NCBI GenBank assembly: GCA_965204095.1
Contig: OZ241991.1
Location: forward strand, 1,360,290-1,424,289
Length of the DNA: 64,000 bases
From: Bryobacterales bacterium
GTDB lineage: Bacteria; Acidobacteriota; Terriglobia; Bryobacterales; UBA6623
Direction of reading: 5' to 3'
Part shown: piece by piece, positions 1 through 64,000 of the stretch
How positions within the stretch are numbered: position 1 is the first letter of the stretch
Layout: each line of letters begins with the position of its first letter
Program-made: the position numbers and the translations under genes
Notes under the pieces: generated by a model
Database searches by the model: none
The model's input: the letters and a program-made list of their open reading frames with translations, nothing else
What the model was told of the DNA's origin: nothing

Positions 1-377
1 GCGGGCTTTTCGACATAGACGTCTTTACCAGCATCGCAGGCAAGAATCGTGCCCGGGGCGTGCCAATGGATCGGCGTGGACATGACGACCGCGTCGATCG
101 AAGGATCATCCAAAACCTTTCGTATATCACCAAAAAGCTTCGGTTGCTTGCCTTTCAGGTCTTCCACGATCTTCATGGCGGGTCCAACGACGTTCTGGTC
201 GACGTCGCAGACAGAGGGGATGTTCACGTCGGGCAAGGCGCCAAACCATCGGGCCATGGTGCGCCCGCGCCCGCGCAGGCCCATGATGGCGATATTGACT
301 TTTTCGCTGGCAGCCACCGCAGAACTCTTCACAGCGGCGCCTGCCAAAGTCCCTGCTACAAAAGAACGTCTGGTCAT
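1..377 (-). CDS. Gfo/Idh/MocA-family oxidoreductase, N-terminal part (3' end runs off the window)
   Basis: Absent from the ORF track because it is open to the window edge. My translation of the minus strand from the ATG (plus 375-377, AGGAGG 6 nt upstream) gives MTRRSFVAGTLAGAAVKSS...VNIAIMGLRGRGRTMARWF...DAVVMSTPIHWHAPGTILACDAGKDVYVEKP. This is a twin-arginine signal followed by the Rossmann start typical of the family. Confidence 0.75.
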   Translation of the reverse strand, partial: MTRRSFVAGTLAGAAVKSSAVAASEKVNIAIMGLRGRGRTMARWFGALPDVNIPSVCDVDQNVVGPAMKIVEDLKGKQPKLFGDIRKVLDDPSIDAVVMSTPIHWHAPGTILACDAGKDVYVEKP

Positions 378-607
378 GATCTTCCTCCTATCATTGCTGA
401 CTTCGGCTGCAAGCGAGGCCAGTCTCTCTTTGGGAACCCCAGTAGCTCTTCCCGGTCAATCCGTTTCCGACGAGCAAGGATGGCTGAGCTTGGCTTTTTC
501 GTCGCACCAGCGAGGAACGGTAGATCTCTTTCTGTGGTCGGCATTGGGGAGATAGAACCGCGGATGAGCAAAGTGCTGCTGTTGCTGCTCATCCGTGGCT
601 GGTTTGA

Positions 608-3600
608 CTAAAAGCTGAGCCGGGCGCTTATTTGCACCAGGCGGGAATCGCGAGTACTGGTGATCTGTCCGAAGTTGCCCCGTCGAATCCTGTTGGATAT
701 ACCGGAGAAGTTGGTGCGATTCAGGGAGTTGAACATATCGCCGCGGATCTGCAGCCTGACACTCTCGCTCAGGTACAGATTCTTGGACAAAGCGAGATCG
801 AGGGTCCAAAAGCCAAATCCGCGAAGTGCATTGCGGCCGATGTTGCCGGGCCGCAGGGTCGCACCGCTGAGATCGCCCACGGGCACCATGGCGAAAGCGC
901 TCGGGTTGATATATTGCAAGTCCCTCTTATACGAGCTGGAGCTGAGCGTAGCCGGCCCACCGATATAGTCCGGCCGGCTGGAAGCCCGTGCTGAACTTTG
1001 GACGACATTGAGAGGGAGCCCCGTCTGCGCCGTCAAGATGCCGCCAAACTGCCACCCTCCCAAAAGGAGACGCTGCGCTCGGTTGGCGCCCGCCTTTCCA
1101 AAGGGCAGTTCGTAAAGAAAGTTGGAAACGAATCGGTGGCGGATGTCGTACAGTGACGGCCCCTTCTCTATCCTTCGGTTGTAGTTATCCTGCGGCAGGT
1201 CGGCGCTGAGAAGATCACCGCTGCCATGCGACATACTCCTCGCCCAGGTGTAGTACATGTTGAAACTGAGGTTGTCCGCAAAGCGCTTCCGCAACTCCGT
1301 CTGCCACGAGTGATAGTAGCTCGACCCCGTCGCGTCGTAGTGGCTGAAGGAACCATACCCGTCGAGTTGGCGCAGACCCGTCACCGGGTCCACCTGGTTG
1401 CTCAGGATGCGGCCGACCAACTTGACCCCGTGGTTGCCGACGTAGCTTGTTTCCAGAACGAGCGTGTCCGTCAACTGCCTTTGGACGCTCAGTGTCCACT
1501 GCAGGCTGTACGGGTTCGGATTATTGGGGTCGATGGTTGCGCCGCTGATTCGCCCCAATGCCCTCACCAGTGGTTTCGCCTCATCGTTCGACGTCGGGTA
1601 CTTGATCCCGAATCGCTGAATTTCCAGGGTGCTGAACCTCTCCCGGAAAGGCTCGTAGACATCGTTCGAGACGATCAGAACCGGGCCGCCGAAGATGGAA
1701 TGCGTGCTGTGAAAGATGCCGGTTCCGCCCCGCACGACGGTCTTCGCATTGTCGTCCAGCGTCCAGGCAAAACCCAGCCGCGGGGAAAAGTTGTTAAAGT
1801 CTGCCTCGTACATGCTGTCGGGGTCCCTTAACGGTCCGAGCCCGAAGAGTCCGGGCAGGCTGTCACGATTGAAGACGCGGTCGTCTCTTTCGTGTGGCAC
1901 CGACCAGTAATCGTGGCGCACTCCCAGATTCAACATGAAGTTCCGACTGACCTTGAAGTCGTCCTGGAAGAAAAAGCTCGTCTGAAACATGAAGATCCGG
2001 TAGGCGGCTTGCCCGAAGGTATACGTAATCCGTTCGGGCTCGTTGGCGAGCAACTTTTCCTTGTTGGCAAATGAAACGACAGGAACTTCCTCGTTCAGGC
2101 GTCCAGCGAAACGGTTGATGAAGCTCCCCCCGAACTTGATGGAATGGCGGCCCCTCGTCATGGCCACGGTCTCTTCGAAGGTCTTCGTGGAGCCCTCCTT
2201 GAAGTGAACTTCGCCGCAGGTTCCAAACCCGACGCCGGTCACGCAAGGGGTTTCGTTGAGGTCATAGATCCCATCGAGGCGCGGGGTGTCGTTGAAGTTG
2301 TAGCCGAACGTCGTTTCCGAGGTCCAAGTGGGCTTCGCGTGGGTAACGCGAATCGTCACCGCTTCCGAGCGCCCCGACCATTCCCTGAAGTTATGTGGGC
2401 CTACCCCAGGGCCTCGGGGAATGGTTCGCGAGGGTCGCAGCCGCGAGTACCGGCCACTGACAAAGGTGTCGTTTCGGAAGTTCCAGTCCCAACGAGTAAA
2501 GACGTGGTTGTCCACGGCCGACTCGCTCTGCGCCCCCCGGAAAGTACCTATGTCTGCATCGGGTCCGTGTGGTTCCGTGGGGAGACCGAAAAGGCCCAGG
2601 TAAGCCTCCAGCTCCGGCGATGGGATGGCCGCCATCATTTCCTCCCGGAACTTCGGGGTTGGCACGGGACCGACCACGGACCGGAATGACTTCAATCGAT
2701 ACCCGTCATAGAGGCCGAAGGCGAACAGCTTGTTTTTGATGATGGGACCGCCCACCGAGCCGCCAAATTGGTTGTAAACCAGGGGTGGCTTGCCGGCTAC
2801 GAAGAAATTGCGGGCACTGAGATTTTCCGTCTGGTTCTGTTCGAACACCGACCCGTGGATCTCGTTTGACCCGCGCTTGGTGGTGAGATTGACGTTGCCC
2901 GACATCGAACCGATCTCCGCCGAGGTGATTCCCTTCGCGACATTGACCTCCTCGATGGCGTCCAGGCTGATCGCCTTGATGAAGAGGAAGTTCTGATACA
3001 TGGTCACTGAGGGAAATTCCGAGTCCATTTCGTTGTCGGTGCCGTCTACGGTAAGCCGAAACCCCGCCGCCGGCAAGGCGTTCATCGTGACCGTGCCGGA
3101 GCCTGTCACGGTCGCACCGTTGTTCAGGTTGAGCAATTGGCTCCAGTCCCGCCGGTATGACGGCAATTCCTTGACCTGGGTCTCATTAAGGTCCTTCCGT
3201 TGCTCGGCGTTGACCGTGCTGATCAAGACATTCTCGGCCGTTACCTCGACCGTCTCGGTAACAGCCCCCACCTGAAGGCTGAAGCTTCGGCGGACCCTCT
3301 GCCCCGCGATCAGGCTTAAACCGGTTTGCCTCAGCGGGCTGAAGCCGGGAGCCTCAATGGTAATCGCGTATTCTCCTCCCGGCAACGAGCTGAAGGTGAA
3401 CTCGCCAACGGCACTCGACGTCGCAGACAGACTCACGCCGGTAAGATCATTGCTCAACGTTACCGTCGCTTCCCCGATGGCAGCGTTCGAAGAGTCGAGC
3501 ACAGTGCCGTACAGGATCGCCGTTGCCACTTGGGCGTGCACTGCACTGCCGAGCAGGAGCGCACAAACTATCGTGATCGTTGTGGTGAGAAGTAAACTCG

Positions 3601-3610
3601 TTCGATTCAT
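608..3610 (-). CDS. TonB-dependent outer-membrane receptor with N-terminal carboxypeptidase-regulatory-like domain
   Basis: 1000-aa ORF. Signal peptide MNRTSLLLTTTITIVCALLLGSAVHAQ, then a CarboxypepD_reg-like stretch (GTVLDSSNAAIGEATVTL...GEYAITIEAPGF), and a C-terminal ...LVQISARLSF ending in Phe as in beta-barrel outer-membrane proteins. AGGAGG lies upstream of the ATG. Confidence 0.9.
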   Translation of the reverse strand: MNRTSLLLTTTITIVCALLLGSAVHAQVATAILYGTVLDSSNAAIGEATVTLSNDLTGVSLSATSSAVGEFTFSSLPGGEYAITIEAPGFSPLRQTGLSLIAGQRVRRSFSLQVGAVTETVEVTAENVLISTVNAEQRKDLNETQVKELPSYRRDWSQLLNLNNGATVTGSGTVTMNALPAAGFRLTVDGTDNEMDSEFPSVTMYQNFLFIKAISLDAIEEVNVAKGITSAEIGSMSGNVNLTTKRGSNEIHGSVFEQNQTENLSARNFFVAGKPPLVYNQFGGSVGGPIIKNKLFAFGLYDGYRLKSFRSVVGPVPTPKFREEMMAAIPSPELEAYLGLFGLPTEPHGPDADIGTFRGAQSESAVDNHVFTRWDWNFRNDTFVSGRYSRLRPSRTIPRGPGVGPHNFREWSGRSEAVTIRVTHAKPTWTSETTFGYNFNDTPRLDGIYDLNETPCVTGVGFGTCGEVHFKEGSTKTFEETVAMTRGRHSIKFGGSFINRFAGRLNEEVPVVSFANKEKLLANEPERITYTFGQAAYRIFMFQTSFFFQDDFKVSRNFMLNLGVRHDYWSVPHERDDRVFNRDSLPGLFGLGPLRDPDSMYEADFNNFSPRLGFAWTLDDNAKTVVRGGTGIFHSTHSIFGGPVLIVSNDVYEPFRERFSTLEIQRFGIKYPTSNDEAKPLVRALGRISGATIDPNNPNPYSLQWTLSVQRQLTDTLVLETSYVGNHGVKLVGRILSNQVDPVTGLRQLDGYGSFSHYDATGSSYYHSWQTELRKRFADNLSFNMYYTWARSMSHGSGDLLSADLPQDNYNRRIEKGPSLYDIRHRFVSNFLYELPFGKAGANRAQRLLLGGWQFGGILTAQTGLPLNVVQSSARASSRPDYIGGPATLSSSSYKRDLQYINPSAFAMVPVGDLSGATLRPGNIGRNALRGFGFWTLDLALSKNLYLSESVRLQIRGDMFNSLNRTNFSGISNRIRRGNFGQITSTRDSRLVQISARLSF

Positions 3611-3733
3611 GGACCCTCCTTATGTCGTGCTACCGTTTTCTAAGGTGTGCAAAGCAAGTCAACCGGCCACCTGACGCACGAATCGCCCGTCCCCTGTGGT
3701 GGGTGAGAACTGGTCCTCGTACCGCAACGCTAG

Positions 3734-3909
3734 CCTGCATTTCTCACCACGAGGCGAGGTGAAGTGCGTGAGAGGGCCGTCAGGACGAGGCGCGAGCCGC
3801 TTGGCGCGCGCAGGCGTACTTGACAGTACGTCGAGCACGGCAAGCAAGCGCAACGAAGTCCTGGCGGTCCTATCGCGTGCTTCGACCGTCGGGTGGTGAG
3901 AAATGCAGG
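3734..3909 (+). mobile_element. MITE copy 1 (subfamily A, 176 bp)
   Basis: Termini CCTGCATTTCTCACCAC ... GTGGTGAGAAATGCAGG. Flanking direct repeats CTAG (3730-3733) and CTAG (3910-3913). No coding capacity. Confidence 0.9.
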
Positions 3910-4663
3910 CTAGTGAATGTCTTTTACGTTGTGGATCTTCCGGGTTCTTGGCGGGCGCCTGCGTGCGAGCGCGCTGAAATCCCCATTTCCTCCCCCCGAA
4001 TGATTGCAGGTCGATCCTCGCCGTCAACGGTCCGCTTCGTCGCGTCGAGGGCGCGCCATTGACTGCTCCGGACCGACCGGAAACAACGAACTGGTGTGAG
4101 GGAAAAGGGATGAACCGACAGGCAGGTTGGTCACGGGTAGCGCGATCAAGCATGAACTGGCTTTTTGGTCGCCAGCACTCTTCAATCGCCCTTCGGAGTC
4201 CGCTCAGCACTGAGGCCTCCGCCACCCGCGATATTTCGGTCTAAGCTAACCGCACCATCAAATTATCGAAATGTCAAGTAGATATTTGAAATATTTTCAA
4301 CAGACAACAAAAACGTCCCTTTGGGGGCGGCAGGAAGGGGGGAACCTCTCGTTGCGATTCGAGTCCTGCTCACTCCTGGCGGGGGTTTTCCGCCCTTCCC
4401 ATCCGGCCCGTCATTTCCACCGCCCGTTTTCAACTGGTCGCCGCGCGTTGTTCCGACAGCAGCGGCCGGCGCCAGGATGATTTGACGACGGCTTGTACGG
4501 CCGTGGAGCGATTCGTGGTTGCGGCTTGGGACGCGCTTTCAGCGGCGGCGGGAGGGTCTCGTCAAAGGGCGCCGTCGATCGCTGGAAACGCACCCGCAAC
4601 TCGCCGCCCCGGGTGTGCTCAAGGGTCTCCCTTGTCAGAAGGATGCTCTTGCCGATGCTCTAA

Positions 4664-4840
4664 CCTGCATTTCTCACCACGCGGCGAGGCGAAGTGCGTG
4701 AGAGGGCCGTCAGGACGAGGCGCGCGCCGCTTGGCGCGCGCAGGCGTACTTGAACCGTACGTTGAGCACGGCAAGCAAGCGCAACGAAGTCATGGCGGTC
4801 GTATCGCGTGCTTCGACCGTCGGGTGGTGAGAAATGCAGG
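4664..4840 (+). mobile_element. MITE copy 2 (subfamily A, 177 bp)
   Basis: Same terminal IRs. Perfect TSD CTAA (4660-4663) / CTAA (4841-4844). Ends 41 nt before the isochorismatase-family start codon. Confidence 0.9.
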
Positions 4841-4885
4841 CTAAGCCGGGGCTGCATCGCTCCCCTCATCAGATACAATCGGGCC

Positions 4886-5473
4886 ATGGCGTTCACGAAT
4901 GGACTCATCCATCCCGAGAACACGGCCTTGGTTGTCGTCGACTTGCAGGAGAAGCTGACGCCTGCCATTAGCGGGATCAACGGTGTGCTCGCCAACACGA
5001 AAAAGCTTCTTCACTTGGCGAAGATCCTTACTCTGAAGACCTTGGTTACGACGCAATACCGGAAGGGGCTTGGCGATACGGTATCGGAGATCGCCCAGCT
5101 TTTCGAGACAGAACCCATTGACAAGATCTGCTTCGGCTGCCTTGGAGACGATATCTTCGAGCGGCAACTGAACGCTGCTTTGCCGAACGGAGGAGCAGTC
5201 GTTCTTTGCGGCATCGAAGCACACATTTGTGTCAACCAGACTGCTCTCGGGGCGCTTGCCAAAGGCTACGGCGTACACGTTGTGGCGGACGCCGTCGGCT
5301 CGCGTACGGCAGAGAACCGGCAGATCGGCATCCAACGCATGCGCGACGCGGGCGCGGTGGTCTCCTCCACCGAGATGGCGATTTACGAGTTGTTGGGCGA
5401 CAGCCGCCGTCCTGAGTTCAAACAGATGCTGCCTTATCTCAAGCAGGCCGCGGGAAAGCCGGACGGGCACTAG
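4886..5473 (+). CDS. isochorismatase-family (cysteine) hydrolase
   Basis: MAFTNGLIHPENTALVVVDLQEKL...VVLCGIEAHICVNQTAL matches the family's D/K/C catalytic pattern. The track ORF starts at 4808 inside MITE copy 2, so I moved the start to the first ATG after the MITE (4886). The stop TAG (5471-5473) lies in the TSD of MITE copy 3. Confidence 0.85.
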   Translation: MAFTNGLIHPENTALVVVDLQEKLTPAISGINGVLANTKKLLHLAKILTLKTLVTTQYRKGLGDTVSEIAQLFETEPIDKICFGCLGDDIFERQLNAALPNGGAVVLCGIEAHICVNQTALGALAKGYGVHVVADAVGSRTAENRQIGIQRMRDAGAVVSSTEMAIYELLGDSRRPEFKQMLPYLKQAAGKPDGH

Positions 5474-5650
5474 CCTGCATTTCTCACCACGTGGCGAGGC
5501 GAAGTGCGTGAGAGGGCCGTCAGGATGAGGCGCGCGCCGCTTGGCGCGCGCAGGCATACTTGAACAGTACGTTGAGCACGGCAAGCAAGCGCAACGAAGT
5601 CCTGGCGGTCGTATGGCGTGCTTCGGCCGTCGGGTGGTGAGAAATGCAGG
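5474..5650 (+). mobile_element. MITE copy 3 (subfamily A, 177 bp)
   Basis: Same terminal IRs. Flanks CTAG (5470-5473) / TTAG (5651-5654). Confidence 0.9.
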
Positions 5651-5739
5651 TTAGTAGGCGTCGCTTCAACGGTCTCGCAAGGTTGACGGCGCAAGCAGGT
5701 GGATGGCCTCGGTTCTATTCGCCCCCCCCCCCCGACCTG

Positions 5740-5768
5740 TTGACAAACATGTGTCCGTGATTTAGTAA
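5740..5768 (+). promoter_or_regulatory. candidate sigma70-type promoter of the IclR-family gene
   Basis: Perfect TTGACA (5740-5745), a 17-nt spacer, then TAGTAA (5763-5768). The ATG at 5780 would leave a leader of only a few nt. A C12 homopolymer (5722-5733) lies just upstream. Pattern match only. Confidence 0.4.
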
Positions 5769-5779
5769 TAGCGTTCAGA

Positions 5780-6556
5780 ATGTCGGACACGGAAAGGCCT
5801 GACAAGCCGCACGCCACCATGGTTGCCCGCGCTCTCCGGATCATGGAGACACTGGACAGTTCCCGGCGCGGCTTGAACATTTCCGAGATCAGCCGCAAGC
5901 TGGGCATCCCCAAGAGCAGCACGCACGTCATCATTCTCACTCTCGAAGAGCTTGACTATGTGAACAAGGCGCCGTCGACGCGCCGCTACTCGCTCGGATT
6001 GAAGGCCTACGGACTCGGCCAAAGGATGATGAAGTCGTTCTCGATGGCCGAGGTCGCGCGGCCGGTGATGCAGAAACTCGTGGATAGCACCGACCTGACG
6101 AGCCACCTCGCTGTGCTCGACAAAGGTCAGGCAGTATGCATTCAAAAGGTCGAGCCGCCCAGTTTGATCCAGTTCGACACCAGGATCGGTCGCAGAATGG
6201 ATCTTCATTGCAGCGGCGTCGGAAAGGTGATTCTCGCCCACAGCGGGGACGATCTGCTGCAGGATTTCCTATCCAAGAAGGTCTTTATTCGGCACACGCG
6301 CAAGACGATCAGTTCGTCGCAAGCCCTGGAGCGGGAAACCATGAAGATTCGCCGGCAGCGATACGCGCTGGATGATCAGGAAGAGGAGTTGGAAGTCCGC
6401 TGTGTGGCCGTTCCGGTCTTCAACCGGCTTCACGAGTTCTCCGGAGCCCTCAGCGTTACCGGAACGACAGGTCAAATCCCAATCAGCCGCATCAAGTCTC
6501 TCGTCAAGGTTCTCAAGCAAAGCTCCTCCGATATCTTCGACGTTCCCATCCTCTGA
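5780..6556 (+). CDS. IclR-family transcriptional regulator
   Basis: 258 aa. N-terminal winged HTH (ALRIMETLDSSRRGLNISEISRKLGIPKSSTHVIILTLEELDYV) and a C-terminal IclR effector-domain-like region. The stop TGA (6554-6556) directly abuts MITE copy 4. Confidence 0.9.
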   Translation: MSDTERPDKPHATMVARALRIMETLDSSRRGLNISEISRKLGIPKSSTHVIILTLEELDYVNKAPSTRRYSLGLKAYGLGQRMMKSFSMAEVARPVMQKLVDSTDLTSHLAVLDKGQAVCIQKVEPPSLIQFDTRIGRRMDLHCSGVGKVILAHSGDDLLQDFLSKKVFIRHTRKTISSSQALERETMKIRRQRYALDDQEEELEVRCVAVPVFNRLHEFSGALSVTGTTGQIPISRIKSLVKVLKQSSSDIFDVPIL

Positions 6557-6829
6557 CCTGTATTTCTCACCACGTGGCGAGGCGAAGTGCGTGAGAGGGC
6601 CGTCAGGACGAGGTGCAACCCGGGCGGAGGAAAAAGGCGCGCGCAGGCGTACTTGCCGAATCGCTTCCTTCACCCCTCGGGTCAAGAAACACGGCCTTTA
6701 GCGTTCACAGGCCGTCGGACATTTCTTCTGGAGCGAACCAAGCCTCACCGAATGCTTTTCACGAGACACGAATCACGAATCACGGCCTTTTATCGCGTGC
6801 TTCAACCGTCGGGTGGTGAGAAAGGCAGG
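6557..6829 (+). mobile_element. MITE copy 4 (chimeric, 273 bp)
   Basis: Both MITE termini are present (CCTGTATTTCTCACCAC ... GTGGTGAGAAAGGCAGG), with flanks CTGA / CTAA. The central ~50 bp is replaced by ~135 bp (about 6654-6790) that includes a heptad block CACGAGA CACGAAT CACGAAT CACGGCC (6760-6787), the same block type as in the 13-14 kb array. Confidence 0.85.
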
Positions 6830-6932
6830 CTAAGCGGCACCAGGTCGTTCGGAGTGCCGGACGAGCCTTCGCGGACAGCGGCTTGGGCGCTGTTTCGTGA
6901 GTTCCACGCCGTGCCGGCTACAGAGCTGTCCT

Positions 6933-9155
6933 TCAGAAATGGACCGGCTGAGCGAGAGCGCCGTTGCCTGCCGAATCGAACGCGGCGAAACGCACCCACT
7001 TCTTCCCTTTGGTGCGAATCGGTATCCGGAAGCGCTTGCTGGAGTGCGGAGCCAGATCAGTGGTCGAGATGATCCGGCGGCTGACCGTCTTGCCGTCACC
7101 CCAAACGACTTCCACGAAGTCGAGGGGGAACGTCCATTCGACTTGGGCCGAAATGGTTCTGTCGTCGCCGGACCCTTCCACTGCGTATTCACTAATGAGG
7201 ACCTCGCCGCTCGTCACGAAGAAGTCACCGGCGCGCATGGCGCTCGTGATCGGGCTCCAGTCCTCATTGAAACGCGGCAGCGGGTCGACCTTGATGTAGT
7301 TGACGAGCAGCTCGCCATAGATCTCGTCTTCGGGAAACTTCATGTAGGTGTCACCCTCGGATACGAGATATTTCGGGCCGGACCAGTTATTCATGTCATC
7401 GAGCACGCCGATGCAGCGGGACTCGCAGATACGCTTCTCGGAGAGGTCGACGGGCAGTGACTGGTAAGCGCCGCCGAGGTAGCGGTCGCTATTGAAGTGA
7501 GCCGTCTCGCGGATGGCGTCGGGATAGGGCGTCGAACCCTTCGTGCGCGGATGAGCTTGCCAGATGAGTCCCTGCTCGAGCTCGAGGAGTTCCAGCATAT
7601 CCTTCGCGGAACCGGTGCGATATACCTTGCCGAACTTCGGATGGTCCTCGACGAACGGCTGACCGGCTAGCCGGACTTTTGTCCAATACACGGGCTTGGG
7701 GAAGACAGCCGTGTAATGTCCACCGATATGCGCGTTCGGCTCTTCACCGGGCATGAGCAGAAATTCGCGGTCGGAGTGGCGGGCGCAGGCCTTGAAATAA
7801 CTATCGAGATCGTTGTAGCGAATGTCGCCGGAGTCGTCCGGGGAGCCATCTCCGTGGAAATCGCTCATCATCGCGATGTTGATGCCGAGAGCGCGGAACG
7901 CGGGCAACCACGGCGGCCGAAAATCAAGGGTTCCCGCGTCCAGTAACTGCTCGGCAAAATGCGTGTGGAAGTGGCTGACCGCCACTTGATAACCCTTGAG
8001 GGGCTTGAATTGGTCGTTGTGGGTAAAAGCCAGCACGGCTCGCTGCGTCTCCTCCCAGGCGGCAGGGCTCAGATAGAAATAGGCCGCCATGCGCTGCCAG
8101 GTGCCCGGGGGGGCGTTGTACATGGCGAAGTTCCCGAGCGCGAAGCGCCTGGACTGGTTCAACCGCTTTCCCCATAGCTCATCCGAGACGCCATAGGGCC
8201 GGAACATCTCTTCGTAGTCGCCATGGCGAACACCGGCCGAGAACGATCCCTCGTCGTCCATGCGGTACCAGACGTAGCCGAGGTTCAACTCGATCTCGCG
8301 CGCCCAGAAAAACTTGTGCGACGGAGGGAAGAATGCAAGGGTGCCGTTGGGTGTTTCGATGAGACCGAGGCGATTGCGCGCACGCAATGCCACTGGACCT
8401 TCGTTGACCGTGCCGCCAAACTCGTACTTCTGCCAGGCGCGCGACACATCCCGCCAGCGGACGCGGCTGCCCTCCGTTGAAAAGCCCTTCAGCCCGGCGC
8501 GGTATTTGTAGGCAACGGATGGCTCGTCTGTTTTTGCGATCACTTCTTGACGGATGAGATTCGTGCCGCGGTAGACGGTGTACTGCAGGCGCCCCGAGAA
8601 GATGCCCATCGAAAGGCCGGGAAATGAAACCTCGATGCGCGCGCCGTCCGTTTTTACCTTGCAACTCGTAGCGTTGTAAGTGGCGGGGGAGCGGCGAATT
8701 TCATCTTCACGTCGGGGCAGGTCGGTGTTGACGCCTTCGAGCCCCGGAACGCGGAGAGGCGCATCCCAAAAGACTTTCCACTTTTCTTTCTCGATCACAG
8801 CGGGAGTGATTGGCTGCCCCAGGTCCCGGATAGGGTTCAGTTGCTGGTGCGAGATACGACGCACACCGCTGGTAACAAGAAAATCCGGCTTGAGGTCGGT
8901 AGCGACGGGCTTCCAGGACCAATCGGGACCGCGAACGGCCATCTGACGAATGACAGGCTGTGTGCCATCAATCCCGAAGTCGAGCCGCAGGCTGGAGCCG
9001 CGCTCGCCCGTCCAGTGGACAGTAAGCGTATCGTTGTCGAGTTTTGCCTGAAGCCCTTGCTGCTCCTGATAGGAGCTCATGTCGCAGTTGAGGACGGCGC
9101 TCCCGGAGCTCAGTGGAAGAAGGAAGAGAACGAGGGTGACAAGTGTTTGGCGCAT
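6933..9155 (-). CDS. secreted hypothetical protein (C-terminal half has metal-hydrolase-like His clusters, e.g. VSHFHTHF, MSDFHGDG)
   Basis: Long ORF. The track start (9404) lies inside MITE copy 5, so I re-set it to MRQTLVTLVLFLLPLSSGSA (ATG at 9155), which looks like a signal peptide. The function is not recognised; the His motifs are only suggestive. Confidence 0.7.
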   Translation of the reverse strand: MRQTLVTLVLFLLPLSSGSAVLNCDMSSYQEQQGLQAKLDNDTLTVHWTGERGSSLRLDFGIDGTQPVIRQMAVRGPDWSWKPVATDLKPDFLVTSGVRRISHQQLNPIRDLGQPITPAVIEKEKWKVFWDAPLRVPGLEGVNTDLPRREDEIRRSPATYNATSCKVKTDGARIEVSFPGLSMGIFSGRLQYTVYRGTNLIRQEVIAKTDEPSVAYKYRAGLKGFSTEGSRVRWRDVSRAWQKYEFGGTVNEGPVALRARNRLGLIETPNGTLAFFPPSHKFFWAREIELNLGYVWYRMDDEGSFSAGVRHGDYEEMFRPYGVSDELWGKRLNQSRRFALGNFAMYNAPPGTWQRMAAYFYLSPAAWEETQRAVLAFTHNDQFKPLKGYQVAVSHFHTHFAEQLLDAGTLDFRPPWLPAFRALGINIAMMSDFHGDGSPDDSGDIRYNDLDSYFKACARHSDREFLLMPGEEPNAHIGGHYTAVFPKPVYWTKVRLAGQPFVEDHPKFGKVYRTGSAKDMLELLELEQGLIWQAHPRTKGSTPYPDAIRETAHFNSDRYLGGAYQSLPVDLSEKRICESRCIGVLDDMNNWSGPKYLVSEGDTYMKFPEDEIYGELLVNYIKVDPLPRFNEDWSPITSAMRAGDFFVTSGEVLISEYAVEGSGDDRTISAQVEWTFPLDFVEVVWGDGKTVSRRIISTTDLAPHSSKRFRIPIRTKGKKWVRFAAFDSAGNGALAQPVHF

Positions 9156-9293
9156 GGCGGTTCGGAGCCCGGCGAGGTGCCGGCTTACCCGGTTTAGCTT
9201 GTGGCAATAGGATAGAACGAAAAAGACGGAACCTGCTTTGCGCTCCCGAACTGCCCGACGGTTCTGTCGGCATCTCAGCAAACGCGATATTAA

Positions 9294-9470
9294 CCTGCAT
9301 TTCTCACCACGCGGCGAGGCGAAGTGCGTGAGAGGGCCGTCAGGACGAGGCGCGAGCCGCTTGGCGCGCGCAGGCGTACTTGAACCGTACGTTGAGCACG
9401 GCAAGCAAGCGCAACGAAGTCCTGGCGCTCGTATCGTGTGCTTCGACCGTCGGGTGGTGAGAAATGCAGG
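9294..9470 (+). mobile_element. MITE copy 5 (subfamily A, 177 bp)
   Basis: Same terminal IRs. Perfect TSD TTAA (9290-9293) / TTAA (9471-9474). Confidence 0.9.
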
Positions 9471-9568
9471 TTAAATGCGGACGCGTTGTTTGGGCGAAGC
9501 CGGCAGATCCGGTCGAGAACCTTGGGGGAATAACAGGACCAGGAGGGAAGAAGAGGGGAGCGCCACTC

Positions 9569-11146
9569 CTATTTCTCAAGCAGGAAGTTGCCGGCGATCA
9601 TGGTGTCTATGCCGGAGGAGTAAAAGCTGCGGACAGCGGCTCGGGGATCGTTGACAAGGCGTTCTCCGAAGAGGTTGAAGGATGTGTTGTAGAGCACAGG
9701 CAGTCCGCTGACTCGGCCGGCGGCTTGCAGGAGTTCCCAACAGAGCGGGTTTTCGGCCCGGCGGACGGTATGAACGCGGATGCGGTCGCCACCGAGCAGA
9801 GCGGCCTCGAACGTCTTGCGATGTTTCTGCTTGACGCGGCTGACCGAGGCGAGGAATCGCGCGCTTTCGGTGCAATCGAAGTAGTCGGACGCCAGTTCCT
9901 CGGGGACCGACGCAGCAAACTTGCGGAAGAGCTCACGGCGCTTGATGTAGACGTTGAGGTTCTCGGTGGAATAGGGATTGAGCGGGGAGGCGAAGATGCT
10001 GCGATTGCCGAGGGCGCGCGAGCCGAACTCCATGCGGCCTTGGAACCAGGCGACGATCTGGTTGTCGTTGAGGCGGCCCACGGCGGTGTCGACGACGGCC
10101 TCGTCGGTGGTGAGGTAGCTGAAACGGAGCTTGCAGTTTTCGAGGACTTGCTTGATCTCTTCCCGGTCATAGCAGGGGCCCAGGAAGAGATTGTCAAGCG
10201 GATGGCGCTGAGTGTTTCGGCAGGTTTGATGCCAGGCATAGAAAGCGCAGCCGAGGCTGGTGCCGGCGTTGCCGGCGGCCGGTTGGACCCAGACGTTCTT
10301 GTAGCGGCCGGACGTTTCGAGAGCTGAAACGAGCGGCGCGTTGAGCATGAGGCCGCCGGCCAGACAGAGGTTCTCGCCCTCGCCGGCGAAGCGAACGACG
10401 ATGTCTTCGACAGCACTCTGGACGCTGGCCGCGATGTCGCGGCGTTCCTGCTCGGAGAGTTTCGCCCCGTATTCAAGCCCGAGCCTCGCATAGAAGCGAT
10501 CACTGAATCCGCCTGCGGTGGGGCGCGAAGTATCGAAGAAACCTTGGTTCAAGACCGGCCGTGGGGTACTCCCGGCGCCGAGGATTTCCAGGAACATGTC
10601 GCGGAAACGCGGCTCGCCGGCGGCGCCCATCCACTGGACTTTGTGCTCTTCGGCCCCGATGCGATAGCCGAGCAATTCCGTGATGCGGCTGTAAAAACCG
10701 GCGGGAGAGTCCGGTGCATAGAGTTCTTCGACCGCCTCCAAGCGTGTTCCTGCGGCCTCCCATAGAGCGCCGCAACGCATGTCTCCGACCCGGTCGAGCG
10801 TGACGACGCGCGCTTTTTCGAAGGGCGAAGGGTAGAAGGCGCTGGCGGCGTGCGCGATATGGTGGTCAACGATGACCAGCCGGCTTCGGGGAAACTGTGT
10901 CTTGAGGCGAAGGTGCTGGGAGGAATCGGAACCGCCTCCCATGGGCCGCGCGATGGCGACGCAATCGACATCATTTCGGGACGCCGAAACGACGTGGAGG
11001 CAAGCGTCGACGGCTCTTTCGGGAAGCCCCCCTGGGTGAGCTTGGCGGCGTAGTTTGTCCTCCTCCATGGCGGCAACAAGTCGGCCGTCCTTGAGCAGAG
11101 CGGCCGCGCCGTCATGCAGCCAGCCACCGATTCCGAGTATCAGCAT
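9569..11146 (-). CDS. carbamoyltransferase (NodU/CmcH family)
   Basis: MLILGIGGWLHDGAAALLKDGRLVAAMEEDKLRR... and a C-terminal ...LPVLYNTSFNLFGERLV are typical of the family. The first ATG (11146) shares 1 nt with the gltX stop codon, which suggests an operon. Confidence 0.9.
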   Translation of the reverse strand: MLILGIGGWLHDGAAALLKDGRLVAAMEEDKLRRQAHPGGLPERAVDACLHVVSASRNDVDCVAIARPMGGGSDSSQHLRLKTQFPRSRLVIVDHHIAHAASAFYPSPFEKARVVTLDRVGDMRCGALWEAAGTRLEAVEELYAPDSPAGFYSRITELLGYRIGAEEHKVQWMGAAGEPRFRDMFLEILGAGSTPRPVLNQGFFDTSRPTAGGFSDRFYARLGLEYGAKLSEQERRDIAASVQSAVEDIVVRFAGEGENLCLAGGLMLNAPLVSALETSGRYKNVWVQPAAGNAGTSLGCAFYAWHQTCRNTQRHPLDNLFLGPCYDREEIKQVLENCKLRFSYLTTDEAVVDTAVGRLNDNQIVAWFQGRMEFGSRALGNRSIFASPLNPYSTENLNVYIKRRELFRKFAASVPEELASDYFDCTESARFLASVSRVKQKHRKTFEAALLGGDRIRVHTVRRAENPLCWELLQAAGRVSGLPVLYNTSFNLFGERLVNDPRAAVRSFYSSGIDTMIAGNFLLEK

Positions 11147-12585
11147 CAAACCTTCCGCAACCGATCGATGACACAGTCGCGTCCGAGGATAGTGAAAATT
11201 GCGAATGCGCTAGGCCCGACGGACTGCCCGCTCAGCGCCGCGCGAGCACCGTTGATCATCAGTCCGGCTTTCATGCCCCGCTCTTCAGCCAAACTGCGAA
11301 GGGTGGTCTCGACGGACTCGCTGGTGAAGTCGTTCAAGGTTGCGAGACGATCGGCGAGTGCGCGAAGGGATTCACGGACACCCTCTTTGTTGAGGTTCTT
11401 TTCGGCCTTGATGTCGGTCGGGAACGTGTCGTTGAAATAAGCCGCGCCGCGCTCCGTGAAGTCCTTGAGGGTATTGAAGCGTGAACGGATGAGATCGACC
11501 GTGGATTCGAGCGAGGCCTTCCGGCCGGCTTCGTATTGGGGACGCCACCAGCCGGCCTCGCGGAGTTCGATTTCAACATGGGGAAGCAAATCTCTCACGG
11601 GCAAGCTGCGCAACTGTTGGCCATTGATCCAGAGCGCTTTGGGGTCGGCCCAGCTCTGCTCGGAGTCTTCGTCAAACGTAACGACGGCGTTGGTGCGGTT
11701 GACGCTTTCCAGTTTGAACAGCTCGATCAACTCGTTGCGGGTGAGCAGTTCTTGATTGTCTTTCGGCGACCAGCCAAGCAGGCACAGGTAGTTGATGATG
11801 CCTTGAGGCAGAAAGCCGTGATCGCGGTAGTTCGTGACGCTGACGATTTCGCCATGCCTGCGCTTGGAGAGTTTCGAACCGTCAGGGCCGAGCAGCAGCG
11901 GCAGATGGGCGAACTCGGGCGGATTCCCGCCCAGCGCCTCGAACAACAGAATGTGCTTGAAGGTGTTGGTGAGGTGGTCCTGGCCGCGGATGACGTGCGT
12001 AATGCCGAGGTCCGAGTCGTCGACGCTGGAGGCGAGGTGATAGGTCGGCGAGCCATTGCTCCGGAGCAGGGCGAAGTCCTCGATGTCGGCGATCTTGCGA
12101 GACTGTTCGCCGAACACGTGATCGTGGAAGGTGACGGTACGGTCGGTCCCGTGGGCCACGCGGAAACGGATGACGAACGGCTCGCCGGCGCTGGCTCGGC
12201 GCTCGCTTTCATCCTGTGTCAGTTCCCGCATGGCGGGGTTGGCGAGACGTACTTCGGCGGCATCCTTGGCTTCGGGCAAAGCGCTTTGCCGGGTGAAGTC
12301 GCGATAGGCAAGTCCTTTGGCGAGAAGAGCTTCGGCGGCCTCGACGTGCTTCGTGCGGCGCTCGGACTGATAGTGTTGCTCGTCCCAGGGCAGTTCGAGC
12401 CAGCGCAGGCCGTCGATGATGGATTGGAGAGCTTCGTCAGTGCTGCGCTCGCGGTCGGTGTCGTCGATCCGGAGGACCACCTTCCCGCCGTGCTGACGAG
12501 CGAAGAGCCAGTTGAAGATGTAAGTGCGAGCCCCGCCAATGTGCAAGAACCCCGTTGGGGATGGCGCAAAGCGAACGCGTGTCAT
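11146..12585 (-). CDS. gltX: glutamate--tRNA ligase
   Basis: MTRVRFAPSPTGFLHIGGARTYIFNWLFAR (HIGH motif) and ...KLSKRRHGEIV (KMSKS-like motif). About 480 codons. The ATG at 12585 sits one codon inside the track start. Confidence 0.95.
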   Translation of the reverse strand: MTRVRFAPSPTGFLHIGGARTYIFNWLFARQHGGKVVLRIDDTDRERSTDEALQSIIDGLRWLELPWDEQHYQSERRTKHVEAAEALLAKGLAYRDFTRQSALPEAKDAAEVRLANPAMRELTQDESERRASAGEPFVIRFRVAHGTDRTVTFHDHVFGEQSRKIADIEDFALLRSNGSPTYHLASSVDDSDLGITHVIRGQDHLTNTFKHILLFEALGGNPPEFAHLPLLLGPDGSKLSKRRHGEIVSVTNYRDHGFLPQGIINYLCLLGWSPKDNQELLTRNELIELFKLESVNRTNAVVTFDEDSEQSWADPKALWINGQQLRSLPVRDLLPHVEIELREAGWWRPQYEAGRKASLESTVDLIRSRFNTLKDFTERGAAYFNDTFPTDIKAEKNLNKEGVRESLRALADRLATLNDFTSESVETTLRSLAEERGMKAGLMINGARAALSGQSVGPSAFAIFTILGRDCVIDRLRKV

Positions 12586-12825
12586 CAAGAGTCGGAGGAG
12601 AAACGCCGGGGTTCAGGCAGGAAGCGGATGTTGTGGATTCGCCCGCCGTGTTCGAGGGCTCAGTATAGCAATCGAGGTCAGATTGCCCCGGATGTGGCGT
12701 CTTGCTCCGGGGCCGGTCAGCCTTTACGGGCAGGTCGACAAGTCTGTGAAAGCACATGACAGGAGTGACTTGACGGTCCGTGGTGAAATCCCGTGTAGCA
12801 CCGGCAGCGGGGCTCTTGCCATTAG

Positions 12826-13001
12826 CCTGCATTTCTCACCACGCGGCTAGGCGAAGTGCGTGAGAGGGCCGTCAGGACGAGGCGCGAGCCGCTTGGCGCG
12901 CGCAGGCGTACTTGACAGTACGTTGAGCACGGCAAGCAAGCGCAACGAAGTCCTGGCGGTCGTACCGCGTGCTTCGACCGCCGGGTGGTGAGAAATGCAG
13001 G
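12826..13001 (+). mobile_element. MITE copy 6 (subfamily A, 176 bp)
   Basis: Same terminal IRs. Flanks TTAG (12822-12825) / CTAG (13002-13005). Confidence 0.9.
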
Positions 13002-13005
13002 CTAG

Positions 13006-14070
13006 CCACTGCATTTAAGCTTTTCACGAAACACGAATCACGAGACACGAATCACGGCTTTTATGCTTTTCACGAAACACGGCCTTTCCCGTGGCTCGTT
13101 TGGTACCTGTTGGTACTGAAGCCCTTCAGTCTTGTTTTTTCGGCCGGAATCTGCTCTGGGTTGAGAGTGATGACGCCGTTGCTGGGAACGAAAACCTAAT
13201 CCACGCCCGTCGGGGACGCGCCGGCTGGATACAACAAAGTCGCCCAAGTCACGGCCTTTCAGGTATTTACGAGACCCGAGACACGAAACACGGCTTTAGC
13301 CTGGCGCGCGGCGCAAGCCGGCGCGAATTCCGAGGTATTCACGAAACACGAGACACCAGACACGAAACACGGCTTTTTTCAGACCCGAAACACGGCTTTT
13401 CCGTGGCTCGTTTGGTACCTGTTGGTACTGAAGCCCTTCAGTCTTTTTTTCGGCCGGGGGCTGGTTTAGGTTGAGAGTGATGACGCCGTTGCTGGGAACA
13501 ACAAACCCATCCGCGCCCGTCGGGGACGCGCCGGCTGGAGACAACAAAACCGCCCAAGTCACGGCCTTTCAGGTATTTACGAGACCCGAGACACGGCCAT
13601 TGCCAGGCGCGAGGCGCAAGCCGGCGCGAATTCCGAGGTTTTCACGAAACACGAAACACGAATCACGGCTTTTTTTCGAATCACGGCCTTTGTTGTGGCG
13701 CGGCATGGGGCGGCTATGGCGCGGCATGGGCGGCGACCGTCCCCCGCACCGGCAACACGGGTTTATGCATTTCACGAGACACGAGACACGAATCACGGCC
13801 TTTGGGGTGCTGAAGCCCTTCAGTCTTTTTTTCGGCGGAAGCCGGTTTAGGTTGAGAGTGATGACGCCGTTGCTGGGAACAAAAAACCCTTCCGCGCCCG
13901 TCGGGGCCGCGCCGGCTGGAGACAGAAGAGCCGGTCGGGCCACGGACTCCAAGGTTTTTCACGAAACACGAGACACGGGTTTGCTTGGCGCGCCGCGCAA
14001 GCCAGCGCGAATTCCGAGGTTTTCACGAAACACGAGGCACGAGACACGAATCACGGCTTTTATGCTTTTC
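13006..14070 (+). repeat. non-coding tandem array: 3.3 units of 302-381 bp, each containing CACGARA heptad runs
   Basis: Conserved 30-mer GTTGAGAGTGATGACGCCGTTGCTGGGAAC at 13160, 13470 and 13851. Hairpin plus T-run (CTGAAGCCCTTCAG then T7-9) at 13116, 13428 and 13810. GC hairpin with GCAA loop (GGCGCAAGCC) in each unit. Heptad runs at 13025-13058, 13071-13084, 13268-13294, 13340-13373, 13384-13396, 13578-13598, 13643-13669, 13677-13688, 13773-13800, 13960-13979 and 14024-14057, all in the same orientation. ORFs across it are not conserved in frame between units. Confidence 0.85.
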
Positions 14071-14077
14071 CTCCCAC

Positions 14078-14107
14078 CATTTCCCGGCATTTCCCGCTAT
14101 TTCCCGG
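14078..14107. repeat. 3 x 10-bp direct repeat (CATTTCCCGG CATTTCCCGC TATTTCCCGG) followed by A7
   Basis: Read directly from the sequence. One helical turn per repeat. It lies between the tandem array and the dehydrogenase gene. Confidence 0.7.
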
Positions 14108-14450
14108 TAAAAAAATTACTGCCAACCAAGTGCCCCCGAGCGCTGCAGCAACTTGGAAATCGGCTTGATGATCAGTCCGTAGTGAAATCCCGCTTGGCGC
14201 CGGGAACGGCGCTGCGTCCGGCGGACGAGGCGCGGCCGGAGAGCATATGGGACCTGTTCGACCGGGAAGCAACGCAATTCAGCCGGGATGCATCGCCGCT
14301 TGAATGCAGAGAGGCTTTTGCCACGGACTGTAATGAAGAAGTGTCATGGAGATAGAGTGGGGTTAGTGAATGGAGGAGAAACACATGAGCCGCAATCGCG
14401 AGCAGCCACGCCACGGTTCTCTCCATTTTGTGTGAAACTCTTAACTGGTT

Positions 14451-15464
14451 ATGAAGATCGCGATCTTGCATGGGCCGCGGAACTTGCGGATTGAAGAGCA
14501 TCCCCTGGATACGGAAAACCTGGCTCCGGATCAGATTTGGGTCGAGACGGAGATCACGGCGCTCAAGATCGGCACCGACCGCGGGAACTACGAAGGCGCC
14601 GAGCAGGTGCCGGGCGCGCCGGACTTTCCCCGCTGGGTTGGCGATAGCAATTTGGGGATAGTACGCGGAGTGGGCTCGGCGGTGACGCGGTTTGCGGTGG
14701 GCGACCGCGTCGTGTCCCGGTACCACCATCAGTCGGAGTACGTCGCCAACGAGTCGGAGTGCATTGTGAAGGTGCCGGAGGGCGTAGACCCGGAGGACGC
14801 GGTTTATTCGCATCTTTACGCGCTTAGCTCCAAGTGTTACCGCAAGGCGCACTTTACGCCGGGAGAGAACGTGGCGGTTGTGGGACTTGGCGTGTTGGGT
14901 TTAGGCGCGGTTGCGCTGGGGCCTCTTTTCGGGGCAAGGGTGATCGGACTGGGGAACAGCCCGGTTCGGCTGGAGATGGCGAAGCGGATGGGGGCGCATG
15001 CGGCGTTCCTTTCGACAGATCCGGACTTGCACAACAAGCTGGACGAGTTTACGAATGGGACTGGTGTGGACTTGGTCATTTTGACTGCGAATCCGTGGCC
15101 GGCCTACCGTACCGCGGTGGAGACCGTGCGGCGCAACGGGCGGGTGTCGATCGTGGCGCTTTCCGGGCGTGGCGAAAAACCGCTGAACTTCAATCCGCTG
15201 GCAATGGAGTATTTCTACATCAAGGGAATCTCGCTGATCGCGGTTTGCGAGACAGACGGTTACCTGTATCCTTCACGGGAAGAACGGTTCGACGACGAGC
15301 GCTCGTGCGAACATGTGCTGTCGCTGATGCAGGAAGGCCGGCTTGAGCCGAAGCGATTGATCACGCACCGGTTTCCTTACACGGATATGGTCGAGGCCTA
15401 TGAGATGGCATACCGGCGCGAGAAAGAAATGCTGGGTGTGATCTTCCAATGGAAGGATGTGTAG
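14451..15464 (+). CDS. zinc-type (MDR family) alcohol/threonine dehydrogenase-like oxidoreductase
   Basis: 337 aa. MKIAILHGPRNLRIEEHPLD... and a GLGVLGLGAVALG nucleotide-binding glycine motif, as in the MDR family. Confidence 0.85.
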   Translation: MKIAILHGPRNLRIEEHPLDTENLAPDQIWVETEITALKIGTDRGNYEGAEQVPGAPDFPRWVGDSNLGIVRGVGSAVTRFAVGDRVVSRYHHQSEYVANESECIVKVPEGVDPEDAVYSHLYALSSKCYRKAHFTPGENVAVVGLGVLGLGAVALGPLFGARVIGLGNSPVRLEMAKRMGAHAAFLSTDPDLHNKLDEFTNGTGVDLVILTANPWPAYRTAVETVRRNGRVSIVALSGRGEKPLNFNPLAMEYFYIKGISLIAVCETDGYLYPSREERFDDERSCEHVLSLMQEGRLEPKRLITHRFPYTDMVEAYEMAYRREKEMLGVIFQWKDV

Positions 15465-15471
15465 AGAAAGC

Positions 15472-16257
15472 ATGAGACCCAATAACCTCAGAGAACTTCT
15501 CAAGAACGGCAAACCAACGATCGCGACGCATATTCACAGCAGTTGGCCGTCGGTTGTCGAAATAGCCGGACACACGGGCATGTTCGACTACATCGAGTTC
15601 GTGTCGGAATACGCGCCTTTCGACCTGTACGCGCTGGACAATATCTGCCGTGCGGCAGAGTTGCACGGCATGTCGTCGATGATCAAAGTGGATCAGCAGC
15701 CGCGCAAGTTCCTTGCGCAGCGGGCGATCGGGGCGGGATTTCAGAGCGTGCTTTTCGCCGATTGCCGGAAGGCGTCAGACGCGGAGGAGTGCGTACGCGC
15801 GGTACTGCCCGAAACGCCGGAGGATCAAGGAACGCACGGCGTTGCGACACGGCGGTTCACGTACATGCTCTACGGCGGCACGCAGAATTACGTCGATGCT
15901 CTGCGCGATATCGTTATAGCTCTGATGATCGAGAAGAAGACAGCCGTAGAGAACCTCGACGAAGTGCTGGCGGTGCCGGGAATCGACATGGTGCAGTGGG
16001 GACCGGCAGACTACTCGATGAGCATCGGGAGGCCGGGAGAATGGTTCGCACCGGATATCAAGGAGATCGAGAAGAAGGTAATCGCAGCAGCATTGAAGAA
16101 CGGGATCGCGCCGCGGGCGGAAATCGAGTCGCCGGATCAGGCGAAGTACTATCTGGATCTCGGTGTCAAGCATTTCTGCATTTCAACGGACATCATGCTG
16201 CTGTATCGGACTTGGAGGCAAAAGGGAGAGGAACTGCGAAAAATAGTGGAAGGATAA
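15472..16257 (+). CDS. HpcH/HpaI-family aldolase
   Basis: MRPNNLRELLKNGKPTIATHIHSSWPSVVEIAGHTGMFDYIEF... is typical of 2,4-dihydroxyhept-2-enedioate aldolase-like enzymes. An alternative ATG at 15457 overlaps the upstream gene. Confidence 0.8.
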   Translation: MRPNNLRELLKNGKPTIATHIHSSWPSVVEIAGHTGMFDYIEFVSEYAPFDLYALDNICRAAELHGMSSMIKVDQQPRKFLAQRAIGAGFQSVLFADCRKASDAEECVRAVLPETPEDQGTHGVATRRFTYMLYGGTQNYVDALRDIVIALMIEKKTAVENLDEVLAVPGIDMVQWGPADYSMSIGRPGEWFAPDIKEIEKKVIAAALKNGIAPRAEIESPDQAKYYLDLGVKHFCISTDIMLLYRTWRQKGEELRKIVEG

Positions 16258-16735
16258 CCGCCCGTGGAAAAGCCACGCAGGCGGCGTTACGCTGCCTGAA
16301 TCCGAATCAGCAACAAGTGGGCGCTTCAACACAGGGCACGGTGTCGCTACACCGCCGGCCGGCAGCGGTGCATGGATCTTTGCACGACGGAAATATGTGG
16401 TCGTCCTGGTCGTTCGTCGGAGCGGATCGACCCGGGCCTATGTCCCTCTAACTCCGAACAGATCAAGTACAGGATGCCGGCGCGGGACTGACCTCTGCAC
16501 ATTCGCCAGATCCTGAAAGGCCGTCCGAGAGCCTTGCGTTTGCATTTCTTCGCAAATCGAATGTCCGCACACAGCAGACGTCGAGGCCGGTGAGTGCTTC
16601 CACATCTCGATGGCAATCCTCACTGAAGACTGACTCATGAGGTTTCTTGTGGCTCAACGGGGCCCTTACGAGCATTCGGCACGACTTGAGCGGATGGGGC
16701 AGGCATCCGATACGTCTGGTTATCATTAGCTATTC

Positions 16736-18628
16736 ATGCGCCAAGCAACTCTTGTTCTCTCTTTGCTGCTGTTCGCGACGAAGGCTTCCGCAATCGAGGT
16801 GTGCGACACCGTACCGGTTTATGAGCCTTGCGAGATTTCGATGGCGTTGTCGGCAGCGGAGGTTGAGGCTCATCCGAATCCGTACGTGAGCGTGGAGTTG
16901 CGGGCGGAGTTTCGCTCACCGAAAAAAGGCACAACGTACGTGATACCGGCGTTTTGGGACGGCGGCGGGAGGTTTCGTTTGCGCTTCTCGCCGCTTGATG
17001 AGGGGCGCTGGGACTTTCGGCTGATTTCAAATCTCGACAGCCTCAACCGCAAGATGGCGAGCTTCAACGCGCTGCCGCCGCGTTCACCGGGGTTCGTGCG
17101 CATCTTCAATCTCCGCTACTTCCGGTACGACCAACCTGAAACGGCGCACTTCTGGATGGGCGACACGTGCTACAAGTTCGCCACGATCCCCTGGGAGACC
17201 TTCCGCCGCCTGATCGACGTCCGGGCGGAGCAGAAGTTCAATCACCTGCGGGGGCTCGTCCTCGGCTTCGACGAGAGCGCCGAGAAGGTTCTTGCTGATC
17301 CCGACCGACCGTCACCGGAGCATTTCCGGGAAGTCGATCGGCGCGTGGCGTACATGAACAGCAAAGGCATCACATACGACCTCCTTCTCGCCGGCGACCG
17401 CAACCAGTTGGCTGAGCTGTTGCCCGAGCGCAGGCAGCGCGAGCGGTATGTGCGCTATCTCGTGGCGCGCTATGCGGCGATGAACATCACTTGGCAGGGA
17501 GTCCGGGAATGGGAGGAATACGAAGACGGCACCCGGCTATTGCGCGAGATCTACAGCTACATCTCGAAGATGGACCCCTACAAGCATCCGCGATCAACCC
17601 ATGCGGTGACGACCTCGGCGGCGTTGTTCGAAGAGGGCTGGATGGATTACGTCGTGCAGCAATCGTCGAGCACGGACTTGGCGGCGGTGGAATACGAGAT
17701 GTATCCGGTGCCGCATGTGAACGCAGAGCTCGGATACGAGAACAGCGGCGCGGGGAAAACGCACCGGCATCATGTAGATACGGAGGAGTTTCGGCGGCGG
17801 CTTTGGCGGGCCGCGATGAACGGGCAGTACGTGACGTTTGGAAACACGGGGACTTATGGCGGACGCGGGTTTGACGTAGATGTCCGCTTCGCCGATTCGC
17901 CGGGTGCAAGGCAGATGACACACCTGTATGACTTCTTCACTCAGACTCGGTATTGGGATCTCGAGACCTATCCGAGGGTGGCGGGAGGTCCGGCAATGTC
18001 GCTGGAACTGACGAGATTCCGCAGCGAATCGATGCAAGGCATCGAGTACATGGTCTATGTCGAGAAGCCGCGCCAGGTGGAACTGCTCGTGGCGAAAGGA
18101 AAATACGACATCAGTTGGTTCAATCCGATTGACGGCGCCTGGGTTCATGAGAAGGACAAGCTCAAGGGTGAGCGGTTTACTACTGCAGGACCGCCGGACC
18201 CATCCCACGACTGGGTGCTCTACGTGCGGCGGGAGGGGAAAAAACAGGGAATGAACAAGTCGTACTTCCTGGAGTCGCGCCGTCCGAAACCAAAGGAGAT
18301 CGAGAACACGCCCTCGGAAGTCCCGTTCGTAATCCAGCTCCCTGAATCGGGGCCGCTCGTGGCGGGTGAGGAGTACGAGTTCAACGCGACGTTGACGAAA
18401 GACTCACGCGCCGCGAAGCGTATGCGCTGGATCTGGGCAGCCGAGGCGCCGGGATCGAATAAGGGCTACCGGATATTGGGCGCCGGGCAGTTCGGGAAAT
18501 TTCGTATTCCTACGGACATCACAGAACGCTATCCCATGACGTTTCAGGTGCGACTGATCGGCGTGGACGGACTCCGGCGCCTCTACGAATCGATTGGGAC
18601 GTACAAGCTTCTCAGGATGAAGGAGTGA
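16736..18628 (+). CDS. secreted DUF5060/DUF4038-type putative glycoside hydrolase
   Basis: Signal peptide MRQATLVLSLLLFATKASA. An N-terminal Ig-like stretch (IPAFWDGGGRFRLRFSPLDEGRWDF), then HFWMGDTCYKF...; the resemblance is from memory of these DUF families. Confidence 0.7.
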   Translation: MRQATLVLSLLLFATKASAIEVCDTVPVYEPCEISMALSAAEVEAHPNPYVSVELRAEFRSPKKGTTYVIPAFWDGGGRFRLRFSPLDEGRWDFRLISNLDSLNRKMASFNALPPRSPGFVRIFNLRYFRYDQPETAHFWMGDTCYKFATIPWETFRRLIDVRAEQKFNHLRGLVLGFDESAEKVLADPDRPSPEHFREVDRRVAYMNSKGITYDLLLAGDRNQLAELLPERRQRERYVRYLVARYAAMNITWQGVREWEEYEDGTRLLREIYSYISKMDPYKHPRSTHAVTTSAALFEEGWMDYVVQQSSSTDLAAVEYEMYPVPHVNAELGYENSGAGKTHRHHVDTEEFRRRLWRAAMNGQYVTFGNTGTYGGRGFDVDVRFADSPGARQMTHLYDFFTQTRYWDLETYPRVAGGPAMSLELTRFRSESMQGIEYMVYVEKPRQVELLVAKGKYDISWFNPIDGAWVHEKDKLKGERFTTAGPPDPSHDWVLYVRREGKKQGMNKSYFLESRRPKPKEIENTPSEVPFVIQLPESGPLVAGEEYEFNATLTKDSRAAKRMRWIWAAEAPGSNKGYRILGAGQFGKFRIPTDITERYPMTFQVRLIGVDGLRRLYESIGTYKLLRMKE

Positions 18629-18687
18629 CGAAGCTGCGGAACGGCCGTAGTCCGCTTGGTTTTCCTCTCGACGATTCCCTGCCCTGA

Positions 18688-19380
18688 ATGATTGTCCTCG
18701 CCTTTGACACCACAAGCCGTCGGGGCAGTCTTGCGCTTCTGAACAACGGTGACGTGATGGAAGCTCGGGTCGTTTCGGCGCCGGACGGATTCGCTGCAAA
18801 GCTGTATCCGGAGATACGTGAGCTATTGGACCAGAACGAAGTATCGCTGGCGGAAGTCGACTGCTACGCATCCGCTTCGGGACCGGGCTCATTTACTGGG
18901 ATTCGAATCGGTCTGACTGCCGTTAAATCACTCGCGGAAGTAAATCAGAAGAAAGTCGTCGGTGTATCCAACCTGCGAGCGATTGCCGAACTGGGTGAGG
19001 GGGGCTTTCGCGCACCTCTGATGGATGCCCGACGGGGCGAAGTCTACGCAGCAGTCTATAACGCTCAGGGACATGCAGTGGTCGATGAAATGGTTACGCC
19101 GTGGCCCTCATTCGTCGAGCTCGTTGGGCGTCGTGAAGTCACATTCCTGTCATGCGATGCCGGTCTGTTCACTGAGAATGGGGCGGCCCCTCTCCGTGCC
19201 GCGCGGCGAAGCTCGTCAGGTTCCGCGAGGCATATGATCCTGAAGGCGCCTCTCGCTGTGGGGGTGGGCCGCATCGCAGCACGCCTGATGGTCTCCGGCG
19301 AAGTACTCGATCCGTTGGAACTCGACGCCAACTATGTGAGGAGACCGGACGCGGAGCTGAACTGGAGGCCTCCACAGTGA
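18688..19380 (+). CDS. tsaB: tRNA threonylcarbamoyladenosine biosynthesis protein TsaB
   Basis: MIVLAFDTTSRRGSLALL...ASGPGSFTGIRIGLTAVKSLA is the canonical YeaZ/TsaB signature. Confidence 0.9.
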   Translation: MIVLAFDTTSRRGSLALLNNGDVMEARVVSAPDGFAAKLYPEIRELLDQNEVSLAEVDCYASASGPGSFTGIRIGLTAVKSLAEVNQKKVVGVSNLRAIAELGEGGFRAPLMDARRGEVYAAVYNAQGHAVVDEMVTPWPSFVELVGRREVTFLSCDAGLFTENGAAPLRAARRSSSGSARHMILKAPLAVGVGRIAARLMVSGEVLDPLELDANYVRRPDAELNWRPPQ

Positions 19381-19589
19381 TGTTCCGGGCGGAAGAACCG
19401 TCGAAATGTTTCGCCTTCAACAGTTTCGAGTGCCACGACTGCCAGCTTCCCGCTACACTGATTAGGCAGTTGCCCCTGGTGAGGGATCGGCTCCACGGCC
19501 CCTATCTGATCCTGATCCGTGGAAGCGCACCGTTGCGGCGGGAGTCAACACTGCATGAAATGAAGAGAATGGAAGTGTCAGCGCGATGA
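19380..19589 (+). CDS. possible 69-aa protein bridging tsaB and mreB (uncertain)
   Basis: Its ATG overlaps the tsaB stop (TGATG) and its stop overlaps the mreB start (ATGA). GC3 is about 68 percent. No recognisable family and no clear SD. Confidence 0.3.
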   Translation: MFRAEEPSKCFAFNSFECHDCQLPATLIRQLPLVRDRLHGPYLILIRGSAPLRRESTLHEMKRMEVSAR

Positions 19590-20611
19590 AACTCAGGTCC
19601 GTTTTGAGCCTTTTTTCGCGTGACTTGGCGATCGATTTGGGGACAGCCAACACGCTGGTCTTTGCTCGTGGCAAAGGCATCGTCGCGAATGAGCCCTCGA
19701 TTGTCGCCATCAACAAATCAACGAACGATGTGGAAGCGGTCGGCAAGGAAGCCAAAGAGATGGTTGGCAGGACACCGGGAAACATCGTCGCGATCCGGCC
19801 TATGAAAGACGGCGTGATCGCGGACTTCCGCCACACCGAGAAGATGTTGTCGTACTTCATTCAGAAATCTCACAACCGCAAGGTGCTTGTGCATCCTCGT
19901 ATCGTAATCGGTGTTCCGAGCGAAATTACGCCCGTGGAGAACCGCGCGGTGATTGATTCCGCTTACCGCGCTCATGCCAGCGAGGTGCACCTGGTGGAGC
20001 AAGCAATGGTGGCGGCGATCGGAGCGGGTCTGCCCATAACGGAACCGTCGGGCAATATGGTCGTCGACATCGGTGGCGGCACCACGGACGTAGCCGTGAT
20101 TTCCATGTCGGGGATTGTCTATTCACGCTCTGTCCGTGTCGCCGGTAACGAGATGGATGAGGCAATCATCAGTTACCTTAAGCGGAAGTACAACTTGTTG
20201 ATCGGTGAGAGGACCGCGGAACAAATCAAGATCCAGGTCGGTTCTGCTTACAAGCTCGATCAGCCGATCAGCATGGAGGTCAAGGGCCGCCACTTGATTG
20301 AAGGCGTTCCTCGCATGGTAGTGGTGAATGACAGCGAGATCCGAGAGGCGCTTTCCGACTGCGTCGACACGATCGTGAACGCGATTCGCGTCGCCCTGGA
20401 AAGGACTCCTCCCGAACTAAGTGCGGACATCAGTGACTGTGGCATCGTTCTCACGGGCGGCGGGGCGCTGTTGCGAAACTTGGATGTGCGCATCCGCGAG
20501 GAGACAGGGCTACCGGTATCCATCGCAGAAGATCCTCTCGCTTCGGTGGTGTTGGGCACTGGCCGGATGCTGAGTGACTTCCGGCTGCTCGGCCGTATCT
20601 CACTGGAATAA
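19586..20611 (+). CDS. mreB: rod shape-determining protein MreB
   Basis: LAIDLGTANTLVFARGKGIVANEPSIVAI...VVDIGGGTTDVAVIS are actin-like ATPase motifs. 341 aa. Confidence 0.97.
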   Translation: MKLRSVLSLFSRDLAIDLGTANTLVFARGKGIVANEPSIVAINKSTNDVEAVGKEAKEMVGRTPGNIVAIRPMKDGVIADFRHTEKMLSYFIQKSHNRKVLVHPRIVIGVPSEITPVENRAVIDSAYRAHASEVHLVEQAMVAAIGAGLPITEPSGNMVVDIGGGTTDVAVISMSGIVYSRSVRVAGNEMDEAIISYLKRKYNLLIGERTAEQIKIQVGSAYKLDQPISMEVKGRHLIEGVPRMVVVNDSEIREALSDCVDTIVNAIRVALERTPPELSADISDCGIVLTGGGALLRNLDVRIREETGLPVSIAEDPLASVVLGTGRMLSDFRLLGRISLE

Positions 20612-20620
20612 GCCTTCGGT

Positions 20621-21883
20621 ATGAAGGAGTTTGTCGAACGTTATCGCAATGCCTCGCTGCTGGCGGCCGTGCTGTTTCTGCAGTTCGTTCTATTGGGCTA
20701 CCAGGTCAAGACGGGTGAGGATGTTCGCTTTGCACGCGCCTGGACTAGCGCTCTGATTACTCCCATCGAACGAATCTTGAGCGGTGGCGCGGGAATATTC
20801 GGTTCGTTATGGAGTGAGTACGTCTGGCTGCAGGAAATACGCGATGAGAATAAAGAACTCAAGGCAAAAAACGAACGGCTGAGACTCGAGAAACAACAGT
20901 TGCACCGTGCGCTGGCTCGGTTTTCACGCGAGGAGGAGGTGCTCGCCTATCAGATACAAATTCCGTCCGAGACGGTCCTGGCGAGCGTGATCGGGATGGG
21001 GATGAACCCTACCGCCCGCGAGATCATCATCGACAAGGGTCGGAACGCCGGGATCAAGCCGGGAATGGCAGTCGTCACGGCGGACGGAGCTGTCGGAAAA
21101 GTTCAGGGGGCGTATGGTAGTTCTTCACTCGTGCTGTTGATCAGTGACGTGGATTCTGGGGTCGGTGTTCTGCTGAAAAACTCGCGAGCTCGAGGGATTG
21201 TAAAAGGGACAGGCGGATCGGAGTGCCGACTCGAATATATCGACGCCGAAGTCGAGGTCGCAGTCGGAGAAGCAGTATACACGTCGGGCGAGGATCGCAT
21301 CTTCCCCAAAGGGCTGCCCGTCGGAGAGGTTACTCGCGTAGGAGCTGTCTCGGACTATCAGGAGATCCACATGCGTCCGTTTGCAGCGCTGAATCGTCTT
21401 GAGGAAGTGCTTGTGGTGACGGTGGGAGTACATCAGAACTTGCCGAGTTTCACGACGCCCCAACCCCCGGAAGCGATGATGCCGATGCCGATGGCTGCAT
21501 CGGATGCTCTGTCATCAACTCCACCACGGGAGGGACTGGGACTGGTCGAGAAAACGTCGCAGGCGACGGCAACGGCTGAAACCGGGACAGACAGGCCGAT
21601 TCCGACGCAAACCGAGGCAGACGCTCTGATGGAGACGTACCGGGCGCTCGGAGCCGCCCAACAGCATCGATACGGAGAAGGAAACCTGCAAACGCCGCCT
21701 CCGGATTTCAATCTGTTGCGGCCCGCTGCGTCAGCGCCGACGCCATCCCCTGCCGCAGCCGAGCCGGAAACACCCACCGCCGCTCCCACCGCAGTGGCGA
21801 CAGAAGCCTTGGCTGCGAGCCGCACGGAAGGGGCATCGGACAACGGCGCAGAGGACGTGAATGGCGCGGACCCTAATCCCTAG
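20621..21883 (+). CDS. mreC: rod shape-determining protein MreC (with a ~135-aa Pro/Ala/Thr-rich C-terminal tail)
   Basis: Position after mreB. N-terminal TM segment, a coiled-coil (ENKELKAKNERLRLEKQQL) and beta-barrel domains (GMAVVTADGAVGKV...). Confidence 0.9.
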   Translation: MKEFVERYRNASLLAAVLFLQFVLLGYQVKTGEDVRFARAWTSALITPIERILSGGAGIFGSLWSEYVWLQEIRDENKELKAKNERLRLEKQQLHRALARFSREEEVLAYQIQIPSETVLASVIGMGMNPTAREIIIDKGRNAGIKPGMAVVTADGAVGKVQGAYGSSSLVLLISDVDSGVGVLLKNSRARGIVKGTGGSECRLEYIDAEVEVAVGEAVYTSGEDRIFPKGLPVGEVTRVGAVSDYQEIHMRPFAALNRLEEVLVVTVGVHQNLPSFTTPQPPEAMMPMPMAASDALSSTPPREGLGLVEKTSQATATAETGTDRPIPTQTEADALMETYRALGAAQQHRYGEGNLQTPPPDFNLLRPAASAPTPSPAAAEPETPTAAPTAVATEALAASRTEGASDNGAEDVNGADPNP

Positions 21884-22412
21884 CAGTATCCGTTCGCAGC
21901 CAATCGGCAACACCCCCCCACGCCGCCGCCCCCTGGAAAAGCTCGGGCCCGTCGCTTCGATTGGCGTCGTCATCCTGAGTTTCGCCGCGCAGAGCTTCCT
22001 GCCTCGATATGTGAGCTGGGCGGGCGCTTTCGACCTGCCTCTGCTGATCACGGTGTATCTTGCACTGACCGAAAGGAACGTACCACGCGGGATTTTGATA
22101 GGTGCGGCAATCGGTCTTGCGCAGGACGCCCTTTCCCATGGACCGATTGGTGGGTTTGGTATTATCAAGACGGTCATCGGCTATCTGGCCGCCTCGATGA
22201 GTCGAATCGTAGAGATTGACTACCCTGGCATTCGAGGTATTCTGGCGGCGCTCTTCTTCTTGATCCACCATTTGCTCTTCTGGGTGATGCAAACGGTGCT
22301 ATTAGGGATTAACGTCTCTTTCGATCCCGCTCGAACATTGGTGATGTCTGCGGCCTACGCAGGTTTGGCGCTGCTGCTGTTTCCTTTGATCGACCGCCTC
22401 AAGAGAGCGTGA
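21861..22412 (+). CDS. mreD: rod shape-determining protein MreD
   Basis: Polytopic membrane protein directly after mreC. Its stop overlaps the mrdA start (ATGA). The start codon is uncertain. Confidence 0.8.
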   Translation: MARTLIPSSIRSQPIGNTPPRRRPLEKLGPVASIGVVILSFAAQSFLPRYVSWAGAFDLPLLITVYLALTERNVPRGILIGAAIGLAQDALSHGPIGGFGIIKTVIGYLAASMSRIVEIDYPGIRGILAALFFLIHHLLFWVMQTVLLGINVSFDPARTLVMSAAYAGLALLLFPLIDRLKRA

Positions 22413-24304
22413 TGAACTCCAGTCAAAAAAGCGCACGCAAAGCGAGTGAAGTCTATATCGCCGTCTTTCAATATGTCATGGCGATGGCCTTTCTTTGGCT
22501 GCTTGCCGGCTTTTGGCAACTTCAGGTACAGACCCGCCAGATTTACGTTGAACGGGCTGATCGGAATCGCATCAAGTCGTTGCAAATCTTTGCTCCGCGG
22601 GGGAAAATCCTCGATCGGGACGGCCGTGTCATCGTAGACAACAGCCCGAGTCACAAAGTCCTGCTATCACGCGCTTCTCACGATACGGAGCTTCTCCGGA
22701 TCATCGCGGGCGGGCTGAATATTCCGTTCGAACGCCTGGGCGCCAGCCTCAAACGCCTCGAAACATCGAACACGCCGGCGTACCAGGCCGTGATCCTCAA
22801 AGAGAATCTGAGCCATGCCGAAGTGGCTTTCGTGGAAGCTCACCGCTCGCAGTTGCCGGAACTCGAGTTGATCCGATCACACCGGCGCCTGTATCCGAGG
22901 GGTGGTTTGGCTTCTCACGTTGTCGGGTATGTCGGGGAAGTGAGCGATTCGGAACTTGATCAGGATACCTTCATGTTCTACGAGCCCGGCGCGGAGATCG
23001 GGAAAGCTGGTATCGAGCGTTCGTATAACGACATCTTGACAGGCACAGACGGCCACCGTCTTATCGAAGTCGACAGCCTGGGACGCGAGCAAACACTCTT
23101 CGGAACGGTCAAACCCAAAGCCGGGCGAAGCTTGCGGATCACGTTGGACCTTGACTTGCAAGTGGTTGCCGAACTTGCTCTGGAAGGGAAAAAGGGCGCC
23201 ATCGTCGCTCTGGATCCCCGGAACGGTGAAGTGTTGGCTCTGGCCAGCCGACCAACTTATGACCCGAATAAATTTGTCGGGGGTATCAGTGCGGATGACT
23301 GGCGTCAGATCCTGCAAGATCCACAAGATCCCATGTTGAATCGGGCCATTCAGGCCCAAGTGGCTCCGGGATCGGTTTTCAAGGCGATCGTCGCGCTGGC
23401 CGGCGGAGAAACAGGGTTGCTGGATGAGGATTTTACGGTTTCCTGCTCAGGGGGCGCGTCGTTCTACAGACGGTATTTTCGCTGCCACCTGGCGAAAGGT
23501 CACGGTCCTGTGAATCTGCGCCAAGCCTTGGCGCAGTCATGCAATGTTTACTTCTACACCCTCGGGAACAAGCTGGGCATCGATCGGATTGCGGAATATG
23601 CTGAACTCGCCGGTCTGGGACGCCCAACGAGTATTGACCTGCCCCACGAAGAAGGCGGCACTGTGCCTTCAGAGCAATGGAAGCTACGCCGTTATCGCGA
23701 AAAGTGGTACAGCGGTGAAACCATTTCCGTGGCCATCGGCCAGGGCGCGCTGACGGTGACTCCGCTGCAGGTGGCCTTTGCCATCGGCGGAATCGCGGTG
23801 GGGGGCGTCTGGCACAGACCGCATTTGGTGGCCTATGAGGACCTGCGGGAACTACGCCCTCGGTTCGAGCCTCCAGACCCGATTGAAATCGAATTGAACC
23901 AACGCCACCTGAAAACGATTCGGCAAGGACTGTGGGCCGTTGTCAACGGCGGCGGCACCGGTGGGCGCGCACGCATCGCAGGCTACGACATCTGCGGAAA
24001 GACCGGTTCCGCCCAACGAGCCTCGACACGGTTTCAAGAAGGCAACAATGACCCGGCACTGAAGGACGCTGCTTGGTTCGTTGGTTTCGCCCCCTGCGAA
24101 CAGCCCGAACTGGTTGTTTCGGCTCTATTCGAAGATGGGGAACATGGCTATCTGGCAGGCCCGATGGTTCGCGACGTCATCAAGAGCCACCTTGACAAGA
24201 AGGTGCGAACACATTGGGCGAACCGCCGCTCAACACCCTCTACGTCCGTTGGCGCTTCCCACCCGGCCGCCGACACCGCTGCATGGGGGCGGCAGGCTCC
24301 GTGA
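22409..24304 (+). CDS. mrdA: penicillin-binding protein 2 (elongasome transpeptidase)
   Basis: 631 aa. SxxK motif (GSVFKAIVA), an SxN-like motif and KTG(S) (CGKTGSAQ). Lies between mreD and rodA. Confidence 0.93.
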   Translation: MMNSSQKSARKASEVYIAVFQYVMAMAFLWLLAGFWQLQVQTRQIYVERADRNRIKSLQIFAPRGKILDRDGRVIVDNSPSHKVLLSRASHDTELLRIIAGGLNIPFERLGASLKRLETSNTPAYQAVILKENLSHAEVAFVEAHRSQLPELELIRSHRRLYPRGGLASHVVGYVGEVSDSELDQDTFMFYEPGAEIGKAGIERSYNDILTGTDGHRLIEVDSLGREQTLFGTVKPKAGRSLRITLDLDLQVVAELALEGKKGAIVALDPRNGEVLALASRPTYDPNKFVGGISADDWRQILQDPQDPMLNRAIQAQVAPGSVFKAIVALAGGETGLLDEDFTVSCSGGASFYRRYFRCHLAKGHGPVNLRQALAQSCNVYFYTLGNKLGIDRIAEYAELAGLGRPTSIDLPHEEGGTVPSEQWKLRRYREKWYSGETISVAIGQGALTVTPLQVAFAIGGIAVGGVWHRPHLVAYEDLRELRPRFEPPDPIEIELNQRHLKTIRQGLWAVVNGGGTGGRARIAGYDICGKTGSAQRASTRFQEGNNDPALKDAAWFVGFAPCEQPELVVSALFEDGEHGYLAGPMVRDVIKSHLDKKVRTHWANRRSTPSTSVGASHPAADTAAWGRQAP

Positions 24305-25392
24305 CAGACCGGTATGCAATCCGGGATTTCGATTGGACGTTGATCTGCTTTTCGGTCCTGATCGCCGTTCTTGGACTGGTCGAAATCTACAGCGCAACCC
24401 TGAACACAGCTTGGCAGGACGCGTATCTGCGTCAACTGATATGGGTCGTACTCGGCATTGTCTTGATGTGGATGGTTTCGACGACGGACTACAACTGGTG
24501 GGTGAAGCATGTGCCTTCCTTCTACATTGCCTCGCTGGCGCTGTTATTGATCGTTGCGGTGTTTGGTCATGTCGAAGGAGGGTCACGTCGCTGGCTCTTG
24601 CTGCCGGGCGGCATGAGTCTGCAGACCTCGGAATTCGTAAAGGTGGTGCTAGTATTGTTGGTAGCCTATGCCCTCGGCGATTTGCCGCGGGAACGGATTA
24701 CTGCCTCGACCCTGACATGGCTCGTCGCGATGTTCGCCCTGATGGTGCTGGTGGTGGCTGCCCAGCCTGACCTCAGCACGTCATTGAGTTATGTGCCGAT
24801 CCTCGGGATCGGCATCTGGACGGCGGGTATCCGATGGAAGTATTTGGTGGTGATTGTGCTGCTGGTAGCGATGGCTTTGCCGCTCGGTTGGCACTCCCTC
24901 GAGCCCTATCAGAAGGAGCGTTTGGTCACCTACATGAATCCCGAAAACGACCCGCGGGATACTGGCTATCAATCGATCCAATCGCGCATCGCGGTCGGTT
25001 CAGGTGAGATTTGGGGAAAGGGGTTCGCTCGCGGCACGCAGACGCAGTTGCGGTTTCTGCCAACGCCGCACACGGATTTCATTTTTGCAGCCTATGCGGA
25101 GGAGAGCGGATTCGCGGGGGTATTCGTGGCGCTGACGCTCTATTTTGCTCTGCTGATGAAGATTGTTAGTACTGCGCGAGTAGCCATCGACAATACCGGA
25201 ATGTATTTATGCATGGGCGTCGCGGCTCTCTTGTTTTTTCATGTGGTTGTAAATATCGGCATGGTCATCGGGCGGATGCCGGTGACCGGACTACCTCTGC
25301 CCTTGATGAGCTATGGTGGGTCCAATACGGTCACAACTTTTATGCTACTAGGGTTGGTGAACAGTGTTTGGCAGCGGCGCTTCACGAACTAG
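24283..25392 (+). CDS. rodA: peptidoglycan glycosyltransferase RodA (SEDS family)
   Basis: A 10-TM FtsW/RodA/SpoVE-type sequence (...LPTPHTDFIFAAYAEESGF...GLPLPLMSYGGS). The start is ambiguous: ATG at 24283, or GTG at 24301 overlapping the mrdA stop (GTGA). Confidence 0.92.
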   Translation: MGAAGSVTDRYAIRDFDWTLICFSVLIAVLGLVEIYSATLNTAWQDAYLRQLIWVVLGIVLMWMVSTTDYNWWVKHVPSFYIASLALLLIVAVFGHVEGGSRRWLLLPGGMSLQTSEFVKVVLVLLVAYALGDLPRERITASTLTWLVAMFALMVLVVAAQPDLSTSLSYVPILGIGIWTAGIRWKYLVVIVLLVAMALPLGWHSLEPYQKERLVTYMNPENDPRDTGYQSIQSRIAVGSGEIWGKGFARGTQTQLRFLPTPHTDFIFAAYAEESGFAGVFVALTLYFALLMKIVSTARVAIDNTGMYLCMGVAALLFFHVVVNIGMVIGRMPVTGLPLPLMSYGGSNTVTTFMLLGLVNSVWQRRFTN

Positions 25393-25724
25393 AGGAGTTG
25401 TGCCGCCGATGTTATAGGGCTCCCAGCGGGATCCAGCGCCCGGAGGCCGCCGGAATCGCTCGACGGAGCCGAGACATTGTAGAGCCAGCCTTGAGCTCTG
25501 AAGGCTCGAGGCGGCTTGATGAGAGTTAGGCAAGATTTTGCGGATTGAATAAGGGATGGACAGGCTACTGTGTTCCGTTAACGCGGACGGCGGTTCTCCC
25601 GGTTACGCGCGTTGAGCGGCCGACTTTGTCGAACGATCGCTCCGCTGCTGTGCCGAAGATTCGAGGTTGGATCGTGGGGCTGTTTCAGTAGACAGCAACA
25701 CGGCCTCTCGAGAGGATCGGATTT

Positions 25725-25748
25725 GAGGAGTAGGCAAGCCTACTCCTC
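25725..25748 (+). promoter_or_regulatory. perfect 11+11 nt hairpin in the rng leader (GAGGAGTAGGC aa GCCTACTCCTC)
   Basis: Read directly from the sequence. Located 50 nt upstream of the rng TTG start. The arms are SD-like and anti-SD-like. The true SD GAGGAGG is at 25787-25793. Confidence 0.45.
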
Positions 25749-25798
25749 AGTCCTATTGCACCCGCCTACCAGGGCCCTCCCTCCCGAGGAGGCGTCCT

Positions 25799-28387
25799 TT
25801 GTCAAAGGAATTGGTTGTCTCGGCAACGCGGCACGAAACCCGTGTCGGCGTTCTGGAAAATGATCAGCTCGTCGAGATTTACGTCGAGCGCGAATCGCAG
25901 GAAGGCCTTGCAGGTAGTATCCACAAAGGGCGAGTGACGCGTGTCCTTCCGGGGATGCAGTCGGCTTTCGTCGATGTGGGTCTTGAGCGGGACGCGTTTC
26001 TCTACGTCTCGGACTTTTTTGACGGATCCGCCGAGTTTGACGAATCGGAAGACGAAAGCGGCTCGAGCAAGCGTAAGTCCGGCCGTTCTCGAGAAAAGAT
26101 TGATGCGCAGCATGAGCCCGAGAATGACCAGAGTCAGGCTGGAGCGGCCGCGGAAACATCTGAAAGCGAGGGTCGCGATCGAAAGGGGCGACGCCGCCGC
26201 GGACGACGCGGCCGTCGTCGAGGCGGAAAGACAAGTCTGCCTGCATCGAAATACGCGACCCTCTCCGATGGGACCGACGACGCCCAAGGGCACGAGCCTG
26301 CCGTGCAAGTGGCGCCCGCTGCATCCGGCGAGGAGCAGTCTTTCAAATTGCTACCGGGTGAGTCTCTCGCCAAGTACATCGATGCGAAAGCGCTCGACCC
26401 ATCAGACAAAGCTGAGATCGCGCCCACCGCGAATCAGAGCGGGTTAGTCGGTGAACGAGCGGAATCCGAGCCGCAGGAGATCGTTCTTTCAAGAGAAGCT
26501 TCTGAGGATGTCGAACCCGAGGAATCGAAGAGTCCCGACGCACCCACAGAGGCAGTTGGACAACCGTTCGATCACATCGCTGCGGATGATGAGCTTTCAG
26601 AGTCACCCGAGCCCGATGACTTCGATGAAAACGACGACGAAGAGGACACGGATAACGAGGAAGAGGGGACAAGCGAGGACTCGGACGACGAAGACCCGGG
26701 GCCGGATCTGGAACATGAACTCGAGGAGGCAGAGCGGCTGGCCGCTCTTGTCGAGGAGCGAGATGGCGAGGATGACGAGTTCCCGGAGGAGTCCCAGGAG
26801 CCTGACGCCGTACACACGGAACCCGAGGAGTTTTCATCCGAGACTCGAGAGGATGACGCTGACACCACCGACAAAGATCCTGGAGATGAGTCCTCCGAGA
26901 CATCTGTCCTCCCTGGAGAGTCCATCGAAGAGCCTACGGAGGCATCACAGAAGGCCAAGGTCAACTCTGACGAAGACAGTGCCGCCCCGGTCCCCGGACA
27001 ACCCGGCTCGGCCCGTGTGCGCGGCCGCTCGGGATCTTCGCGTCACCTCCAGCGGCGTGGACGCCGGGGACGCCGTCGAAGCGGACGTCAGCGGGACAAC
27101 CGTCAACCTGTACAGCAGAGGGAACCGCGTGAGCACCGCGCGGAACGCAAAGAATCGCAGAACGCCGGGATCCCTCCATCTGACTACAAAATCACGGACA
27201 TGCTCCAGAAAGGCAACGAGATTCTGGTGCAGATCGCGAAAGAGCCGCTTGGCAAGAAAGGAGCACGCATCACGTCGCACATCGCTTTGCCGGGCCGCTA
27301 TCTGGTCTATATGCCGACGGTAAATCATGTCGGCGTCTCCCGCAAGATCGAATCTTTCGACGAGCGCAAACGGCTTCGCGATGTCGTGCGCACGCATCGC
27401 ACCGGAATGCCCGGCGGCTTCATCGTGCGAACCGCCGGAGAAAGCATGCCCGACGAAGAGATCCGTGGCGACATGCTCTTCCTTTACAACCTTTGGCTCG
27501 ACATTCGCCAGCAAGCCGAAGAACGGGAGAATCCCGGCTTGGTGCACCAGGACCTTGATATCGTCGAACGTATCCTTCGCGACCAACTTGACGAGGACTT
27601 CAAAGCGATCTGGGTCGACGCAGAGGATGAATACGAACGCGTTCTGCGTTTCGTCGAGCGTTTCCAACCGAGCCTGCTCTCGAAAGTGAAACTCTATACC
27701 CGCTCGCGGCCGATCTTCGAAGAATTCAACGTGCAGGTCTCGCTGGAGAAAGCGCTGCGTCCCAAAGTGTGGCTCAAATCGGGGGGGTACATCGTCATAA
27801 ACCAGACCGAAGCCCTGGTCTCCGTTGACGTCAATACCGGCAAATACGTGGGCAAATCCGACCGTTTGGAAGACACGATCGTCAACACGAACATCGAGGC
27901 CGCGCAGGGGCTTGTCCGGCAGCTTCGCTTGCGTGACCTCGGCGGAATCATCGTCATCGACTTCATAGACATGAATGATCAGAAAAACCATCAGAAGGTC
28001 TTTCAGGCCCTGGAGCAAGCCTTGCAAACAGACCGCGCTCCTACGAAATTACTGCAGTTCAATGATTTTGGATTGGTGGCCATTACGAGGAGGCGTGTCA
28101 AGCAGTCTCTGGAACGCACTCTCTGCGATTCCTGTCCGACGTGTAATGGTTCAGGCCGGCTGAAGTCCGTCACGACCGTGATTCTGGAAATCCTCGAAGA
28201 AGCCCACAAAATGGCTCCCGACATGGAGCCGCAGAAAGACGTCACTCTGCGAGTGAATCCGGAAGTCGCCCGCACGCTTAAATCTCGAAAGAACAGTTAT
28301 TTGCAGGAACTCGAGACACTGCTCAAAAACCACGTCCTGGTGCGGAGCGATGGGAGCCTGCACCGCGAGAACTTTGATGTCTATTGA
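25799..28387 (+). CDS. rng: ribonuclease G/E-family endoribonuclease with a ~390-aa disordered insertion in the S1 domain
   Basis: TTG start 6 nt after GAGGAGG. The N-terminus, GSIHKGRVTRVLPGMQSAFVDVGLERDAFLYVSD, and from aa ~463 ...ILVQIAKEPLGKKGARITSHIALPGRYLVYMP...IDFIDM...CPTCNGSGR, align colinearly with my recollection of E. coli RNase G. Aa ~75-462 are low-complexity acidic and Arg-rich. Confidence 0.92.
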   Translation: MSKELVVSATRHETRVGVLENDQLVEIYVERESQEGLAGSIHKGRVTRVLPGMQSAFVDVGLERDAFLYVSDFFDGSAEFDESEDESGSSKRKSGRSREKIDAQHEPENDQSQAGAAAETSESEGRDRKGRRRRGRRGRRRGGKTSLPASKYATLSDGTDDAQGHEPAVQVAPAASGEEQSFKLLPGESLAKYIDAKALDPSDKAEIAPTANQSGLVGERAESEPQEIVLSREASEDVEPEESKSPDAPTEAVGQPFDHIAADDELSESPEPDDFDENDDEEDTDNEEEGTSEDSDDEDPGPDLEHELEEAERLAALVEERDGEDDEFPEESQEPDAVHTEPEEFSSETREDDADTTDKDPGDESSETSVLPGESIEEPTEASQKAKVNSDEDSAAPVPGQPGSARVRGRSGSSRHLQRRGRRGRRRSGRQRDNRQPVQQREPREHRAERKESQNAGIPPSDYKITDMLQKGNEILVQIAKEPLGKKGARITSHIALPGRYLVYMPTVNHVGVSRKIESFDERKRLRDVVRTHRTGMPGGFIVRTAGESMPDEEIRGDMLFLYNLWLDIRQQAEERENPGLVHQDLDIVERILRDQLDEDFKAIWVDAEDEYERVLRFVERFQPSLLSKVKLYTRSRPIFEEFNVQVSLEKALRPKVWLKSGGYIVINQTEALVSVDVNTGKYVGKSDRLEDTIVNTNIEAAQGLVRQLRLRDLGGIIVIDFIDMNDQKNHQKVFQALEQALQTDRAPTKLLQFNDFGLVAITRRRVKQSLERTLCDSCPTCNGSGRLKSVTTVILEILEEAHKMAPDMEPQKDVTLRVNPEVARTLKSRKNSYLQELETLLKNHVLVRSDGSLHRENFDVY

Positions 28388-28417
28388 TTCTCATTACTCT
28401 GCTGCCATTCCCCGCCT

Positions 28418-29272
28418 ATGACACCAAAGATTGGAATTATCGGAGGAAGCGGGCTCTACAACATGCCGCGCCTCACCGACCGCGTCGAGCAGACCGTCGA
28501 AACTCCCTGGGGAGACCCTTCGGATGCTTTCTTGCTGGGGAAGCTGGAAGGCCGGGCAGTTGCCTTCCTGGCCCGCCATGGCCGGGGGCACAGCATCATG
28601 CCCTCGAATCTCAATTTTCGAGCGAATATTTATGCGCTCAAGAGTCTCGGTGTGGAGTGGATCCTCTCATTCAGCGCCGTCGGCTCGCTCCGGGAAAATC
28701 TCAAACCGCTCGACTTCTGTATACCCGATCAATTCTTTGACCGCACGCGCGGGCGAGCGTCCACGTTCTTTGATGAGGATATTGCGGTTCACGTCGGCTT
28801 CGCAGACCCGGTTTGCTCGACCCTGGCCGATGTGGCTGAGGAAGCCTGCAAGCAGGCGGGCGTCACGGTCCATCGCGGCGGCACGTACTGTTGCATGGAG
28901 GGTCCCGCGTTCTCAACGCGTGCGGAGTCACTCGCCTACCGATCGTGGGGATTCGACGTGATCGGCATGACGAACTTGCAGGAAGCCAAGCTCGCGCGCG
29001 AGGCCGAAATGTCATATGTCACGATCGCCATGGTGACGGACTATGACTGTTGGCACCCCGAACACGCTGACGTGACGGTCGAGCAAGTGATCGCTTATCT
29101 CACTGAAAACGCCGAGCATGCCAGAATGGTGGCGGCGGAAGCCGTCAAGCGAATCCCCCACGGCGACAGCCCGTTTTCCTCGGCGATCAGGAACGCCATC
29201 ATTACCGATCGCTCCAAGATCTCTGAAGCGTCAAAAGAGAAGTACCGGCTATTGATCGGGAAGTATCTGTAG
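28418..29272 (+). CDS. mtnP: S-methyl-5'-thioadenosine phosphorylase
   Basis: MTPKIGIIGGSGLY...FLARHGRGHSIMPSNLNFRANIYALKSLGV... is typical of MTAP/PNP-family proteins. Confidence 0.9.
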   Translation: MTPKIGIIGGSGLYNMPRLTDRVEQTVETPWGDPSDAFLLGKLEGRAVAFLARHGRGHSIMPSNLNFRANIYALKSLGVEWILSFSAVGSLRENLKPLDFCIPDQFFDRTRGRASTFFDEDIAVHVGFADPVCSTLADVAEEACKQAGVTVHRGGTYCCMEGPAFSTRAESLAYRSWGFDVIGMTNLQEAKLAREAEMSYVTIAMVTDYDCWHPEHADVTVEQVIAYLTENAEHARMVAAEAVKRIPHGDSPFSSAIRNAIITDRSKISEASKEKYRLLIGKYL

Positions 29273-29282
29273 GCCCGTCAAC

Positions 29283-30197
29283 ATGGCTCTTCTTGTTGTC
29301 GGGTCTGTCGCATATGACGGAGTTGAAACTTCTCACGGCAAAGTCGACCGCATGCTCGGCGGCTCCGGCACTTATATCTCGCTCGCCGCAAGTCACTTTG
29401 CTGAGGTGAAGCTTGTCGGCGTGGTCGGCGAGGATTTTGCTGCTGAGGACGAGCAACTCCTTGCCGATCATGGTGTTGACCTTGAAGGACTGGAGAAGAT
29501 GCCGGGCAAGACGTTCTTCTGGCGCGGCACCTATTCCCATGACATGAACGAGCGGACAACGCTGACGACACAGCTCAATGTATTCGCCGACTTCAACCCG
29601 AAGCTGCCCGCATCCTACCAGGAGACTCCCTACTCCTTTCTGGGCAACATTCATCCCAACCTGCAGAGGCAGGTGCGCGACCAGATCTCTTCGCCGCTGT
29701 TCGTCGGCGGTGACACGATGAATTTCTGGATTGAAGGGACCCCGGACGAACTTGCGGCGGCAATCGAGCAATGGGACTTCATCCTGATCAACGACAGCGA
29801 GGCGCGCTTGCTGGCGGGAGAATACAACCTGCTCCGCGCTGCGAGAAAAATCCAGGAGATGGGGCCGCAGACGGTGGTTATCAAGCGTGGCGAGTACGGA
29901 GCAATCCTTTTCCGTCCGGAGGGTTACTTCATCGCCCCTGGCTTTCTACTGCAAACCGTGTTCGATCCGACGGGCGCAGGTGACTCGTTCGCCGGGGGCT
30001 TCATGGGGTATCTGACCGAGCAGGGTATCGAGAGTCTCGACGATGCGACGCACGCCCATCTCCGCAAAGCCATGATCTACGGCTCGGTGATGGGCAGCTT
30101 TTGCTGTGAAAGATTCGGCGTGGAGAGGCTGCGGAACTTGACACGCGATGATATCGAAGGACGATATCGGGAGTTCAAGGCGTTTACCGAGTTCTAG
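29283..30197 (+). CDS. PfkB-family carbohydrate kinase
   Basis: C-terminal DPTGAGDSFAGGFMGYL signature of the ribokinase/PfkB family. 304 aa. Confidence 0.85.
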   Translation: MALLVVGSVAYDGVETSHGKVDRMLGGSGTYISLAASHFAEVKLVGVVGEDFAAEDEQLLADHGVDLEGLEKMPGKTFFWRGTYSHDMNERTTLTTQLNVFADFNPKLPASYQETPYSFLGNIHPNLQRQVRDQISSPLFVGGDTMNFWIEGTPDELAAAIEQWDFILINDSEARLLAGEYNLLRAARKIQEMGPQTVVIKRGEYGAILFRPEGYFIAPGFLLQTVFDPTGAGDSFAGGFMGYLTEQGIESLDDATHAHLRKAMIYGSVMGSFCCERFGVERLRNLTRDDIEGRYREFKAFTEF

Positions 30198-30358
30198 GCA
30201 CACCGCTTGCTCAACTTCTCAGGAAAGATCACACAAACGCTCAACTGCCCGATCTCTTCCCGGGTGTATGACGGCGCTTGAGTTGCGCCGCCCGGGAGCA
30301 AGTGATGCTGGCGCGCAAGCAGCGACTCAGTCAGGTCGAGCGTCTACAATAGGGGCCC

Positions 30359-30844
30359 ATGCAGGACTGGAAGGCCGGTGCTCTCGTGGTGGTCTTGCTG
30401 CTATGGGCGGGAATCCTGTTTGGGGTGTCGTTCCTGGCGACGCCCGCCAAGTTTTCGGCGCCGAGTTTGACTCTGCCGGTGGCGGTTGATGTGGGAAGGT
30501 CGACTTTCGCAGTGCTGAATCGGGTGGAGTTGGGCTGTGCCGTGCTCAGCTTGGGGTTGCTGGCAGCGGGGGCTTCGCGGGCATTCGTGGTGAGGTTGGC
30601 TTTGGGCTTGGCTGCACTGGGATTGCTTCTCGAGACGCTTTGGTTGCTGCCCGCGCTGGAGGAGCGTGCACAGATGGTGATCGATCGTGGTACACCGCCG
30701 GCTTCGAGTCTGCACGATGTTTACATTGGGATCGACGCCGCAAAGCTCATCGCGCTTCTCCTGGGAACAGTCGTTCTGCTGCGTCCCGCGAGCGGCATCA
30801 GCGCCAGTAGGCGAGCACGAGACCGAACAGGAGGAGGCGGGTGA
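30359..30844 (+). CDS. integral membrane protein (DUF4149-like)
   Basis: Four hydrophobic segments. The family resemblance is from memory only. The 3' end overlaps the convergent DUF1761 gene by ~47 nt. Confidence 0.6.
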   Translation: MQDWKAGALVVVLLLWAGILFGVSFLATPAKFSAPSLTLPVAVDVGRSTFAVLNRVELGCAVLSLGLLAAGASRAFVVRLALGLAALGLLLETLWLLPALEERAQMVIDRGTPPASSLHDVYIGIDAAKLIALLLGTVVLLRPASGISASRRARDRTGGGG

Positions 30845-31238
30845 GGTCGAAACCGGCGTTGATGGCGACAAGGCCCCAGCCCTTCTGTTCCCACGCGACC
30901 CGCCCCATTTGCAAAGGCAGGAAGAAGCCCAGCCAGGTCCACACGGCCCCCTTTATGCCGTAGACCCAGGAGGGTTCGTCCGCACCGACTCCCCAGATGG
31001 ATGGCCGCCAAACCTCGATGCTGTGTGCAAGCACGAAGACAATCAGCAGCGAACCGAGAATGAAGAGGCCCATTGACTTGGCCATCGCACTGCCGGCTGG
31101 CTGTTCCATGTCTTCCATGCCCATGTGCTTTGTCCAGGCTTTGCCAAAGATCGGACCGAACCACAGGAAGCCGATCGGCACGGCAGCGGTGACACAGGCT
31201 AGGACGGCGAGATAGTTGATGTTGATTTCGGGTTGCAC
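30798..31238 (-). CDS. DUF1761-family membrane protein
   Basis: GTG start 7 nt after AGGAGA. (M)QPEININYLAVLACVTAAVPIGFLWFGPIFGKAW... fits my recollection of DUF1761. The track start at 31286 is probably too far upstream. Confidence 0.7.
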   Translation of the reverse strand: MQPEININYLAVLACVTAAVPIGFLWFGPIFGKAWTKHMGMEDMEQPAGSAMAKSMGLFILGSLLIVFVLAHSIEVWRPSIWGVGADEPSWVYGIKGAVWTWLGFFLPLQMGRVAWEQKGWGLVAINAGFDLTRLLLFGLVLAYWR

Positions 31239-31415
31239 AAGTGATCTCCTGACTACCGGGCATGGGGCGTCCACAACACATCCCACGGCTGGAAACCGTC
31301 ATGTTAGCGGTTGCTGATGGAACTCGTTCAGCTCGCCCGATGCAGATTCCCAGAGCCGGGACAGCCTGGTTTTTCCGACTCCGCAGTGAATGCGGCGTGC
31401 CGTGCCGCTGCTTCT

Positions 31416-32240
31416 TCAATTCGTCATGGCTGAAACCTGTTCCGGCATGGTGGGAAGGGCTTCGGGCAAGGGTTTGCGCGGCAACTTCTCCTCTCGGTTG
31501 GCGGTGTGGTAGACGAAGGAGGCGATGACGACCACGGCTTGCATTAGGTCACCGGGTTGGGCGCGATCGTAGGCATCCATGTTGGAGTGGTGGGTCCGGG
31601 TTTCGTATTCGACGGGATCCTGGATGAACTGAAAACCCGGTGGTCCGACAGCATCGAACGAAAGATGGTCGGTGCCGCCGGTGCCGGGACTCCAACCGAG
31701 GGGAACGCCGATCAACATCTCATACTGCGGCTCGACCAGATGAACTGAGAAATAGCTTCGCGGCCAGCCCTGACCGAACGGCCCCCAGCGTTCAAGCTTG
31801 ACGTTTGCAGCGCCCCATTCTTCAAGCCGTGAATCGGCCCACCTGGCGGATGCGTTGAACCCGGGTGAGTTGGTGATGCGAGGTCCTTAGCCTGTATTTC
31901 TCACCACGTGGCGAGATGAAGTGCGTGAGAGGGCCGTCAGGACGAGGCGCGAGCCGCTTGGCGCGCGCAGGCGTACTTGACGGTACGTTGAGCACGGCAA
32001 GCAAGCGCAACGAAGTCCTGGCGGTCGTATGGCGTGCTTCAGCCGTCGGGTGGTGAGACATGCAGGTTAGACTTCGACGAGATGGAAGAGGTAGTCCATC
32101 ACCTCGGTGTGGTGGAAGACCTCCTGCTTGATGCGATGGATGACCTCGCGGTCGACAGCGTCGTTCGCCCGGAGGACGGTAGACGCCATGAAAACCACGG
32201 TGATGCCGAGAGACGATACGATGCGGGGCATGCCGATCAT
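31416..32240 (-). pseudogene. M28-family peptidase gene remnant, split by MITE copy 7 and carrying a large internal deletion
   Basis: My translation gives 32240-32071: MIGMPRIVSSLGITVVFMASTVLRANDAVDREVIHRIKQEVFHHTEVMDYLFHLVEV, then TAA in the TSD. After the MITE (31886 downward) the same frame continues: [41 protein letters not shown]...[45 protein letters not shown]... N- and C-terminal M28 blocks are joined with the ~250-300-aa catalytic core missing. Confidence 0.65.
31891..32066 (+). mobile_element. MITE copy 7 (subfamily A, 176 bp) inside the M28 pseudogene
   Basis: Termini CCTGTATTTCTCACCAC ... GTGGTGAGACATGCAGG. Perfect TSD TTAG (31887-31890) / TTAG (32067-32070). Confidence 0.9.
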
Positions 32241-32249
32241 GCTTCGCCG

Positions 32250-33023
32250 CTAAAGTTCGAGTTCGTCGTTGTAGATCATGTCCTTGAGCTTGAATCTGCG
32301 CCTGATGTTCGTCTGTCCCATTTTCATTTGAAACTCGACGTCCTTGTCGGCAAGCGTGATCTCATGCGTACGGGGGAACGACAGAACGACCTCGGCTTCC
32401 TGCTCGCCGCCGCGGATCCGGAAATCCTCCGGAGAGATGTTTTCCTTGTTCTTGCGCTTCAAAAACGAGCCTTGTTTGAATCGCTCGGGGTTCCGCTGGC
32501 CCATTTGAGCCATGCGGCCGGGGAAACCGCTGACAGCGATGACGTAGTGTGTCTCGGCGCGGTTGATGAATGCTCGGCCGTCTTCGGCCGTCCCTGCTTC
32601 GTTGCCGTATCGGGCTTTGACAAGCGCCTCTTTCACGGGCTGTGCGCTCAACCAGCGGACGACGAAGTTACGCTGCATTCCACCGCCGCCTCCACGGCCG
32701 CCGCCGCCGTAACCGCCGGGCACGCGAGTGCCTCCCCCAGCACCGGCTCCAGGGATGCCGCCGCCAGCGCCGCCGAAACCACCGCCGCCAGCGCCGCCTC
32801 CACCTCCTCCACGGCTTCGACCCGCGCCCCCGCCTCTCATGCCGCCGCCACCACCACCCATCGTTATCGAGACGGTGCGCGCCCAGGGAGAATTGGTGAG
32901 CATCTTGGTGACTTCCTTCTCGCTCCATTGCAGGAAGTCCTTGGTGATCCAGAAGTCCGCTGCGAATCCGACGGACGTCATGAGCCCGAATAGCAGCAAC
33001 AGTCGCAAGCCAGCAATGGCCAT
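32250..33023 (-). CDS. secreted hypothetical protein with a ~60-aa Gly/Arg-rich low-complexity segment
   Basis: Signal peptide MAIAGLRLLLLFGLMTSVGFA, then GGGGGGMRGGGAGRSRGGGGGGAGGGGFGGAGGG..., then an ordinary-looking C-terminal domain. The antisense Pro-rich ORFs are shadows of the Gly codons. Confidence 0.75.
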   Translation of the reverse strand: MAIAGLRLLLLFGLMTSVGFAADFWITKDFLQWSEKEVTKMLTNSPWARTVSITMGGGGGGMRGGGAGRSRGGGGGGAGGGGFGGAGGGIPGAGAGGGTRVPGGYGGGGRGGGGGMQRNFVVRWLSAQPVKEALVKARYGNEAGTAEDGRAFINRAETHYVIAVSGFPGRMAQMGQRNPERFKQGSFLKRKNKENISPEDFRIRGGEQEAEVVLSFPRTHEITLADKDVEFQMKMGQTNIRRRFKLKDMIYNDELEL

Positions 33024-33221
33024 CGTGTCCTCCTTGGAATACGTCGAGTCTTTACTTTCCTCTCGATGTCAAGCGCAATACGTTCGAACATAACATAGGC
33101 GGAACACTCATGAGAGTGGTTACGATGTAATATCCATGTTAAAGAAGCGGGCGGAAGGCGCTGTCGTAGTGATGCTAATCTGAGGCTTCCGCTCCCGGCC
33201 TGCCTGCATTCCCCGATCCGG

Positions 33222-34631
33222 ATGGTCGAACCTCGTTTATCGCGCGGCCTGCGTGATCTGTTGCCCGACGCCATGCTGGCTCGCCAGCGGATGATCGATA
33301 CGATCCGCGGCGTTTACGAACTATACGGGTTTTCACCCTTGGAAACGCCGGCAGTCGAATACCTCGACGTGCTGTCCGGTTCGGCCGGGGCCGAAGCGCA
33401 AGGACAGATCTTTGAGGCCACGAACCCCGAAGGCGAGCAACTCGGCCTTCGATTCGACCTGACGGTTCCGCTCTCACGCGTCGTGTCGCAGTATCAGGAC
33501 CTGATCTTCCCGTTTCGGCGCTATCAGGTATCTCCTGTTTGGAGAGCGGACAAGCCGGAGCCGGGCCGCTATCGTCAGTTCACGCAGTTCGACCTGGACT
33601 CGGTTGGTGCGGAATCGGATGTTGCTGACACTGAGATCATCGCGGCGATGTGCGACACGCTGGACGCGCTCGATGTAGGTCCTTATCTTGTCCGTTTTTC
33701 GAGCCGCAAGATTCTCAATCTACTGCTCGATTACGCTGAGATCCCCCAAAGCGGCGGCCCCGCTGTCTTTCGCATTCTCGATAAGCTCGACAAGATCGGC
33801 CTCGGCAAAGTCAAGCTCGAGCTGACGTCGGGGTATACGGATGAGTCCGGCGCTCCGATTTCGGGACTCGGTCTATCCGCGGGGCAGGTCGAAAAGATCG
33901 AGCGGTTTCTGAAGATCAAGGCCGACAGCCGGAATGATGTCCTCGAACTTCTTCGTGCTTTGTTCGGCAGCATCGACAACGCTCAGGAGGAGATCGACGT
34001 TGTCGAGCGCATCTCGTCTCACCTTGATGCGCTCGGCTATGAGAGCGACCGAGTAGTGGTGGACCTTGGCATTGCGCGGGGTCTTGCGTACTACACCGGG
34101 CCGGTCTTCGAGGCGGTGCTGCTTGACGCGCAGCAGTTCGGCTCGGTCTTCGCCGGTGGGCGATATGACAATCTGGTCCGGCGCTTCACCAGACGGAGCA
34201 TCCCGGCAACCGGGGCCTCGATCGGCGTAGATCGTCTGCTGGCGGCCCTCGTCGAACTCGATCGTGTCGAGCAGCGCAAGACCAGCTCTCAGGTCCTCGT
34301 CACTGCGATGGATCCGGCGCTGATGGGAGAGTACCTGCAGATCACGTATGAGCTGCGACGAGCGGGTATTCGAACCGAGATGCATGTGGGCAAACCGAAA
34401 CGGCTTGGCAAACAGCTTCAGAGGGCCGATCGCCTCGAGATTCCCTACGTAGTCATCATGGGCTCGGACGAAGCCCAGCGCGGCGTCGTCACTGTGAAAG
34501 AGATGCTGGTGGGCCGCAGGAAGGCGGTCGAGGTCAGATCCCACGACGAGTGGAAAGCGGGGCGGTTCGGCCAGCAGGAGATCGCCCGCAAAGACCTTGC
34601 GAAGACCTTGCGGCTGTTGCTCGAAGGTTGA
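33222..34631 (+). CDS. hisS: histidine--tRNA ligase
   Basis: 469 aa. Class II motifs (…FRRYQVSPVWRADKPEPGRYRQFTQFD…, …GGRYDNLV…) and a C-terminal anticodon-binding domain (VLVTAMD...IPYVVIMGSDE). Confidence 0.93.
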   Translation: MVEPRLSRGLRDLLPDAMLARQRMIDTIRGVYELYGFSPLETPAVEYLDVLSGSAGAEAQGQIFEATNPEGEQLGLRFDLTVPLSRVVSQYQDLIFPFRRYQVSPVWRADKPEPGRYRQFTQFDLDSVGAESDVADTEIIAAMCDTLDALDVGPYLVRFSSRKILNLLLDYAEIPQSGGPAVFRILDKLDKIGLGKVKLELTSGYTDESGAPISGLGLSAGQVEKIERFLKIKADSRNDVLELLRALFGSIDNAQEEIDVVERISSHLDALGYESDRVVVDLGIARGLAYYTGPVFEAVLLDAQQFGSVFAGGRYDNLVRRFTRRSIPATGASIGVDRLLAALVELDRVEQRKTSSQVLVTAMDPALMGEYLQITYELRRAGIRTEMHVGKPKRLGKQLQRADRLEIPYVVIMGSDEAQRGVVTVKEMLVGRRKAVEVRSHDEWKAGRFGQQEIARKDLAKTLRLLLEG

Positions 34632-34773
34632 GCGAGACCTCTACGCAAGTGAGGCACAACTCGAAATCCCTCACGATTGCCTATGCCAGCACCGGGAATG
34701 TCCCAGGGCGATCACAAACTCATGAAAGACTTGCCTGCCAAAGCCGTACGGTCGGAGCCGGCTACAGGCTGAT

Positions 34774-36165
34774 TCACTTCGAACCGGCTACTTCGATGAC
34801 GACGTCGTAGAGGATTTCAACGTATTCCTGAAAGGGTTCGACGTAGAGGTACTCGTCCTTGCCATGGATTCCGCCCGCGAGGTCCCAAACGGCCCGGCCC
34901 GGGCCAAAGCCATAGGACTCGATGCCGGCGGCGCGGAGTTGCGCCGAGTCGGTCGCGCCGGTGGACATGCGAGGCAGAATGAGAATGCCCGGATAGCGCT
35001 GATCGAGCACTTTTTCGAAAGCTCGGAACACATCGGACTTCAATGACGAAGGCTGGTGCTTCGGTCGCGTGACGGGGTGCGGCATGAGGTCGACCTTGGG
35101 CTCGTTCATGATCCGCTTGAGTCGGGGGAAGAGTTCTTCGGGGTCCTCGTGAGGCAGAGCGCGGATATCGACGGTGGCTTCCGCTTCCGAGGGGATGACG
35201 TTCTTGAGATAGCCGCCCTTGACGATCGTCGGGACGATCGATGTGCGGATCATCGAGTAAAACAGCGGGCTGATCTCCCGTAGTTTCTGTTGCGTTTCGG
35301 TACTTGGGTTCCCTTCGAGAACCTCGTTATAAACCGCAGCTTCTTCGGGCGGCGCGTGTTCGGCAAGGCGGCGGAAGTACTCGCGCGTCGTTTCGTTGAG
35401 GTGAACCGGCGTTTCGTATTCCGACAGGCGGCCTACAGCACGCGAAAGCGCTGCAACAGGGTTGTCGGGCAAGGGAATCGAGCCATGGCCGGAGGTGCCC
35501 TTGGCTTGCAGGTCGATGCGGCGCGGTGTCTTTTCGGCGGTCTGGATCTCGAAACGCACGTGCTTGAACCGGCGATCGAAGACGCCGGCGCCGCCTTCGT
35601 TGATCGCAAATTCGGCGTCAATGGCTTCACGATGATTATCGAGAAGGTAGGTGATCCCGGCGAGCCCGCCGGCTTCTTCGTCGGCGACGCCGAGGAAGAT
35701 GACGTCGCGGTCGAGCGGGATCTTCAGCCGATGCAACAGGAGCAGCACCTGTAATGATCCTGAGACGACGCCTTTGTCATCGCCAGTGCCGCGGCCGAAG
35801 ATGATGCCGTCTTTGACAACACCGCCGAAGGGATTGAACGACCATTCATCACGTTCGACGGCTACAACATCGAGGTGCCCGAGCAGCAGAAGGGGCTTTT
35901 TCTTTCCGTTGCCCTTGACTCGGGCGACGATGCTGGCGCGGCCGGGTTTTGCCTCGAAGATTTCTGACGGGATGTCATCGGCGTCGAGCTTTTTCTTGAG
36001 GTAGTTCGCGGCAAGGATCTCGTTGCCCTCGGGCTGCGATGTGTCGAGCCGAACAAGATCGACGAGGGTTTCCAGCGCTTCTTGACGAGCTTGGGGCCAG
36101 TCCGGCGTTTGTGCTGCGGCTGGCAGCAGGAGGAAAAGTAGAAGGGTTGGTCGGAATACGAACAC
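34774..36165 (-). CDS. M20-family metallopeptidase (secreted)
   Basis: LLLGHLDVVAVERDEWSFNPFGGVVKDGIIFGRGTGDDKG is the M20/ArgE/DapE signature. GTG start preceded by AGGAGG. Confidence 0.88.
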   Translation of the reverse strand: MFVFRPTLLLFLLLPAAAQTPDWPQARQEALETLVDLVRLDTSQPEGNEILAANYLKKKLDADDIPSEIFEAKPGRASIVARVKGNGKKKPLLLLGHLDVVAVERDEWSFNPFGGVVKDGIIFGRGTGDDKGVVSGSLQVLLLLHRLKIPLDRDVIFLGVADEEAGGLAGITYLLDNHREAIDAEFAINEGGAGVFDRRFKHVRFEIQTAEKTPRRIDLQAKGTSGHGSIPLPDNPVAALSRAVGRLSEYETPVHLNETTREYFRRLAEHAPPEEAAVYNEVLEGNPSTETQQKLREISPLFYSMIRTSIVPTIVKGGYLKNVIPSEAEATVDIRALPHEDPEELFPRLKRIMNEPKVDLMPHPVTRPKHQPSSLKSDVFRAFEKVLDQRYPGILILPRMSTGATDSAQLRAAGIESYGFGPGRAVWDLAGGIHGKDEYLYVEPFQEYVEILYDVVIEVAGSK

Positions 36166-36270
36166 TCTGAAGGAAACCTCCTTGTCCAGGATAAACGAAT
36201 GTGGCGAGTTGGCTAGGCGAATAACTCATTCCGGGTTGGATCAGCCTGTGGGCTGGAGGTGTTCGATGCG

Positions 36271-37143
36271 TCAGTCCCGTTCTGCATGCTGTTCTTCGGA
36301 ATCACCAGTTCCGCAACCCGTCACAAGGATCGAGACCGCCTCCTCCAGCCATCCGGAGTGCCATTGATGCCCTCTCTGTGGGCCATCCCGATAGGCGTGG
36401 GGAATCGCCAACTCGACAAGCAAATTGTGCATAGCCGTGTGATGCGCCCGGAACGCTCCTGCATAGCCGGTCAGGACCAAACGGCATCGCTGCCGAAGCG
36501 TGGCCGCCCGGGAGCGAATCAGTCCGGTGATCCTGTATTTCTCGAAGTTCTCTTGTCCGCCGAAGATCGGCTCCATTCCGAACCTGTCAGGGGCATCTTG
36601 CATCAGAGGAGCGTCCCAGGCTGCCGCCTTGCCGAAGACTTCGGGATGGCGCAGCAGCAGCGACCACGCGCCCCACCCGGACTTGGAAAACCCTACCAGC
36701 AAGCGTCCATCAGGGCTGGTCTCGACGGGATAGGAACCCTCGACCAGGGGAAGAACGTCCTCGAGCAGGTATTGCTCCTGGCGCAAGGACATATTGGCGG
36801 GGTGATCGGCATACCATGGCAATGCCGAGAATGTCGGCAGTACCACAACAAGGCCGTATCGGTCGGCAATGTCCAGCTTCCGTATTTCCTCGGCCGGGTC
36901 GCCCCATCTCGTTTCGGCGCCAGCCTCGACCGGAAGCACGTAGAGGGTCCTCTTGGGGAGGTCGATGTCCTTGCGCTTGGGTGTGAAGACACGTACGGTC
37001 GTCTCCCCGGACTGGCGAGGGCTCCGTATGAGGTGGACATCCTCGGCTGCCTCGATGGCTCCCGCAGCCATGCAGGCAAGCAACACTACAAGCCTGGCCG
37101 ATGGGCATTGCCGCTGATGCGATTGACGGAGGCCGGATTGCAA
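36271..37143 (-). CDS. putative esterase (esterase D / alpha-beta hydrolase type)
   Basis: Signal peptide. ...LVGFSKSGWGAWSLLLRHPEVFGKAAAWDAP contains a nucleophile-elbow-like G-x-S-x-G. Confidence 0.75.
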   Translation of the reverse strand: MQSGLRQSHQRQCPSARLVVLLACMAAGAIEAAEDVHLIRSPRQSGETTVRVFTPKRKDIDLPKRTLYVLPVEAGAETRWGDPAEEIRKLDIADRYGLVVVLPTFSALPWYADHPANMSLRQEQYLLEDVLPLVEGSYPVETSPDGRLLVGFSKSGWGAWSLLLRHPEVFGKAAAWDAPLMQDAPDRFGMEPIFGGQENFEKYRITGLIRSRAATLRQRCRLVLTGYAGAFRAHHTAMHNLLVELAIPHAYRDGPQRGHQWHSGWLEEAVSILVTGCGTGDSEEQHAERD

Positions 37144-37191
37144 GAGAGGAGGAAACCTCTTTCTCCAGGATAAGCGACGGTGGCGGTTTGT

Positions 37192-38394
37192 CTATGCGAA
37201 CAACTCCTCGACACGTGCCGCGACGATTTCGTGCTCGCCGGGCTTGAGCATCCACATGGAGATGCGCAGGCCCTCGGGGTTTTGCGAAACGGCGATCGCC
37301 GGTTCGCCCTCACGCAGTTTCTTGACCGCGTCGCCGGGTGTGAGACCTTTTGCGGCGGCATCCCAGCGAACGAGGACGTGGGGAACGCGATTGGCTATGG
37401 GCGGAATGTGTAGCTCGGTCTCGACTCCATCGACCCCGCCCACCGTCCGAATGACATGCTCGGCGCGGGCCTCGAGTTCACGTCGCTCGGCGTCGTGATC
37501 GATGCGGTGGTAACGCTCAACGGCGGCGAGCAGGCCCATGATCTCTTCCTTGCCGACCTTCATGCCCCGCCCAACGCCGGCGCGTGGGCTGCTGGCCTTG
37601 AGCGCGGCGGAGACAAGTTCGGCGTCGCCGAGCACAAGGCCGCTGGCCTGCGGTCCGAGTAGCCCCTTACCGCCGGAGAAGACGGCGAGATCGAAACCTT
37701 CGTCGATGTACTGGCGCAGCCGGCTGACGGGAGGAACATCGGAAGCACAGTCGTTCATCGTGGGGATGCCGTGTTTCTTGCCGATCTCGATCCAATCAGC
37801 TCGCGAGATCCGACCCCTGTGTTCGGCGACGTTCAAGAAGAACATCATGGCCGTGTGCTTGCTGATGGCCTTCTCGAGCTCTTCCCGCGTCTCGACCTCG
37901 ACGGGCCTGGCGCCGGCCATCCAAATCTGAGTGTCGAAGCCAAAGCGATGGCTTTTCTGGATGATGACTTCGTTGGGCATGCCGGTCGTGTCGGGTAGTT
38001 GGCGCAGCTTCTTGTTGTCGCCCCGCGTGACACAAGCCGCAGTCCCGACGGTCAGGCCGGAAGCCGCCCCACAGCAGATCATCGCGCCGGGAACGCCAAT
38101 GATCTCGGCGATGCGCTTGCCGACTTTCACTTGCAGCTCGGGTAGATCAATGAAGTTCCTGGATGCCTCGACCATCGCGGCGACGACCTCCGCTGGCATG
38201 ATCGAGCCTCCGAGAACCGTCACCACACCGACACCGTTGATGACGTGCCGTACGCCAAGGCTTTCGTAGGTAACCGTGCTGGTGGTTCCGCCGATCGGCG
38301 ATCGGGCGGACTCTCCGCAACCTGCAAGCCCGGCTGCGGCCGCGCCGGTTGTGGTTGCTTTGAGAAAACTTCTGCGGGTTCGGGATCGTTTCAT
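37192..38394 (-). CDS. SelA-like PLP-dependent enzyme with twin-arginine signal
   Basis: MKRSRTRRSFLKATTTGAAAAGLAGC (TAT signal, possible lipobox). ...DLAVFSGGKGLLGPQASGLV resembles the SelA-family PLP-lysine region (S-G-x-K-L-L-G-G-P-Q), from memory. Confidence 0.7.
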   Translation of the reverse strand: MKRSRTRRSFLKATTTGAAAAGLAGCGESARSPIGGTTSTVTYESLGVRHVINGVGVVTVLGGSIMPAEVVAAMVEASRNFIDLPELQVKVGKRIAEIIGVPGAMICCGAASGLTVGTAACVTRGDNKKLRQLPDTTGMPNEVIIQKSHRFGFDTQIWMAGARPVEVETREELEKAISKHTAMMFFLNVAEHRGRISRADWIEIGKKHGIPTMNDCASDVPPVSRLRQYIDEGFDLAVFSGGKGLLGPQASGLVLGDAELVSAALKASSPRAGVGRGMKVGKEEIMGLLAAVERYHRIDHDAERRELEARAEHVIRTVGGVDGVETELHIPPIANRVPHVLVRWDAAAKGLTPGDAVKKLREGEPAIAVSQNPEGLRISMWMLKPGEHEIVAARVEELFA

Positions 38395-38634
38395 GGTCAA
38401 TATCCTGCCGTTCTCCGGCCACGAGAATGTAACACATCAGGCGTCCGGGCTATTGATTCGCCCGCAATCCGCACGTATGCGGAAGCCTGACGAGAGATTC
38501 TGGTTGCGAATGACTCCGACAAGGTGTCCGAAGTTCAATGCGGCAAGGAGCGGCTATCATCAGCGGATGCGCTTGAAGCCAGAGAGAGTTTGTCGTATCT
38601 GGACGTTACAGGGCGAGGAGGTTCTCGGCCCTTG

Positions 38635-39465
38635 ATGTCCATAGCCGAAATGACTGGCTTCCCTCTCTTGGCCTGCGGCGCCACGGGTGCTCTTTGTCGA
38701 GGCGGTTCGGCGCGCAACTCTGTGTCGGAGCAAGGTCTGTTTACGAACGGAGTGGGACAGGTCGCCTGGTCTTTGTGCAACGAAATCACGGTACACTTGA
38801 CGTTTGGCCGTGTTACCGGGATGAGCCTCACGACCGATATCGGGCGCCGAATCGAGTTGGTCTCGATGGACTCGCATTTCCACGATATCTCGATCGGGCT
38901 CTATCGCCAATCAGGCGCGCAAGGTCCCGAGTTCCTCGTTCACACCTACAGCGGCCTTGACGGTGCACGGGAGCGAGTAGAGTTTGTAGCTCGGACGATG
39001 GTCCTTCTCGGCGGCATGGAGGCGGTCGAGGGCGATAGCCGGAGGGTAAAGTTTGCGTGCAACAGCTCGCACGATTTCGCTTGCAAGCGAGTATTCCTGG
39101 AATCTTGCAAATGGGACCCGGCCGTTGACGTCGAGCCGAAGCCGCTGACCATCTTCGACAGGAAGTCGGACGCAAACGTCACCGTCGAGAGCCTCGCCGA
39201 CGGCGTTTACCGTATCATCGGAGAGGCGCAGAGCGATCGGGGAGAAAAGCGCCGGACCGCTATCGGCGCCGGCCTTGTGAAGCTCGGAGAGATGGAATGG
39301 CTCGAAGGTGACGAGGAGCGCTTCGCGTTTCCCTGCAGGCACTCCCACGATAAACTGGTGGGGTTGCTGCTGATACGCGCGTTGAATGTCAGGGGCGTTG
39401 AGCGCGAACAGCAAATGGCGTTGGCCCGGGGACAGTTGCTGGCTCCCAGCGCTCAGAAACAGTAG
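38635..39465 (+). CDS. hypothetical protein built from three ~55-aa internal repeats (conserved [CS]-x2-S-H-x-D motif)
   Basis: Repeat cores: GRRIELVSMDSHFHD, GMEAVEGDSRRVKFACNSSHDF and GEMEWLEGDEERFAFPCRHSHDK. The repeats are about twice as conserved in this frame (12/24) as in the antisense ORF 38911-39414 (6/26), so I call the plus strand. Start uncertain: candidates are 38524 GTG, 38632 TTG, 38635 ATG and 38821 ATG. Confidence 0.55.
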   Translation: MSIAEMTGFPLLACGATGALCRGGSARNSVSEQGLFTNGVGQVAWSLCNEITVHLTFGRVTGMSLTTDIGRRIELVSMDSHFHDISIGLYRQSGAQGPEFLVHTYSGLDGARERVEFVARTMVLLGGMEAVEGDSRRVKFACNSSHDFACKRVFLESCKWDPAVDVEPKPLTIFDRKSDANVTVESLADGVYRIIGEAQSDRGEKRRTAIGAGLVKLGEMEWLEGDEERFAFPCRHSHDKLVGLLLIRALNVRGVEREQQMALARGQLLAPSAQKQ

Positions 39466-39476
39466 ACCTCTACGTT

Positions 39477-40502
39477 ATGAACGGACGTGAACGAGTCCTG
39501 GCTGCCTTGCGGCAAGAGCCGGTCGATCGTACGCCGGCTTGCAATCCAACCTCGTTGGCAACAGTGGAATTGATGGATCTGGTTGACACGCCATTTCCCG
39601 AAGCGAACCGCAATCCTGAGATGATGGCTCGCCTCGCCGCCACCGGCTACACCGAGTTGGGCTTCGATTCCATCATGCCGGTCTTCACGATCATCCAGGA
39701 GTCTTCGGCCTTGGGCTGCAAGATGCAATGGGAACAGAAGGACAACTGGCCCACGGTCAGAATGCGTGAGCCGATCTGGGTGGAACCCGACGACATCAAG
39801 CTGCCCTCGGACTTCCTCACGCACAACGACACGAAGTGCGTGACCGACGCGATCAAGATCTTGAAGAAGCAGTACGACGACGAAGTCGCGATTATCGGCA
39901 AGACGATGGGCCCCTGGACGTTGGGGTATCACTGCTTCGGCGTGGAACCGTTCCTGCTGATGTCGCTTGATGATCCCGGCAAGACGAAGTTATGTCTCGA
40001 CCGCATGAAAGAGGCGACGGTCGAGTATGGTACGGCGCAAATCGAGGCCGGTGCTGACGCCCTGACGCTGCCCGATCACGCGACCGGAGATCTGGTGAGC
40101 GGCGAGTACTACAAGGATTTCCTGCTTGATCTGCATATCGAGATGGTGGAAAGACTTCCGGTGCCGCTGATCCTCCATATCTGCGGCAAGACGCTTGATC
40201 GCATGGACTACATCGCGCAATCGGGCATGGCGGCTTTCCACTTCGACTCGAAGAATCCGCCGAGCGAGGCAATGGAGATCGTCAACGACCGAATCGCCCT
40301 CGTCGGCAACATCAACAACCCGGAAACTCTTTTCGCCAAGGGGCCCGAGGAGGTTCGACAGGAGGTGTATCGCAACCTCGAAGCGAATGTGAATTTGATC
40401 GGGCCCGAGTGTGCTATCCCGCTCCAAACGTCGATCGAAAACCTCAAGGAGATCCCCAAAGCCGTCAAAGAATGGCACCGGGAACACCCGACGCCAAACT
40501 GA
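39477..40502 (+). CDS. MtaA/CmuA-type (uroporphyrinogen-decarboxylase fold) corrinoid methyltransferase
   Basis: 341 aa, URO-D-like throughout. Putative zinc ligands in LILHICGKT (H-x-C) and GPECAIP (C), as in MT2-type methylcobamide methyltransferases. Confidence 0.8.
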   Translation: MNGRERVLAALRQEPVDRTPACNPTSLATVELMDLVDTPFPEANRNPEMMARLAATGYTELGFDSIMPVFTIIQESSALGCKMQWEQKDNWPTVRMREPIWVEPDDIKLPSDFLTHNDTKCVTDAIKILKKQYDDEVAIIGKTMGPWTLGYHCFGVEPFLLMSLDDPGKTKLCLDRMKEATVEYGTAQIEAGADALTLPDHATGDLVSGEYYKDFLLDLHIEMVERLPVPLILHICGKTLDRMDYIAQSGMAAFHFDSKNPPSEAMEIVNDRIALVGNINNPETLFAKGPEEVRQEVYRNLEANVNLIGPECAIPLQTSIENLKEIPKAVKEWHREHPTPN

Positions 40503-40521
40503 GGACCAGCGGCGCAAGGGC

Positions 40522-41283
40522 ATGGCTTCCATCAACGACATCGCGAACGAGCTTGTCCGCAACGAAATCGAGGAGTACCTGGAGCAGCCGGACGAACGGG
40601 AATCCGTCATCGAGACGTTCGTGAAGTGCAGTGCGTCGATGCAGGCGATCGGCGCGGCGCTCATTGACGGACAGCACAAGACCGTCGATCAGTTGACACA
40701 GAACGCGCTGGCGGATGGCGTGCCGGCACTCGAAGTGATGGATGACGGCTTGATCGCAGCGATGCGGATCGTGGGCATCAAGTTTCGCGAGAACTTCATC
40801 TATGTGCCGGAAGTGTTGAGTTGCGCGCGGGCCATGAAGGCCGGCATGGCGCACATCGAGCCCATTCTTTCGGCTTCGGGGATCGAGCCCATCGGCCGGG
40901 TCGTGATGGGGACGGTCAAGGGCGACCTGCACGACATTGGCAAGAACCTCTGCATCATGATGCTGCGCGGCGCGGGATTCGAGGTGTTCGATCTGGGCGT
41001 GGATACCTCCGCCGACGAGTTTCTGGAGGCGGTGGAGGGGCACAACGCGCCGCTCATGGGGATGTCCGCGCTGCTGACGACCACCATGCCGAACATGGCG
41101 GTGACAATCGAGACGTTCATCGACGAAGGCATCCGCGACGACGTGAAGGTCATGGTCGGCGGCGCGCCGGTGAGTCAGGAATTCGCTGACGATATGGGCG
41201 CCGACGGCTACGGAAAAGACGCCATGGAATGCGTCGCTCTCGCCAAGCGGTTGGTCAGCGAAGAAGTGGGAGCCGAGAGCTGA
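40522..41283 (+). CDS. corrinoid (cobalamin)-binding protein, MtaC/MtbC-like
   Basis: B12-binding motifs GDLHDIGKN (DxHxxG), SALLTTT and MVGGAP. The track start (40411) overlaps the upstream gene, so I re-set it to MASINDIANEL. Confidence 0.88.
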   Translation: MASINDIANELVRNEIEEYLEQPDERESVIETFVKCSASMQAIGAALIDGQHKTVDQLTQNALADGVPALEVMDDGLIAAMRIVGIKFRENFIYVPEVLSCARAMKAGMAHIEPILSASGIEPIGRVVMGTVKGDLHDIGKNLCIMMLRGAGFEVFDLGVDTSADEFLEAVEGHNAPLMGMSALLTTTMPNMAVTIETFIDEGIRDDVKVMVGGAPVSQEFADDMGADGYGKDAMECVALAKRLVSEEVGAES

Positions 41284-41566
41284 CAGTTCGTGGTAAAGTC
41301 CCGTGGAAGGTGCTGCGGGTTTCTGTGGTCGCAAGGCGCGGGGTGAGTAGGATGGCGATCCGCGTGATCTCCTCCTCGCGAAGGAAAAGCGAACGACAAA
41401 GCCGACGGCCGCAAACGTCTGTCGCCCGAAGGGTTACGCGCCACTTCCGCCCGGCTGCGCGGAAAGCGCGACGCCTCGTTGCTGGAACGGCCACGCATTA
41501 CGCAATCGGCCGCGGGGCACGTAACGCCGCCTATGTGACTTTTGCCACGGGCTGTTGACCTCCCTC

Positions 41567-41806
41567 ATGACAAAGATCGACAAAGAGGAATACCAGAAAC
41601 GTTTGGACCAGATCTCAGCGATATTCGCAGAGATGATCCAGCACGCCGACGAACTGTCGACCCAGCGCTGTCCCTACAAGAACCGTTTCGATCAATGCAC
41701 GGCAAAGTTCGGCTGCCGCAATCAACAGAAAACTGCCGTGGGCAAGTTGTTTCTGTGTGTCGGAGACGACAAGCTGGACTATCGCAGCGCTTGGGAAACC
41801 TCCTGA
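41567..41806 (+). CDS. small (79-aa) hypothetical protein with a C-x8-C-x5-C-x13-C motif
   Basis: MTKIDKEEYQKRLDQISAIFAEMIQHADELSTQRCPYKNRFDQCTAKFGCRNQQKTAVGKLFLCVGDDK... The composition looks coding-like. No SD is seen and no family is recognised. Confidence 0.5.
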   Translation: MTKIDKEEYQKRLDQISAIFAEMIQHADELSTQRCPYKNRFDQCTAKFGCRNQQKTAVGKLFLCVGDDKLDYRSAWETS

Positions 41807-42089
41807 GCGCGAGGGAATTGCATGAAGCTGTTCCCGTCACGACATTGATCTGATATTCCCTGTCTCATCAATGAGAGCTGAACAGACAAAGGTTGGATGA
41901 CACTCAACAGAACATCATCAAGAACGAGCCGGGCTTGTTGAAACCGGCTCAGACCTCAGGCAGAGTCTCGTACTCCATCAAGAGATGGCCTGGCCGCGCT
42001 ACAGCTTCTCGGCTTGTTCGAGCCGAATGAACGGGAGCACTGCCAGACCAGCGCGGGCCGGCGATGGCAATCTCCTCCTAGGCAGTCTC

Positions 42090-43268
42090 CTAACTCACGG
42101 GAACCCAGCGCAAGCAAGCAGGCATTGGGACACTGAGCACTTGTCCCGTCGGAGTGAGCTTGCCTGTTTCCTGGTCGACCGCGAACGTTACGACGTTGCT
42201 CGTTCTTTGATTCTCGGCAAAGAGATACTTGCCCGTCGGGTCCAGATCGAAGTTGCGCGGTGTCTTTCCCTGCGTCGAAACCTGTTCGATGGCCGTCAGC
42301 ATGCCGCTGGCTTGGTCGATCGAAAAGACGGCGATCGAATCATGTCCGCGGTTCGAGCCATAGAGGAACTTGCCCGAGGGATGAGCACGCACCTCGGCGG
42401 TATGGCTGATCTCCGTGTAGCCTTCAGGAAGCGTGGAGATCATTTGGATCTCTTCCATCACTCCGGCCTCCGCGTCCCAGGTAAACGCGGTAATGGTATT
42501 GCCCATCTCGTTGATCGCGTAGCAGAACTTCCCCGACGGATGGAAGGTAAAGTGGCGCGGTCCGCCTCCGGCCTTGACCTTCGCTGACGGCGGGTCGTTC
42601 GGCTCGATCTTGCCTGTAGCCGGATCGGCTTTAAAGATAAACAGGTCATCCGTTCCCAGATCCGCGGTGATGACGAAACGGTCATCCAGTGAGAAATTGA
42701 CCGAGTGGGCGTGCGGCCCCTTCTGCCGTTGCTCGTTGACGCTGGAACCTTCGTGTTGCATAACGCTGACTGCTTCGCTCAGCTTGCCGTCAGCGTTGAC
42801 CTGGAAGGAAGCGGTGCTGCCGGCCCCGTAGTTGGCGACCGCCAGCATCCTGCCCGTCGAATCGAGGTTGAGGTGGCACGGTCCGGAGCCCTTCGACGAC
42901 ACCTGGTTCAGCAGCGTCAGTTTCCCCGTCTCATGATCGATCTGAAACGAACTCACGGCGCCCTCGCCTTCGAAGTCTTCCGTGACGGCGTAGAGGTACT
43001 GATGGTTCGGGTGAACGGCGACAAACGATGGATTGACGATTTCGGCCGCCAGGCCGATCTCGGTCATTTGACCCAAGCCCGAATCAAAGCGCCAGGCGTA
43101 GATTCCTTTGCCTCCACCCTCTGTTTTCGTGTAGGTCCCGAAATAAGCAAGATACTGTGGAGCGGAGGCTTCCTTGGATTCTTCCATTGATTCTGATTCG
43201 CAGCCGCCGTATCCGAGGACGAGAGTGAACAGAAGGCCGGCCGCGAGGTAAGTGATGGGGTTTCTCAT
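42090..43268 (-). CDS. lactonase, 7-bladed beta-propeller family (6-phosphogluconolactonase-like) lipoprotein
   Basis: MRNPITYLAAGLLFTLVLGYGGC (lipobox). Repeated ...HP.GK.LY..N... blades. The track start at 43361 was re-set to the ATG at 43268. TTGCAT-17-TTTATA lies on the minus strand just upstream (43274-43306). Confidence 0.82.
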   Translation of the reverse strand: MRNPITYLAAGLLFTLVLGYGGCESESMEESKEASAPQYLAYFGTYTKTEGGGKGIYAWRFDSGLGQMTEIGLAAEIVNPSFVAVHPNHQYLYAVTEDFEGEGAVSSFQIDHETGKLTLLNQVSSKGSGPCHLNLDSTGRMLAVANYGAGSTASFQVNADGKLSEAVSVMQHEGSSVNEQRQKGPHAHSVNFSLDDRFVITADLGTDDLFIFKADPATGKIEPNDPPSAKVKAGGGPRHFTFHPSGKFCYAINEMGNTITAFTWDAEAGVMEEIQMISTLPEGYTEISHTAEVRAHPSGKFLYGSNRGHDSIAVFSIDQASGMLTAIEQVSTQGKTPRNFDLDPTGKYLFAENQRTSNVVTFAVDQETGKLTPTGQVLSVPMPACLRWVPVS

Positions 43269-43442
43269 GCTGACTATATAAAGCGTAGTGAGCCGCGGAA
43301 TGCAAGCCGCCATAGACGCCGCGCACCTAGGAGCCTGTCCTACAGAAAATTTTGGCCCCAATCAGTTGTAGTCAGACTTGATCACAGACACAAGATATTG
43401 ACAAAAAATTGGCGATTTTCGTTCTGTGAGACAGACTCCTAG

Positions 43443-43648
43443 CCTGCATTTCTCACCACCCGAGGGTCGAAGCACACGATACGACCGCCAGGACTTCGTT
43501 GCGCTTGCTTGCCGTGCTCAACGTACTGTTCAAGTACGCCTGCGCGCGCCAAGCGGCTCGCGCCTTTTTCCTCCGCCCGGCTTGCGCCTAGTCCTGACCC
43601 GACGGCCCTCTCACCCACTTCGCCTCGCCGCGTGGTGAAAAATGCAGG
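43443..43648 (-). mobile_element. MITE copy 8 (subfamily B, 206 bp)
   Basis: Inverted relative to copy 1. TSD CTAG (43439-43442) / CTAG (43649-43652). Carries the ~24-nt B insert ...TTTTTCCTCCGCCCGGCTTGCGCCTAG... Confidence 0.9.
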
Positions 43649-43754
43649 CTAGAAGTTGGGTGGGAGAGCATTCGGTCCCTCGATCCAGACGAACGAAGAA
43701 TGACACCTCTACTTTTCCGCCGTCAGAGATGACAGCAATCCGCAGACTTCCTCT

Positions 43755-46721
43755 TTATCGATAGGTCACCCAGATAGGGCTCGACCAAGCCAACTCGCCA
43801 TCTTCCTGCTCGACTCGAACGTAGTACCAGTGCTCACCTGAGCCAGCATCATTGTCGACGTATTCGAACTCTACCTCTTGCTTACCGGGCTTGACCTGGT
43901 AAATGTAGGCTGCATCGCGAATGAGATGCACCGCTGACACCTCACCGGTGCCTCGCACTCGGACGTGGATCGGCTGCCTGCCGCTAGTGGTGAAGTCTTC
44001 GCCCATGAAGTGATCGCCGACGCGGAAGTCGAGGATGATATTGTCCGTCGCTCCGTACGTGCGGCGCTGACGGATGGCGTCGTGGATGCTTTCTCGGCTG
44101 GTATCGGGCGTATAAACCATGGCGTAAGAGATATGCGTCGAATAGTGGTCTGAGCTGGCAATGGTTCCGATACGATAGCCCTTCTTCCAGGCGTTCCACA
44201 CCATACCCGGTTCCTGAAAACCACGCGGTGCTTCGCCCCCGCGGCGGTCCATGAAGCCGCGCGGGGCGTTCCTGTGCTCATAGTTTTTCCGGGCGCCCTG
44301 ATAGATTTCGACCACCACGTCGACCTCGGGATCGTTGTCGGTCCAGTCAGTTCCCATACCGCTGGTGCCTGACGTGTGCGGAATGGCCAGGCCGTTGGTC
44401 TTTTTCACCACGTCGTAGAGCAGCTTCGTGTCATTGCGGATGCCGCTGCCGAAACTCATGCTGTTGAACGTCAGCAACTCGCCATCAGGGCTGTCGGGCA
44501 ACATGAAACGCGGGTCGATTCTCTGGAAGAATGGCACGATAGGATATTCGCGGTGCGTGTAGACCATGTTGCGATGGCCCAAAGGATTTCCGAGGTTTCT
44601 CTCGTAGCCATACAAGGTCGAGAAACGTTCCGGGAAATGGTACATGTCGGCCATCTTCTGAGTGATGAAGTTCCAATAATCGGTGCCGCCGGCCTGATGG
44701 TCGGTGGAGGCCCCGAAATCCATCTCGGCGGCGTCGATCATGTAGCGATAGAACTCGGGCAGCGTACCGTCATCCATGCCGCCTACGTCTTGTGACAACT
44801 CCGTGTGGCGGTGAAGGTCGCCCCGCACGATCCGCAGAGTTTCGCCGCCGAGCCCGATCCGATAGTTGCGGATCGCACGCACGTCTTCTCGCTCGTTCGG
44901 ATGCACTTCGAGTGAGGATGAAGGCGCCGGGCGGTAGAGGCTCAGAAGAGGCTTGCCCCCCGGACCGGGCAAGGTGATCGATCCTGCAATGACGCGATTC
45001 AGAAGCGGCCGGCTCGCAAACGCCCAATTGCGGTTCTCGTACGGCCAAAACATCCACAGCCGCCCATCGGCAGAAGCCAGACCCATGCGTGTGCTTTTTC
45101 GGGCCCAACTGTCGGGCAGCACGATCGGATCGGACCACCGATCGCTTGCGAGACGCGAGATCGCATACTCCCAGTAGATGCTGGGGCGATAGGCCATGCG
45201 GCTATAGCGCCGCTTAAAAGACATCCAGAGATTTCCATCCGGGTCGAAGTGGAGTAGTGGCCGGCTCTCGCCGGTCGCGCCCAGGGCCAGAGGGTCGTTG
45301 GGCTCGAACGTCGCCGGCGACTTCCAAACATTGTTATCAAGACATACGACCTCGATGCGCCGTGTTTCGCCTAGCGGCGTGCCGGGAGCACTGTCGCCGA
45401 GCGCCGCGCCAAGGTCCTTGCCCCAGTTGACTCCGCTGGTCTCCCAAGCAACCCACGGACGACCCATGTCATCGACCGCCACGCTGGTGTGCGCCTCGAA
45501 GCGTTCATTCGTTGTCACCTGCCTCTCTGCACCGAGCCCATCGGCGAGCGAGAAACGACGCAGATGGATATCGTAGTTGCCGTTGTAGCGGTCCCACGCG
45601 ATCCAGACGGCTCCGCCGCCCGCGGCTACCGACGGCTCCCAGTTGTTCGCGTCGCTGTTGGTAACCGAGAGAGCCTCTGACCAGCGACCGCCTTGCAGAT
45701 ATTTCAGCTTGACCTGAGAGTAACGGCCTTCCAGGGCCTGCCACACGACGTAGATGGCACCGTCGGATCCTCGCGCGATGTGCGGCTCGATATCAGGCAG
45801 GGGATTGTCGGTCAAGCGATGTAGCTCACCCCATTCGTTGTCCTCCCAAGCCATGGCGTAGATATCCCAGTTGCCGTGGCCGCCGTCGGCCAACTGTTGC
45901 GACCAGATCAGCCACGGTCTGCCGCCACTGTCAGTCGCAATCTGGGGACGCCACAAATCTTCCGCGGCGCGGCCGACAGGAATGAGCCGCGTCCATTTTC
46001 CATCCTGGCAGCGCCTTAGGTTGAGCTCTTCGCGGCGGTCGTGATAGCTATACCAAGTCGTCCACAGGGTTCCGTCTTCCGCAGCGGCGATCGCAGGCGA
46101 ATCATGCTGCCTCAACTCGGTGCCCGACAAGTCGGTCACCGGCGGAATGCGCGCGACCGTGGCGCGTCCATCGAGCTGCTCCTGCCAAACACCGAATTCC
46201 ATCGCCATCGGAGCAAAGCTGAACTTGCCCTGCTCCGTACTAACTGCCACACGGGTGCCTGAAGTTCCCTTGCCTCGAACCAGTAACCCTTTCGGAAGCA
46301 CAGCTTGTCTCACCGCGGGCCTGCCGCGCCCCGCCAATGAAGAGCCTTCGAGAATCCTGACCCTTTGGGTCCGAAGTGTCCATCCACCCTGAGGAAGCAC
46401 GCGATCCGGAGGCTCGAAACGGTATCCCTCGATGTCGAAGACTTCCCCGCCTTGCAGCGACAGGTTGCCATTCCAGGAAACAGGCTGCCTTGCACCGACT
46501 CCCAAAAGGATCAGCACTTGCCACAGATCCTGTTCCGGCGTCCCCCCGGGGTGCCAGGAAAAACGAGCCTGGTGGTCGAGGTCTTCCGTGGCGCGTTCCG
46601 TGAGGACATCCCGGCCACCGGCTTGCTGGGCAATCACTGCCGTTGGGACCCAGACGTTGAAACAGACGCCCAGCAGTGCCAAGAAACTCAACGGCGACAA
46701 AGGAAGAGCAAGCTTTTTCAT
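43755..46721 (-). CDS. large secreted protein: W-rich beta-propeller-like repeats plus a C-terminal PHP/DUF3604-like metal-dependent hydrolase region
   Basis: Re-set start MKKLALPLSPLSFLALLGVCF (46721). Repeats of the ...G..W(I/V)(A/V)W... type. C-terminal GDLHRHTELS...ASTDHQ...IPHTSG...SSDH His/Asp clusters. The function is only suggested. Confidence 0.7.
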   Translation of the reverse strand: MKKLALPLSPLSFLALLGVCFNVWVPTAVIAQQAGGRDVLTERATEDLDHQARFSWHPGGTPEQDLWQVLILLGVGARQPVSWNGNLSLQGGEVFDIEGYRFEPPDRVLPQGGWTLRTQRVRILEGSSLAGRGRPAVRQAVLPKGLLVRGKGTSGTRVAVSTEQGKFSFAPMAMEFGVWQEQLDGRATVARIPPVTDLSGTELRQHDSPAIAAAEDGTLWTTWYSYHDRREELNLRRCQDGKWTRLIPVGRAAEDLWRPQIATDSGGRPWLIWSQQLADGGHGNWDIYAMAWEDNEWGELHRLTDNPLPDIEPHIARGSDGAIYVVWQALEGRYSQVKLKYLQGGRWSEALSVTNSDANNWEPSVAAGGGAVWIAWDRYNGNYDIHLRRFSLADGLGAERQVTTNERFEAHTSVAVDDMGRPWVAWETSGVNWGKDLGAALGDSAPGTPLGETRRIEVVCLDNNVWKSPATFEPNDPLALGATGESRPLLHFDPDGNLWMSFKRRYSRMAYRPSIYWEYAISRLASDRWSDPIVLPDSWARKSTRMGLASADGRLWMFWPYENRNWAFASRPLLNRVIAGSITLPGPGGKPLLSLYRPAPSSSLEVHPNEREDVRAIRNYRIGLGGETLRIVRGDLHRHTELSQDVGGMDDGTLPEFYRYMIDAAEMDFGASTDHQAGGTDYWNFITQKMADMYHFPERFSTLYGYERNLGNPLGHRNMVYTHREYPIVPFFQRIDPRFMLPDSPDGELLTFNSMSFGSGIRNDTKLLYDVVKKTNGLAIPHTSGTSGMGTDWTDNDPEVDVVVEIYQGARKNYEHRNAPRGFMDRRGGEAPRGFQEPGMVWNAWKKGYRIGTIASSDHYSTHISYAMVYTPDTSRESIHDAIRQRRTYGATDNIILDFRVGDHFMGEDFTTSGRQPIHVRVRGTGEVSAVHLIRDAAYIYQVKPGKQEVEFEYVDNDAGSGEHWYYVRVEQEDGELAWSSPIWVTYR

Positions 46722-47326
46722 TCTCGACCAGGACTTCCATTCTCGTCTTGGCACGGCGCCAGTGTACACTCGCGCTGCTCCGAATGCTATTTCTGTTCGC
46801 GCTGAATCCTTCACGTCATCTCCACGGGTATGTGCCCGGGCTCTTCTATCCATTCTCAGACGTTGATTGGGCTGAATGAACAGCGGCCAGTGCCAAGTCC
46901 AGGTGTTTGGCAATGGCCGGGCTTTACACAGTAAGAATCATCCGCAGGAACGGCACGGGTCAGGTGAGGCGAGTTTCGAGGAGCAGTATGGCTATTCCGG
47001 CGACGGCAGCGGTCAAACCCGAACTGATTTTCCAGGGTTGCTTCTTCACCAAACATGAGGCAGGAAGCGCTCGGCTTGGCTTTGGACCCGGTCGGGAATC
47101 TCTCATTTACCGGCTTCATTGCAAAATTCGACCGGTGGAGTTGGGTCGATTCCGAAAATCGCCGTCGGACGAAGGTCAGAGCATTCCACCGACCCGAGCC
47201 ACTTCAGACGGCGGCGTCTTCACGACCTTCGGCGGCGCCTTTGCGGAGAAAGGAATGTTCGCCCCGATGACGGCCGAGGGCTTCGTTGACAGGCGATTCT
47301 TCCCGAGGGAGCTTTTTGACCGGTCT

Positions 47327-48286
47327 TCATGCCCCCTGGCGGACATTCACCCACGTATGAACATGGGGCGCTCCCCGAAAGTACCAGAGCATCGTCGGGC
47401 TCTCCAACTGCCAGACGTCCCAAACTCCATCGCTGCCGATATCCATGTTCTTGTAGAAGGACATCGACAGAGCCGGAATGCCTCCCGCGTCGCGGATCAG
47501 TTTCATGACCTCTTCGCGGTCTTCTTTGCGGAACGGCAAGATTAAATCGTCGAGCACGGCCTCGACAAGGCCCTTTTGGTCTGGTGAGAGCTCGCTCAGC
47601 GGAATGCCCGGAACCTCGCCCCGCTTGTTGAGCGCGATGGTCGCGGTGGATTGCTCCGGCCTGGGGTCGCCCAGCAGAGCCATCTGTCTCTGTTTCCCAT
47701 CGAGAGCCTGGTAGACCTCATTGGCTCGCTTGGCCTGATACCAATAGACATTGTCGGGGTGATGGGGCTGCTCATTGAAACTGTTCGCGGCGTGTCCGTA
47801 CAAGATCGGCCCCCCGAACGCCGCTCCTTCGACCGAGTCACCATCACAACGGGCCGTACAGTGACGCCCGGTGAGGACGAACTCGAACTGCCCGGTGCCC
47901 GGCTCTCCGAACAGCGCGATCGAGTAATTCTTCAGGCCTCCGGCATCCTCCTGGATGTGATACTCGACCTTGTCGTAGAAGTCGGGGTTGTGCAGTCCTC
48001 GGAAGATGTCCTGAATCATCGCCTGCTGGTCGGCCGAATAAAAGTCGCCGATGCGATGCGGAGTGATGTGCCAGTTGTTGTCGATTTTGGAGCGCAGAGG
48101 GTGCTCGAAGGGAAACGTCACCTTGCTCCTCTGTTCCGCAGACAAGCTGTCGTAGAGCTGCGAGACGATGGTTTCCGATGATGAGGATGATGCCCCCTCA
48201 GCACCGGTCGCCAGCGCCAACGCGCCAAGTCCCGTGGTCTGTACGAATTGTCGGCGGTTCATACGCCCGGATTGATCGTTAGGCAT
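47327..48286 (-). CDS. TAT-exported hypothetical protein (DUF3500-like?)
   Basis: MPNDQSGRMNRRQFVQTTGLGALALATGAEG is a twin-arginine signal. AAGGGAGGG SD. The track start (48475) lies inside MITE copy 9. The family name is a weak recollection. Confidence 0.75.
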   Translation of the reverse strand: MPNDQSGRMNRRQFVQTTGLGALALATGAEGASSSSSETIVSQLYDSLSAEQRSKVTFPFEHPLRSKIDNNWHITPHRIGDFYSADQQAMIQDIFRGLHNPDFYDKVEYHIQEDAGGLKNYSIALFGEPGTGQFEFVLTGRHCTARCDGDSVEGAAFGGPILYGHAANSFNEQPHHPDNVYWYQAKRANEVYQALDGKQRQMALLGDPRPEQSTATIALNKRGEVPGIPLSELSPDQKGLVEAVLDDLILPFRKEDREEVMKLIRDAGGIPALSMSFYKNMDIGSDGVWDVWQLESPTMLWYFRGAPHVHTWVNVRQGA

Positions 48287-48305
48287 GGCGCCCTCCCTTG
48301 ACTCG

Positions 48306-48505
48306 CCTGCATTTCTCACCACATGACGGCCGAAGCACGCGATACGACCGCCATGACTTCGTTGCGCTTGCTTGCCGTGCTCAACGTACTGTTCAAGTAC
48401 GCCTGCGCGCGCCAAGCGGCTCGCGCCTTTTCCTCCGCCCGGCTTGCGCCTAGTCCTGACGGCCCTCGCACGCACTTCGCCTCGCCACGTGGTGAGAAAT
48501 GCAGG
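48306..48505 (-). mobile_element. MITE copy 9 (subfamily B, 200 bp)
   Basis: Flanks CTCG (48302-48305) / CTAG (48506-48509). It fills most of the divergent intergenic region between 48286 and 48655. Confidence 0.9.
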
Positions 48506-48654
48506 CTAGACGCTTTATCGCACGAACGTCATGCCGCGTCAAGCTCATGCTGACGATTCGGGGACCCTTCAACTTTTTTGATCCTCGGCGGGGGGAGGGG
48601 GAACGTCTCGGATCTCGGATCGATCGAGAGGCTCAACGAAAACTATCGCTTACA

Positions 48655-49572
48655 ATGGGCGTTGCATCGAATATGCCCTTGGTGATCAACGGAGAGCGTA
48701 TCGAAGAAGACGAGATCGCCCGCGAGGCTCAATCCCTGCAGCGGAGCTTCGAGCAGATGCCGCCGGAAGTCCGCGAGACCCGAGGGCTCGATGCGGCACA
48801 GTTCGAACGGAACCTGTGGGACTGGTCGAAAGAGAATGTCATCGAGCGGGTCCTTCTGAGTCAGGAAGCCGACAAGGACACGGAGCCGGTTCCGCCCGAG
48901 GAGATCGACGAGGTTCTGGAGCAGATCAAGAAACGCCACGGAGGCAGCGAGCAGTTCAGCCTGAGCCGCGATGAGAATGAAATCCGACAGGACATCGAAA
49001 CACGGGTGCGACTTGACCGCTTGATCGGCAAGGTCACGAAAAACGTGAAGCCGCCCAGGAACAAGGAAGTGGCCGACTTCTACCGCAAGAACAGGAACGA
49101 CTTCGCCTTGCCCGAGCAGGTGCGAGCAGCCCACATCGTCAAGAACGTCGATGACAAAACCGACGAGGCGACGGCGCGCGAGGCGATCCGCAAGGCCGAG
49201 GAAGAGATCGAGCGGGGCATCCCTTTCGAGGAGGTCGCCGACCGTCACTCGGACTGTCCCGGCAACGGCGGCGACCTGGGCTACTTCACCCGTGGCCAAA
49301 TGGTGGACGAGTTCGACGAAGTGGTCTTCAACATGGAGCCCGGCAACCGCAGCACCGTCTTCCGTACCCCGTTCGGATTCCACATCGCCAAGCTGCATGA
49401 CAAGAAACCCGCGCAGATGCGCAACTTGCAAGAAGCCGGAGACGACATCAGGGAAGAACTGCTGCGCCGCAAGCGGACGAAAGCCGTGGAGGATTTTGTC
49501 GATCGCCTCAAGGCCCGGGCGGCCATTCAGGAGATTGTCACCGCGGAGGCGACCAACTTCGCGATCAAATGA
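48655..49572 (+). CDS. parvulin-type peptidyl-prolyl cis-trans isomerase (SurA/PpiD-like)
   Basis: ...VRAAHIVKNV...DCPGNGGDLGYFTRGQMVDEFDEVVFNMEPG..FRTPFGFHIAKL is a rotamase domain. The track start (48499) lies in the MITE, so I re-set it to 48655. Confidence 0.85.
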   Translation: MGVASNMPLVINGERIEEDEIAREAQSLQRSFEQMPPEVRETRGLDAAQFERNLWDWSKENVIERVLLSQEADKDTEPVPPEEIDEVLEQIKKRHGGSEQFSLSRDENEIRQDIETRVRLDRLIGKVTKNVKPPRNKEVADFYRKNRNDFALPEQVRAAHIVKNVDDKTDEATAREAIRKAEEEIERGIPFEEVADRHSDCPGNGGDLGYFTRGQMVDEFDEVVFNMEPGNRSTVFRTPFGFHIAKLHDKKPAQMRNLQEAGDDIREELLRRKRTKAVEDFVDRLKARAAIQEIVTAEATNFAIK

Positions 49573-50564
49573 TGAGCAGCCGATTGCCGATTCACCCGCG
49601 GACCAGCGAGCCGGCCCCGTGTTGCGTGCCGAGTAAGGAACGCGCCGAGCGGCTGGACGAATCACGCTATCTGACCGAGAGGCGCCCACGGGTCACGAAG
49701 GGTTCGACCGAGGACATGGTCAAGCTCGAAAGCGCCTGCTTTCAGATGGGCACGGAAACCGAGGACGGGTTCCCGGCCGACGGGGAAGGGCCGATCCGCG
49801 AGGTCACTCTCGACGGTTTCTGGATCGACAAGTACCCGGTGACGAACGAGCAGTTCAAGGAGTTCGCTGAAGCGGCCTCGTACAAAACGGAAGCGGAGCG
49901 CTTCGGATGGTCTTTCGTGTTCCACAACCAGTTACCGCGCGACCGCTACGGAGAACTTGTCGACGACACGGTCGCCGGTCATGAGTGGTGGTGCAAGGTG
50001 AACGGAGCGGATTGGGCGCATCCCGAGGGACCGGACTCGAACATCGACGGGCGTCCGCACCATCCCGTGACGCACATCTCCTGGAACGACGCGCTCGCTT
50101 ATTCCAATTGGGTGGGCAAGCGCCTGCCAACCGAGGCCGAGTGGGAAGCGGCGGCGCGCGGCGGCATGGAGCAGAAGATCTATGCTTGGGGTGATGAACT
50201 CACGCCCGACGGCAAGCATATGTGCAACATCTGGCAGGGAGAGTTCCCCGTCAAAGACATCGCTGAAGACGGGTACGCCGGCCCTTGTCCGGTAGACGCC
50301 TTCCCCGCCAACGGGTTGGGCCTCTACTCGGTGGCCGGCAACGTCTGGGAGTGGTGTCAGGACTGGTTTCACCCCAGCTATCACATCTTCGCAACGACAT
50401 CAAATCCCGTAGGGCCTGCGAGCGGCTCGTCTCGTGTGATGCGAGGCGGATCGTTTTTGTGCCACCAATCGTATTGCAATCGCTACCGCGTGGCCGCACG
50501 CACGTCGAACACGCCGGACAGCTCCACCATCAACCTCGGATTTCGCGGCGTCCGCGACCTTTGA
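49569..50564 (+). CDS. formylglycine-generating enzyme family protein (SUMF1/FGE)
   Basis: FWIDKYPVTNEQFKEF...HPVTHISWNDALAYSNWVGKRLPTEAEWE...RVMRGGSFLC...YRVAARTSNTPDSSTINLGFR. ATGA overlap with the upstream PPIase gene. Confidence 0.9.
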   Translation: MMSSRLPIHPRTSEPAPCCVPSKERAERLDESRYLTERRPRVTKGSTEDMVKLESACFQMGTETEDGFPADGEGPIREVTLDGFWIDKYPVTNEQFKEFAEAASYKTEAERFGWSFVFHNQLPRDRYGELVDDTVAGHEWWCKVNGADWAHPEGPDSNIDGRPHHPVTHISWNDALAYSNWVGKRLPTEAEWEAAARGGMEQKIYAWGDELTPDGKHMCNIWQGEFPVKDIAEDGYAGPCPVDAFPANGLGLYSVAGNVWEWCQDWFHPSYHIFATTSNPVGPASGSSRVMRGGSFLCHQSYCNRYRVAARTSNTPDSSTINLGFRGVRDL

Positions 50565-50697
50565 GATGGCTGCAACGCCGGGTGCTTGTTCTCGGCTTTC
50601 TTCCGATCAGCTCTCGAAAACCCTTTTCATCATCCGTGAAGATATTCCCGCGCCAATCTGACGCTCGCGCTTGACCCTTCGTGAGCGGACACGCAAC

Positions 50698-53145
50698 ATG
50701 AAATTGGGCATGGGACGGTTCCTCATTCTCCTGTTGACGCTCGGCGCATTTCCGAGCGCCTCTCTCAGCGAAACTGCGGCCGAGCAACTGCAAGCCATCC
50801 AGAATCTCGGTCTCGATCCGCAACAGTGCTTTCGCGTTCGCGATGTCTTTCTCGAACGCGAAGACGTAAAGCTCTATTTCGTCGACGGCTACCTGATCTT
50901 TGCCGAGCCTCTGAGGGGACGCACATCCGCCGCTCTCTTCGTGGCTCTCGAACCGACGGACAAAGGCGAGGTCTTGCTCATACCGCCGAATGCGCGCGAG
51001 CGGCAATCGTTGGTCCGCTTCACTTCCGAGCCGGCACTGCATCAAAGATTTCGGACGGCGATGATGTTTTTCACCGATGACAGTGCAGCAGTACTCCGCG
51101 CTTCCATAGAGGAAAGCGAGGGGTCGCGGCTCGACACGAAAGCGGGAGCGGACCTGGCCCGCAAGTGGTCGTACCCGATGCACAACGTGCTGGAGGGCCT
51201 GTCGCTGCGTATTCTCTTCGACACATTCTCGAACCTTCCTCTCAACGAAGGTTTTTTCGCCGCAGCCATCGGAGGTGGACCGGCTGGACGTTTCGACGTT
51301 GTGGTCGACCCGCGAAACCAAGACCAGGTGACGATGGGACAGACGGTTTGGCGCGATGGGCAGCGCTTCTACGAAATATGGTCAAGATTTGCGGGACGAC
51401 GTTTTCGGTCGGGCCAGCGGAAGCCGATTCCGCAACGTGGTCATCTCGAAAACTTCCGCATCGAAGCTCGTCTAGGAGCTGACCTCGAGATGCAGGTCTC
51501 CGCGAGCGCCGATTTTCTTGCCCAGGGCTCAACTCAGCGAATCGTCGCGTTCGAGCTTTCCGAGCGACTCCGTCTGCAGAAAGTACTGATTGACGACATC
51601 GAGGCGGAATTCATTCAGTTCAGCGAGCCGAACTCGAGCAGCGTCAACCGCCGCCAAAACGATCTGATCGCGATTGTGCTGCCCGGCTCTGCCGAAAGCG
51701 AAACGAGGCGCCGCATCGAGTTCCACTACGCGGGCAAGGTGGTGAGTGACGCGGACAACGGGGTTTACTACGTCGGGAGCCGAGGCTCCTGGTATCCACG
51801 GCGGGACAATCCTTTTACTCATTTCGAGTTGGTATTCCACTATCCGGATCAACTCGACCTCGTAGCGACCGGGGATCTGGTGGACACTACGACGTCCGAC
51901 GGGGTGCGGACGTCGGTTTTCCAGACCATCTCTCCGATCAAACTGGCCGGGTTCAACCTCGGGACGTACGCCCGCGCGCACCACGATATCGGCGATTACC
52001 GAGTGGAAGTCTGCGCCAACAAGAAGGTAGAGGAGAATCTACGGCCGAAGACGAGGCTGCCGATCATCTGGTCTCCTCCCCCAGCGAGCTCTCGCGGCGC
52101 ATCGCGCAGAGGAACACAAGGCGCTCTGCCAACGATCGTCGCTCCCGCGACGCCCGAGGGAATGCCCAGCCTCGTATCGCGCCTGGAACACGTGGCTTCC
52201 GACAGCGCAGAAGCGTTCTCTTTCTTTCTCGATCGCTTCGGGCCGCCGGCCTCGTCGAAGATCGTCATCTCACCCATCCCGGGAAGCATCGGACAAGGGT
52301 TCCCCGGACTGGTCTATGCCTCGACGCTGAGCTATTTTCGCCCATCAGATCCGCCGTTGGCGCGCCGTTCTCAGGACGAGCAGCTCTTCTATTCCGAACT
52401 GCTGCGCAGCCATGAGATCTCTCACCAGTGGTGGGGCAATGTCGTCGCACACCAGGCTGAGCAGGACAAATGGCTCATGGAAGCACTGGCGACCTATTCT
52501 TCTCTGCTCCTTCTCGAAAAACGGCGCGGGCGGGAAGCACTCGACCGCGTGCTGGCGACGTTCAAAACAAACCTGCTGTCGCGCGACGCCGATGGAGAGA
52601 CAATCGAGAACACGGGCGCCATCGTGCTCGGTGACCGCCTGCGGTCGTCACGAGCCCCCGAGGCCATGCGCATCATTGTTTACGAGAAAGGCGCCTGGAT
52701 CATGCATATGCTGCGCGGGGTTATGGGCGACTCCAACTTTTTCGCCTTCCTGCGATCGCTCTGCGAACAGTATCGGTTCCAACCGATCGACACCAATGGC
52801 TTCCGAACTCTGGCCGCGCAGTTTCTTCCGAAGGATAGCCCTGATCGCGATCTTCAAGACTTCTTTGACCAGTGGGTATACAGCACCGGTATCCCCACCT
52901 TCCATGTGGATTTCGAGACGAAAAGCGCCGGAAGGAAGTTTCACGTGACGGGACGGCTGCGTCAAGAAGCCATTTCCGATTCTTCCAGCCTGATCGTGGC
53001 GCTTCAGGCACATTCGGCCGAAGGTCCGGGAGATGAGCGCCTGGTTTTTACGGAAGGCGCGGTTACGGAGTTCGAGTTCACGACTTCGAAGAAACCCACC
53101 GAGATCAGGATCGACCCTCGAAGATTTATCTTGATGAACCGGTAG
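50698..53145 (+). CDS. M1-family (gluzincin) aminopeptidase, secreted
   Basis: HEISHQWWGN...x18...E (HExxH-E) motif. Signal peptide MKLGMGRFLILLLTLGAFPSASLS. Confidence 0.85.
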   Translation: MKLGMGRFLILLLTLGAFPSASLSETAAEQLQAIQNLGLDPQQCFRVRDVFLEREDVKLYFVDGYLIFAEPLRGRTSAALFVALEPTDKGEVLLIPPNARERQSLVRFTSEPALHQRFRTAMMFFTDDSAAVLRASIEESEGSRLDTKAGADLARKWSYPMHNVLEGLSLRILFDTFSNLPLNEGFFAAAIGGGPAGRFDVVVDPRNQDQVTMGQTVWRDGQRFYEIWSRFAGRRFRSGQRKPIPQRGHLENFRIEARLGADLEMQVSASADFLAQGSTQRIVAFELSERLRLQKVLIDDIEAEFIQFSEPNSSSVNRRQNDLIAIVLPGSAESETRRRIEFHYAGKVVSDADNGVYYVGSRGSWYPRRDNPFTHFELVFHYPDQLDLVATGDLVDTTTSDGVRTSVFQTISPIKLAGFNLGTYARAHHDIGDYRVEVCANKKVEENLRPKTRLPIIWSPPPASSRGASRRGTQGALPTIVAPATPEGMPSLVSRLEHVASDSAEAFSFFLDRFGPPASSKIVISPIPGSIGQGFPGLVYASTLSYFRPSDPPLARRSQDEQLFYSELLRSHEISHQWWGNVVAHQAEQDKWLMEALATYSSLLLLEKRRGREALDRVLATFKTNLLSRDADGETIENTGAIVLGDRLRSSRAPEAMRIIVYEKGAWIMHMLRGVMGDSNFFAFLRSLCEQYRFQPIDTNGFRTLAAQFLPKDSPDRDLQDFFDQWVYSTGIPTFHVDFETKSAGRKFHVTGRLRQEAISDSSSLIVALQAHSAEGPGDERLVFTEGAVTEFEFTTSKKPTEIRIDPRRFILMNR

Positions 53146-53207
53146 TGCGCCGCGTATGGCGCGGGGACGGCTGATTCATCCACCCTTTCAGGGAGAAACA
53201 GCTCTTC

Positions 53208-55190
53208 ATGGCATTTCGGCTGGCGTCGTCATACGAACCCCGCGGAGATCAGGGTGCGGCCATCGAGCAGCTCATCAGGGGAGTCAACGACGGCGAACCG
53301 CACCAAGTCCTGTTAGGCGTCACGGGATCAGGCAAGACCTACACCATGGCGAAGGTGATCGAGGGCACGCAGCGGCCCACGCTCGTCATGGCCCACAACA
53401 AGACGCTGGCGGCGCAACTCTATCACGAGTTTCGAAACTTCTTTCCCGATAATGCGGTCGAGTACTTCGTCAGCTACTACGACTACTATCAGCCCGAAGC
53501 CTACCTGCCTGCCTCGCAAACCTACATCGAGAAGGAAGCAACGATCAATGACGAATTGGACAAACTGCGCCTCTCAGCCACACGCTCATTGTTCGAGCGG
53601 CGCGACTGTCTGATCGTCGCAAGCGTGAGTTGCATCTACGGTCTCGGATCGCCGGACGCTTACTATGGCATGCTTTTGATGCTCGAAAAGGGCGCGCAAA
53701 TCTCACGTGAAGAGATTACCCGCCAGTTAGTCAAGATCCTCTATCAACGGCGCGACGGCGAGTTCAAGCGCGGCACGTTCCGCGTCATCGGCGACGTTAT
53801 CGAGGTCTTCCCGACCTACGACGACTATGCCTGCCGCATCGAACTGTGGGGCGACGAAATCGAGAGCCTGTCGCAGATCGATCCGCTATTCGGCCAGGTG
53901 CGGCAGACCTTCCTGCGCGTGCCTATCTACCCCGCAAGTCATTACGTCATGTCGGACGACACGAAGAAGGGAGCGATCGAGAACATCCTGGCGGAGTTGA
54001 ACGAATGGAACGCTGAGCAACACAGGGTCGGCAAACCGCTCGAGGCGCAGCGGCTGTCACAGCGCACCTTATTCGATATCGAAATGATTCGCGAAGTGGG
54101 CTACTGCCACGGGATCGAGAACTACTCCCGGCACTTCTCGGGCCGACAGCCGGGCGAACCGCCGCCGACGCTTCTGGACTATCTTCCCCAGGACGCCATG
54201 GTCTTCATCGACGAAAGTCATCAAACCATTCCTCAGGTCCGTGGCATGTATCACGGCGACCGTTCCCGAAAGACCGTACTGGTCGAGCACGGGTTTCGGC
54301 TGCCCAGCGCATTGGACAACCGTCCGTTGACCTTCGATGAGTTCGAGTTACGCGTTCATCAAGTCGTGTATGTTTCGGCAACTCCCGGCCCCTACGATCT
54401 GACGAAGTCGGCGGGCGTCGTCGTCGAGCAGATCATCAGACCTACCGGCCTGATCGATCCCGAAGTTGAGGTACGGCCCGTCAAGAGCCAAGTCGACGAT
54501 CTGCTGGCCGAGATAAGAAACCGCGCGGAGAAAAACGAGAGGGTCCTCGTTACGACACTCACCAAACGCATGGCGGAGGATCTCTCGGAGTATTATCACG
54601 AGGCCGGCGTACGGTGCCGCTACCTGCATTCCGAGATCGACACTCTTGAAAGGGTCAAGCATCTGCGGGACCTGCGCCGGGGAGAATACGACGTACTCAT
54701 TGGAGTCAACCTGCTCCGGGAAGGCCTCGATCTACCCGAAGTGTCGCTTGTCGCGATTCTCGACGCCGACAAGGAGGGATTCCTTCGGTCGGCAGGTTCG
54801 CTGATCCAGACCATCGGACGGGCCGCGCGTAACGTTCATGGCAAGGCGATTCTTTACGCCGATCACATGACCGACAGCATGAAGCAGGCGATCGGCGAAA
54901 CCGAGCGTCGCCGCGCGCTCCAGCGGCAGTACAACGACGCCCACAACATTACGCCGCAGACCATCTCGAAGCCTGTGGACATGAGCCTGGCGCACATCGT
55001 CGAGGCGGACTACCATACGGTACCCTCCGAAGAGGACAGCGCCCGGATGCCCGAATCCGCACAGGAGATGGAGAAGCTGCTCGAGAAGCTCGACAAGCAG
55101 ATGAAAGAGGCCGCCAAGGTATTCGAGTTCGAGAAAGCAGCGAAGATCCGCGACCGAATCAAGTCGCTGAAAACAAGGAAACTATTGTGA
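53208..55190 (+). CDS. uvrB: excinuclease ABC subunit B
   Basis: [22 protein letters not shown]...[14 protein letters not shown] (Walker A)...C-terminal UVR domain ([17 protein letters not shown]). 660 aa. Confidence 0.97.
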
Positions 55191-55375
55191 ACCGTGGAAG
55201 CCAACCGTTGATTCGACCTGTTTCGAACGGACCGAACAGAGCCGGAAGAGCCTTGATTCAGCAAACTCTTCCGTACACAGTGCTCATTGGGAGCGGTGCT
55301 CTCAGCCAAACCACCAACAGACCTTGTTTCCGGCTTTGCCGAGCGGCCCCGGCAAGGAGGTTCAGCGGCTTGTCG

Positions 55376-55696
55376 ATGATCGGTAAGTTCCTTCAGCTCG
55401 GGACGTTGATCATCACCATTTCCAGTATCGTCGGCGCCGAGGCGGCCGAGCGACTCGATCTGAATACCGTCACCGCGGCGCAGTTGCGGGCGCTACCGGG
55501 TATCGGGCCCGAACGGGCTGAGATGATCCTGCGCGTACGTAATAAAAGCGGTCCGTTCCGGTCCATCGAGGAGTTGATCGCGATTCCCCGACTCACCCGC
55601 CGTCAGTTCGAGCGGCTCAAGAAAAAACTCTTCGTTGATCAAGAGAGGCTTGAACCGCTACGCCCAAGCCCACCTGCCACAGTGCGCTCCGGCTAG
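55376..55696 (+). CDS. ComEA-like helix-hairpin-helix DNA-binding protein
   Basis: TM/signal segment, then LNTVTAAQLRALPGIGPERAEMILRVRNKSGPFRSIEELIAIPRL (HhH). Alternative TTG start at 55370, 9 nt after AGGAGG. The stop TAG (55694-55696) lies in the TSD of MITE copy 10. Confidence 0.8.
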   Translation: MIGKFLQLGTLIITISSIVGAEAAERLDLNTVTAAQLRALPGIGPERAEMILRVRNKSGPFRSIEELIAIPRLTRRQFERLKKKLFVDQERLEPLRPSPPATVRSG

Positions 55697-55894
55697 CCTG
55701 CATTTCTCACCACCCGACGGTCGAAGCACGCGATACGATCGCCATGACTTCGCTTCTCCTTCGCGACGCTTGCTTGCCGTGCTCAACATACTGTTCAAGT
55801 ACGCCTGCGCGCGCCTTTTTCCTCCGCCCGGCTTGCGCCTAGTCCTGACGGCCCTCTCACGCACTTCGCCTCGCTAGGTGGTGAGAAATGCAGG
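55697..55894 (-). mobile_element. MITE copy 10 (subfamily B variant, 198 bp)
   Basis: Flanks CTAG (55693-55696) / CTAA (55895-55898). Each flank supplies the stop codon of one of two convergent genes. It lacks the AAGCGGCTCGCGCC segment, as does copy 4. Confidence 0.9.
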
Positions 55895-56623
55895 CTAAAG
55901 CACCGGGCGCGTAAACGACTCGGATTCAAGTGCTTCCGGCGTAATGCGAATCGAGTGGATCGCCCCTTTGAACCAGAACACACGGTTCAATCGGACGCCG
56001 ATCGAGGTCCTTCCTCCCTCGAGGGGCGTAAAGGGAATCTCCGCCGACAGCTCCAGTTTGCCGTCAACATAGTTCTTGAGCCGACCGTCGTCGACGACAT
56101 AGGCAAGGTGATACCAGCGATCAGCCGGGTGCAGCAACTCCGGATCGATCAGGGCCTTGTTGGCATCCCCCTTCTGAACAAAGCTGTCCAGATACCACCG
56201 GCCCTCCTCAGTGACGCGTGTTTCCAGCAGCGCTCGATCGCCATCCGCAAAGCCGAAATGCAGAAAGCGCTGCTCCGGCGGTCCGTCGGAGGCGGGAAGG
56301 AACACCACTTCGAGGGTGAATGTGCGGAGACCTTGCAGCGGGTTCCCGTCGAGAAAGAACGCGTCGTCCTCGCCATCGAAAAGGACCGCCGGGCCGGCAG
56401 GGCTGTCCGTGAGAGTCGGTTCGCTCGACATCGAGAGACCGACGGGCGGTGTCTCGAGAAAGTCCTTCAATACCCAGCTCACCGGCTCGGGATCAGCAAC
56501 GGTCTCCGGCTCAGGAATGGAGCCGCAAGCCCATGACAGGGCGGCAATCCCCAAGGCGCTGCCATATTTCCAAACAGAAGTTGACGGGGAACCGCATTGG
56601 CGGCGTCTGGTCGTGGATCTCAT
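55895..56623 (-). CDS. LamG/concanavalin-A-like lectin domain lipoprotein
   Basis: ...AALSWACGS lipobox. FDGEDDAFFLDGNPL...FTLEVVF...RWYHLAYVVDDGRLKNYVDGKL...FKGAIHSIRIT is a typical Laminin_G_3-like pattern. Confidence 0.8.
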   Translation of the reverse strand: MRSTTRRRQCGSPSTSVWKYGSALGIAALSWACGSIPEPETVADPEPVSWVLKDFLETPPVGLSMSSEPTLTDSPAGPAVLFDGEDDAFFLDGNPLQGLRTFTLEVVFLPASDGPPEQRFLHFGFADGDRALLETRVTEEGRWYLDSFVQKGDANKALIDPELLHPADRWYHLAYVVDDGRLKNYVDGKLELSAEIPFTPLEGGRTSIGVRLNRVFWFKGAIHSIRITPEALESESFTRPVL

Positions 56624-56638
56624 GGCGGCCTATTCTAA

Positions 56639-56815
56639 CCTGCATTTCTCACCACCCGACGGTCGAAGCACACGATACGACCGCCAGGACTTCGTTGCGC
56701 TTGCTTGCCGTGCTCAACGTACTGTTCAAGTACGCCTGCGCGCGCCAAGCGGCTCGCGCCTCGTCCTGACGGCCCTCTCACGCACTTCGCCTCGCCACGT
56801 GGTGAGACATGCAGG
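56639..56815 (-). mobile_element. MITE copy 11 (subfamily A, 177 bp)
   Basis: Perfect TSD CTAA (56635-56638) / CTAA (56816-56819). Only 11 nt separate the TSD from the LamG start codon. Confidence 0.9.
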
Positions 56816-56869
56816 CTAACCGTTGACGATCTCGATGATCTGAGGTGTTTGTGACAACCCCGCAGCTTT

Positions 56870-58009
56870 TCAACGCGCGACCATCGTGTCCTCGACCACC
56901 TTTTCGACCGCTTGCAAAAGCTCGCGGGCACTTCGGATGCGGAACTGCGAACCGCCCCACTCCCTGACGGCTTTGCCCAAAGTGGTATTCCACGGATGCC
57001 AGGCAAAATTGAAGTAGAACACCGGAGCGCGCGGCGGGTCGAGTTGCGTGACGCGCTCCTTGGGAATCTTTTTGCCTTCCCAATGCTCGTAGCCAATAAA
57101 AACGATCGCATCCGCACGGTCATCGTTCCGTAACTCATCGGACAGCAGCTCTTCAATAAAGTTCGACTCGCTGTCCCGGGCCAAGTCGCGGAAGTCCACG
57201 GTTGCCGGAGCCAGTTTTCGTACCGCGCTGCCCATCGCCTGAAAGTCGAAGTCGTCGCCATAGTCCGAGCGGTAGAGGATTTTCTGATCTTCCTGGCTGT
57301 ATGCAACCAGAGCAAATTCCCCGAATTCCGGCCGCCGGAACAGATTGCGCATCACGGCCACCATCGGCGCGATCAGCCAGGGGCGCACGGTGGCCCGCCG
57401 CCTCGACCCCGTATCCAGATTGAGGAACACCTTGAGATGCAAATCGCCTCCGGCCAGCGATCGATCGACAGCTTCTTCCTGACGGAACAGGTATGTCCGA
57501 GCCGGTCTGATTTCTCCTGGTTCCAGAGCCAAAGGAACGTTGCGGTCCCGCCGCCCTCGCTTGCCCTCGACATTCCAAGCCACGGAGCAATAGCGCCCGA
57601 ACCGCTCGGTCAGATGCCAAGTCGCGCGATATGACCCCTCTCCCACGGCAAATGATCCACTCATTTCCACCGTTCCCTTGACGGTCTCCGGCACGGCCCC
57701 GGTCTCGACGAACTGCTCGATCGTCTCCGGTTGGGCGCTCTCGGGAGATATCGGCTCAACGACAAGCTGCATCCTCCAGACGGTCTCCGGCCCGATCAAC
57801 TCCTTGAAGGGAATCTCAACCCAGTAGCCGGTATGCAATCGGAACTCCAGGTCCAGGCGCGGCTTGAATTTCTTGACCTTGCAAGAAAGCTGCCTGGTTC
57901 GGACGAAGGTGAGGTCGGGCCGCTGCTCCAGTTCGCGAATCAACGTCGCGTTGCCGGCTTGTCCGAGCACCGCCGTTGCGCCAAGGCAAACCACGATAGC
58001 CAGACGCAT
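56870..58009 (-). CDS. secreted hypothetical protein
   Basis: Re-set start MRLAIVVCLGATAVLGQAG (58009). The track start (58180) reads out of a decayed MITE. No family recognised (a VWA-like idea is not supported). Confidence 0.7.
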   Translation of the reverse strand: MRLAIVVCLGATAVLGQAGNATLIRELEQRPDLTFVRTRQLSCKVKKFKPRLDLEFRLHTGYWVEIPFKELIGPETVWRMQLVVEPISPESAQPETIEQFVETGAVPETVKGTVEMSGSFAVGEGSYRATWHLTERFGRYCSVAWNVEGKRGRRDRNVPLALEPGEIRPARTYLFRQEEAVDRSLAGGDLHLKVFLNLDTGSRRRATVRPWLIAPMVAVMRNLFRRPEFGEFALVAYSQEDQKILYRSDYGDDFDFQAMGSAVRKLAPATVDFRDLARDSESNFIEELLSDELRNDDRADAIVFIGYEHWEGKKIPKERVTQLDPPRAPVFYFNFAWHPWNTTLGKAVREWGGSQFRIRSARELLQAVEKVVEDTMVAR

Positions 58010-58054
58010 CAACCGGGCAACAGCCACTCCTTGAGCGGTCGGATGCTCCGGCTC

Positions 58055-58184
58055 ACTCTTCTCCTCACCATGCGAGACAAGGAGCCTGACAAGGCCGTCA
58101 GGACAAAGCGAGAGCGGCTTTGCGCGTGAAGGCGCGCCTGATAGCAGATCGAGCACGGCAAGCAAGCGCAACGAAGTCATGACG
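58055..58184 (+). mobile_element. decayed, truncated MITE relic
   Basis: ...CTCACCATGCGAGACAAGG..GGCCGTCAGGAC..GAGCACGGCAAGCAAGCGCAACGAAGTCATGACG aligns to the left two-thirds of the MITE consensus at roughly 75 percent identity. Both termini are missing. Confidence 0.6.
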
Positions 58185-58449
58185 TTAGTGCCAGAGAGGT
58201 CGGTGATTCCTGATTAGCGACCCTTTACCCCTCCCCTTCAGAAAACGCTGGTCACTGGAAACTGCCTACTAATGTCAAATAGCCTTACGGCGCGCTTCGA
58301 CCATCAACGAAGGGGAAGCAGGATAGTCTCGATCTTCGAGAACAAATCATTGCGGGGGCGGAGCCGACGAGTACGGACAGAACCTCACGAAACCGTCCTA
58401 TAGACGGCCGCGCCGCCGTTGCGTTTCATCCTGGTCGCGCTGGCCGAAT

Positions 58450-60468
58450 TCATGCCCGACGACGGTTGGGTAACCGCGATTCCGGATCCCAGATGATCTC
58501 GCACTCAGGAAGCACGGCCTTGAGCCGCTCGTGACCCTCCTCGGTAATGAGCGTGTGATACACATTGAGAAGCTCAAGCCGCTTAAACCGCCCCAACAGC
58601 CGCACGCCACGATTGGTTACATAGGTATTATCGAGGTTCAGGACACGAAGTTCCGCGAGCGCTTCCAGATGGCACAGCCCGTCATCGGTGACATCCGTGT
58701 GCTCGAGATTCAAGTGCTTCAACCGGGTCAACTCCCCGACGATTTCCAGGCCAGCGTCCGTGACGCGGGTACGCAGGAGGTCCAGTCCTTCCAACTTCGT
58801 CAGAGCGCTGAGGTGGGTTAGTCCGTCATCGGTGAACCGCCCGTACTTCAGAGACAAGCTTCGCAGGTTCGTCAGCGACTTCAGGCTAGCCATCCCCTCG
58901 TCACCGATGTCGACGCTTGTCAAGTCCAGTCGTTCAAGACCTTTCAGCTTCTCCAGATGACGCATGCCCTGGTCGGTAACATCGGTGTATGCGAGACCCA
59001 GGTCTTCAAGCCAGGTCACCTGGCTCAACAACGCCAGCCCGTGGTCATTGATCGGCGAGCCGTTCAACGTCAGGCTGCGCAGCGCGGTCGAATGCAATAG
59101 ATGGGAAAGCCCCTCTCCCTCGACGTAGGTGTTCCGCAGCGACAGGTTTTGCAGGTTCGACAAACCCGCGAGATGACGCAGCCCCTGATCGGAAACGGTC
59201 GTGTTGTCGAGACGCAACTCGCGCAAGCCCCGCAACCCGGCCACGTACTGAAGGCCAAGGTCACCCACCTCCGTCGCTCCCAGATCGAGTTTCCGTAAAT
59301 TCGGAAGATTCTTCAGATGAGCCAACTCCGTGTCGCTCATGGCCGTCGAGAGCAGTGAGAGCGAAACCAGTCTGCCTGCTTGAAGGGAGGCTTCCCCGCC
59401 CCACTTCCGAACCCAAGCAGCCACCGACTCTCCGTCGCCGGCCACGGGAGGTTCCGGATTCCGACTGAGTCGCGGCGGCCGGAGTGAGACGTCAAGGAAG
59501 ACGATTCGGGCGCTCGGCAACGCCGCCCGTAGCCGCTCTACGCCCGCTTGCGTAACCCGCGTGTAGCGCAAATCGATTTCGCGAAGGCCGGTCAACCCGC
59601 GCAGCTTCGCCAGACCCGCATTGCTGATCTTCGTTCGATAAAGATTCAACTCCTCGATCGCCGTAAGTCCCTGCAAGTAGTCGAGCCCGACATCGGTCAG
59701 TGCCGTCCCCATCAGATTGAGCTTGCGCAAACCCCTGAGGCTGCGCAGATTCATGAGTCCCGTGTCGCTGAGATTCGTCCCATGCAGGTCGAGCTCGATC
59801 AATCCCGAGAGGCCAGCCAGCGCGGCTGCTCCTTCATCCGTAATGAATGTGTCGCCCATTCGTAGTCGTCTGAGCGTCTTCAGATCGGCGATCGCGCTCA
59901 GCCCCTCGTCATCGAGCTGAGAAAGGGTGACGTCCAATGACTCCAGCCGCCGAAAGGGCGCCAAAGCATGACCCTTCACTGCCGTCTGCCGAAGAACCAA
60001 CTCCCGCAAGTCGGTCAGCTCGCCGATTGCTTCCAGGCCCTCATCCCTGAACCGGATGTTGTCCAGAAAGTGGTAGCTGAAAGTCAGCTTTTGCAGCGTA
60101 TGGATGCCGGAAAGATGTCCCAATTCGCGGCTGAGTTGCTTGCCGCCGTCGGCATTTCTGTTCCAGATGGGCCCGGGAAGATGGAGCGCCTTCAGCCGCG
60201 ACAGCCCTTTGAGGCGCGCCAAGTCCTCCGGAACGACATTCGTTCCAACGAGATCGATTCCGGTCAACCAGACATCGGACACCGGGAGGCTGTCGGTGTT
60301 CCGAACCCACCCTGACGAGCTTTCCATCTCGACCCCGCCACCCATTGCCAGAGCCCACTCGGCGACGCGCCGGTCAACCTCGGCCGCACCGGAAACACTC
60401 GACGAAAGCAAGGTTGCCAACACTGGAACGAGTAGCCGGCATGCGCGATCTGCGAGAAAAACCGTCAC
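58450..60468 (-). CDS. leucine-rich repeat (RNI-like, ~24-aa repeats) secreted protein
   Basis: More than 20 tandem L..L..L.L..T.(V/I)(T/S)D.GL..L repeats. Signal peptide. GTG start. Confidence 0.85.
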   Translation of the reverse strand: MTVFLADRACRLLVPVLATLLSSSVSGAAEVDRRVAEWALAMGGGVEMESSSGWVRNTDSLPVSDVWLTGIDLVGTNVVPEDLARLKGLSRLKALHLPGPIWNRNADGGKQLSRELGHLSGIHTLQKLTFSYHFLDNIRFRDEGLEAIGELTDLRELVLRQTAVKGHALAPFRRLESLDVTLSQLDDEGLSAIADLKTLRRLRMGDTFITDEGAAALAGLSGLIELDLHGTNLSDTGLMNLRSLRGLRKLNLMGTALTDVGLDYLQGLTAIEELNLYRTKISNAGLAKLRGLTGLREIDLRYTRVTQAGVERLRAALPSARIVFLDVSLRPPRLSRNPEPPVAGDGESVAAWVRKWGGEASLQAGRLVSLSLLSTAMSDTELAHLKNLPNLRKLDLGATEVGDLGLQYVAGLRGLRELRLDNTTVSDQGLRHLAGLSNLQNLSLRNTYVEGEGLSHLLHSTALRSLTLNGSPINDHGLALLSQVTWLEDLGLAYTDVTDQGMRHLEKLKGLERLDLTSVDIGDEGMASLKSLTNLRSLSLKYGRFTDDGLTHLSALTKLEGLDLLRTRVTDAGLEIVGELTRLKHLNLEHTDVTDDGLCHLEALAELRVLNLDNTYVTNRGVRLLGRFKRLELLNVYHTLITEEGHERLKAVLPECEIIWDPESRLPNRRRA

Positions 60469-60516
60469 CAGAAACCTGCCGGAATTGTATCAGGCCACCC
60501 CAGTTCACCCTCCTAG

Positions 60517-60664
60517 CCTGCATTTCTCACCACCCGACGGTCGCAGCACACGATACGACCGCCAGGACTTCGTTGCGCTTGCTTGCCGTGCTCAACGTAC
60601 TGTCAAGTACGCCTGCGCGCGCCAAGCGGCTCGCGCCTTTTTCCTCCGCCCGGCTTGCGCCTAG
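60517..60664 (-). mobile_element. MITE copy 12, left part (interrupted by the IS)
   Basis: Starts with CCTGCATTTCTCACCAC after TSD CTAG (60513-60516). Colinear with copies 8-10 up to ...GGCTTGCGCCTAG (60664). Confidence 0.9.
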
Positions 60665-62398
60665 CCCGGAAATCTCACCAGGGGGTAGGAAAAGGGCTGC
60701 CTGGTGTGGCATAAAACATTTATGTCCAAAACGTTAGCGCCACAAGCCGAAAGCAGCCCTATGACAACAGAGTGTACTCAATGCAGCTTCACCTTCGCCA
60801 AGCATTTTCGGCGCCAGGTGAGCGCCCGCTTCGACGGCGGGGTGATCAGTTCCGACGGCGGCGCGCTGCTGTTGCGCGAGGTGGACCAGCGCATCAACCT
60901 GCTACCGCGCTTGGCGGCCTGCTTCGAGGATGGCCGCGATTCGCGGCGCATCGAACACCGGGTGGGGGAGTTGGTCTCGCAGCGGGTCTACGGACTGGCG
61001 CTGGGATACGAAGACCTCAACGATCACGACGAGTTGCGCCGGGATCCGCTGGTGGCGCTGCTGGTGGGCAAGAGCGACGTGGGCGGGCAGCAGCGCCGCC
61101 GCGAGCGTGACCGCGGCCAGCCGTTGGCGGGCAAGAGCACGTTGCAGCGACTGGAACGAACGAGCGACGGGCTGGACCGCTATAAGAAGATCCGCTGCGA
61201 CAGCGCAGCGATCGACCGCCTGTTGGTGGACGTGTTTGTGGAAGCGCAGCAGCAGGAGCCGGCCGAGATCATTCTCGATATCGACGCCACCGACACCCCT
61301 TTGCATGGGCAACAGGAGGGGCGTTTCTTTCACGGTTACTACCGACACTACTGTTACTTGCCGCTGTACATCTTCAGCGGCGAGCACGTATTGTGCGCGC
61401 GGCAGCGAGTGGCGAATCAGGACGCGGCGGAGGGCAGCGTGGCGGAACTGAAGAGGATCGTGGCGCAGATCCGGGGAGAGTGGCCGGAGGTGAGGATCAT
61501 CGTGCGCGGCGACTCCGGGTTTTGTCGGGACGAGTTGATGGACTGGTGCGAGCAGAACGGAGTGGAGTACGTGTTGGGGCTGGCGCGCAACGAGCGGCTG
61601 CGGTCGCTGATCGACGAGGCCCTCGACGAGGCGGCAAGGCAGCAGCAGCAGACGGGCCGGCCGGCGCGGGTCTTTACGGAGTTTGAGTACCAGACGCTTG
61701 AGAGTTGGAGCCGGGCGCGGCGGGTGGTGGGGAAGGCGGAGCAACTCGTGGGCAAGGAGAATCCGCGCTACGTGGTGACGTCACTGGATGCCGAGAGTTG
61801 GCCGCCGCAACGGTTGTACGAACAACTCTACTGCGAGCGAGGCGAAGCGGAGAACCGCATCAAGGAGCAGTTGAGTCTGTTCGCGGATCGCATGAGCAGC
61901 GAGACGCTGCGGGCCAATCAGTTGCGGCTGCATCTGTCGTCGCTGGCGTATGTGTTGCTGGTGGGGCTGCGGCGGCTGGGGCTGGAGGGCACGCAGTGGG
62001 CGCGGGCCCAGACGGAGACGATCCGGCGGGGGTTGTTGAAGATCGGGGCGCTGGTGAAGGTGAGCGTGCGGCGGGTGCAGCTGTCGCTGGCCAGCGGCTA
62101 TCCCTATGAGGAGGCGTTCGCGGCGGTGTATCGGGCACTGCGTCCGCCGGGATGCGCAACGGTTTGAGAACACCGAGTGAGCCCAAAAACAGCGTTCCTG
62201 GGGCGCTCTGCCGGGGCCGTAGGGCTAAGTGGGTCTGCTGTCGGCAACAACCCCAAAAACGGACGTTGGCGGGTCGCCGGGGGCGGTAGAAAACGCCCCG
62301 TAGCGGCCCTCGTCCCTCCTCCCCGTGAGGATTCCGAGCTTCAGACCCTATTGTGGCCCCTCTCAACCCTTCGCAATGCCGCTGGTGAGAAATGCGGG
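60665..62398 (+). mobile_element. IS1380-family insertion sequence (1,734 bp)
   Basis: Ends CCCGGAAATCTCACCAGG... and ...CTGGTGAGAAATGCGGG (24/35 IR match). Flanked by CTAG (60661-60664) and CTAG (62399-62402). Single transposase ORF. Confidence 0.88.
60722..62167 (+). CDS. IS1380-family DDE transposase
   Basis: FDGGVISSDGGALLLREVDQRINLLPRLAACF...GLALGYEDLNDHDELRRDPL...ILDIDATDTPLHGQQEG..FHGYY... is an N-terminal pattern I recognise from IS1380-type (DDE_Tnp_1-like) transposases. 481 aa from the ATG at 60722. Confidence 0.88.
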   Translation: MSKTLAPQAESSPMTTECTQCSFTFAKHFRRQVSARFDGGVISSDGGALLLREVDQRINLLPRLAACFEDGRDSRRIEHRVGELVSQRVYGLALGYEDLNDHDELRRDPLVALLVGKSDVGGQQRRRERDRGQPLAGKSTLQRLERTSDGLDRYKKIRCDSAAIDRLLVDVFVEAQQQEPAEIILDIDATDTPLHGQQEGRFFHGYYRHYCYLPLYIFSGEHVLCARQRVANQDAAEGSVAELKRIVAQIRGEWPEVRIIVRGDSGFCRDELMDWCEQNGVEYVLGLARNERLRSLIDEALDEAARQQQQTGRPARVFTEFEYQTLESWSRARRVVGKAEQLVGKENPRYVVTSLDAESWPPQRLYEQLYCERGEAENRIKEQLSLFADRMSSETLRANQLRLHLSSLAYVLLVGLRRLGLEGTQWARAQTETIRRGLLKIGALVKVSVRRVQLSLASGYPYEEAFAAVYRALRPPGCATV

Positions 62399-62454
62399 CT
62401 AGTCCTGACGGCCCTCTCACGCACTTCGCCTCACCGCGTGGTGAGACATGCAGG
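62399..62454 (-). mobile_element. MITE copy 12, right part
   Basis: CTAGTCCTGACGGCCCTCTCACGCACTTCGCCTCACCGCGTGGTGAGACATGCAGG, then TSD CTAG (62455-62458). It continues exactly where the left part stops. Confidence 0.9.
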
Positions 62455-63591
62455 CTAGCGCATCATCTCGTCCCAGGTCACAGTGCGACCGGTGTCCATC
62501 GCCATTCGCCCCATGATGGCGGTGAGCGTGCTTTCCGCTCCGCGAATGCCGACGTTTTCGGTCTTGCCCTGGACGATACGCTTCACGAACGCCTCCATCG
62601 AGTCGAGATCGATGTGACGCGGGGCGTCCTGGTGAAGCACGTCGCCACGGTCGCGATAGTGCTTCCAGTAGCCGCGGGCCGTCTCGACCATTGATTCAGA
62701 GCCCCAAACACGTTCATGAACCTCGCGGTAGAAGAGGGGCATGATGTGAGACCCTACCAGTGTCGCTCGGATGTTGTCGGGATATTCAAAAACGACGGAG
62801 ATGTGATCTCCCATATCGCCCGCTTTCTTGATCGTTCGTCCGCCTCCGGCTACCGCCTTGATCGGGTGCCTGTCGCCAAGAGACCAGTTGAGAACATCGA
62901 TCGAGTGACAATAGGTTTCGACGACGATGTCCCCGTAGAGGTCGCGCCACCACTTCCATTCACGAACTTTGTCGTGGAGTGTCACGGGGCGTTCCCGCGG
63001 GGGCTCTTTGCCGCTGACGGTGCCTTTCAGAAAGTGGGCTTCAGCCTGGTGGATCTTGCCGAGCCCGCCCGAGTCGATCACTTTGCGGGCTTGCTTATAC
63101 GTCCAGCCGTAGCGCTGCTGGAACCCGAACGTGACGTTGAGTCCGGGTTTGGCCGAGTCGGAGGCCTTCATGACCCGCTTGCAGGCCGCGACATCGACGC
63201 CGGCGGGCTTCTCCACGTAGACGTGCTTGCCGGCTCTGACGGCCGCCTCCAAATGTTCGGCGTGCAGAAACACCGGCGTTGCGATGATGACCGCGTCGAT
63301 TTCGTCGCTCGCGAGCATCTCGTTGTAGTCCAGGTAGGTTTTCGGGTTCTCGATCGGGATACGCTGCTTGGCTTTTTCGATCTGCTCCTCGAAGAGGTCG
63401 CACAACGCGACGAGCCTCGCCCCCGGAACCTTGACCAAGCGGCTCGACAGACGGCTTCCACGTCCGCCGGAGCCAAGGAGACCGACCCGAACCTCCGAGT
63501 TCGCGGCGCTTCCGCGAACCGCCGCAAAGGGAACCATCGCCGCTGCTCTCACAAGATTGCGCCTACTGACATGTGCTTTAGTGTTTTTCAT
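62455..63591 (-). CDS. Gfo/Idh/MocA-family oxidoreductase with TAT signal
   Basis: MKNTKAHVSRRNLVRAAAMVPFAAVRGSAANSEVRVGLLGSGGRGSRL... followed by family-typical ...IDAVIIATPVFLHAEH...GKHVYVEKP. The stop codon (rc TAG, 62455-62457) lies in the TSD of MITE copy 12. Confidence 0.88.
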   Translation of the reverse strand: MKNTKAHVSRRNLVRAAAMVPFAAVRGSAANSEVRVGLLGSGGRGSRLSSRLVKVPGARLVALCDLFEEQIEKAKQRIPIENPKTYLDYNEMLASDEIDAVIIATPVFLHAEHLEAAVRAGKHVYVEKPAGVDVAACKRVMKASDSAKPGLNVTFGFQQRYGWTYKQARKVIDSGGLGKIHQAEAHFLKGTVSGKEPPRERPVTLHDKVREWKWWRDLYGDIVVETYCHSIDVLNWSLGDRHPIKAVAGGGRTIKKAGDMGDHISVVFEYPDNIRATLVGSHIMPLFYREVHERVWGSESMVETARGYWKHYRDRGDVLHQDAPRHIDLDSMEAFVKRIVQGKTENVGIRGAESTLTAIMGRMAMDTGRTVTWDEMMR

Positions 63592-63825
63592 CGCTAGTGT
63601 CCATCCAAGAGGTTTCAAGCTGATCGTGTCGTGATGCATCCGCCGAGTCTCGCGTGCGCCGGACTACCCCGATGGTGGCAGAAGCGCCTTGCATCGGGCA
63701 ACGATCGCATCCACAAGCAGACCGCCGCTGACCGGAATGCAGCCTGAGGTTCCGAGTTGCGAGCGGCGTATCGGGAATCGGCTCCGGAATCTCTGGCCAA
63801 TGACTTCAAGATCGGGCACGCTGCT

Positions 63826-64000
63826 TTACGTAAGAATCTCGCGCACAACGCGGCCGTGAACATCGGTCAGTCGCTGTTCGCGGCCTCCAAAACGGTAGAC
63901 GAGTTTTTCGTGGTCGAGGCCCAAGAGATGCAGAATGGTGGCGTGCAGGTCATGGATCGTCACGGGATCAGCGGCCACCTGATCGCCCAACTCGTCCGTT
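63826..64000 (-). CDS. DUF1501-family protein, C-terminal end (5' part outside the window)
   Basis: My translation: ...[57 protein letters not shown]. This matches the characteristic DUF1501 C-terminus ([26 protein letters not shown]). Absent from the ORF track because it is open-ended. Confidence 0.75.

Follow-up and report, generated by a model that had tools for sequence, protein, structure and literature searches.

The recurrent non-coding element in the window, a 64 kb stretch of DNA from a Bryobacterales bacterium (Acidobacteriota), is very probably a non-autonomous MITE whose terminal inverted repeats (TIRs) are those of a clade of IS1380-family insertion sequences (ISs) that target CTAG/YTAR. 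It is presumably mobilised in trans by their DDE transposase, and we infer that the transposase encoded within the window is the mobiliser. The element is a newly characterised, very active bacterial MITE of a DDE IS, a known kind.

Copy number and anatomy

Twelve copies and one relic are present in the window (Table 1), all 12 copies at the coordinates given in the preliminary description. The 17-mer terminal repeat CCTGCATTTCTCACCAC has 25 matches at ≤2 mismatches in the window against 0.01 expected, and a profile made from the copies recovered 12/12 at E≤1e-38 as well as the relic. The relic had been placed at 58055–58184 and is indeed present, but it spans ~58054–58322 and is oriented opposite to its neighbours. 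Elements are typically 176–206 bp long (176–273 bp including variant copy 4), with 90–98 % identity among the 11 canonical copies and ~79 % for copy 4. The very high load reported initially is borne out, as the density is ~1 per 5 kb and ~4 % of the window is MITE sequence. The 17 bp TIRs are perfect at 17/24 termini and carry one mismatch at 7/24, and so are not perfect in every copy as had been claimed. At least 10 species represented by Bryobacterales MAGs carry the same MITE family, internal homology included.

Table 1. Features of the window discussed in the text
Feature	Position	Strand	Details
MITE copy 1	3734..3909	+	176 bp; flanks CTAG/CTAG
MITE copy 2	4664..4840	+	177 bp; flanks CTAA/CTAA
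MITE copy 3	5474..5650	+	177 bp; flanks CTAG/TTAG
MITE copy 4	6557..6829	+	273 bp; old variant, interior replaced; flanks CTGA/CTAA
MITE copy 5	9294..9470	+	177 bp; flanks TTAA/TTAA
MITE copy 6	12826..13001	+	176 bp; flanks TTAG/CTAG
MITE copy 7	31891..32066	+	176 bp; flanks TTAG/TTAG
MITE copy 8	43443..43648	-	206 bp; long form; flanks CTAG/CTAG
MITE copy 9	48306..48505	-	200 bp; long form; flanks CTCG/CTAG
HHH_3 gene	55370-55696	+	stop from copy 10
MITE copy 10	55697..55894	-	198 bp; long form; flanks CTAG/CTAA
Laminin_G_3 gene	55895-56554	-	stop from copy 10
MITE copy 11	56639..56815	-	177 bp; flanks CTAA/CTAA
Decayed relic, same family	58054..58322	+	nhmmer E=5.5e-22; orientation opposite to neighbours
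MITE copy 12, left part	60517..60664	-	long form; outer flank CTAG; ends in internal CTAG 60661-60664
CTAG duplications around nested IS	60661-60664 and 62399-62402
Complete IS1380-family IS	60665..62398	+	1,734 bp; inside MITE copy 12
Transposase gene	60722..62167	+	481 aa from ATG 60722
MITE copy 12, right part	62403..62454	-	outer flank CTAG 62455-62458

Internal hairpins had been noted earlier; the fold exists, but it involves the whole element, which folds into a single long, imperfect hairpin; the folding energy is -108 kcal/mol for one strand (z=-8.4) and -84.8 kcal/mol for the opposite strand (z=-5.4). Such stability, together with the location of many copies directly after stop codons, where they would be co-transcribed, raises the alternative that the repeats do not spread by transposition but are primarily structures selected by the host, either REP/BIME-like or 3′-UTR RNA hairpins for mRNA stability or termination. 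However, the TIRs and 4-bp duplications, the presence or absence of copies at orthologous sites and the ends shared with a transposase-encoding IS make this very unlikely. The copies have no coding capacity, a search inside them for promoter-like or terminator-like motifs (including a U-tract) found none, no Rfam family corresponds to them, and MITE orientation does not track the strand of flanking genes. The copies may have secondary effects on transcripts.

Target site and placement relative to genes

Perfect 4-bp repeats flank copies 1, 2, 5, 7, 8, 11 and 12, as listed previously. In a logo of the flanks of 71 elements, Y-T-A-R occupies positions -4 to -1 and +1 to +4, and composition is random beyond; conservation is strongest at the central TA, and CTAG is the commonest flank. 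YTAR is present on both sides in 48/71 elements, and the flanks are non-identical in 39/71. Non-palindromic flank pairs are direct in nine cases and inverted in none, and in no pair does the identity reach 5 bp. Thus, the logo, the 9 : 0 ratio and the lack of 5-bp identity indicate a true 4-bp target-site duplication, as the preliminary description had proposed, and not a TIR extension or a TA duplication.

The conserved TA and the frequency of CTAG could also suggest a MITE of the IS630/Tc1-mariner type, for which CTAG would be the insertion site but TA the only part duplicated, with the outer Y and R belonging to the element or reflecting target preference. This is scarcely credible. Besides the consistently direct flank pairs, the bases beside the ends vary among 97–98 % identical copies, between G and A on the left and between C and T on the right, and are therefore not part of the element, and no IS630-type transposase with matching ends was found. 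The reading is contradicted by length-exact empty sites (see below), as filled and empty sites differ by the element plus 4 bp, not plus 2 bp.

For the IS1380-type MITE, transposase would bind the CCYGCATTTCTCACCA ends and cut the target, a YTAR tetramer that is usually CTAG, with a 4-bp stagger; repair would then copy the tetramer to give the duplication. A plain ‘duplicate target, then drift’ model does not predict that intact YTAR is found in 0/7 alignable empty alleles.

All window copies are located intergenically, and there is zero gap between four copies and five stop codons of Pfam-supported genes. The left flank of copy 3 holds the TAG stop of an isochorismatase gene (4886–5473), the left flank of copy 4 the TGA stop of an IclR gene (5780–6556), and the outer CTAG of copy 12 (62455–62458) the stop of a GFO/IDH/MocA gene (62455–63537, minus strand). 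Copy 10 occupies the entire space between two convergent genes, both of which take their stop codons from it. Because YTAR is rare in the host genome, of 59 % G+C, and is a stop codon when in-frame, tolerated targets are found mostly between genes and at TAG or TAA stops. Insertion at such a stop regenerates it through the duplication, so the gene stays intact.

A nested IS1380-family IS shares the MITE ends

The copy first described as ‘split’ (60517–62454) is real, but the complete IS nested within it had not been recognised: it is a long-form MITE interrupted at an internal CTAG (60661–60664), the target of the IS. The uninterrupted target, GCGCCTAGTCC, is visible in long-form copies 8–10, as is the empty-site equivalent, GCGCCTAGTCCTGAC. 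The IS termini are CCCGGAAATCTCACCAGG (IRL) and CCCGCATTTCTCACCAGC (IRR, reverse complement). The longest transposase ORF, of 487 aa, starts at GTG 60704; the 468-aa product that starts at ATG 60761 is 100 % identical to P0002. Pfam PF13701 identifies the transposase at E=2e-147, and the NCBIfam model NF033539 ‘IS1380 family transposase’ gives it 391.5 bits, above the score cutoff of 180 bits. At least three further transposase copies are present in the same genome, and CTAG/CTAG flanks are seen in 7/7 IS copies (window, L201, L202, two in L203, L207 and L208).

IRR is identical to the MITE TIR at 15/17 bases, and IRL differs at ~5/17 positions. At one end the MITE–IS similarity reaches ~45 nt (score 23 vs 14.2 ± 3.4 in shuffles), and at the other it ends after the TIR. 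Since the similarity stops at these points, the MITE did not arise simply by recent deletion from the window IS copy; a closer partner IS may be located elsewhere in the genome. The element had not been recognised as a described family. This stands in so far as an Rfam search returned zero matches even at E≤1, annotated plasmids gave no match and a literature search found no published IS1380-derived MITE, but the autonomous partner inside copy 12 places it in the known IS1380 family.

An IS5-family element was also weighed as the source and mobiliser of the MITE, as IS5 has been reported with CTAG tetranucleotide duplications (PMC10379815) and a close relative, L207, has an IS5/IS427-type element (DUF4096 + DDE_Tnp_1). 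However, the ends of the latter (...TCTGTTAACACTAA...) are unrelated to the MITE TIR, and every IS found with matching ends, like the single IS in the window, belongs to the IS1380 family. An IS5-family parent is contradicted by this TIR comparison and is extremely unlikely.

IS1380-family ISs with the same termini and CTAG duplication are located on Pseudomonas putida plasmid pKF715A and Rhizobium leguminosarum plasmid pRle248a. Likewise, 1.7-kb ISs in Acidobacteriota, Planctomycetaceae and Ca. Versatilivorator MAGs have these termini and CTAG duplication, and the 71 tabulated MITE-sized elements bounded by the same TIR come from many phyla. Shared termini with a CTAG/YTAR 4-bp duplication are a general rule for this IS1380 clade.

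Insertion polymorphism between relatives

The MITE family is currently active. A lack of insertion polymorphism had been named beforehand as a refuting result. Orthologous sites in four relatives, 93–96 % identical, do show polymorphism: copies 2, 3, 5 and 7 are absent from such sites, and private MITE copies are present in L196, L203, L205 and L206. Length-exact empty sites are seen for copy 2 in L196 (CTGC), copy 7 in L205 (GTAG) and an L203-private copy (window 58398–58401). In L196, the site of copy 3 is GTAG, which holds the identical stop codon, and its length differs by 3 bp; copy 5 is missing together with 18 bp of its flank, and ACGCG microhomologies border the missing stretch. Copies 1 and 6 are within segments missing from L196 (3.5 kb, 393–3915, and 1.36 kb, 12815–14174, respectively). 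Only copies 4, 8, 9, 10 and 11 are common to relatives: copy 4 has the same site and flanks in L196, copy 8 is common to the window, L205 and L206, and copy 9 to the window, L203 and L205, while L203 has the same copy 10, with a nested IS, and a 269-bp variant of copy 11. The relic is also found in L203. Because most insertion sites differ between strains this similar, the MITE is still mobile.

Orientation

Copies 1–7 lie in one orientation and copies 8–12 in the other. Such a strong regional bias is unexpected for an element whose 17-bp ends are identical. As an addition to IS1380-type transposition, replication-coupled insertion could consistently place the G-rich strand of the MITE on the leading strand, with either a replication terminus or the breakpoint of an old inversion at ~42 kb; we advance this tentatively, as possible rather than probable. 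In the window orientation, 9/9 copies left of ~32–43 kb are ‘+’ and 8/8 to the right are ‘-’, a count that takes in five strain-private, hence independent, insertions (34/131072 orderings by hand calculation, p~3e-4). The single flip occurs at the GC-skew sign change, ~42 kb. No multi-copy locus is of mixed orientation, 13/13 copies across 600 kb of OZ242366.1 have the same orientation, and three copies in L207 are co-oriented with the tuf-rpoB operon and positive skew. Copies from opposite blocks are as alike (98 %) as those within a block, so local hopping is not the cause. Other IS families are known to show an orientation bias linked to replication (PMC3971601). However, the local skew of 8-kb loci matches orientation in only 17/36 copies, and L201 (rpsO-pnp, skew +0.02) and 5/6 OZ242366.1 loci disagree with the replication reading. 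Additionally, the pattern on contig ctg717612c needs very unequal replichores (~1.8 vs 3.8 Mb), a search for a dif-like site found none, and IS orientation relative to MITE orientation is not fixed.

Comparison with known systems

The nested IS shares with the IS1380 family (e.g. IS1380, IS1247, ISEcp1) its transposase (NF033539, PF13701), size of 1,734 bp, CC-initiated TIRs and 4-bp duplication. ISEcp1-type members have 5-bp AT-rich duplications, not YTAR. The pKF715A and pRle248a copies have CCCGCATTTCTCAC termini and CTAG/CTAG flanks, as here. IS1247 is listed in the IS1380 family at 1,672 bp with a 5 bp DR (PMC3281130). Unlike IS1380 ISs, the MITE is without a transposase, is 176–273 bp and is ~10 times more abundant than the IS. 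IS5 has a similar 4-bp CTAG-type duplication (PMC10379815), but its TIRs and transposase family are unrelated.

Correia (Neisseria), RUP, Nezha and QMITEs (Coxiella) are like the present MITE in size, TIRs, hairpin, lack of coding, high copy number and intergenic habit, but have no sequence similarity to it; the present MITE has an IS1380 parent, a 4-bp YTAR target, a density of ~1 per 5 kb and an orientation uniform over large blocks. The Correia target is TA. Bacterial MITEs in general are small, non-coding, high-copy, intergenic elements with TIRs and a hairpin, often co-transcribed with neighbours and mobilised in trans by an IS transposase (PMC10969869).

In prokaryotes, the IS1380 transposases are regarded as remote relatives of the eukaryotic piggyBac superfamily (PMC10140906). 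Integration of piggyBac is specific to TTAA and gives a 4-bp duplication (PMC7351741). YTAR includes TTAA and is palindrome-like, and the element ends start with CC. However, the only domain hits of the window transposase are PF13701 and PF01609, without one to the piggyBac domain, and CTAG is preferred over TTAA here.

The replication-polarised elements Tn7/TnsE, IS200/IS605 with their PATEs, and REP/BIMEs rely on targeting by a TnsE clamp or on single-strand HUH chemistry and give no 4-bp duplications, whereas the partner here is a DDE transposase and the replication link is only proposed. These systems are like the present MITE in chromosome-scale orientation uniformity with a flip at the skew change (PMC3971601).

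Anatomy and membership of the MITE family

Twelve MITE copies, numbered here from left to right (copies 1–7 forward, copies 8–12 reverse), lie within the 64 kb of the window, together with one decayed relic. With ≤2 mismatches allowed, the 17-mer CCTGCATTTCTCACCAC has 25 matches where 0.01 would be expected by chance, and these matches pair into the same 12 elements that the preliminary description listed, with flanking tetramers exactly as it gave them. Its 17 bp terminal inverted repeats (TIRs) are likewise present, although not perfect in every copy as had been stated: 17 of the 24 termini are perfect and 7 carry one mismatch. A profile HMM finds 12/12 copies and also the relic, for which the earlier extent of 58055–58184 proved too short.

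The elements are 176–273 bp long. Once oriented, 11 canonical copies are 90–98 % identical, and copy 4 (273 bp), an old variant whose interior has been replaced, is ~79 % identical to the others. Two size classes are apparent, a short form of 176–177 bp and a long form of 198–206 bp, the latter having an extra ~24 bp segment that holds an internal CTAG. The entire MITE folds as a single long imperfect hairpin (−108 kcal/mol, z=−8.4, for one strand and −84.8 kcal/mol, z=−5.4, for the other), with weaker pairing beyond the TIR extending along the whole element. Small size, lack of a transposase, TIRs, a target-site duplication (TSD) of fixed length, dispersed copies with presence/absence polymorphism and ends common to an autonomous element are the general marks of a MITE, and all are found here.

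The copies in the window are without a Pfam-supported ORF and are placed between Pfam-supported genes. Rfam 15 gave no match at the gathering score in the window and none at E≤1 for one MITE copy. No promoter-like or terminator-like motif was found inside the copies, and a role as an outward promoter or intrinsic terminator is rejected on that ground. The family, recognized by internal homology, is present in at least 10 Bryobacterales MAG species; annotated plasmids gave no match to it, and a literature search found no paper on IS1380-derived MITEs. We regard it as a new, unusually dense and active family of a known kind of element.

Features of the window and syntenic stretches of related genomes (window positions unless stated)
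Feature	Position (strand)	Size or identity	Remarks
L196, syntenic relative (TARA scaffold)	1–392 and 3916–16585	94–97 % identity	
L203, syntenic relative (ERZ21830300)	45899–62402	95–96 % identity	
L205, syntenic relative (ERZ24894577)	27256–48615	93–95 % identity	
L206, syntenic relative (ERZ25072178)	35680–46960	94–95 % identity	
Indel with copy 1	393–3915	3.5 kb	Unrelated 136 bp in L196
TonB-dependent receptor gene	608–3541		Inside the indel with copy 1
Indel with copy 6	12815–14174	1.36 kb	Absent from L196
ORFs at the indel with copy 6	13091–13474, 13471–14355		No Pfam match
Extra segment in L205	~34631; L205 (reverse complement) 7202–7434	233 bp	Between convergent HisRS and M20-peptidase genes
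Second MITE-like element	41284–41554	~271 bp	Flanks CTGA 41280–41283, TTGA 41555–41558
Third small element	43331–43438	108 bp	Flanks CTAG 43327–43330, CTAG 43439–43442
MITE relic	58054–58322		Decayed
Leucine-rich-repeat protein gene	58450–60423 (−)	657 aa	Eukaryote-like type (LRR_4/6/8)
MITE copy 12 with nested IS	60517–62454 (−)		Long form
Nested IS1380-family IS	60665–62398 (+)	1,734 bp	Flanks CTAG/CTAG
IS at the copy 12 site in L203	L203 16770–18492		Without MITE

An IS1380-family element with the same ends

Copy 12 had been taken for a split MITE. This was a misreading, as a complete insertion sequence (IS) sits inside it at the internal CTAG. Copies 8–10 carry this target uninterrupted (GCGCCTAGTCC) and thus show the empty site of the IS within the window itself. 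The nested IS has a single ORF with a match to Pfam PF13701 (E=2e-147), and its transposase scores 391.5 bits against the NCBIfam equivalog NF033539 ‘IS1380 family transposase’ (cutoff 180). Members of the IS1380 family are ~1.55–2.0 kb long; they have one ORF, TIRs that begin with CC and direct repeats of 4–5 bp. In its length, its one ORF, its CCCGG.../CCCGC... ends and its 4 bp CTAG direct repeat the nested IS agrees with every criterion of the family that could be tested, the values of IS1247 being used for length and direct repeat (PMC3281130).

The Bryobacterales IS is flanked by CTAG/CTAG in 7/7 readable copies. Its right end, read inward, is CCCGCATTTCTCACCAG, which equals the MITE TIR at 15 of 17 bases, and the similarity runs to ~45 nt (score 23 vs 14.2 ± 3.4 in shuffles); at its left end the IS has only the TIR core in common with the opposite end of the MITE. 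The MITE therefore shares the ends of the IS but did not arise recently by deletion within this copy, and an origin by simple internal deletion of the window IS, with similarity over only ~45 nt at one end, is rejected. A transposase 100 % identical and several 95–97 % identical are recorded on one contig of 6,301,730 bp; the host, a Bryobacterales (Acidobacteriota) genome, therefore carries several copies of the IS. The nested IS is probably the autonomous partner of the MITE.

Some 60–78 nt in from the right end of the IS lies the subterminal motif CTCGGAATCCTCACGGGG. It is similar to the repeat at the left terminus, CCCGGAAATCTCACCAGGGG, and may be an internal transposase-binding site. A fixed relative orientation of IS and MITE was suggested by four loci and is broken by L207, a locus from another genome. 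At the copy 12 site the relative L203 has an IS alone at the same genomic CTAG, where the window has MITE and IS. The two ISs are 88 % identical and the flanking DNA 96 % identical; the L203 synteny ends at this IS, breaking to its right. Either each genome's own IS variant inserted independently into the same hotspot or the IS copies have undergone concerted evolution.

Ends and target across the IS1380 clade

A scan for CCYGCATTTCTCACCA in one genome per species gave at least 115 loci from many phyla; copy numbers per genome are minima here, and repeat-rich places are over-represented among the loci. Full-length ISs are among them: inverted pairs of CCYGCATTTCTCACCA ~1.7 kb apart enclose IS1380-type transposases 53–58 % identical to that of the window, and the flanks outside the two ends are CTAG/CTAG (L040), CTAA/TTAA (L034) and CTAG/CTAG (L056). 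Likewise, annotated ‘IS1380 family transposase’ genes on the plasmids P. putida pKF715A and R. leguminosarum pRle248a, with 55–57 % identity to the window's, belong to elements whose ends are of the CCCGCATTTCTCAC type and whose flanks are CTAG/CTAG.

Among the matches listed, 71 MITE-sized elements of 127–447 bp are bounded by the same TIR; YTAR (CTAG, CTAA, TTAG or TTAA) is found on both sides in 48/71, identical 4-mers in 32/71, CTAG/CTAG in 19/71 and TTAA/TTAA in 4/71. The flank logo of these 71 listed matches reads Y-T-A-R with random composition outside, their non-palindromic flank pairs are direct in nine cases and inverted in none, and in 0/71 are the flanks identical over 5 bp. Logo, direct pairs and the lack of longer identity together therefore indicate a 4 bp TSD, which is what the preliminary description had proposed from the window alone and which length-exact empty sites in relatives bear out. 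The same flank statistics exclude the flank as an extension of the TIR. A 2 bp TA duplication, as in MITEs of the IS630/Tc1-mariner type, is rejected, the duplication being 4 bp by flank statistics and empty sites. Parentage by the IS5 family, which makes the same CTAG duplication (PMC10379815), is also rejected: the IS5/IS427-type element in L207 has ends unrelated to the MITE TIR. Such ends, together with duplication of YTAR, characterize this IS1380 clade in general.

Filled and empty sites in related genomes

The preliminary description had named a lack of insertion polymorphism among the findings that would refute it, and such polymorphism is evident: copies 2, 3, 5 and 7 are absent from relatives, and relatives have private copies. 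The comparison uses the four syntenic loci of the table. Names of several related MAGs suggest sponge or marine sources, and L196 is from a TARA sample. Metagenome contigs scanned with a 740 aa anchor gave only homologues 58–68 % identical, without synteny and without MITEs.

For copy 2 the window reads GCT-CTAA[MITE]CTAA-GCC and L196 reads GCT-CTGC-GCC, the length difference being exactly the MITE plus 4 bp. Copy 7 (TTAG[MITE]TTAG vs GTAG in L205) and a 201 bp MITE private to L203 (CCGTC-CTAG[MITE]CTAT-AGACGG vs CCGTC-CTAT-AGACGG in the window) are equally length-exact. The copy 3 site is empty in L196 as GTAG, the same stop codon, with a 3 bp length difference. Private copies at CTAG in L196 and L205 correspond to CGAG and CTCG in the window, and an old, decayed copy private to L206 corresponds to (G)TCAG. 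Copy 5 is missing from L196, and 18 bp of its flank are gone as well; this loss, bounded by ACGCG microhomologies, looks like a deletion. Copies 4, 8, 9, 10 and 11 are common to the window and relatives, with an IS nested in copy 10 in L203 only, and copies 1 and 6 fall inside larger indels. Turnover of the MITE is thus very high at ~5 % sequence divergence. TSDs, polymorphism and an orientation independent of gene strand rule out a non-mobile structured host element.

The right breakpoint of the indel that includes copy 1 lies 2 bp past the CTAG flank of the MITE, which suggests repeat-associated rearrangement. The indel that includes copy 6 is bounded by ~20 bp direct repeats, GGTCCGTGGTGAAATCCCG / CAGTCCGTAGTGAAATCCCG, resembling the TIR of a second MITE family. 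The L196 scaffold terminates in a MITE at both ends, as expected because the repeat breaks short-read assemblies.

Other small elements were seen in passing. The second MITE-like family (TIR ~CAGTYCGTGGTAAAGTC) is represented in the window by an element that L205 and L206 lack; both have only one CTAA at the site, which is the stop codon of the B12-binding-domain gene. Copies with 76–83 % identity occur in L196, beside the empty copy 3 site, and at three loci of OZ242366.1 (L028, L070 and L090). This family is thus mobile as well, and it too lands on a stop codon. The third element, AT-rich and with imperfect TIRs (GAGCCTGTCCTACAG / GAGTCTGTCTCACAG), is inserted exactly between copy 8 and its left flank and uses the same CTAG. 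The window has one copy of it, and L205 and L206 lack it. The extra segment of L205 has no match to the MITE profile.

Placement at gene ends and the state of empty alleles

All MITE copies are intergenic in a self-trained gene map of the window. Five stop codons adjoin four copies with a gap of zero, the flanking tetramer containing the stop in each case; the Pfam-supported genes concerned are those for isochorismatase, IclR, an HHH_3 protein, a Laminin_G_3 protein and a GFO/IDH/MocA oxidoreductase. Copy 10 exactly spans the gap between two convergent genes and gives both of their stops, a layout that recurs in the more distant relative L197. In L196, without copy 3, the isochorismatase gene has this same TAG as its stop; the duplication thus preserves the stop codon.

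YTAR is rare in the window: base composition predicts ~658 sites, but outside the MITEs there are 91, and 22 of these are MITE flanks. Among the NTAN tetramers the four that fit YTAR show the strongest depletion (O/E 0.52–0.76), and none of the 256 tetramers has a lower O/E than CTAG (0.52). Stop codons, rare Leu codons and codon usage suffice for this depletion, and selection against landing sites is not claimed.

Intact YTAR is found in 0/7 alignable empty alleles (CTGC, GTAG, GTAG, CGAG, CTAT, CTCG and TCAG), whereas unoccupied non-coding YTAR sites of the window are still YTAR in relatives in 5/6 comparisons (Fisher p~0.005, by hand). These conserved unoccupied sites fall in promoter, 5′-UTR or operon gaps. 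A plain insertion model does not explain empty alleles without YTAR. Possibly, permissive YTARs are filled about as fast as they arise, such that MITE polymorphism follows target polymorphism; unfilled targets may also be lost. Alternatively, a piggyBac-like reaction could carry donor-derived 4 nt flanks into near-YTAR sites, which fits the L203 case (CTAG/CTAT vs empty CTAT) but not copies 2 and 7. In the youngest copies (2, 5 and 11) the two flanks are identical, and most differences of CTAG to TTAG or CTAA are explained by GC-to-AT transitions; the classical duplication model is therefore adequate for the filled alleles.

Orientation of the copies

Left of ~32–43 kb, 9/9 copies are ‘+’ in window orientation (7 in the window and 2 in L196 only), and to the right 8/8 are ‘−’ (5 in the window plus the private copies in L203, L205 and L206), the sole opposite copy being the decayed relic. 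So ordered an arrangement is found in 34 of 131072 orderings (p~3e-4, hand calculation). The flip coincides with a change of sign in GC skew, which is positive up to ~42 kb and negative from there to 60 kb; convergent skew at ~42 kb resembles a terminus or an old inversion breakpoint. MITE orientation does not track the strand of flanking genes. Local hopping as the cause of the blocks is rejected, as copies 5 and 11, from opposite blocks, are 98 % identical. The plain insertion model gives no account of this pattern.

A link between orientation and replication would have precedent, replication-linked orientation bias being known in other IS families (PMC3971601). Among the matches listed, none of the multi-copy loci of other genomes is mixed; 13/13 copies across 600 kb of OZ242366.1 share one orientation, and at L207 three copies point the same way as the tuf-rpoB operon, in agreement with positive skew. 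However, the GC skew of 8 kb loci agrees with orientation in 17/36 copies, which is uninformative, L201 and most OZ242366.1 loci disagree, and five positions on ctg717612c would demand very unequal replichores. Nor was a dif site found as a marker of the terminus: a relaxed pattern gave 10 matches vs 8.7 expected, and the E. coli 28-mer consensus gave no site with ≥17/28 matches, where shuffles reach 17–18. We hold the link to replication only tentatively, at somewhat less than an even chance.

A wider reading, which we consider rather unlikely, joins the two patterns. The family would be orientation-fixed with respect to a polarity of the chromosome, most likely that of the replication fork (the G-rich strand, which folds better, being on the leading strand), and target-limited, with permissive YTARs filled soon after arising, or else subject to piggyBac-like carry-over of donor flanks. 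If true, a bacterial piggyBac relative would be an orientation-specific, near-saturating, tetranucleotide-directed transposon system.

Mobilization and comparison with known systems

The MITE is very probably a non-autonomous element mobilized in trans by a co-resident IS1380-clade DDE transposase that makes a 4 bp staggered cut at YTAR. We infer both the mobilizing enzyme and its chemistry: the DDE transposase of the co-resident IS would move the MITE in trans, the staggered cut would be made at YTAR and surviving insertions would be filtered to intergenic and stop-codon sites. MITE and IS would then form a concrete non-autonomous/autonomous pair for the IS1380 family, bacterial relatives of piggyBac. 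The ends of the clade (CCYGCATTTCTCACCA) and its target (YTAR, mostly CTAG, with 4 bp duplication) are defined across several phyla, which aids annotation of Acidobacteriota, Planctomycetota and other environmental genomes, where such repeats break contigs. A stop-codon target steers a selfish element to gene ends without damage to genes, and turnover is high enough for the MITE to serve as a strain-level marker. Should orientation polarity and YTAR-less empty alleles both hold genome-wide, the family would be a natural system for work on the reading of chromosome polarity by a DDE transposase and on the limit that target availability sets to the spread of a mobile element.

The IS1380-clade element is not itself a member of piggyBac, because no piggyBac domain is detected in its transposase; hmmscan gives only PF13701 and PF01609 at E≤0.001. 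However, the IS1380 transposases are seen as remote relatives of piggyBac in prokaryotes (PMC10140906); piggyBac itself integrates at TTAA with a 4 bp duplication (PMC7351741), and the YTAR rule of the IS1380 clade is a close functional parallel.

Follow-up and report, generated by a model that had tools for sequence, protein, structure and literature searches.

The window, a 64,000-nucleotide stretch of contig OZ241991.1 from a Bryobacterales bacterium, contains a divergent pair of genes encoding glutamyl-tRNA synthetase (gltX) and a Zn-dependent dehydrogenase. Between them sit a 182-bp MITE and, directly after it, three head-to-tail units spaced 310 and 381 bp apart. Transcription of gltX leads away from the array, and the dehydrogenase gene, which has orthologues in L008, L036, L038 and L039 (L numbers denote the sequences used for comparison), is oriented as the array. 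As proposed earlier, the MITE is the sixth copy of its family, MITE-1, in the window; it is complete and 93-97% identical to other copies, and the terminal inverted repeat (TIR) has 25 matches in the window. All features are collected in Table 1.

The repeat structure given in the preliminary description was reproduced. The anchors of a 30-mer at 13160, 13470 and 13851 are exact, with no further match in the window (0 expected by chance). TRF returns a period of 310 with 2.1 copies and 87% matches over 13023-13659, and a repeat search finds three-copy repeat families spaced at 310/381 and 303/381. The heptad runs are also confirmed: CACGARWCACGG with at most one mismatch occurs 27 times against 1.7 expected, and 22 of these 27 matches lie within 13025-14056.

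Several details of that description stand only in part. The 1.1-kb array is real, but its right end lies at about 14125, beyond position 14070; module E, with three CATTTCCCGG repeats and A7, terminates the array as its 3'-terminal module and closes arrays elsewhere too. The motifs of two adjacent hairpins are present but overlap by two bases (GGTACT/CTGAAG), and because these two bases are common to both, full formation of both hairpins is impossible. T runs do follow the palindrome, with a length of T6-T7 rather than T7-T9 (unit 1, TCTTGTTTTTT). Unit 3 keeps only the second hairpin, as described: its core consists of T-A-B, with P missing. The internal duplication of unit 3 (13696-13734) exists but is not private to this unit; it belongs to a family module, W, and the internal repeat is kept in 16 other W copies at other loci.

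Table 1. Features of the array, its MITEs and the flanking genes (window positions)
Feature	Position	Strand	Basis or remark
MITE-1 variant, 279 bp	6554-6832	+	interior replaced by ~100 bp ending in heptad tract
gltX, glutamyl-tRNA synthetase, left flank	11146-12588	-	ORF; Pfam tRNA-synt_1c + Anticodon_2
D8a, left copy of imperfect 39-bp direct repeat bounding extra DNA	12776-12814	+	79% identity between D8 copies
MITE-1, full 182-bp copy	12823-13004	.	TA-flanked 20-bp terminal inverted repeats TAGCCTGCATTTCTCACCAC
Array element start, TAGCCACTGCATTTAAG	13003-13019	+	same start before arrays in L009, L012
Heptad H, joint 1, two tracts AGSTTTTC(ACGARWC)nACGGCYTTT	13018-13089	+	repeats, heptad matches
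Core 1, P-T-A-B	13090-13232	+	'first-position' variant
Core 1 P, hairpin GGTACC/GGTAC	13090-13115	+	
Core 1 T, palindrome CTGAAGCCCTTCAG + T-run	13116-13142	+	
Core 1 A, 30-mer	13160-13189	+	
Core 1 B, CCACGCCCGTCGGGG..	13201-13232	+	
Degenerate heptad tract H', joint	13247-13298	+	repeats, heptad matches
G cassette, GGCGCGCGGCGCAAGCCGGCGCGAATTCCGAGG ('GCAA stem')	13303-13335	+	17-copy alignment
Heptad tracts H, joint	13333-13400	+	TRF, repeats, heptad matches
Core 2, P-T-A-B	13402-13542	+	P 13402-13427, T 13428-13452, A 13470-13499, B 13511-13542
Degenerate heptad tract H', joint	13557-13601	+	repeats, heptad matches
G cassette	13606-13638	+	17-copy alignment
Heptad tract H, joint	13634-13691	+	TRF, heptad matches
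W cassette, 21-bp internal repeat TGGCGCGGCATGGG(G)CGGCTA twice	13692-13760	+	TRF 13696-13734; 17 W copies across loci
Heptad tract H, joint	13759-13805	+	TRF, heptad matches
Core 3, T-A-B without P	13810-13923	+	T 13810-13834, A 13851-13880, B 13892-13923
Heptad tract H', joint	13950-13983	+	heptad matches
G cassette	13987-14019	+	17-copy alignment
Heptad tract H, joint	14017-14066	+	TRF, heptad matches
E cassette, three 10-bp repeats CATTTCCCGG then A7	14067-14125	+	TRF 14078-14107; E copies in L005, L007, L011
Tail of inserted DNA	14126-14173	+	common to L008; missing from L036, L038
Resident MITE-2, ~160 bp	14174-14333	+	first 39 bp = D8b
D8b, right copy of bounding direct repeat	14175-14213	+	
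Zn-dependent dehydrogenase, right flank	14451-15464	+	Pfam ADH_zinc_N

Arrays of this kind consist of cassettes (P-T-A-B, G, W and E) strung together, with heptad tracts (CACGARW)n, here called H, between them. The tracts are 30-60 bp long and imperfect (CACGAAA, CACGAGA, CACGAAT) with fixed borders (5' AGGTTTTTC, 3' CACGGCTTTT); every cassette is bounded, its borders coinciding with H tracts. The P-T-A-B core measures 140-170 bp, and an array contains one to five cores. Within any array the cassettes share one orientation, and the overall module order is the same in every mapped array: first-type core, middle cores, last-type core, then W/H/E. We rejected a CRISPR array, because the would-be 'spacers' fall into some five families that recur, and joint length is not constant.

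The same modules form arrays of 0.5-1.4 kb at no fewer than 10-11 loci of a related complete Bryobacterales genome (OZ242366.1) and also occur in two further MAGs and one metagenome contig (L020). An exact 23-mer is present in 13 stretches, all from Bryobacterales MAGs and 10 of them from the complete chromosome OZ242366.1; nhmmer recovers 38 core copies. When metagenomes were scanned with a 20-mer, 19 of 20 matches were due to chance and only L020 proved to be a family member. Viral, plasmid and phage collections contained no family match, and literature searches by sequence strings and by topic found no description of the family. Array orientations are mixed along OZ242366.1, which makes a replichore-linked orientation doubtful.

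Identity among the three cores in the window is 79.5-88.7%. Core 1 reaches 94% with the first core in both L003 and L011. Core 2 comes closest, at 89% each, to the core that opens the L003 array and to its counterpart in the orthologous array of L008. All six first cores form one cluster and all six last cores another. Since core 1 is closer to first cores at other loci, the core variants are positional, not locus-specific. The units of the window diverge more from each other than from copies elsewhere, and the family occupies many loci in several genomes, which does away with the idea of a local duplication without other copies. In 30 copies, ACTGAAGSSCTTCAGTCT6-7, AGTGATGACGCCGTT, GGGAAC and CCCGTCGGGG are near-invariant, and neighbouring stretches vary by 30-50%. 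Such near-invariant core parts beside variable ones are not accounted for by simple selfish DNA and hint at a function that depends on sequence.

The gap between gltX and the dehydrogenase gene is 1862 bp in the window, 467 bp in L036 and 308 bp in L038; these two close relatives keep the adjacency of the genes without the array. The extra 1.4 kb in the window is bounded by an imperfect 39-bp repeat (D8) of the end of a second MITE, and both D8 copies correspond to a single copy in L036. D8a represents the left end of this second family (MITE-2, 'b' subtype) and aligns to positions 4-48 of the L039 MITE-2. The 39-bp repeat differs from a normal target-site duplication. L036 and L008 have the resident MITE-2 at the same site and L038 lacks it; a further copy in L039 lies at a different site with flanks CTCTTAAC/CTTAAC. 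The tail of the inserted DNA was considered as a MITE-2 right end and gave no significant match.

An empty allele was found at a second array locus as well: L045 lacks the composite present in L003. Against L045, the composite ends on the right precisely at TIR + TA, and its left border has a further 98 nt. L008 is orthologous to the window downstream of the array (91-97% identity), its array differs in module string with 75-87% identity, and its upstream gene is a different one. The lack of the array at the orthologous site in close relatives makes mobile DNA the most likely reading, rather than small-RNA genes.

The arrays are physically linked to MITEs. Two lie exactly between left and right MITE parts, namely L003, composed of MITE(1-49), array and MITE(144-183), and L001/L005, composed of MITE(4-64), a 1.15-kb array and MITE(148-179); several others begin at a MITE end. 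The left junction of L006 is identical in sequence to that of L003, and L006 and L010 have the left MITE piece only. A junction of H tract to MITE right end recurs in five places (the 279-bp window variant, L003, L004, L007 and L012), the 279-bp variant of MITE-1 thus connecting the H module with the MITE family. Insertion of MITE-1 duplicates TA, as a comparison of the filled L013 unit with the empty unit CAACC-TA-AACCGG shows. The G cassette and the MITE centre were compared for homology, which was rejected because the score, at the 95th percentile of shuffles, was not significant; the L001 junction is better read as a microhomology of 12-14 nt.

Both end-pieces are retained in only two arrays, and four arrays have no MITE fragment within 450 bp. 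The window array has a TIR-like left start, TAGCCACTGCATTTAAG, similar to the left end of MITE-1, and no recognizable right TIR. Within about 170 kb (the window and other loci), we found no transposase with MITE-matching ends; two transposase genes are present (DDE_Tnp_1_4 IS; IS110-like ORF), but both are unrelated elements located inside MITE copies. No Y1 (RAYT) transposase is encoded in the window or the array-bearing loci, and one Y1_Tnp gene was found in the more distant contigs L046/L047, where no array appeared. The family itself displays no consistent ORF, many dispersed copies, presence/absence polymorphism and a variable number of tandem cores.

We conclude that the array probably represents a single insertion from a non-coding, modular repeat family that is specific to this lineage and tied to long TA-targeting MITEs. 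The satellite-like mobile module considered in the preliminary description is supported by the dispersal of the family, by arrays bounded by MITE parts and by the empty orthologous site in relatives. The family is most likely mobile "satellite" DNA restricted to a narrow group of uncultured Acidobacteria. The modules may be carried by, or have grown inside, long members of the MITE family, and whole composites would be mobilized in trans by the transposase that acts on the MITE, or through recombination events at its ends. Arrays would then grow, shrink and exchange cassettes when unequal recombination or template switching takes place at H tracts or T palindromes. Such an element would need neither an RNA nor a protein product, and any effects on neighbouring genes would be side effects.

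The other proposal made for this locus, tandem genes for small structured RNAs, one per unit and each ending at the hairpin and U-run, is very unlikely and gained no support. A palindrome with T6-7 is present on one strand in every unit, and GC-rich stems with A-rich linkers between them occupy a gene-free region, but Rfam at gathering threshold has no match in the window or seven loci, and at E<=10 it gives nothing relevant, the sole weak match being that of the MITE hairpin to a plant miRNA model. A scan for sigma-70-type promoters found none. Folding shows no excess stability over shuffles for the whole unit (z +0.49 on one strand, +1.30 on the other), the G stem (z -0.17) or the B stem (z -0.73), and the stems proposed earlier equal shuffles (190/500). 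No compensatory change was seen in any of 26 predicted pairs across 30 copies, a comparison of limited power with stems that are nearly invariant; covarying columns are subfamily markers only, and variation in the GCAA stem is confined to a single arm (17-copy alignment). Since the contiguous unit is T-A-B, a lone core would place the terminator before the putative RNA start, and the locus is missing in close relatives. A C/D-box-like reading of the 30-mer (GUGAUGA ... CUGA), made by eye, was discarded because the spacing is unfit for a C/D RNA. A degenerate or hidden protein-coding gene, taken together with a local tandem duplication without relatives, is extremely improbable and already refuted. 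A 294-aa ORF (13471-14355) does run across units 2-3, and sense-strand stops are somewhat fewer than in shuffles (192 versus ~238), but this depletion is within shuffle expectation, the longest ORFs fall inside the dinucleotide-shuffle range, the units differ in length by 71 bp, no multiple of three, and GC3 is 0.47-0.63 compared with 0.75 in the flanking genes. As noted earlier, the reading frame is not kept across units: ORFs from the conserved ATG in the 30-mer have 9, 200+ and 164 aa in units 1, 2 and 3, ending anywhere between 9 and 200+ aa, and a small peptide starting there was rejected for these inconsistent ends.

A role in transcription punctuation, in which T stops transcription and a putative ECF-like promoter in A/B (GGGAAC-N18-CGTC) restarts it, so that arrays would insulate and drive the downstream gene, is doubtful. 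Arrays are co-oriented with the downstream gene in nine of 10 decidable loci, and no anti-oriented array lies between head-to-tail gene pairs, but this bias rests on 4-7 informative loci. Arrays always start with T and finish with A-B followed by a leader-like W/H/E stretch, and conservation in the core forms two blocks around a spacer that varies in sequence but not in length. One gene in L004, preceded by a good Shine-Dalgarno sequence, begins 27 nt after the last H tract, so that its promoter must be located inside or upstream of the array. On the other hand, the T hairpin is weak and absent from the minimum-energy fold (unit 3, z -0.25), and terminator-like sites are at background (five versus 3.2 expected). 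GGAAC-N16-19-CGTC occurs seven times in the window against 4.6 expected, three times in the array and at chance frequency outside it. Anything from ~115 to 1160 nt separates the last A-B block from the gene start, and relatives run the gltX/dehydrogenase pair without an array. A crude regex, itself a weak test, found no ECF sigma gene in the DNA examined, and a sigma-54 reading of the 30-mer, made by eye, was rejected since the -24 GG is missing. It is rather unlikely that the T-A-B core is a mobile transcription boundary with GGGAAC-N18-CGTC as an alternative-sigma promoter, spread by MITE-borne arrays; in a variant of this reading, the units would yield small RNAs. It is unlikely, too, that the arrays are recombination substrates of the NIME type, with H tracts or T palindromes as dedicated recombinase sites or hot spots of homologous exchange, which would persist by promoting rearrangement or exchange of flanking genes. 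Between its invariant arms, the T palindrome has a central dinucleotide that reads CC in 15-18 copies and GG, the other orientation, in 12/30; the orthologous L008 locus is rearranged exactly at the array and MITE, and syntenic NIME arrays behave similarly (PMC1797815). The 39-bp bounding repeats are compatible with reciprocal products of one crossover, but this signature depends on a single diagnostic variable base. No recombinase gene was seen beside any array, and the data do not separate cause and consequence.

The reading we prefer, a MITE-linked modular repeat, would by analogy probably make the family a bacterial counterpart of the tandem-repeat-containing MITEs of animals and of the mosaic arrays of Neisseria. 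To our knowledge, a tandem-repeat-containing MITE of this type has not been described in bacteria before. Like DTC84 of the clam Donax trunculus (PMC3879986), the family is probably non-autonomous, with flanks that would hold short inverted repeats; in both, core repeats, five or so at most and variable in number between copies, form a central array with a microsatellite-like tract at its borders, and the core variants are ordered and position-specific, with a palindrome per repeat near the junction. In contrast to DTC84, the host is a bacterium, the cores are interleaved with G, W and E cassettes, heptad tracts lie between all cassettes and not at one end only, the target-site duplication, as seen for the short MITE, is TA instead of AA, and both ends are retained in only some arrays.

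In NIMEs, in which dRS3 flanks RS cassettes, a short conserved repeat likewise lies between several cassette families in intergenic DNA, syntenic arrays differ between strains in number and length, and MITE (Correia in Neisseria) and IS insertions are attracted; both genomes have a TA-duplicating MITE (PMC1797815). However, the cassettes here are joined by direct heptad microsatellites 30-60 bp in length rather than by a 20-bp inverted repeat (ATTCCCN8GGGAAT), and the approximately five cassette families are fixed in order and orientation. No link to phage integration or antigen genes was seen, and there is no sequence similarity, the resemblance being one of analogy only.

BIMEs of E. coli and BOX elements of Streptococcus pneumoniae are mosaic intergenic repeats of a few ordered modules with variable internal module number. 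BIMEs are built on REP palindromes and linked to RAYT transposases, and BOX elements, boxA-(boxB)n-boxC, are <300 bp long. The present arrays are likewise ordered module mosaics with variable internal copy number, but neither BIMEs nor BOX elements are known to have heptad joints or MITE end-pieces, and there is no sequence similarity. The STRR sequences of heterocyst-forming cyanobacteria are tandem heptamer tracts scattered through the intergenic DNA of one lineage. H tracts, too, are short intergenic tandem heptamers of one lineage; they differ in heptamer and are imperfect, with fixed borders, as joints of a larger element. NsiR1 of Anabaena is a tandem array of small-RNA genes in units of a few hundred bp with a hairpin and T-run. 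The window array resembles it in its head-to-tail non-coding units, each with hairpin and T-run, but no promoter, conserved fold or covariation was found here, and the family is dispersed and insertion-polymorphic instead of forming one conserved locus.

For practical purposes, the arrays and both MITE families break short-read assemblies of the clade, and several of the contigs compared end in them. Arrays and MITEs also give rise to spurious long ORFs ahead of real genes, and annotation improves when they are recognized. Uneven conservation and orientation bias may still leave room for promoter or terminator activity. If the transcription-boundary reading were true, a common regulatory input would have been spread to unrelated downstream genes in these symbionts; the genes concerned encode the dehydrogenase, an outer-membrane barrel, an HlyD-type protein and cytochromes. 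The family would also provide a second example, outside Neisseria, of cassette-and-joint mosaics that vary among close strains and are located at rearrangement points. If our reading is correct, bacteria would host the transposon-to-satellite route known from animal genomes, in which a MITE gains an internal tandem array with ordered variants and then seeds the chromosome.

The 30-mer GTTGAGAGTGATGACGCCGTTGCTGGGAAC has three exact matches in the window (13160, 13470 and 13851), and the array that it marks lies in the 1.86-kb gap separating the divergent genes gltX and Zn-dehydrogenase. TRF returns a period of 310 bp with 87% matches, a repeat search of the window yields families of three copies each, spaced by 310/381 and 303/381, and heptad matches number 27 in the window against 1.7 expected. 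The preliminary description is thereby confirmed for the 30-mer positions, tandem spacing and heptad excess. Its extent also stands, except for the 3′ end, which reaches ∼14125 via a closing module in which a 10-bp repeat occurs three times. Some details need correction: the T runs are T6–T7 rather than T7–T9, the two hairpins as drawn overlap by two bases, and the 20-bp duplication ascribed to unit 3 is part of a recurring module.

Features of the array locus, modules of the family and MITE copies (window coordinates unless a comparison locus, L, is named)
Feature	Position	Strand	Description
gltX	ends 12588	minus	left flank of array
Zn-dehydrogenase gene	starts 14451	plus	right flank of array
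MITE, full 182-bp copy	12823–13004		abuts array start; sixth of ∼13 window copies
MITE TIR matches	3731, 4661, 5471, 6554, 9291, 12823, 31888, 43440, 48303, 55694, 56636, 60514, 62401/62457
MITE-2 (∼160 bp)	14174–14333; also 12776–12822, 41288; L005 2809–3120; L039 208–372
H module			heptad tract, AGGTTTTTC(ACGARWC)nACGGCTTTT
Core module			P-T-A-B, blocks never separated
G module			cassette; 'GCAA stem' of the preliminary description
W module			cassette
E module			cassette

In the genome collection, 13 stretches contain an exact 23-mer from the 30-mer, and every one belongs to a Bryobacterales MAG. The complete chromosome OZ242366.1 accounts for ten, two of which are contiguous and were therefore counted as one array; the other two MAGs are APA_bin_29 and RHO3_bin_12, for which the names alone suggest sponge hosts. 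A profile search of the window and the loci with the 23-mer recovers 38 core copies, and scanning metagenomes for a degenerate 20-mer adds one true member, the other 19 matches being due to chance. Searches of viral, plasmid and phage collections found no family member, and a literature search found no published description of these sequences. The homologue search called for by the preliminary description thus finds copies at many loci, so the family is dispersed.

Module mapping reveals that all arrays (0.5–1.4 kb) are assembled from a common module set. H tracts border every cassette, all parts within any array have a single orientation, and cores lie toward the 5′ side with W, H and E toward the 3′ side. 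In other genomes (L005 7584–7650, L007 2991–3060 and L011 5992–6060), a poly-C tract of the C7-A-C7 type closes the E module, versus A7 in the window; such homopolymer tracts, beside gene starts, could change length. Lone heptad tracts either precede co-oriented start codons by 12–100 nt or abut MITE ends (L004 7402–7452, L007 517–558, L010 388–428, L002 4460–4501), and the L004 tract ends 12 nt upstream of an ATG.

Pieces of the MITE lie at the ends of several arrays. L003 has the structure MITE(1–49)-array-MITE(144–183), and L001/L005 has MITE(4–64)-1.15 kb-MITE(148–179) with the TGACC end variant on both sides. The left junction sequence is identical in L006 and L003, and a junction running from an H tract through CGCGTGCTTCGACCG to the right TIR recurs in the window (6554–6832), L003, L004, L007 and L012. 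The first bases of the window array, TAGCCACTGCATTTAAG, nearly duplicate the left end of the MITE, and the L009 and L012 arrays begin likewise. A MITE fragment lies inside the array or at most 150 bp away in 9 of the 13 arrays, where about one-quarter would be expected by chance (a rough estimate from window MITE density). The MITE duplicates TA, as seen for an insertion into an array unit (CAACC-TA-AACCGG).

The window holds ∼13 MITE copies in 64 kb, or ∼1 per 5 kb (182–212 bp, including longer variants of 204–212 bp), an unusually high density among bacterial genomes. The copy at 60513–62457 is broken at position 58/59, where a 1.76-kb insertion sequence has entered; this element encodes a 487-aa DDE_Tnp_1_4 transposase (60704–62167), and an extra partial MITE end lies at 62358–62401. 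At L013 5783–7406, two MITE ends 1.6 kb apart surround a 410-aa ORF (6141–7373, minus strand), by eye a putative IS110-family transposase (IGLDLAKH..., ...EIPGIGVQTA...); repeated palindromes are known targets of this family.

The gltX–dehydrogenase adjacency is kept in two relatives, L036 and L038, with gaps of 467 and 308 bp and dehydrogenase protein identities of 97% and 95%, respectively. Window 12401–12814 corresponds to L036 5349–5762 (95.7% identity) and 14175–14560 aligns with L036 5724–6110; the 39 bp at L036 5724–5762 match both 12776–12814 and 14175–14213. Since L036 has one 39-bp copy and the window two, the window carries 1399 bp of extra DNA, which runs from a copy of the 39-bp repeat through 8 nt, the MITE and the array to a 48-nt tail (14126–14173). 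The imperfect direct repeat bounding it is the left end of a second MITE family (MITE-2, ∼160 bp), whose ends are AGTCCGTrGTGAAAyCCCG and GGCTTTTGcCACGGACT. MITE-2 resides at the dehydrogenase-side site in the window, L036 and L008, is absent in L038 and occupies a different site in L039 (flanks CTCTTAAC/CTTAAC); the L005 copy is interrupted by the 182-bp MITE. The left 39-bp copy has the centre of another MITE-2 subtype. The extra DNA fits a single crossover at the MITE-2 end, integrating or excising a circle, and it also fits a second MITE-2 that was disrupted later.

A second empty site is that of the L003 composite with its TIR borders, which is missing from L045 (UppS protein 96% identical); the boundary is exactly the right TIR plus TA. 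A Y1_Tnp gene (IS200/IS605-type or RAYT-like transposase) lies near uppS in the more distant relatives L046/L047 (9341–9793; UppS 85%). L008, the orthologue of the window locus in OZ242366.1, has downstream DNA of 91–97% identity; its array, joined at a MITE fragment to a different upstream gene, has another cassette string, lacks core 1 and contains one core from another subfamily.

Over the T-to-B stretch, the three window cores share 79.5–88.7% pairwise identity, and window core 1 is 94%, 94%, 92% and 91% identical to the first cores of L003, L011 (a different species-level MAG), L006 and L009, respectively. All six first cores fall in one cluster and all six last cores, which bear a B′ variant continuing into W, in a second. 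Cores thus cluster by position and not by locus, indicating that multi-core arrays propagated as wholes. The three window units are old positional variants.

The preliminary description had offered small structured RNAs as one reading, and Rfam, folding, covariation and promoter scans give it no support. The Rfam search returned no relevant match and the sigma-70 scan no promoter. Whole units fold no better than dinucleotide shuffles (z of +0.49 and +1.30 on the two strands); the P hairpin region alone stands out (−2.3 to −2.9), as opposed to the G stem (−0.17), B stem (−0.73) and unit-3 T region (−0.25). The RNAalifold consensus for 30 copies has an energy of −16.6 kcal/mol and zero compensatory pairs, the stems originally drawn are 93% paired in the copies and equally so in shuffles, and a scan of all column pairs detects only subfamily-linked columns. 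Among 17 G cassettes, the inner stem varies in its 5′ arm and is constant in its 3′ arm. A protein from the conserved ATG was rejected (ORF ends scatter from 9 to 200+ aa), as were the long ORFs, the longest of which is within shuffle range.

A reading of the core as a terminator-promoter cassette is kept alive by very uneven conservation, array orientation and a gene start in L004. Across 30 copies, ACTGAAGSSCTTCAGTCT6-7, AGTGATGACGCCGTT, GGGAAC and CCCGTCGGGG are nearly invariant, and the spacer from GGGAAC to CCCGTCGGGG is fixed in length and variable in sequence. The T palindrome has a CC or GG centre between invariant arms, as would fit a palindrome flipping at the DNA level. Of the 10 decidable loci, 9 have the array co-oriented with the gene downstream (only 4–7 cases being informative), no array between head-to-tail genes is anti-oriented, and the last H tract of L004 is followed after 27 nt by the start of a gene with a good ribosome-binding site. 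Against the cassette stand a weak T hairpin, the chance-level frequency of the ECF-like pattern outside the array and a tenfold range of array-to-gene distances. That the core also serves as a boundary of transcription or a source of RNA is unlikely.

The other option of the preliminary description, a satellite-like mobile module, is supported by dispersed copies, MITE-piece borders and empty sites in relatives, and the family is probably mobile mosaic DNA. By analogy, the closest known systems are animal tandem-repeat-containing MITEs, which combine a microsatellite tract with ordered variants of a core repeat and have a palindrome near each junction (PMC3879986), and neisserial mosaic arrays, in which a short joint repeat separates cassette families and syntenic arrays vary across strains (PMC1797815). 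Both have the logic of the window family in common, whereas sequences and joint type are different.

The family is hosted by an uncultured acidobacterial clade. A 672-aa leucine-rich-repeat protein (window 58450–60468, minus strand; judged from translation) and a Kelch-repeat protein (L007 636–2012; Pfam) are 'eukaryote-like' and would be consistent with life in association with a host. Several short-read metagenome contigs of the clade end within MITE or heptad sequence (L036 8134–8211, L039 1–130, L045 6302–6331), indicating that these repeats break assemblies; the arrays are probably under-represented among public metagenome assemblies.

Follow-up and report, generated by a model that had tools for sequence, protein, structure and literature searches.

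A four-gene cluster in a Bryobacterales genome is probably the core of a corrinoid-dependent methyl-transfer operon that has spread horizontally

RESULTS

Gene content and boundaries of the locus

Four co-directional ORFs, all of them real genes, were found on the plus strand of the 64-kb window (the whole stretch of DNA that was analyzed), as in the initial annotation. They encode a 214-aa protein without a Pfam or NCBIfam family, hereafter Unk (38821..39465); a URO-D-fold zinc methyltransferase (39477..40502); a 253-aa corrinoid (B12-binding) methyl-carrier protein (40522..41283); and a 79-aa four-Cys protein, also called small (41567..41806). Gaps of 11 and 19 nt separate the first three genes, so the tight spacing originally described holds for these and not for the fourth, which lies 283 nt downstream of the corrinoid gene because of an insertion of ~272 bp. 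The opposite-strand flanking genes were also as first described: one encodes a SelA-related PLP enzyme of the DgaE family that carries a TAT signal (37192-38400), and the other encodes a 7-bladed lactonase (42090-43361). The closest relatives are metagenome-assembled Bryobacterales genomes. Compared with four activase-less relatives, L008-L011, all four window genes have dN/dS values of 0.08-0.40 and are under purifying selection.

The first gene had originally been drawn from position 38635. Its start is instead the ATG at 38821, and the equivalent Met is used by homologs in other lineages. The frame at 38635-38820 has an in-frame stop in three of the four closest relatives (L008, L009, and L010), a dN/dS of 0.8-1.4, and no third-position bias. 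Based on these stops and dN/dS values, the plus-strand region at 38401..38820 was classified as non-coding (promoter and 5' leader). A block of ~30 nt just 5' of the start (at about 38780-38812) is near-invariant among the window and L008-L011. An Rfam scan returned no family, cobalamin riboswitch included, even at E ≤ 5, which agrees with the lack of such a riboswitch noted earlier.

The URO-D methyltransferase and the corrinoid protein

The second gene product matched PF01208 over residues 4-333 (E = 5e-67), which corresponds to the full-length fold, and passed the cut-offs of TIGR01463 mtaA_cmuA (255.5 bits; cut-off, 235.4) and PRK06252 (266.8; cut-off, 244), upholding its original designation as an MtaA/CmuA-type enzyme. 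It scored below the equivalog cut-offs for MtaA (NF040654 MtaA_Meth, 238 versus 400) and MtbA (NF041608, 204 versus 600). A sequence search of the PDB matched only MtaA and uroporphyrinogen decarboxylases, and identity to Methanosarcina mazei MtaA (4ay7) was 31% over 328 positions. In the 4ay7 sequence, the LHICG and PGCG motifs contain the HxC and C positions known to be zinc ligands; H234, C236, and C312 of the window protein align to these positions. This triad is kept in 77 of 80 orthologs, which share a median identity of 81% across phyla. Judged by these Pfam and NCBIfam matches, the protein belongs to the CoM-methyltransferase-like branch of the MtaA/CmuA subfamily, with a predicted His-Cys-Cys zinc site.

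The corrinoid protein has both expected domains, B12-binding_2 (PF02607; E = 6.6e-19) and B12-binding (PF02310; E = 3.3e-27), and DLHDIG, SAL, and GG motifs are readable in its translation, so its first assignment stands. Its best NCBIfam matches are of the MtgC type and are sub-cut-off (MtgC_2, 202 versus 370); it also falls under the cut-offs of TIGR02370 (178.8 versus 215.3), MtbC (169 versus 350), and MtaC (127 versus 420).

Unk represents a family described in no database

Unk matched no family in Pfam or NCBIfam, and none in Pfam even at E ≤ 1. Searching 1.84 billion representative proteins with Unk gave only 277 matches; 276 homologs of about 210 aa, all without a Pfam domain, were obtained. 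The protein contains two repeat copies (residues 33-92 versus 125-184; hhalign, 96.7%, E = 3.5e-10) rather than the three initially reported, and each copy carries an F-x-C-x3-H motif. C80, H84, C172, H176, and D177 are invariant in the homolog alignment; the Cys and His residues are missing in a few distant homologs, so a metal site in Unk is not universal. A conserved C-terminal tail, RGxLxAPSAQ, contains no Cys, differs in sequence from subfamily to subfamily, and has very low AlphaFold confidence. The AlphaFold model, confident as a whole (pLDDT, 87; pTM, 0.83), matched no fold in the PDB (best E, 0.17). In a distant subfamily sharing 26-31% identity, the URO-D gene still comes directly after Unk, with overlapping gene ends, and the loci are flanked by genes for PF02574, Pterin_bind, or corrinoid proteins.

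The four-Cys protein is an N-terminal module of RACo

The four invariant Cys residues of the 79-aa protein (C35, C44, C50, and C64), recognized in the initial annotation, lie in the pattern RCPYKxRxxxCTAxFGCRN...C, and 364 homologs of about 80 aa were found. Pfam contained no matching family even at E ≤ 1, and the family is described in no database; no unrelated homolog was found for either this protein or Unk. The four-Cys protein shares 69% identity with residues 1-80 of the 638-aa RACo encoded at locus L004. Those residues lie upstream of the Fer2 domain, and the four-Cys protein matches nothing beyond them. It has none of the RACo/RACE domains (Fer2, Raco_middle, or the RACo_C_ter ASKHA domain), and the window encodes no RACo body. 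The module is fused to the RACo N-terminus in 34 loci and is free-standing in the rest, as here. It is thus an accessory, N-terminal add-on of RACo and not a replacement for it. Its dN/dS relative to L008-L011 is 0.08-0.15. Because the AlphaFold model is poor (pLDDT, 63), any binding of a cluster or of zinc is conjectural, based on how the Cys residues are arranged.

The insertion preceding this gene (41286..41558) is absent from L008-L011, in which the gap between the corrinoid and four-Cys genes is about 12 nt. The two ends base-pair with one another (MFE, -117.7), and the final 42 nt align with window positions 16296-16256 (86%; E = 2e-6), features that resemble those of a miniature transposable element (MITE). 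Gene spacing in L093-L095 implies the same insertion, and the URO-D protein encoded there is identical to that of the window. A terminator-like hairpin lies inside the insertion (41300-41319), and the four-Cys gene may therefore be uncoupled from the operon in the window.

Conservation of the operon across genomes

More than 300 bacterial species, mostly uncultured, carry the operon core. Synteny was analyzed for 80 species-representative loci related to the window. Unk is directly followed by URO-D in 79 of the 80, making it an obligate neighbor of this methyltransferase, and the corrinoid gene follows URO-D in 66. Of these corrinoid-bearing loci, 65 extend far enough to be assessed for the four-Cys module, and every one of them encodes it. 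In nine Poribacteria loci, Unk and URO-D occur but a corrinoid gene is missing within 10 kb. The window and each of the 80 loci contain just one URO-D gene. Core order is kept in Acidobacteriota, Poribacteria, Latescibacterota, Opitutales, Alphaproteobacteria, Acidimicrobiia, and Gemmatimonas. Co-conservation of the four genes is thus strong, and the two proteins without annotation are, as had been suggested, real and conserved parts of a corrinoid system; none of the observations that the initial annotation named as refuting it was made.

Among the 65 loci with both a corrinoid gene and sufficient downstream sequence, 57 continue with a canonical RACo activase gene in the same operon; it is missing only in eight loci, all from Bryobacterales. 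Most RACo-bearing loci also encode, within 10 kb, a second methyltransferase, either a PF02574 member or a PF00809 member that is often accompanied by MTHFR. Two sink modules alternate while the core remains constant: one is a homocysteine S-methyltransferase-family protein (PF02574), and the other combines a DUF5981-containing MTHFR with a pterin-binding methyltransferase, to which a second PF02574 protein and a PF13769 protein are often added. None of the co-conserved neighbor families is MttB-sized, judged by size.

In the 64-kb window, tblastn detected no gene for RACo, Pterin_bind (PF00809), S-methyl_trans (PF02574), or MTHFR, in line with the earlier remark that no activase is encoded locally. 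Most relatives encode two methyltransferases and an activase together, whereas the window has one methyltransferase. The four-gene form without a local activase or sink is shared by the window and eight other Bryobacterales loci, and the flanking synteny is stable. Since most relatives' operons carry both an activase and a second methyltransferase, the system is not short of either. The "orphan" state ascribed to the cluster is a local gene-order variant of a Bryobacterales subset, not a property of the system.

Comparison with known methyl-transfer systems

We found no published description of this cluster. By analogy, its layout parallels that of the split methionine synthase/glycine betaine methyltransferase system of Ruegeria pomeroyi and Phaeobacter inhibens (MtgB-MtgC-MtgD-MtgE, RamA, DUF1638, and MetF2; PMC12478193, and Price et al. 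2018, PMC5764234, as cited therein), with URO-D and Unk in MtgB's place. In those aerobes, one corrinoid protein serves substrate, pterin-binding, and homocysteine methyltransferases, RamA, and MetF2, and MtgE is homologous to the predicted Bhmt of S. meliloti (PMC12478193). Shared features are non-anaerobic hosts, a free-standing corrinoid protein with MtgC-type best matches and, within one operon of the window's relatives, a RACo/RamA-type activase, a pterin-binding methyltransferase, a PF02574 protein (203 bits against the "BHMT" model PRK07534; cut-off, 338), and a dedicated MTHFR paralog. The systems differ in that the predicted substrate methyltransferase here is an MtaA-like URO-D protein with Unk instead of the MttB-family MtgB, that the corrinoid protein falls under the MtgC cut-offs, and that the accessory protein is a four-Cys mini-protein, often RACo-fused, instead of DUF1638. 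By sequence comparison with Pfam, neither Unk nor the four-Cys protein matched DUF1638 (PF07796) at E ≤ 1. Equivalents of MtgD, MtgE, RamA, and MetF2 are encoded in the relatives' operons and not in the window.

The methanogen enzymes MtaA, MtbA, MtsA, and MtpA share with the window protein the URO-D fold, passing scores for TIGR01463 and PRK06252, the His-Cys-Cys motif, and a small corrinoid partner, and the ~31% identity to MtaA is at the level seen among the methanogen CoM methyltransferases themselves (PMC10418091). However, the hosts here are bacteria without known coenzyme M methanogenesis, the URO-D protein scores below the MtaA/MtbA equivalog cut-offs, Unk is always present although methanogen enzymes need no such partner, and the operon is linked to sinks based on homocysteine and THF. 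The type 1 mlp clusters described by Kountz and Balskus (PMC10418091) are likewise bacterial and encode CoM-methyltransferase-like URO-D proteins together with a corrinoid protein and RACE activase; in many of them a THF methyltransferase is missing, and they were proposed to act in methyl-S or methyl-Se metabolism. In contrast to the single URO-D gene and two new accessory proteins here, they have at least two URO-D paralogs (Mlp2 and Mlp3), and they were reported only in obligate anaerobes, mostly Firmicutes, rather than in the phyla found here (PMC10418091).

In the chloromethane systems CmuAB (of aerobes) and CdmBCA (PMC13222342), and in acetogen O-demethylases, a URO-D-family enzyme loads a corrinoid from which the methyl group passes to THF and MTHFR oxidation. 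Methyltransferase and corrinoid domains are fused in CmuA, CdmB and the O-demethylases belong to another URO-D branch, and the zinc-site Cys kept here is replaced in the O-demethylases (PMC10418091). The mec cassette for anaerobic dichloromethane degradation, which occurs in Peptococcaceae, likewise combines multiple corrinoid-dependent methyltransferases with a corrinoid protein, RACE activase, and DUF proteins (PMC9768040). It differs in encoding three URO-D proteins along with a transporter and a two-component regulator, and in having no homologs of Unk or the four-Cys protein.

DISCUSSION

Proposed function

We estimate a probability of roughly 60% that the four genes form the constant part of a corrinoid-dependent methyl-transfer operon that has spread horizontally and that has the following methyl-loading mechanism. 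URO-D and Unk would take a methyl group from a methyl-sulfur compound, the probable donor, or possibly from a methyl-selenium compound, and pass it to Co(I) of the corrinoid protein. The methyl group would then be transferred to homocysteine, giving methionine, or to tetrahydrofolate, and MTHFR would oxidize the resulting methyl-THF. Oxidized Co(II) would be re-reduced by RACo, an ATP-dependent reductive activase, with the four-Cys protein possibly assisting reactivation as a metal-binding N-terminal module for electron entry or docking. In the window and the eight other Bryobacterales loci, where activase and sink genes are not adjacent, these would be located elsewhere. A tentative further suggestion, for which we see less than even odds, is that Unk is a new-fold Cys2His2 metal-binding subunit through which a homolog of the methanogen-type CoM methyltransferases becomes a substrate-specific demethylase in bacteria exposed to oxygen.

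We assign the direction of methyl transfer at URO-D by operon logic only. MtaA, the nearest characterized homolog, moves methyl groups the opposite way, from the methyl-corrinoid to a thiol. If URO-D were on the acceptor side in the same way, methyl-THF would supply a pterin-binding methyltransferase, the corrinoid protein, and finally a thiol bound or presented by Unk, making the system a thiol methylase for biosynthesis or detoxification. The retained His-Cys-Cys site fits this arrangement, and the MTHFR and Pterin_bind proteins of many operons could provide the methyl-THF. We nevertheless regard it as rather improbable. About a dozen Acidobacteriota operons lack Pterin_bind within 10 kb and have no methyltransferases other than URO-D and a PF02574 protein. 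Because PF02574 enzymes methylate thiols and do not donate methyl groups, URO-D must be on the donor side there. In the Ruegeria analog, moreover, the same set of sinks accepts methyl groups from a catabolic methyltransferase (PMC12478193).

The S/Se-methyltransferase signature of the URO-D superfamily is His-Cys-Cys, one or both Cys being replaced in O-demethylases, and an Mlp2 enzyme methylates selenide (PMC10418091). The site would thus fit selenium as well as sulfur, and the SelA-related gene adjoins the cluster in the window. A methyl-selenium substrate (methylselenol or dimethylselenide) is still unlikely. That neighbor is of the DgaE-family PLP ammonia-lyase type (197 bits to TIGR01437; cut-off, 385.3), is far under the SelA cut-off, lies on the opposite strand, and is missing from most related loci. 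There is also one URO-D protein instead of the two or three paralogs that define type 1 clusters, the hosts are not obligate anaerobes, and the homocysteine, THF, and MTHFR sinks suggest use of the methyl carbon.

The initial annotation regarded the two unannotated proteins as candidates for a missing MT1 or activase, which would make the four genes self-sufficient. Its premise that no MT1 was recognizable is weak, because URO-D-family enzymes are the substrate-side methyltransferases in several systems, namely MtsA, MtpA, CmuA, and the O-demethylases (PMC10418091). The lack of RACo, PF02574, PF00809, and MTHFR genes in the window and the recurrence of the four-gene form under purifying selection in eight other Bryobacterales loci are compatible with self-sufficiency. 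However, both proteins coexist with a canonical RACo in 57 loci, most of which also have the second methyltransferase within 10 kb, so they do not substitute for these components, and in 34 loci RACo and the four-Cys protein form a single polypeptide. We consider such replacement very unlikely.

Its strict pairing with URO-D, invariant Cys and His residues, and strongly conserved, subfamily-specific tail would also suit Unk as the methyl donor or acceptor itself, either as a protein substrate or as a methyl relay through a conserved Cys or the tail. This is highly improbable: it has no known precedent in this enzyme family, Cys is absent from the tail, the Cys/His residues are not present in some distant members, and a stoichiometric protein substrate is ill-suited to operons for catalytic flux to THF and MTHFR. 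Least credible is a functionless, decaying remnant of the full operon, as the missing activase and sink genes and the hairpin-bearing insertion might indicate, given four intact ORFs with low dN/dS relative to four relatives sharing the reduced form and stable flanking synteny.

Significance

Corrinoid-dependent methyl transfer outside anaerobes has reportedly been recognized only recently, through the roseobacter Mtg/split-MetH system. The operon proposed here would extend it, with a methanogen-type methyltransferase, to Acidobacteriota, Poribacteria, Latescibacterota, and other phyla. It adds two conserved, unannotated protein families, one without a detectable fold relative, as targets for studies of URO-D substrate specificity (Unk) and of electron delivery to RACo-type activases (the four-Cys family). 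If Unk is a Cys2His2 subunit, then together with the four-Cys module it would be part of an undescribed methyl-S/Se route to methionine and the folate C1 pool, operating in sponge symbionts and Acidobacteriota. Were the substrate a methyl-sulfur compound, for example methanethiol, DMS, or methylmercaptopropionate, the operon would be relevant to the cycling of sulfur and C1 compounds in soils, lakes, and sponge holobionts.

A divergent GntR/FCD regulator gene lies upstream of the operon in 33 loci. Its best NCBIfam matches are NanR, LldR, PdhR, and GlcC, all sub-cut-off, which hints at a small carboxylate as inducer.

The gene cluster and its neighbors

Between 38.4 and 41.8 kb, the window carries four plus-strand ORFs bounded by two minus-strand genes, the arrangement described in the initial annotation, which proved essentially right once its coordinates and repeat count were corrected. 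The first gene encodes a 214-aa protein (unk) and had been assigned a start at 38635. Homologs from other lineages begin at a methionine equivalent to that at 38821. Between 38635 and 38820, the frame shows neutral evolution (dN/dS 0.8-1.4), and of the four closest relatives (L008-L011), three have stops within it. The gene therefore spans 38821-39465. It is followed by a gene for a URO-D-fold methyltransferase (URO-D; 39477-40502; PF01208, E = 5e-67), a corrinoid protein gene (40522-41283), and, 283 nt further 3', a gene for a 79-aa four-Cys protein (41567-41806) with a homolog family of its own. Compared with L008-L011, all four genes are under purifying selection (dN/dS 0.08-0.40), with unk evolving fastest and URO-D slowest. 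No Rfam family matched around the cluster, in agreement with the reported lack of a cobalamin riboswitch.

A block of ~30 nt just 5' of the true first start (about 38780-38812) is nearly invariant in the window and L008-L011, and the leader outside it diverges at a neutral rate. The block had no Rfam match and could represent either an operator or an element of the 5'-UTR. The upstream neighbor (37192-38400, minus strand) encodes a SelA-related PLP enzyme of the DgaE family, with best family matches, below their cut-offs, to D-glucosaminate-6-phosphate ammonia-lyase. It carries a twin-arginine signal; export to the periplasm would be atypical of the family. The downstream neighbor is a 7-bladed lactonase (42090-43361, minus strand). 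In close relatives too, the lactonase gene adjoins a large ORF, here at 43755-46913 (minus strand; 1052 aa at most, called as 988 aa in L093), which has only a weak, local match to DUF3604.

Distribution and variable composition of the operon

Conservation of the gene neighborhood was analyzed using one genome per GTDB species. A total of 314 loci were found and 80 were retrieved, to which the following counts refer: Poribacteria (34), Bryobacterales/Solibacteraceae (20), Vicinamibacterales, other Acidobacteriota, and Latescibacterota (6 each), Opitutales, Alphaproteobacteria, and Versatilivorator (2 each), and Acidimicrobiia and Gemmatimonas (1 each). The four genes were co-conserved: unk was followed directly by URO-D in 79 of the 80 loci, the corrinoid protein gene came next in 66, and the four-Cys module was present in all 65 corrinoid-bearing loci for which sequence was available. 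A gene for RACo, the reductive activase (Fer2, Raco_middle, and RACo_C_ter domains), then follows, except in eight Bryobacterales loci (L008-L011, L021, L023, L026, and L027) that have the same four-gene form as the window.

Two alternative modules of methyl-accepting enzymes were found after RACo. In Acidobacteriota, the module is a homocysteine S-methyltransferase-family protein (PF02574); these proteins are about 84% identical to each other and are BHMT/YitJ-like. The other module pairs an MTHFR carrying a DUF5981 domain with a pterin-binding methyltransferase; it often also includes a PF13769 protein and a second PF02574 protein, which is a distant one. A divergent GntR/FCD regulator gene lies upstream in 33 loci. 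These comparisons show that the cluster is a corrinoid methyl-transfer operon, with a constant part comprising unk, URO-D, the corrinoid protein, and the four-Cys protein, and a variable part that serves as the methyl sink, using either homocysteine or THF together with MTHFR.

The window had been described as holding an orphan cluster, and no RACo, PF02574, PF00809, or MTHFR gene occurs within its 64 kb. The description applies to the window but not to the system, for which this absence is a lineage-specific gene arrangement. Similarly, the two uncharacterized proteins had been proposed to stand in for missing components. They are true co-conserved components of the system, but they occur alongside a canonical activase and a second methyltransferase and do not replace them.

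Nine Poribacteria loci encode unk and URO-D only, with no corrinoid protein within 10 kb, and unk and URO-D are therefore the tightest pair. These loci include L056, L063, L071, L072, L078, L079, L082, and L084. In most of these eight (not in L082), genes for PQQ_2 beta-propeller and beta-lactamase-family proteins precede the pair, and in several, small thioredoxin-like and dockerin-like ORFs come next.

The URO-D methyltransferase and its likely substrate

Assignment of URO-D to the MtaA/CmuA type was confirmed by scores above the subfamily cut-offs of TIGR01463 (255.5 vs 235.4) and PRK06252 (266.8 vs 244); the MtaA and MtbA equivalog cut-offs were not reached. Orthologs (L008-L087) from seven or more phyla match the window copy with a median identity of 81%, whereas unk is only 50-60% identical. 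This pattern suggests that the operon was recently transferred horizontally, that URO-D is under unusual constraint, or both.

Since the sink modules are exchanged between operons, and in some operons URO-D and the PF02574 thiol methylase are the only methyltransferases, we infer that URO-D is most likely the donor-side enzyme. Kountz and Balskus (PMC10418091) described a His-Cys-Cys zinc-site signature of S/Se-methyltransferases in the URO-D superfamily, with one or both Cys residues replaced in O-demethylases, and reported identities of only about 30% among coenzyme M methyltransferases. This triad is retained in 77 of the 80 URO-D orthologs, which, together with the signature and 31% identity to MtaA, makes a methyl-sulfur compound the most likely substrate; a methyl-selenium compound is less likely. 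The FCD regulator gives a weak hint of a carboxylate, e.g., methylmercaptopropionate.

The unk protein family

The 214-aa protein had no Pfam or NCBIfam match, even at E ≤ 1, and its 276 homologs (about 210 aa) are all unnamed or annotated as hypothetical. When 1.84 billion representative proteins were searched with an HMM and no filters, only 277 members were returned, all from the unk family itself. Nearly all of the 150 best of these 277 matches were about 210 aa or shorter, and no informative domain fusions occurred among them; two longer matches had 345 and 359 aa. One apparent natural unk-URO-D fusion, P0008 (L007, 1778-3193; 471 aa), is probably a frameshift artifact because the contig has 4x coverage and the URO-D match is split across frames.

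The triple repeat previously noted in unk is in fact two-fold (hhalign 96.7%, E = 3.5e-10). Invariant residues include C80, H84, C172, H176, and D177. Each repeat carries one F-x-C-x3-H motif, which suggests a putative Cys2His2 site where the two repeats meet. Strong conservation also extends to a C-terminal tail, RGxLxAPSAQ. AlphaFold gave a confident model (pLDDT 87, pTM 0.83), except for very low confidence in the final tail residues. Foldseek searches of this model against the PDB identified no relative (best E of 0.17, with all query-normalized TM-scores ≤ 0.21); scattered PUR-repeat matches were not significant. Searching PDB sequences with the unk profile returned only antibody light-chain noise (E ≥ 0.018).

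A distant subfamily from marine metagenomes shares 26-31% identity with unk and carries another conserved tail (GQMTTxTLGFS); the Cys/His residues are absent from a few members. One of its loci reads PF02574, unk, URO-D, Pterin_bind, the ends of the genes overlapping, and another has unk, URO-D, corrinoid protein, and a small ORF. The unk protein could be an obligate partner subunit of URO-D that confers specificity or gating.

The corrinoid and four-Cys proteins

The third gene product is a B12-binding corrinoid protein, as initially annotated, with PF02607 and PF02310 domains and the motifs DLHDIG, SAL, and GG. Its best matches are MtgC-type proteins, below their cut-offs. For the four-Cys protein, Pfam and NCBIfam likewise gave no match, even when E was relaxed to ≤ 1. 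We identified 364 homologs of about 80 aa in which C35, C44, C50, and C64 are invariant. The AlphaFold model (pLDDT 63) was confident in the N-terminal helix alone. In 34 loci the module is fused to the N-terminus of RACo, upstream of the Fer2 domain, and in about half it is free-standing. We propose that the four-Cys protein serves RACo as a metal-binding entry module.

Comparison with known corrinoid systems

No description of this cluster was found in the literature. It is a variant of known corrinoid methyl-transfer systems that includes two uncharacterized protein families. The closest functional analog comes from Ruegeria and Phaeobacter, where a split methionine synthase/glycine betaine system has one corrinoid protein, MtgC, that serves MtgB, MtgD, and MtgE, together with RamA, DUF1638, and MetF2 (PMC12478193). 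The present system has an MtaA-like URO-D and unk in place of the MttB-family MtgB, and the four-Cys RACo module where the Mtg system has DUF1638. Gene content, URO-D branch, or both distinguish the cluster from CmuAB, CdmBCA (PMC13222342), and the O-demethylases. Type 1 mlp clusters need at least two URO-D paralogs and occur in obligate anaerobes (PMC10418091); membership in this group and in the Cdm/O-demethylase systems was excluded on gene content and URO-D branch. The mec cassette (PMC9768040) was excluded by its different gene content.

An insertion between the third and fourth genes

All four genes had been described as tightly spaced, which is true of the first three but not of the fourth, since an insertion of ~272 bp (41286-41558) separates it from the corrinoid protein gene. 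The insertion is missing from L008-L011, and gene spacing in L093-L095 implies that it is present there. The two ends of the insertion are able to pair, a terminator-like hairpin lies within it, and TGAC/TTGAC flanks it. Its last 42 nt are similar (86%) to window positions 16296-16256. We consider it a possible miniature transposable element.

Selfish-looking inserts repeatedly interrupt the operon in relatives. Poribacteria loci L034, L041, L043, and L055 have a two-gene cassette (about 11700-12560) between the URO-D and corrinoid protein genes, one gene of which has an HNH-nuclease-like motif. In the Vicinamibacterales locus L013, a 468-aa ORF (12518-13924), possibly encoding a transposase, lies between the corrinoid and four-Cys protein genes.
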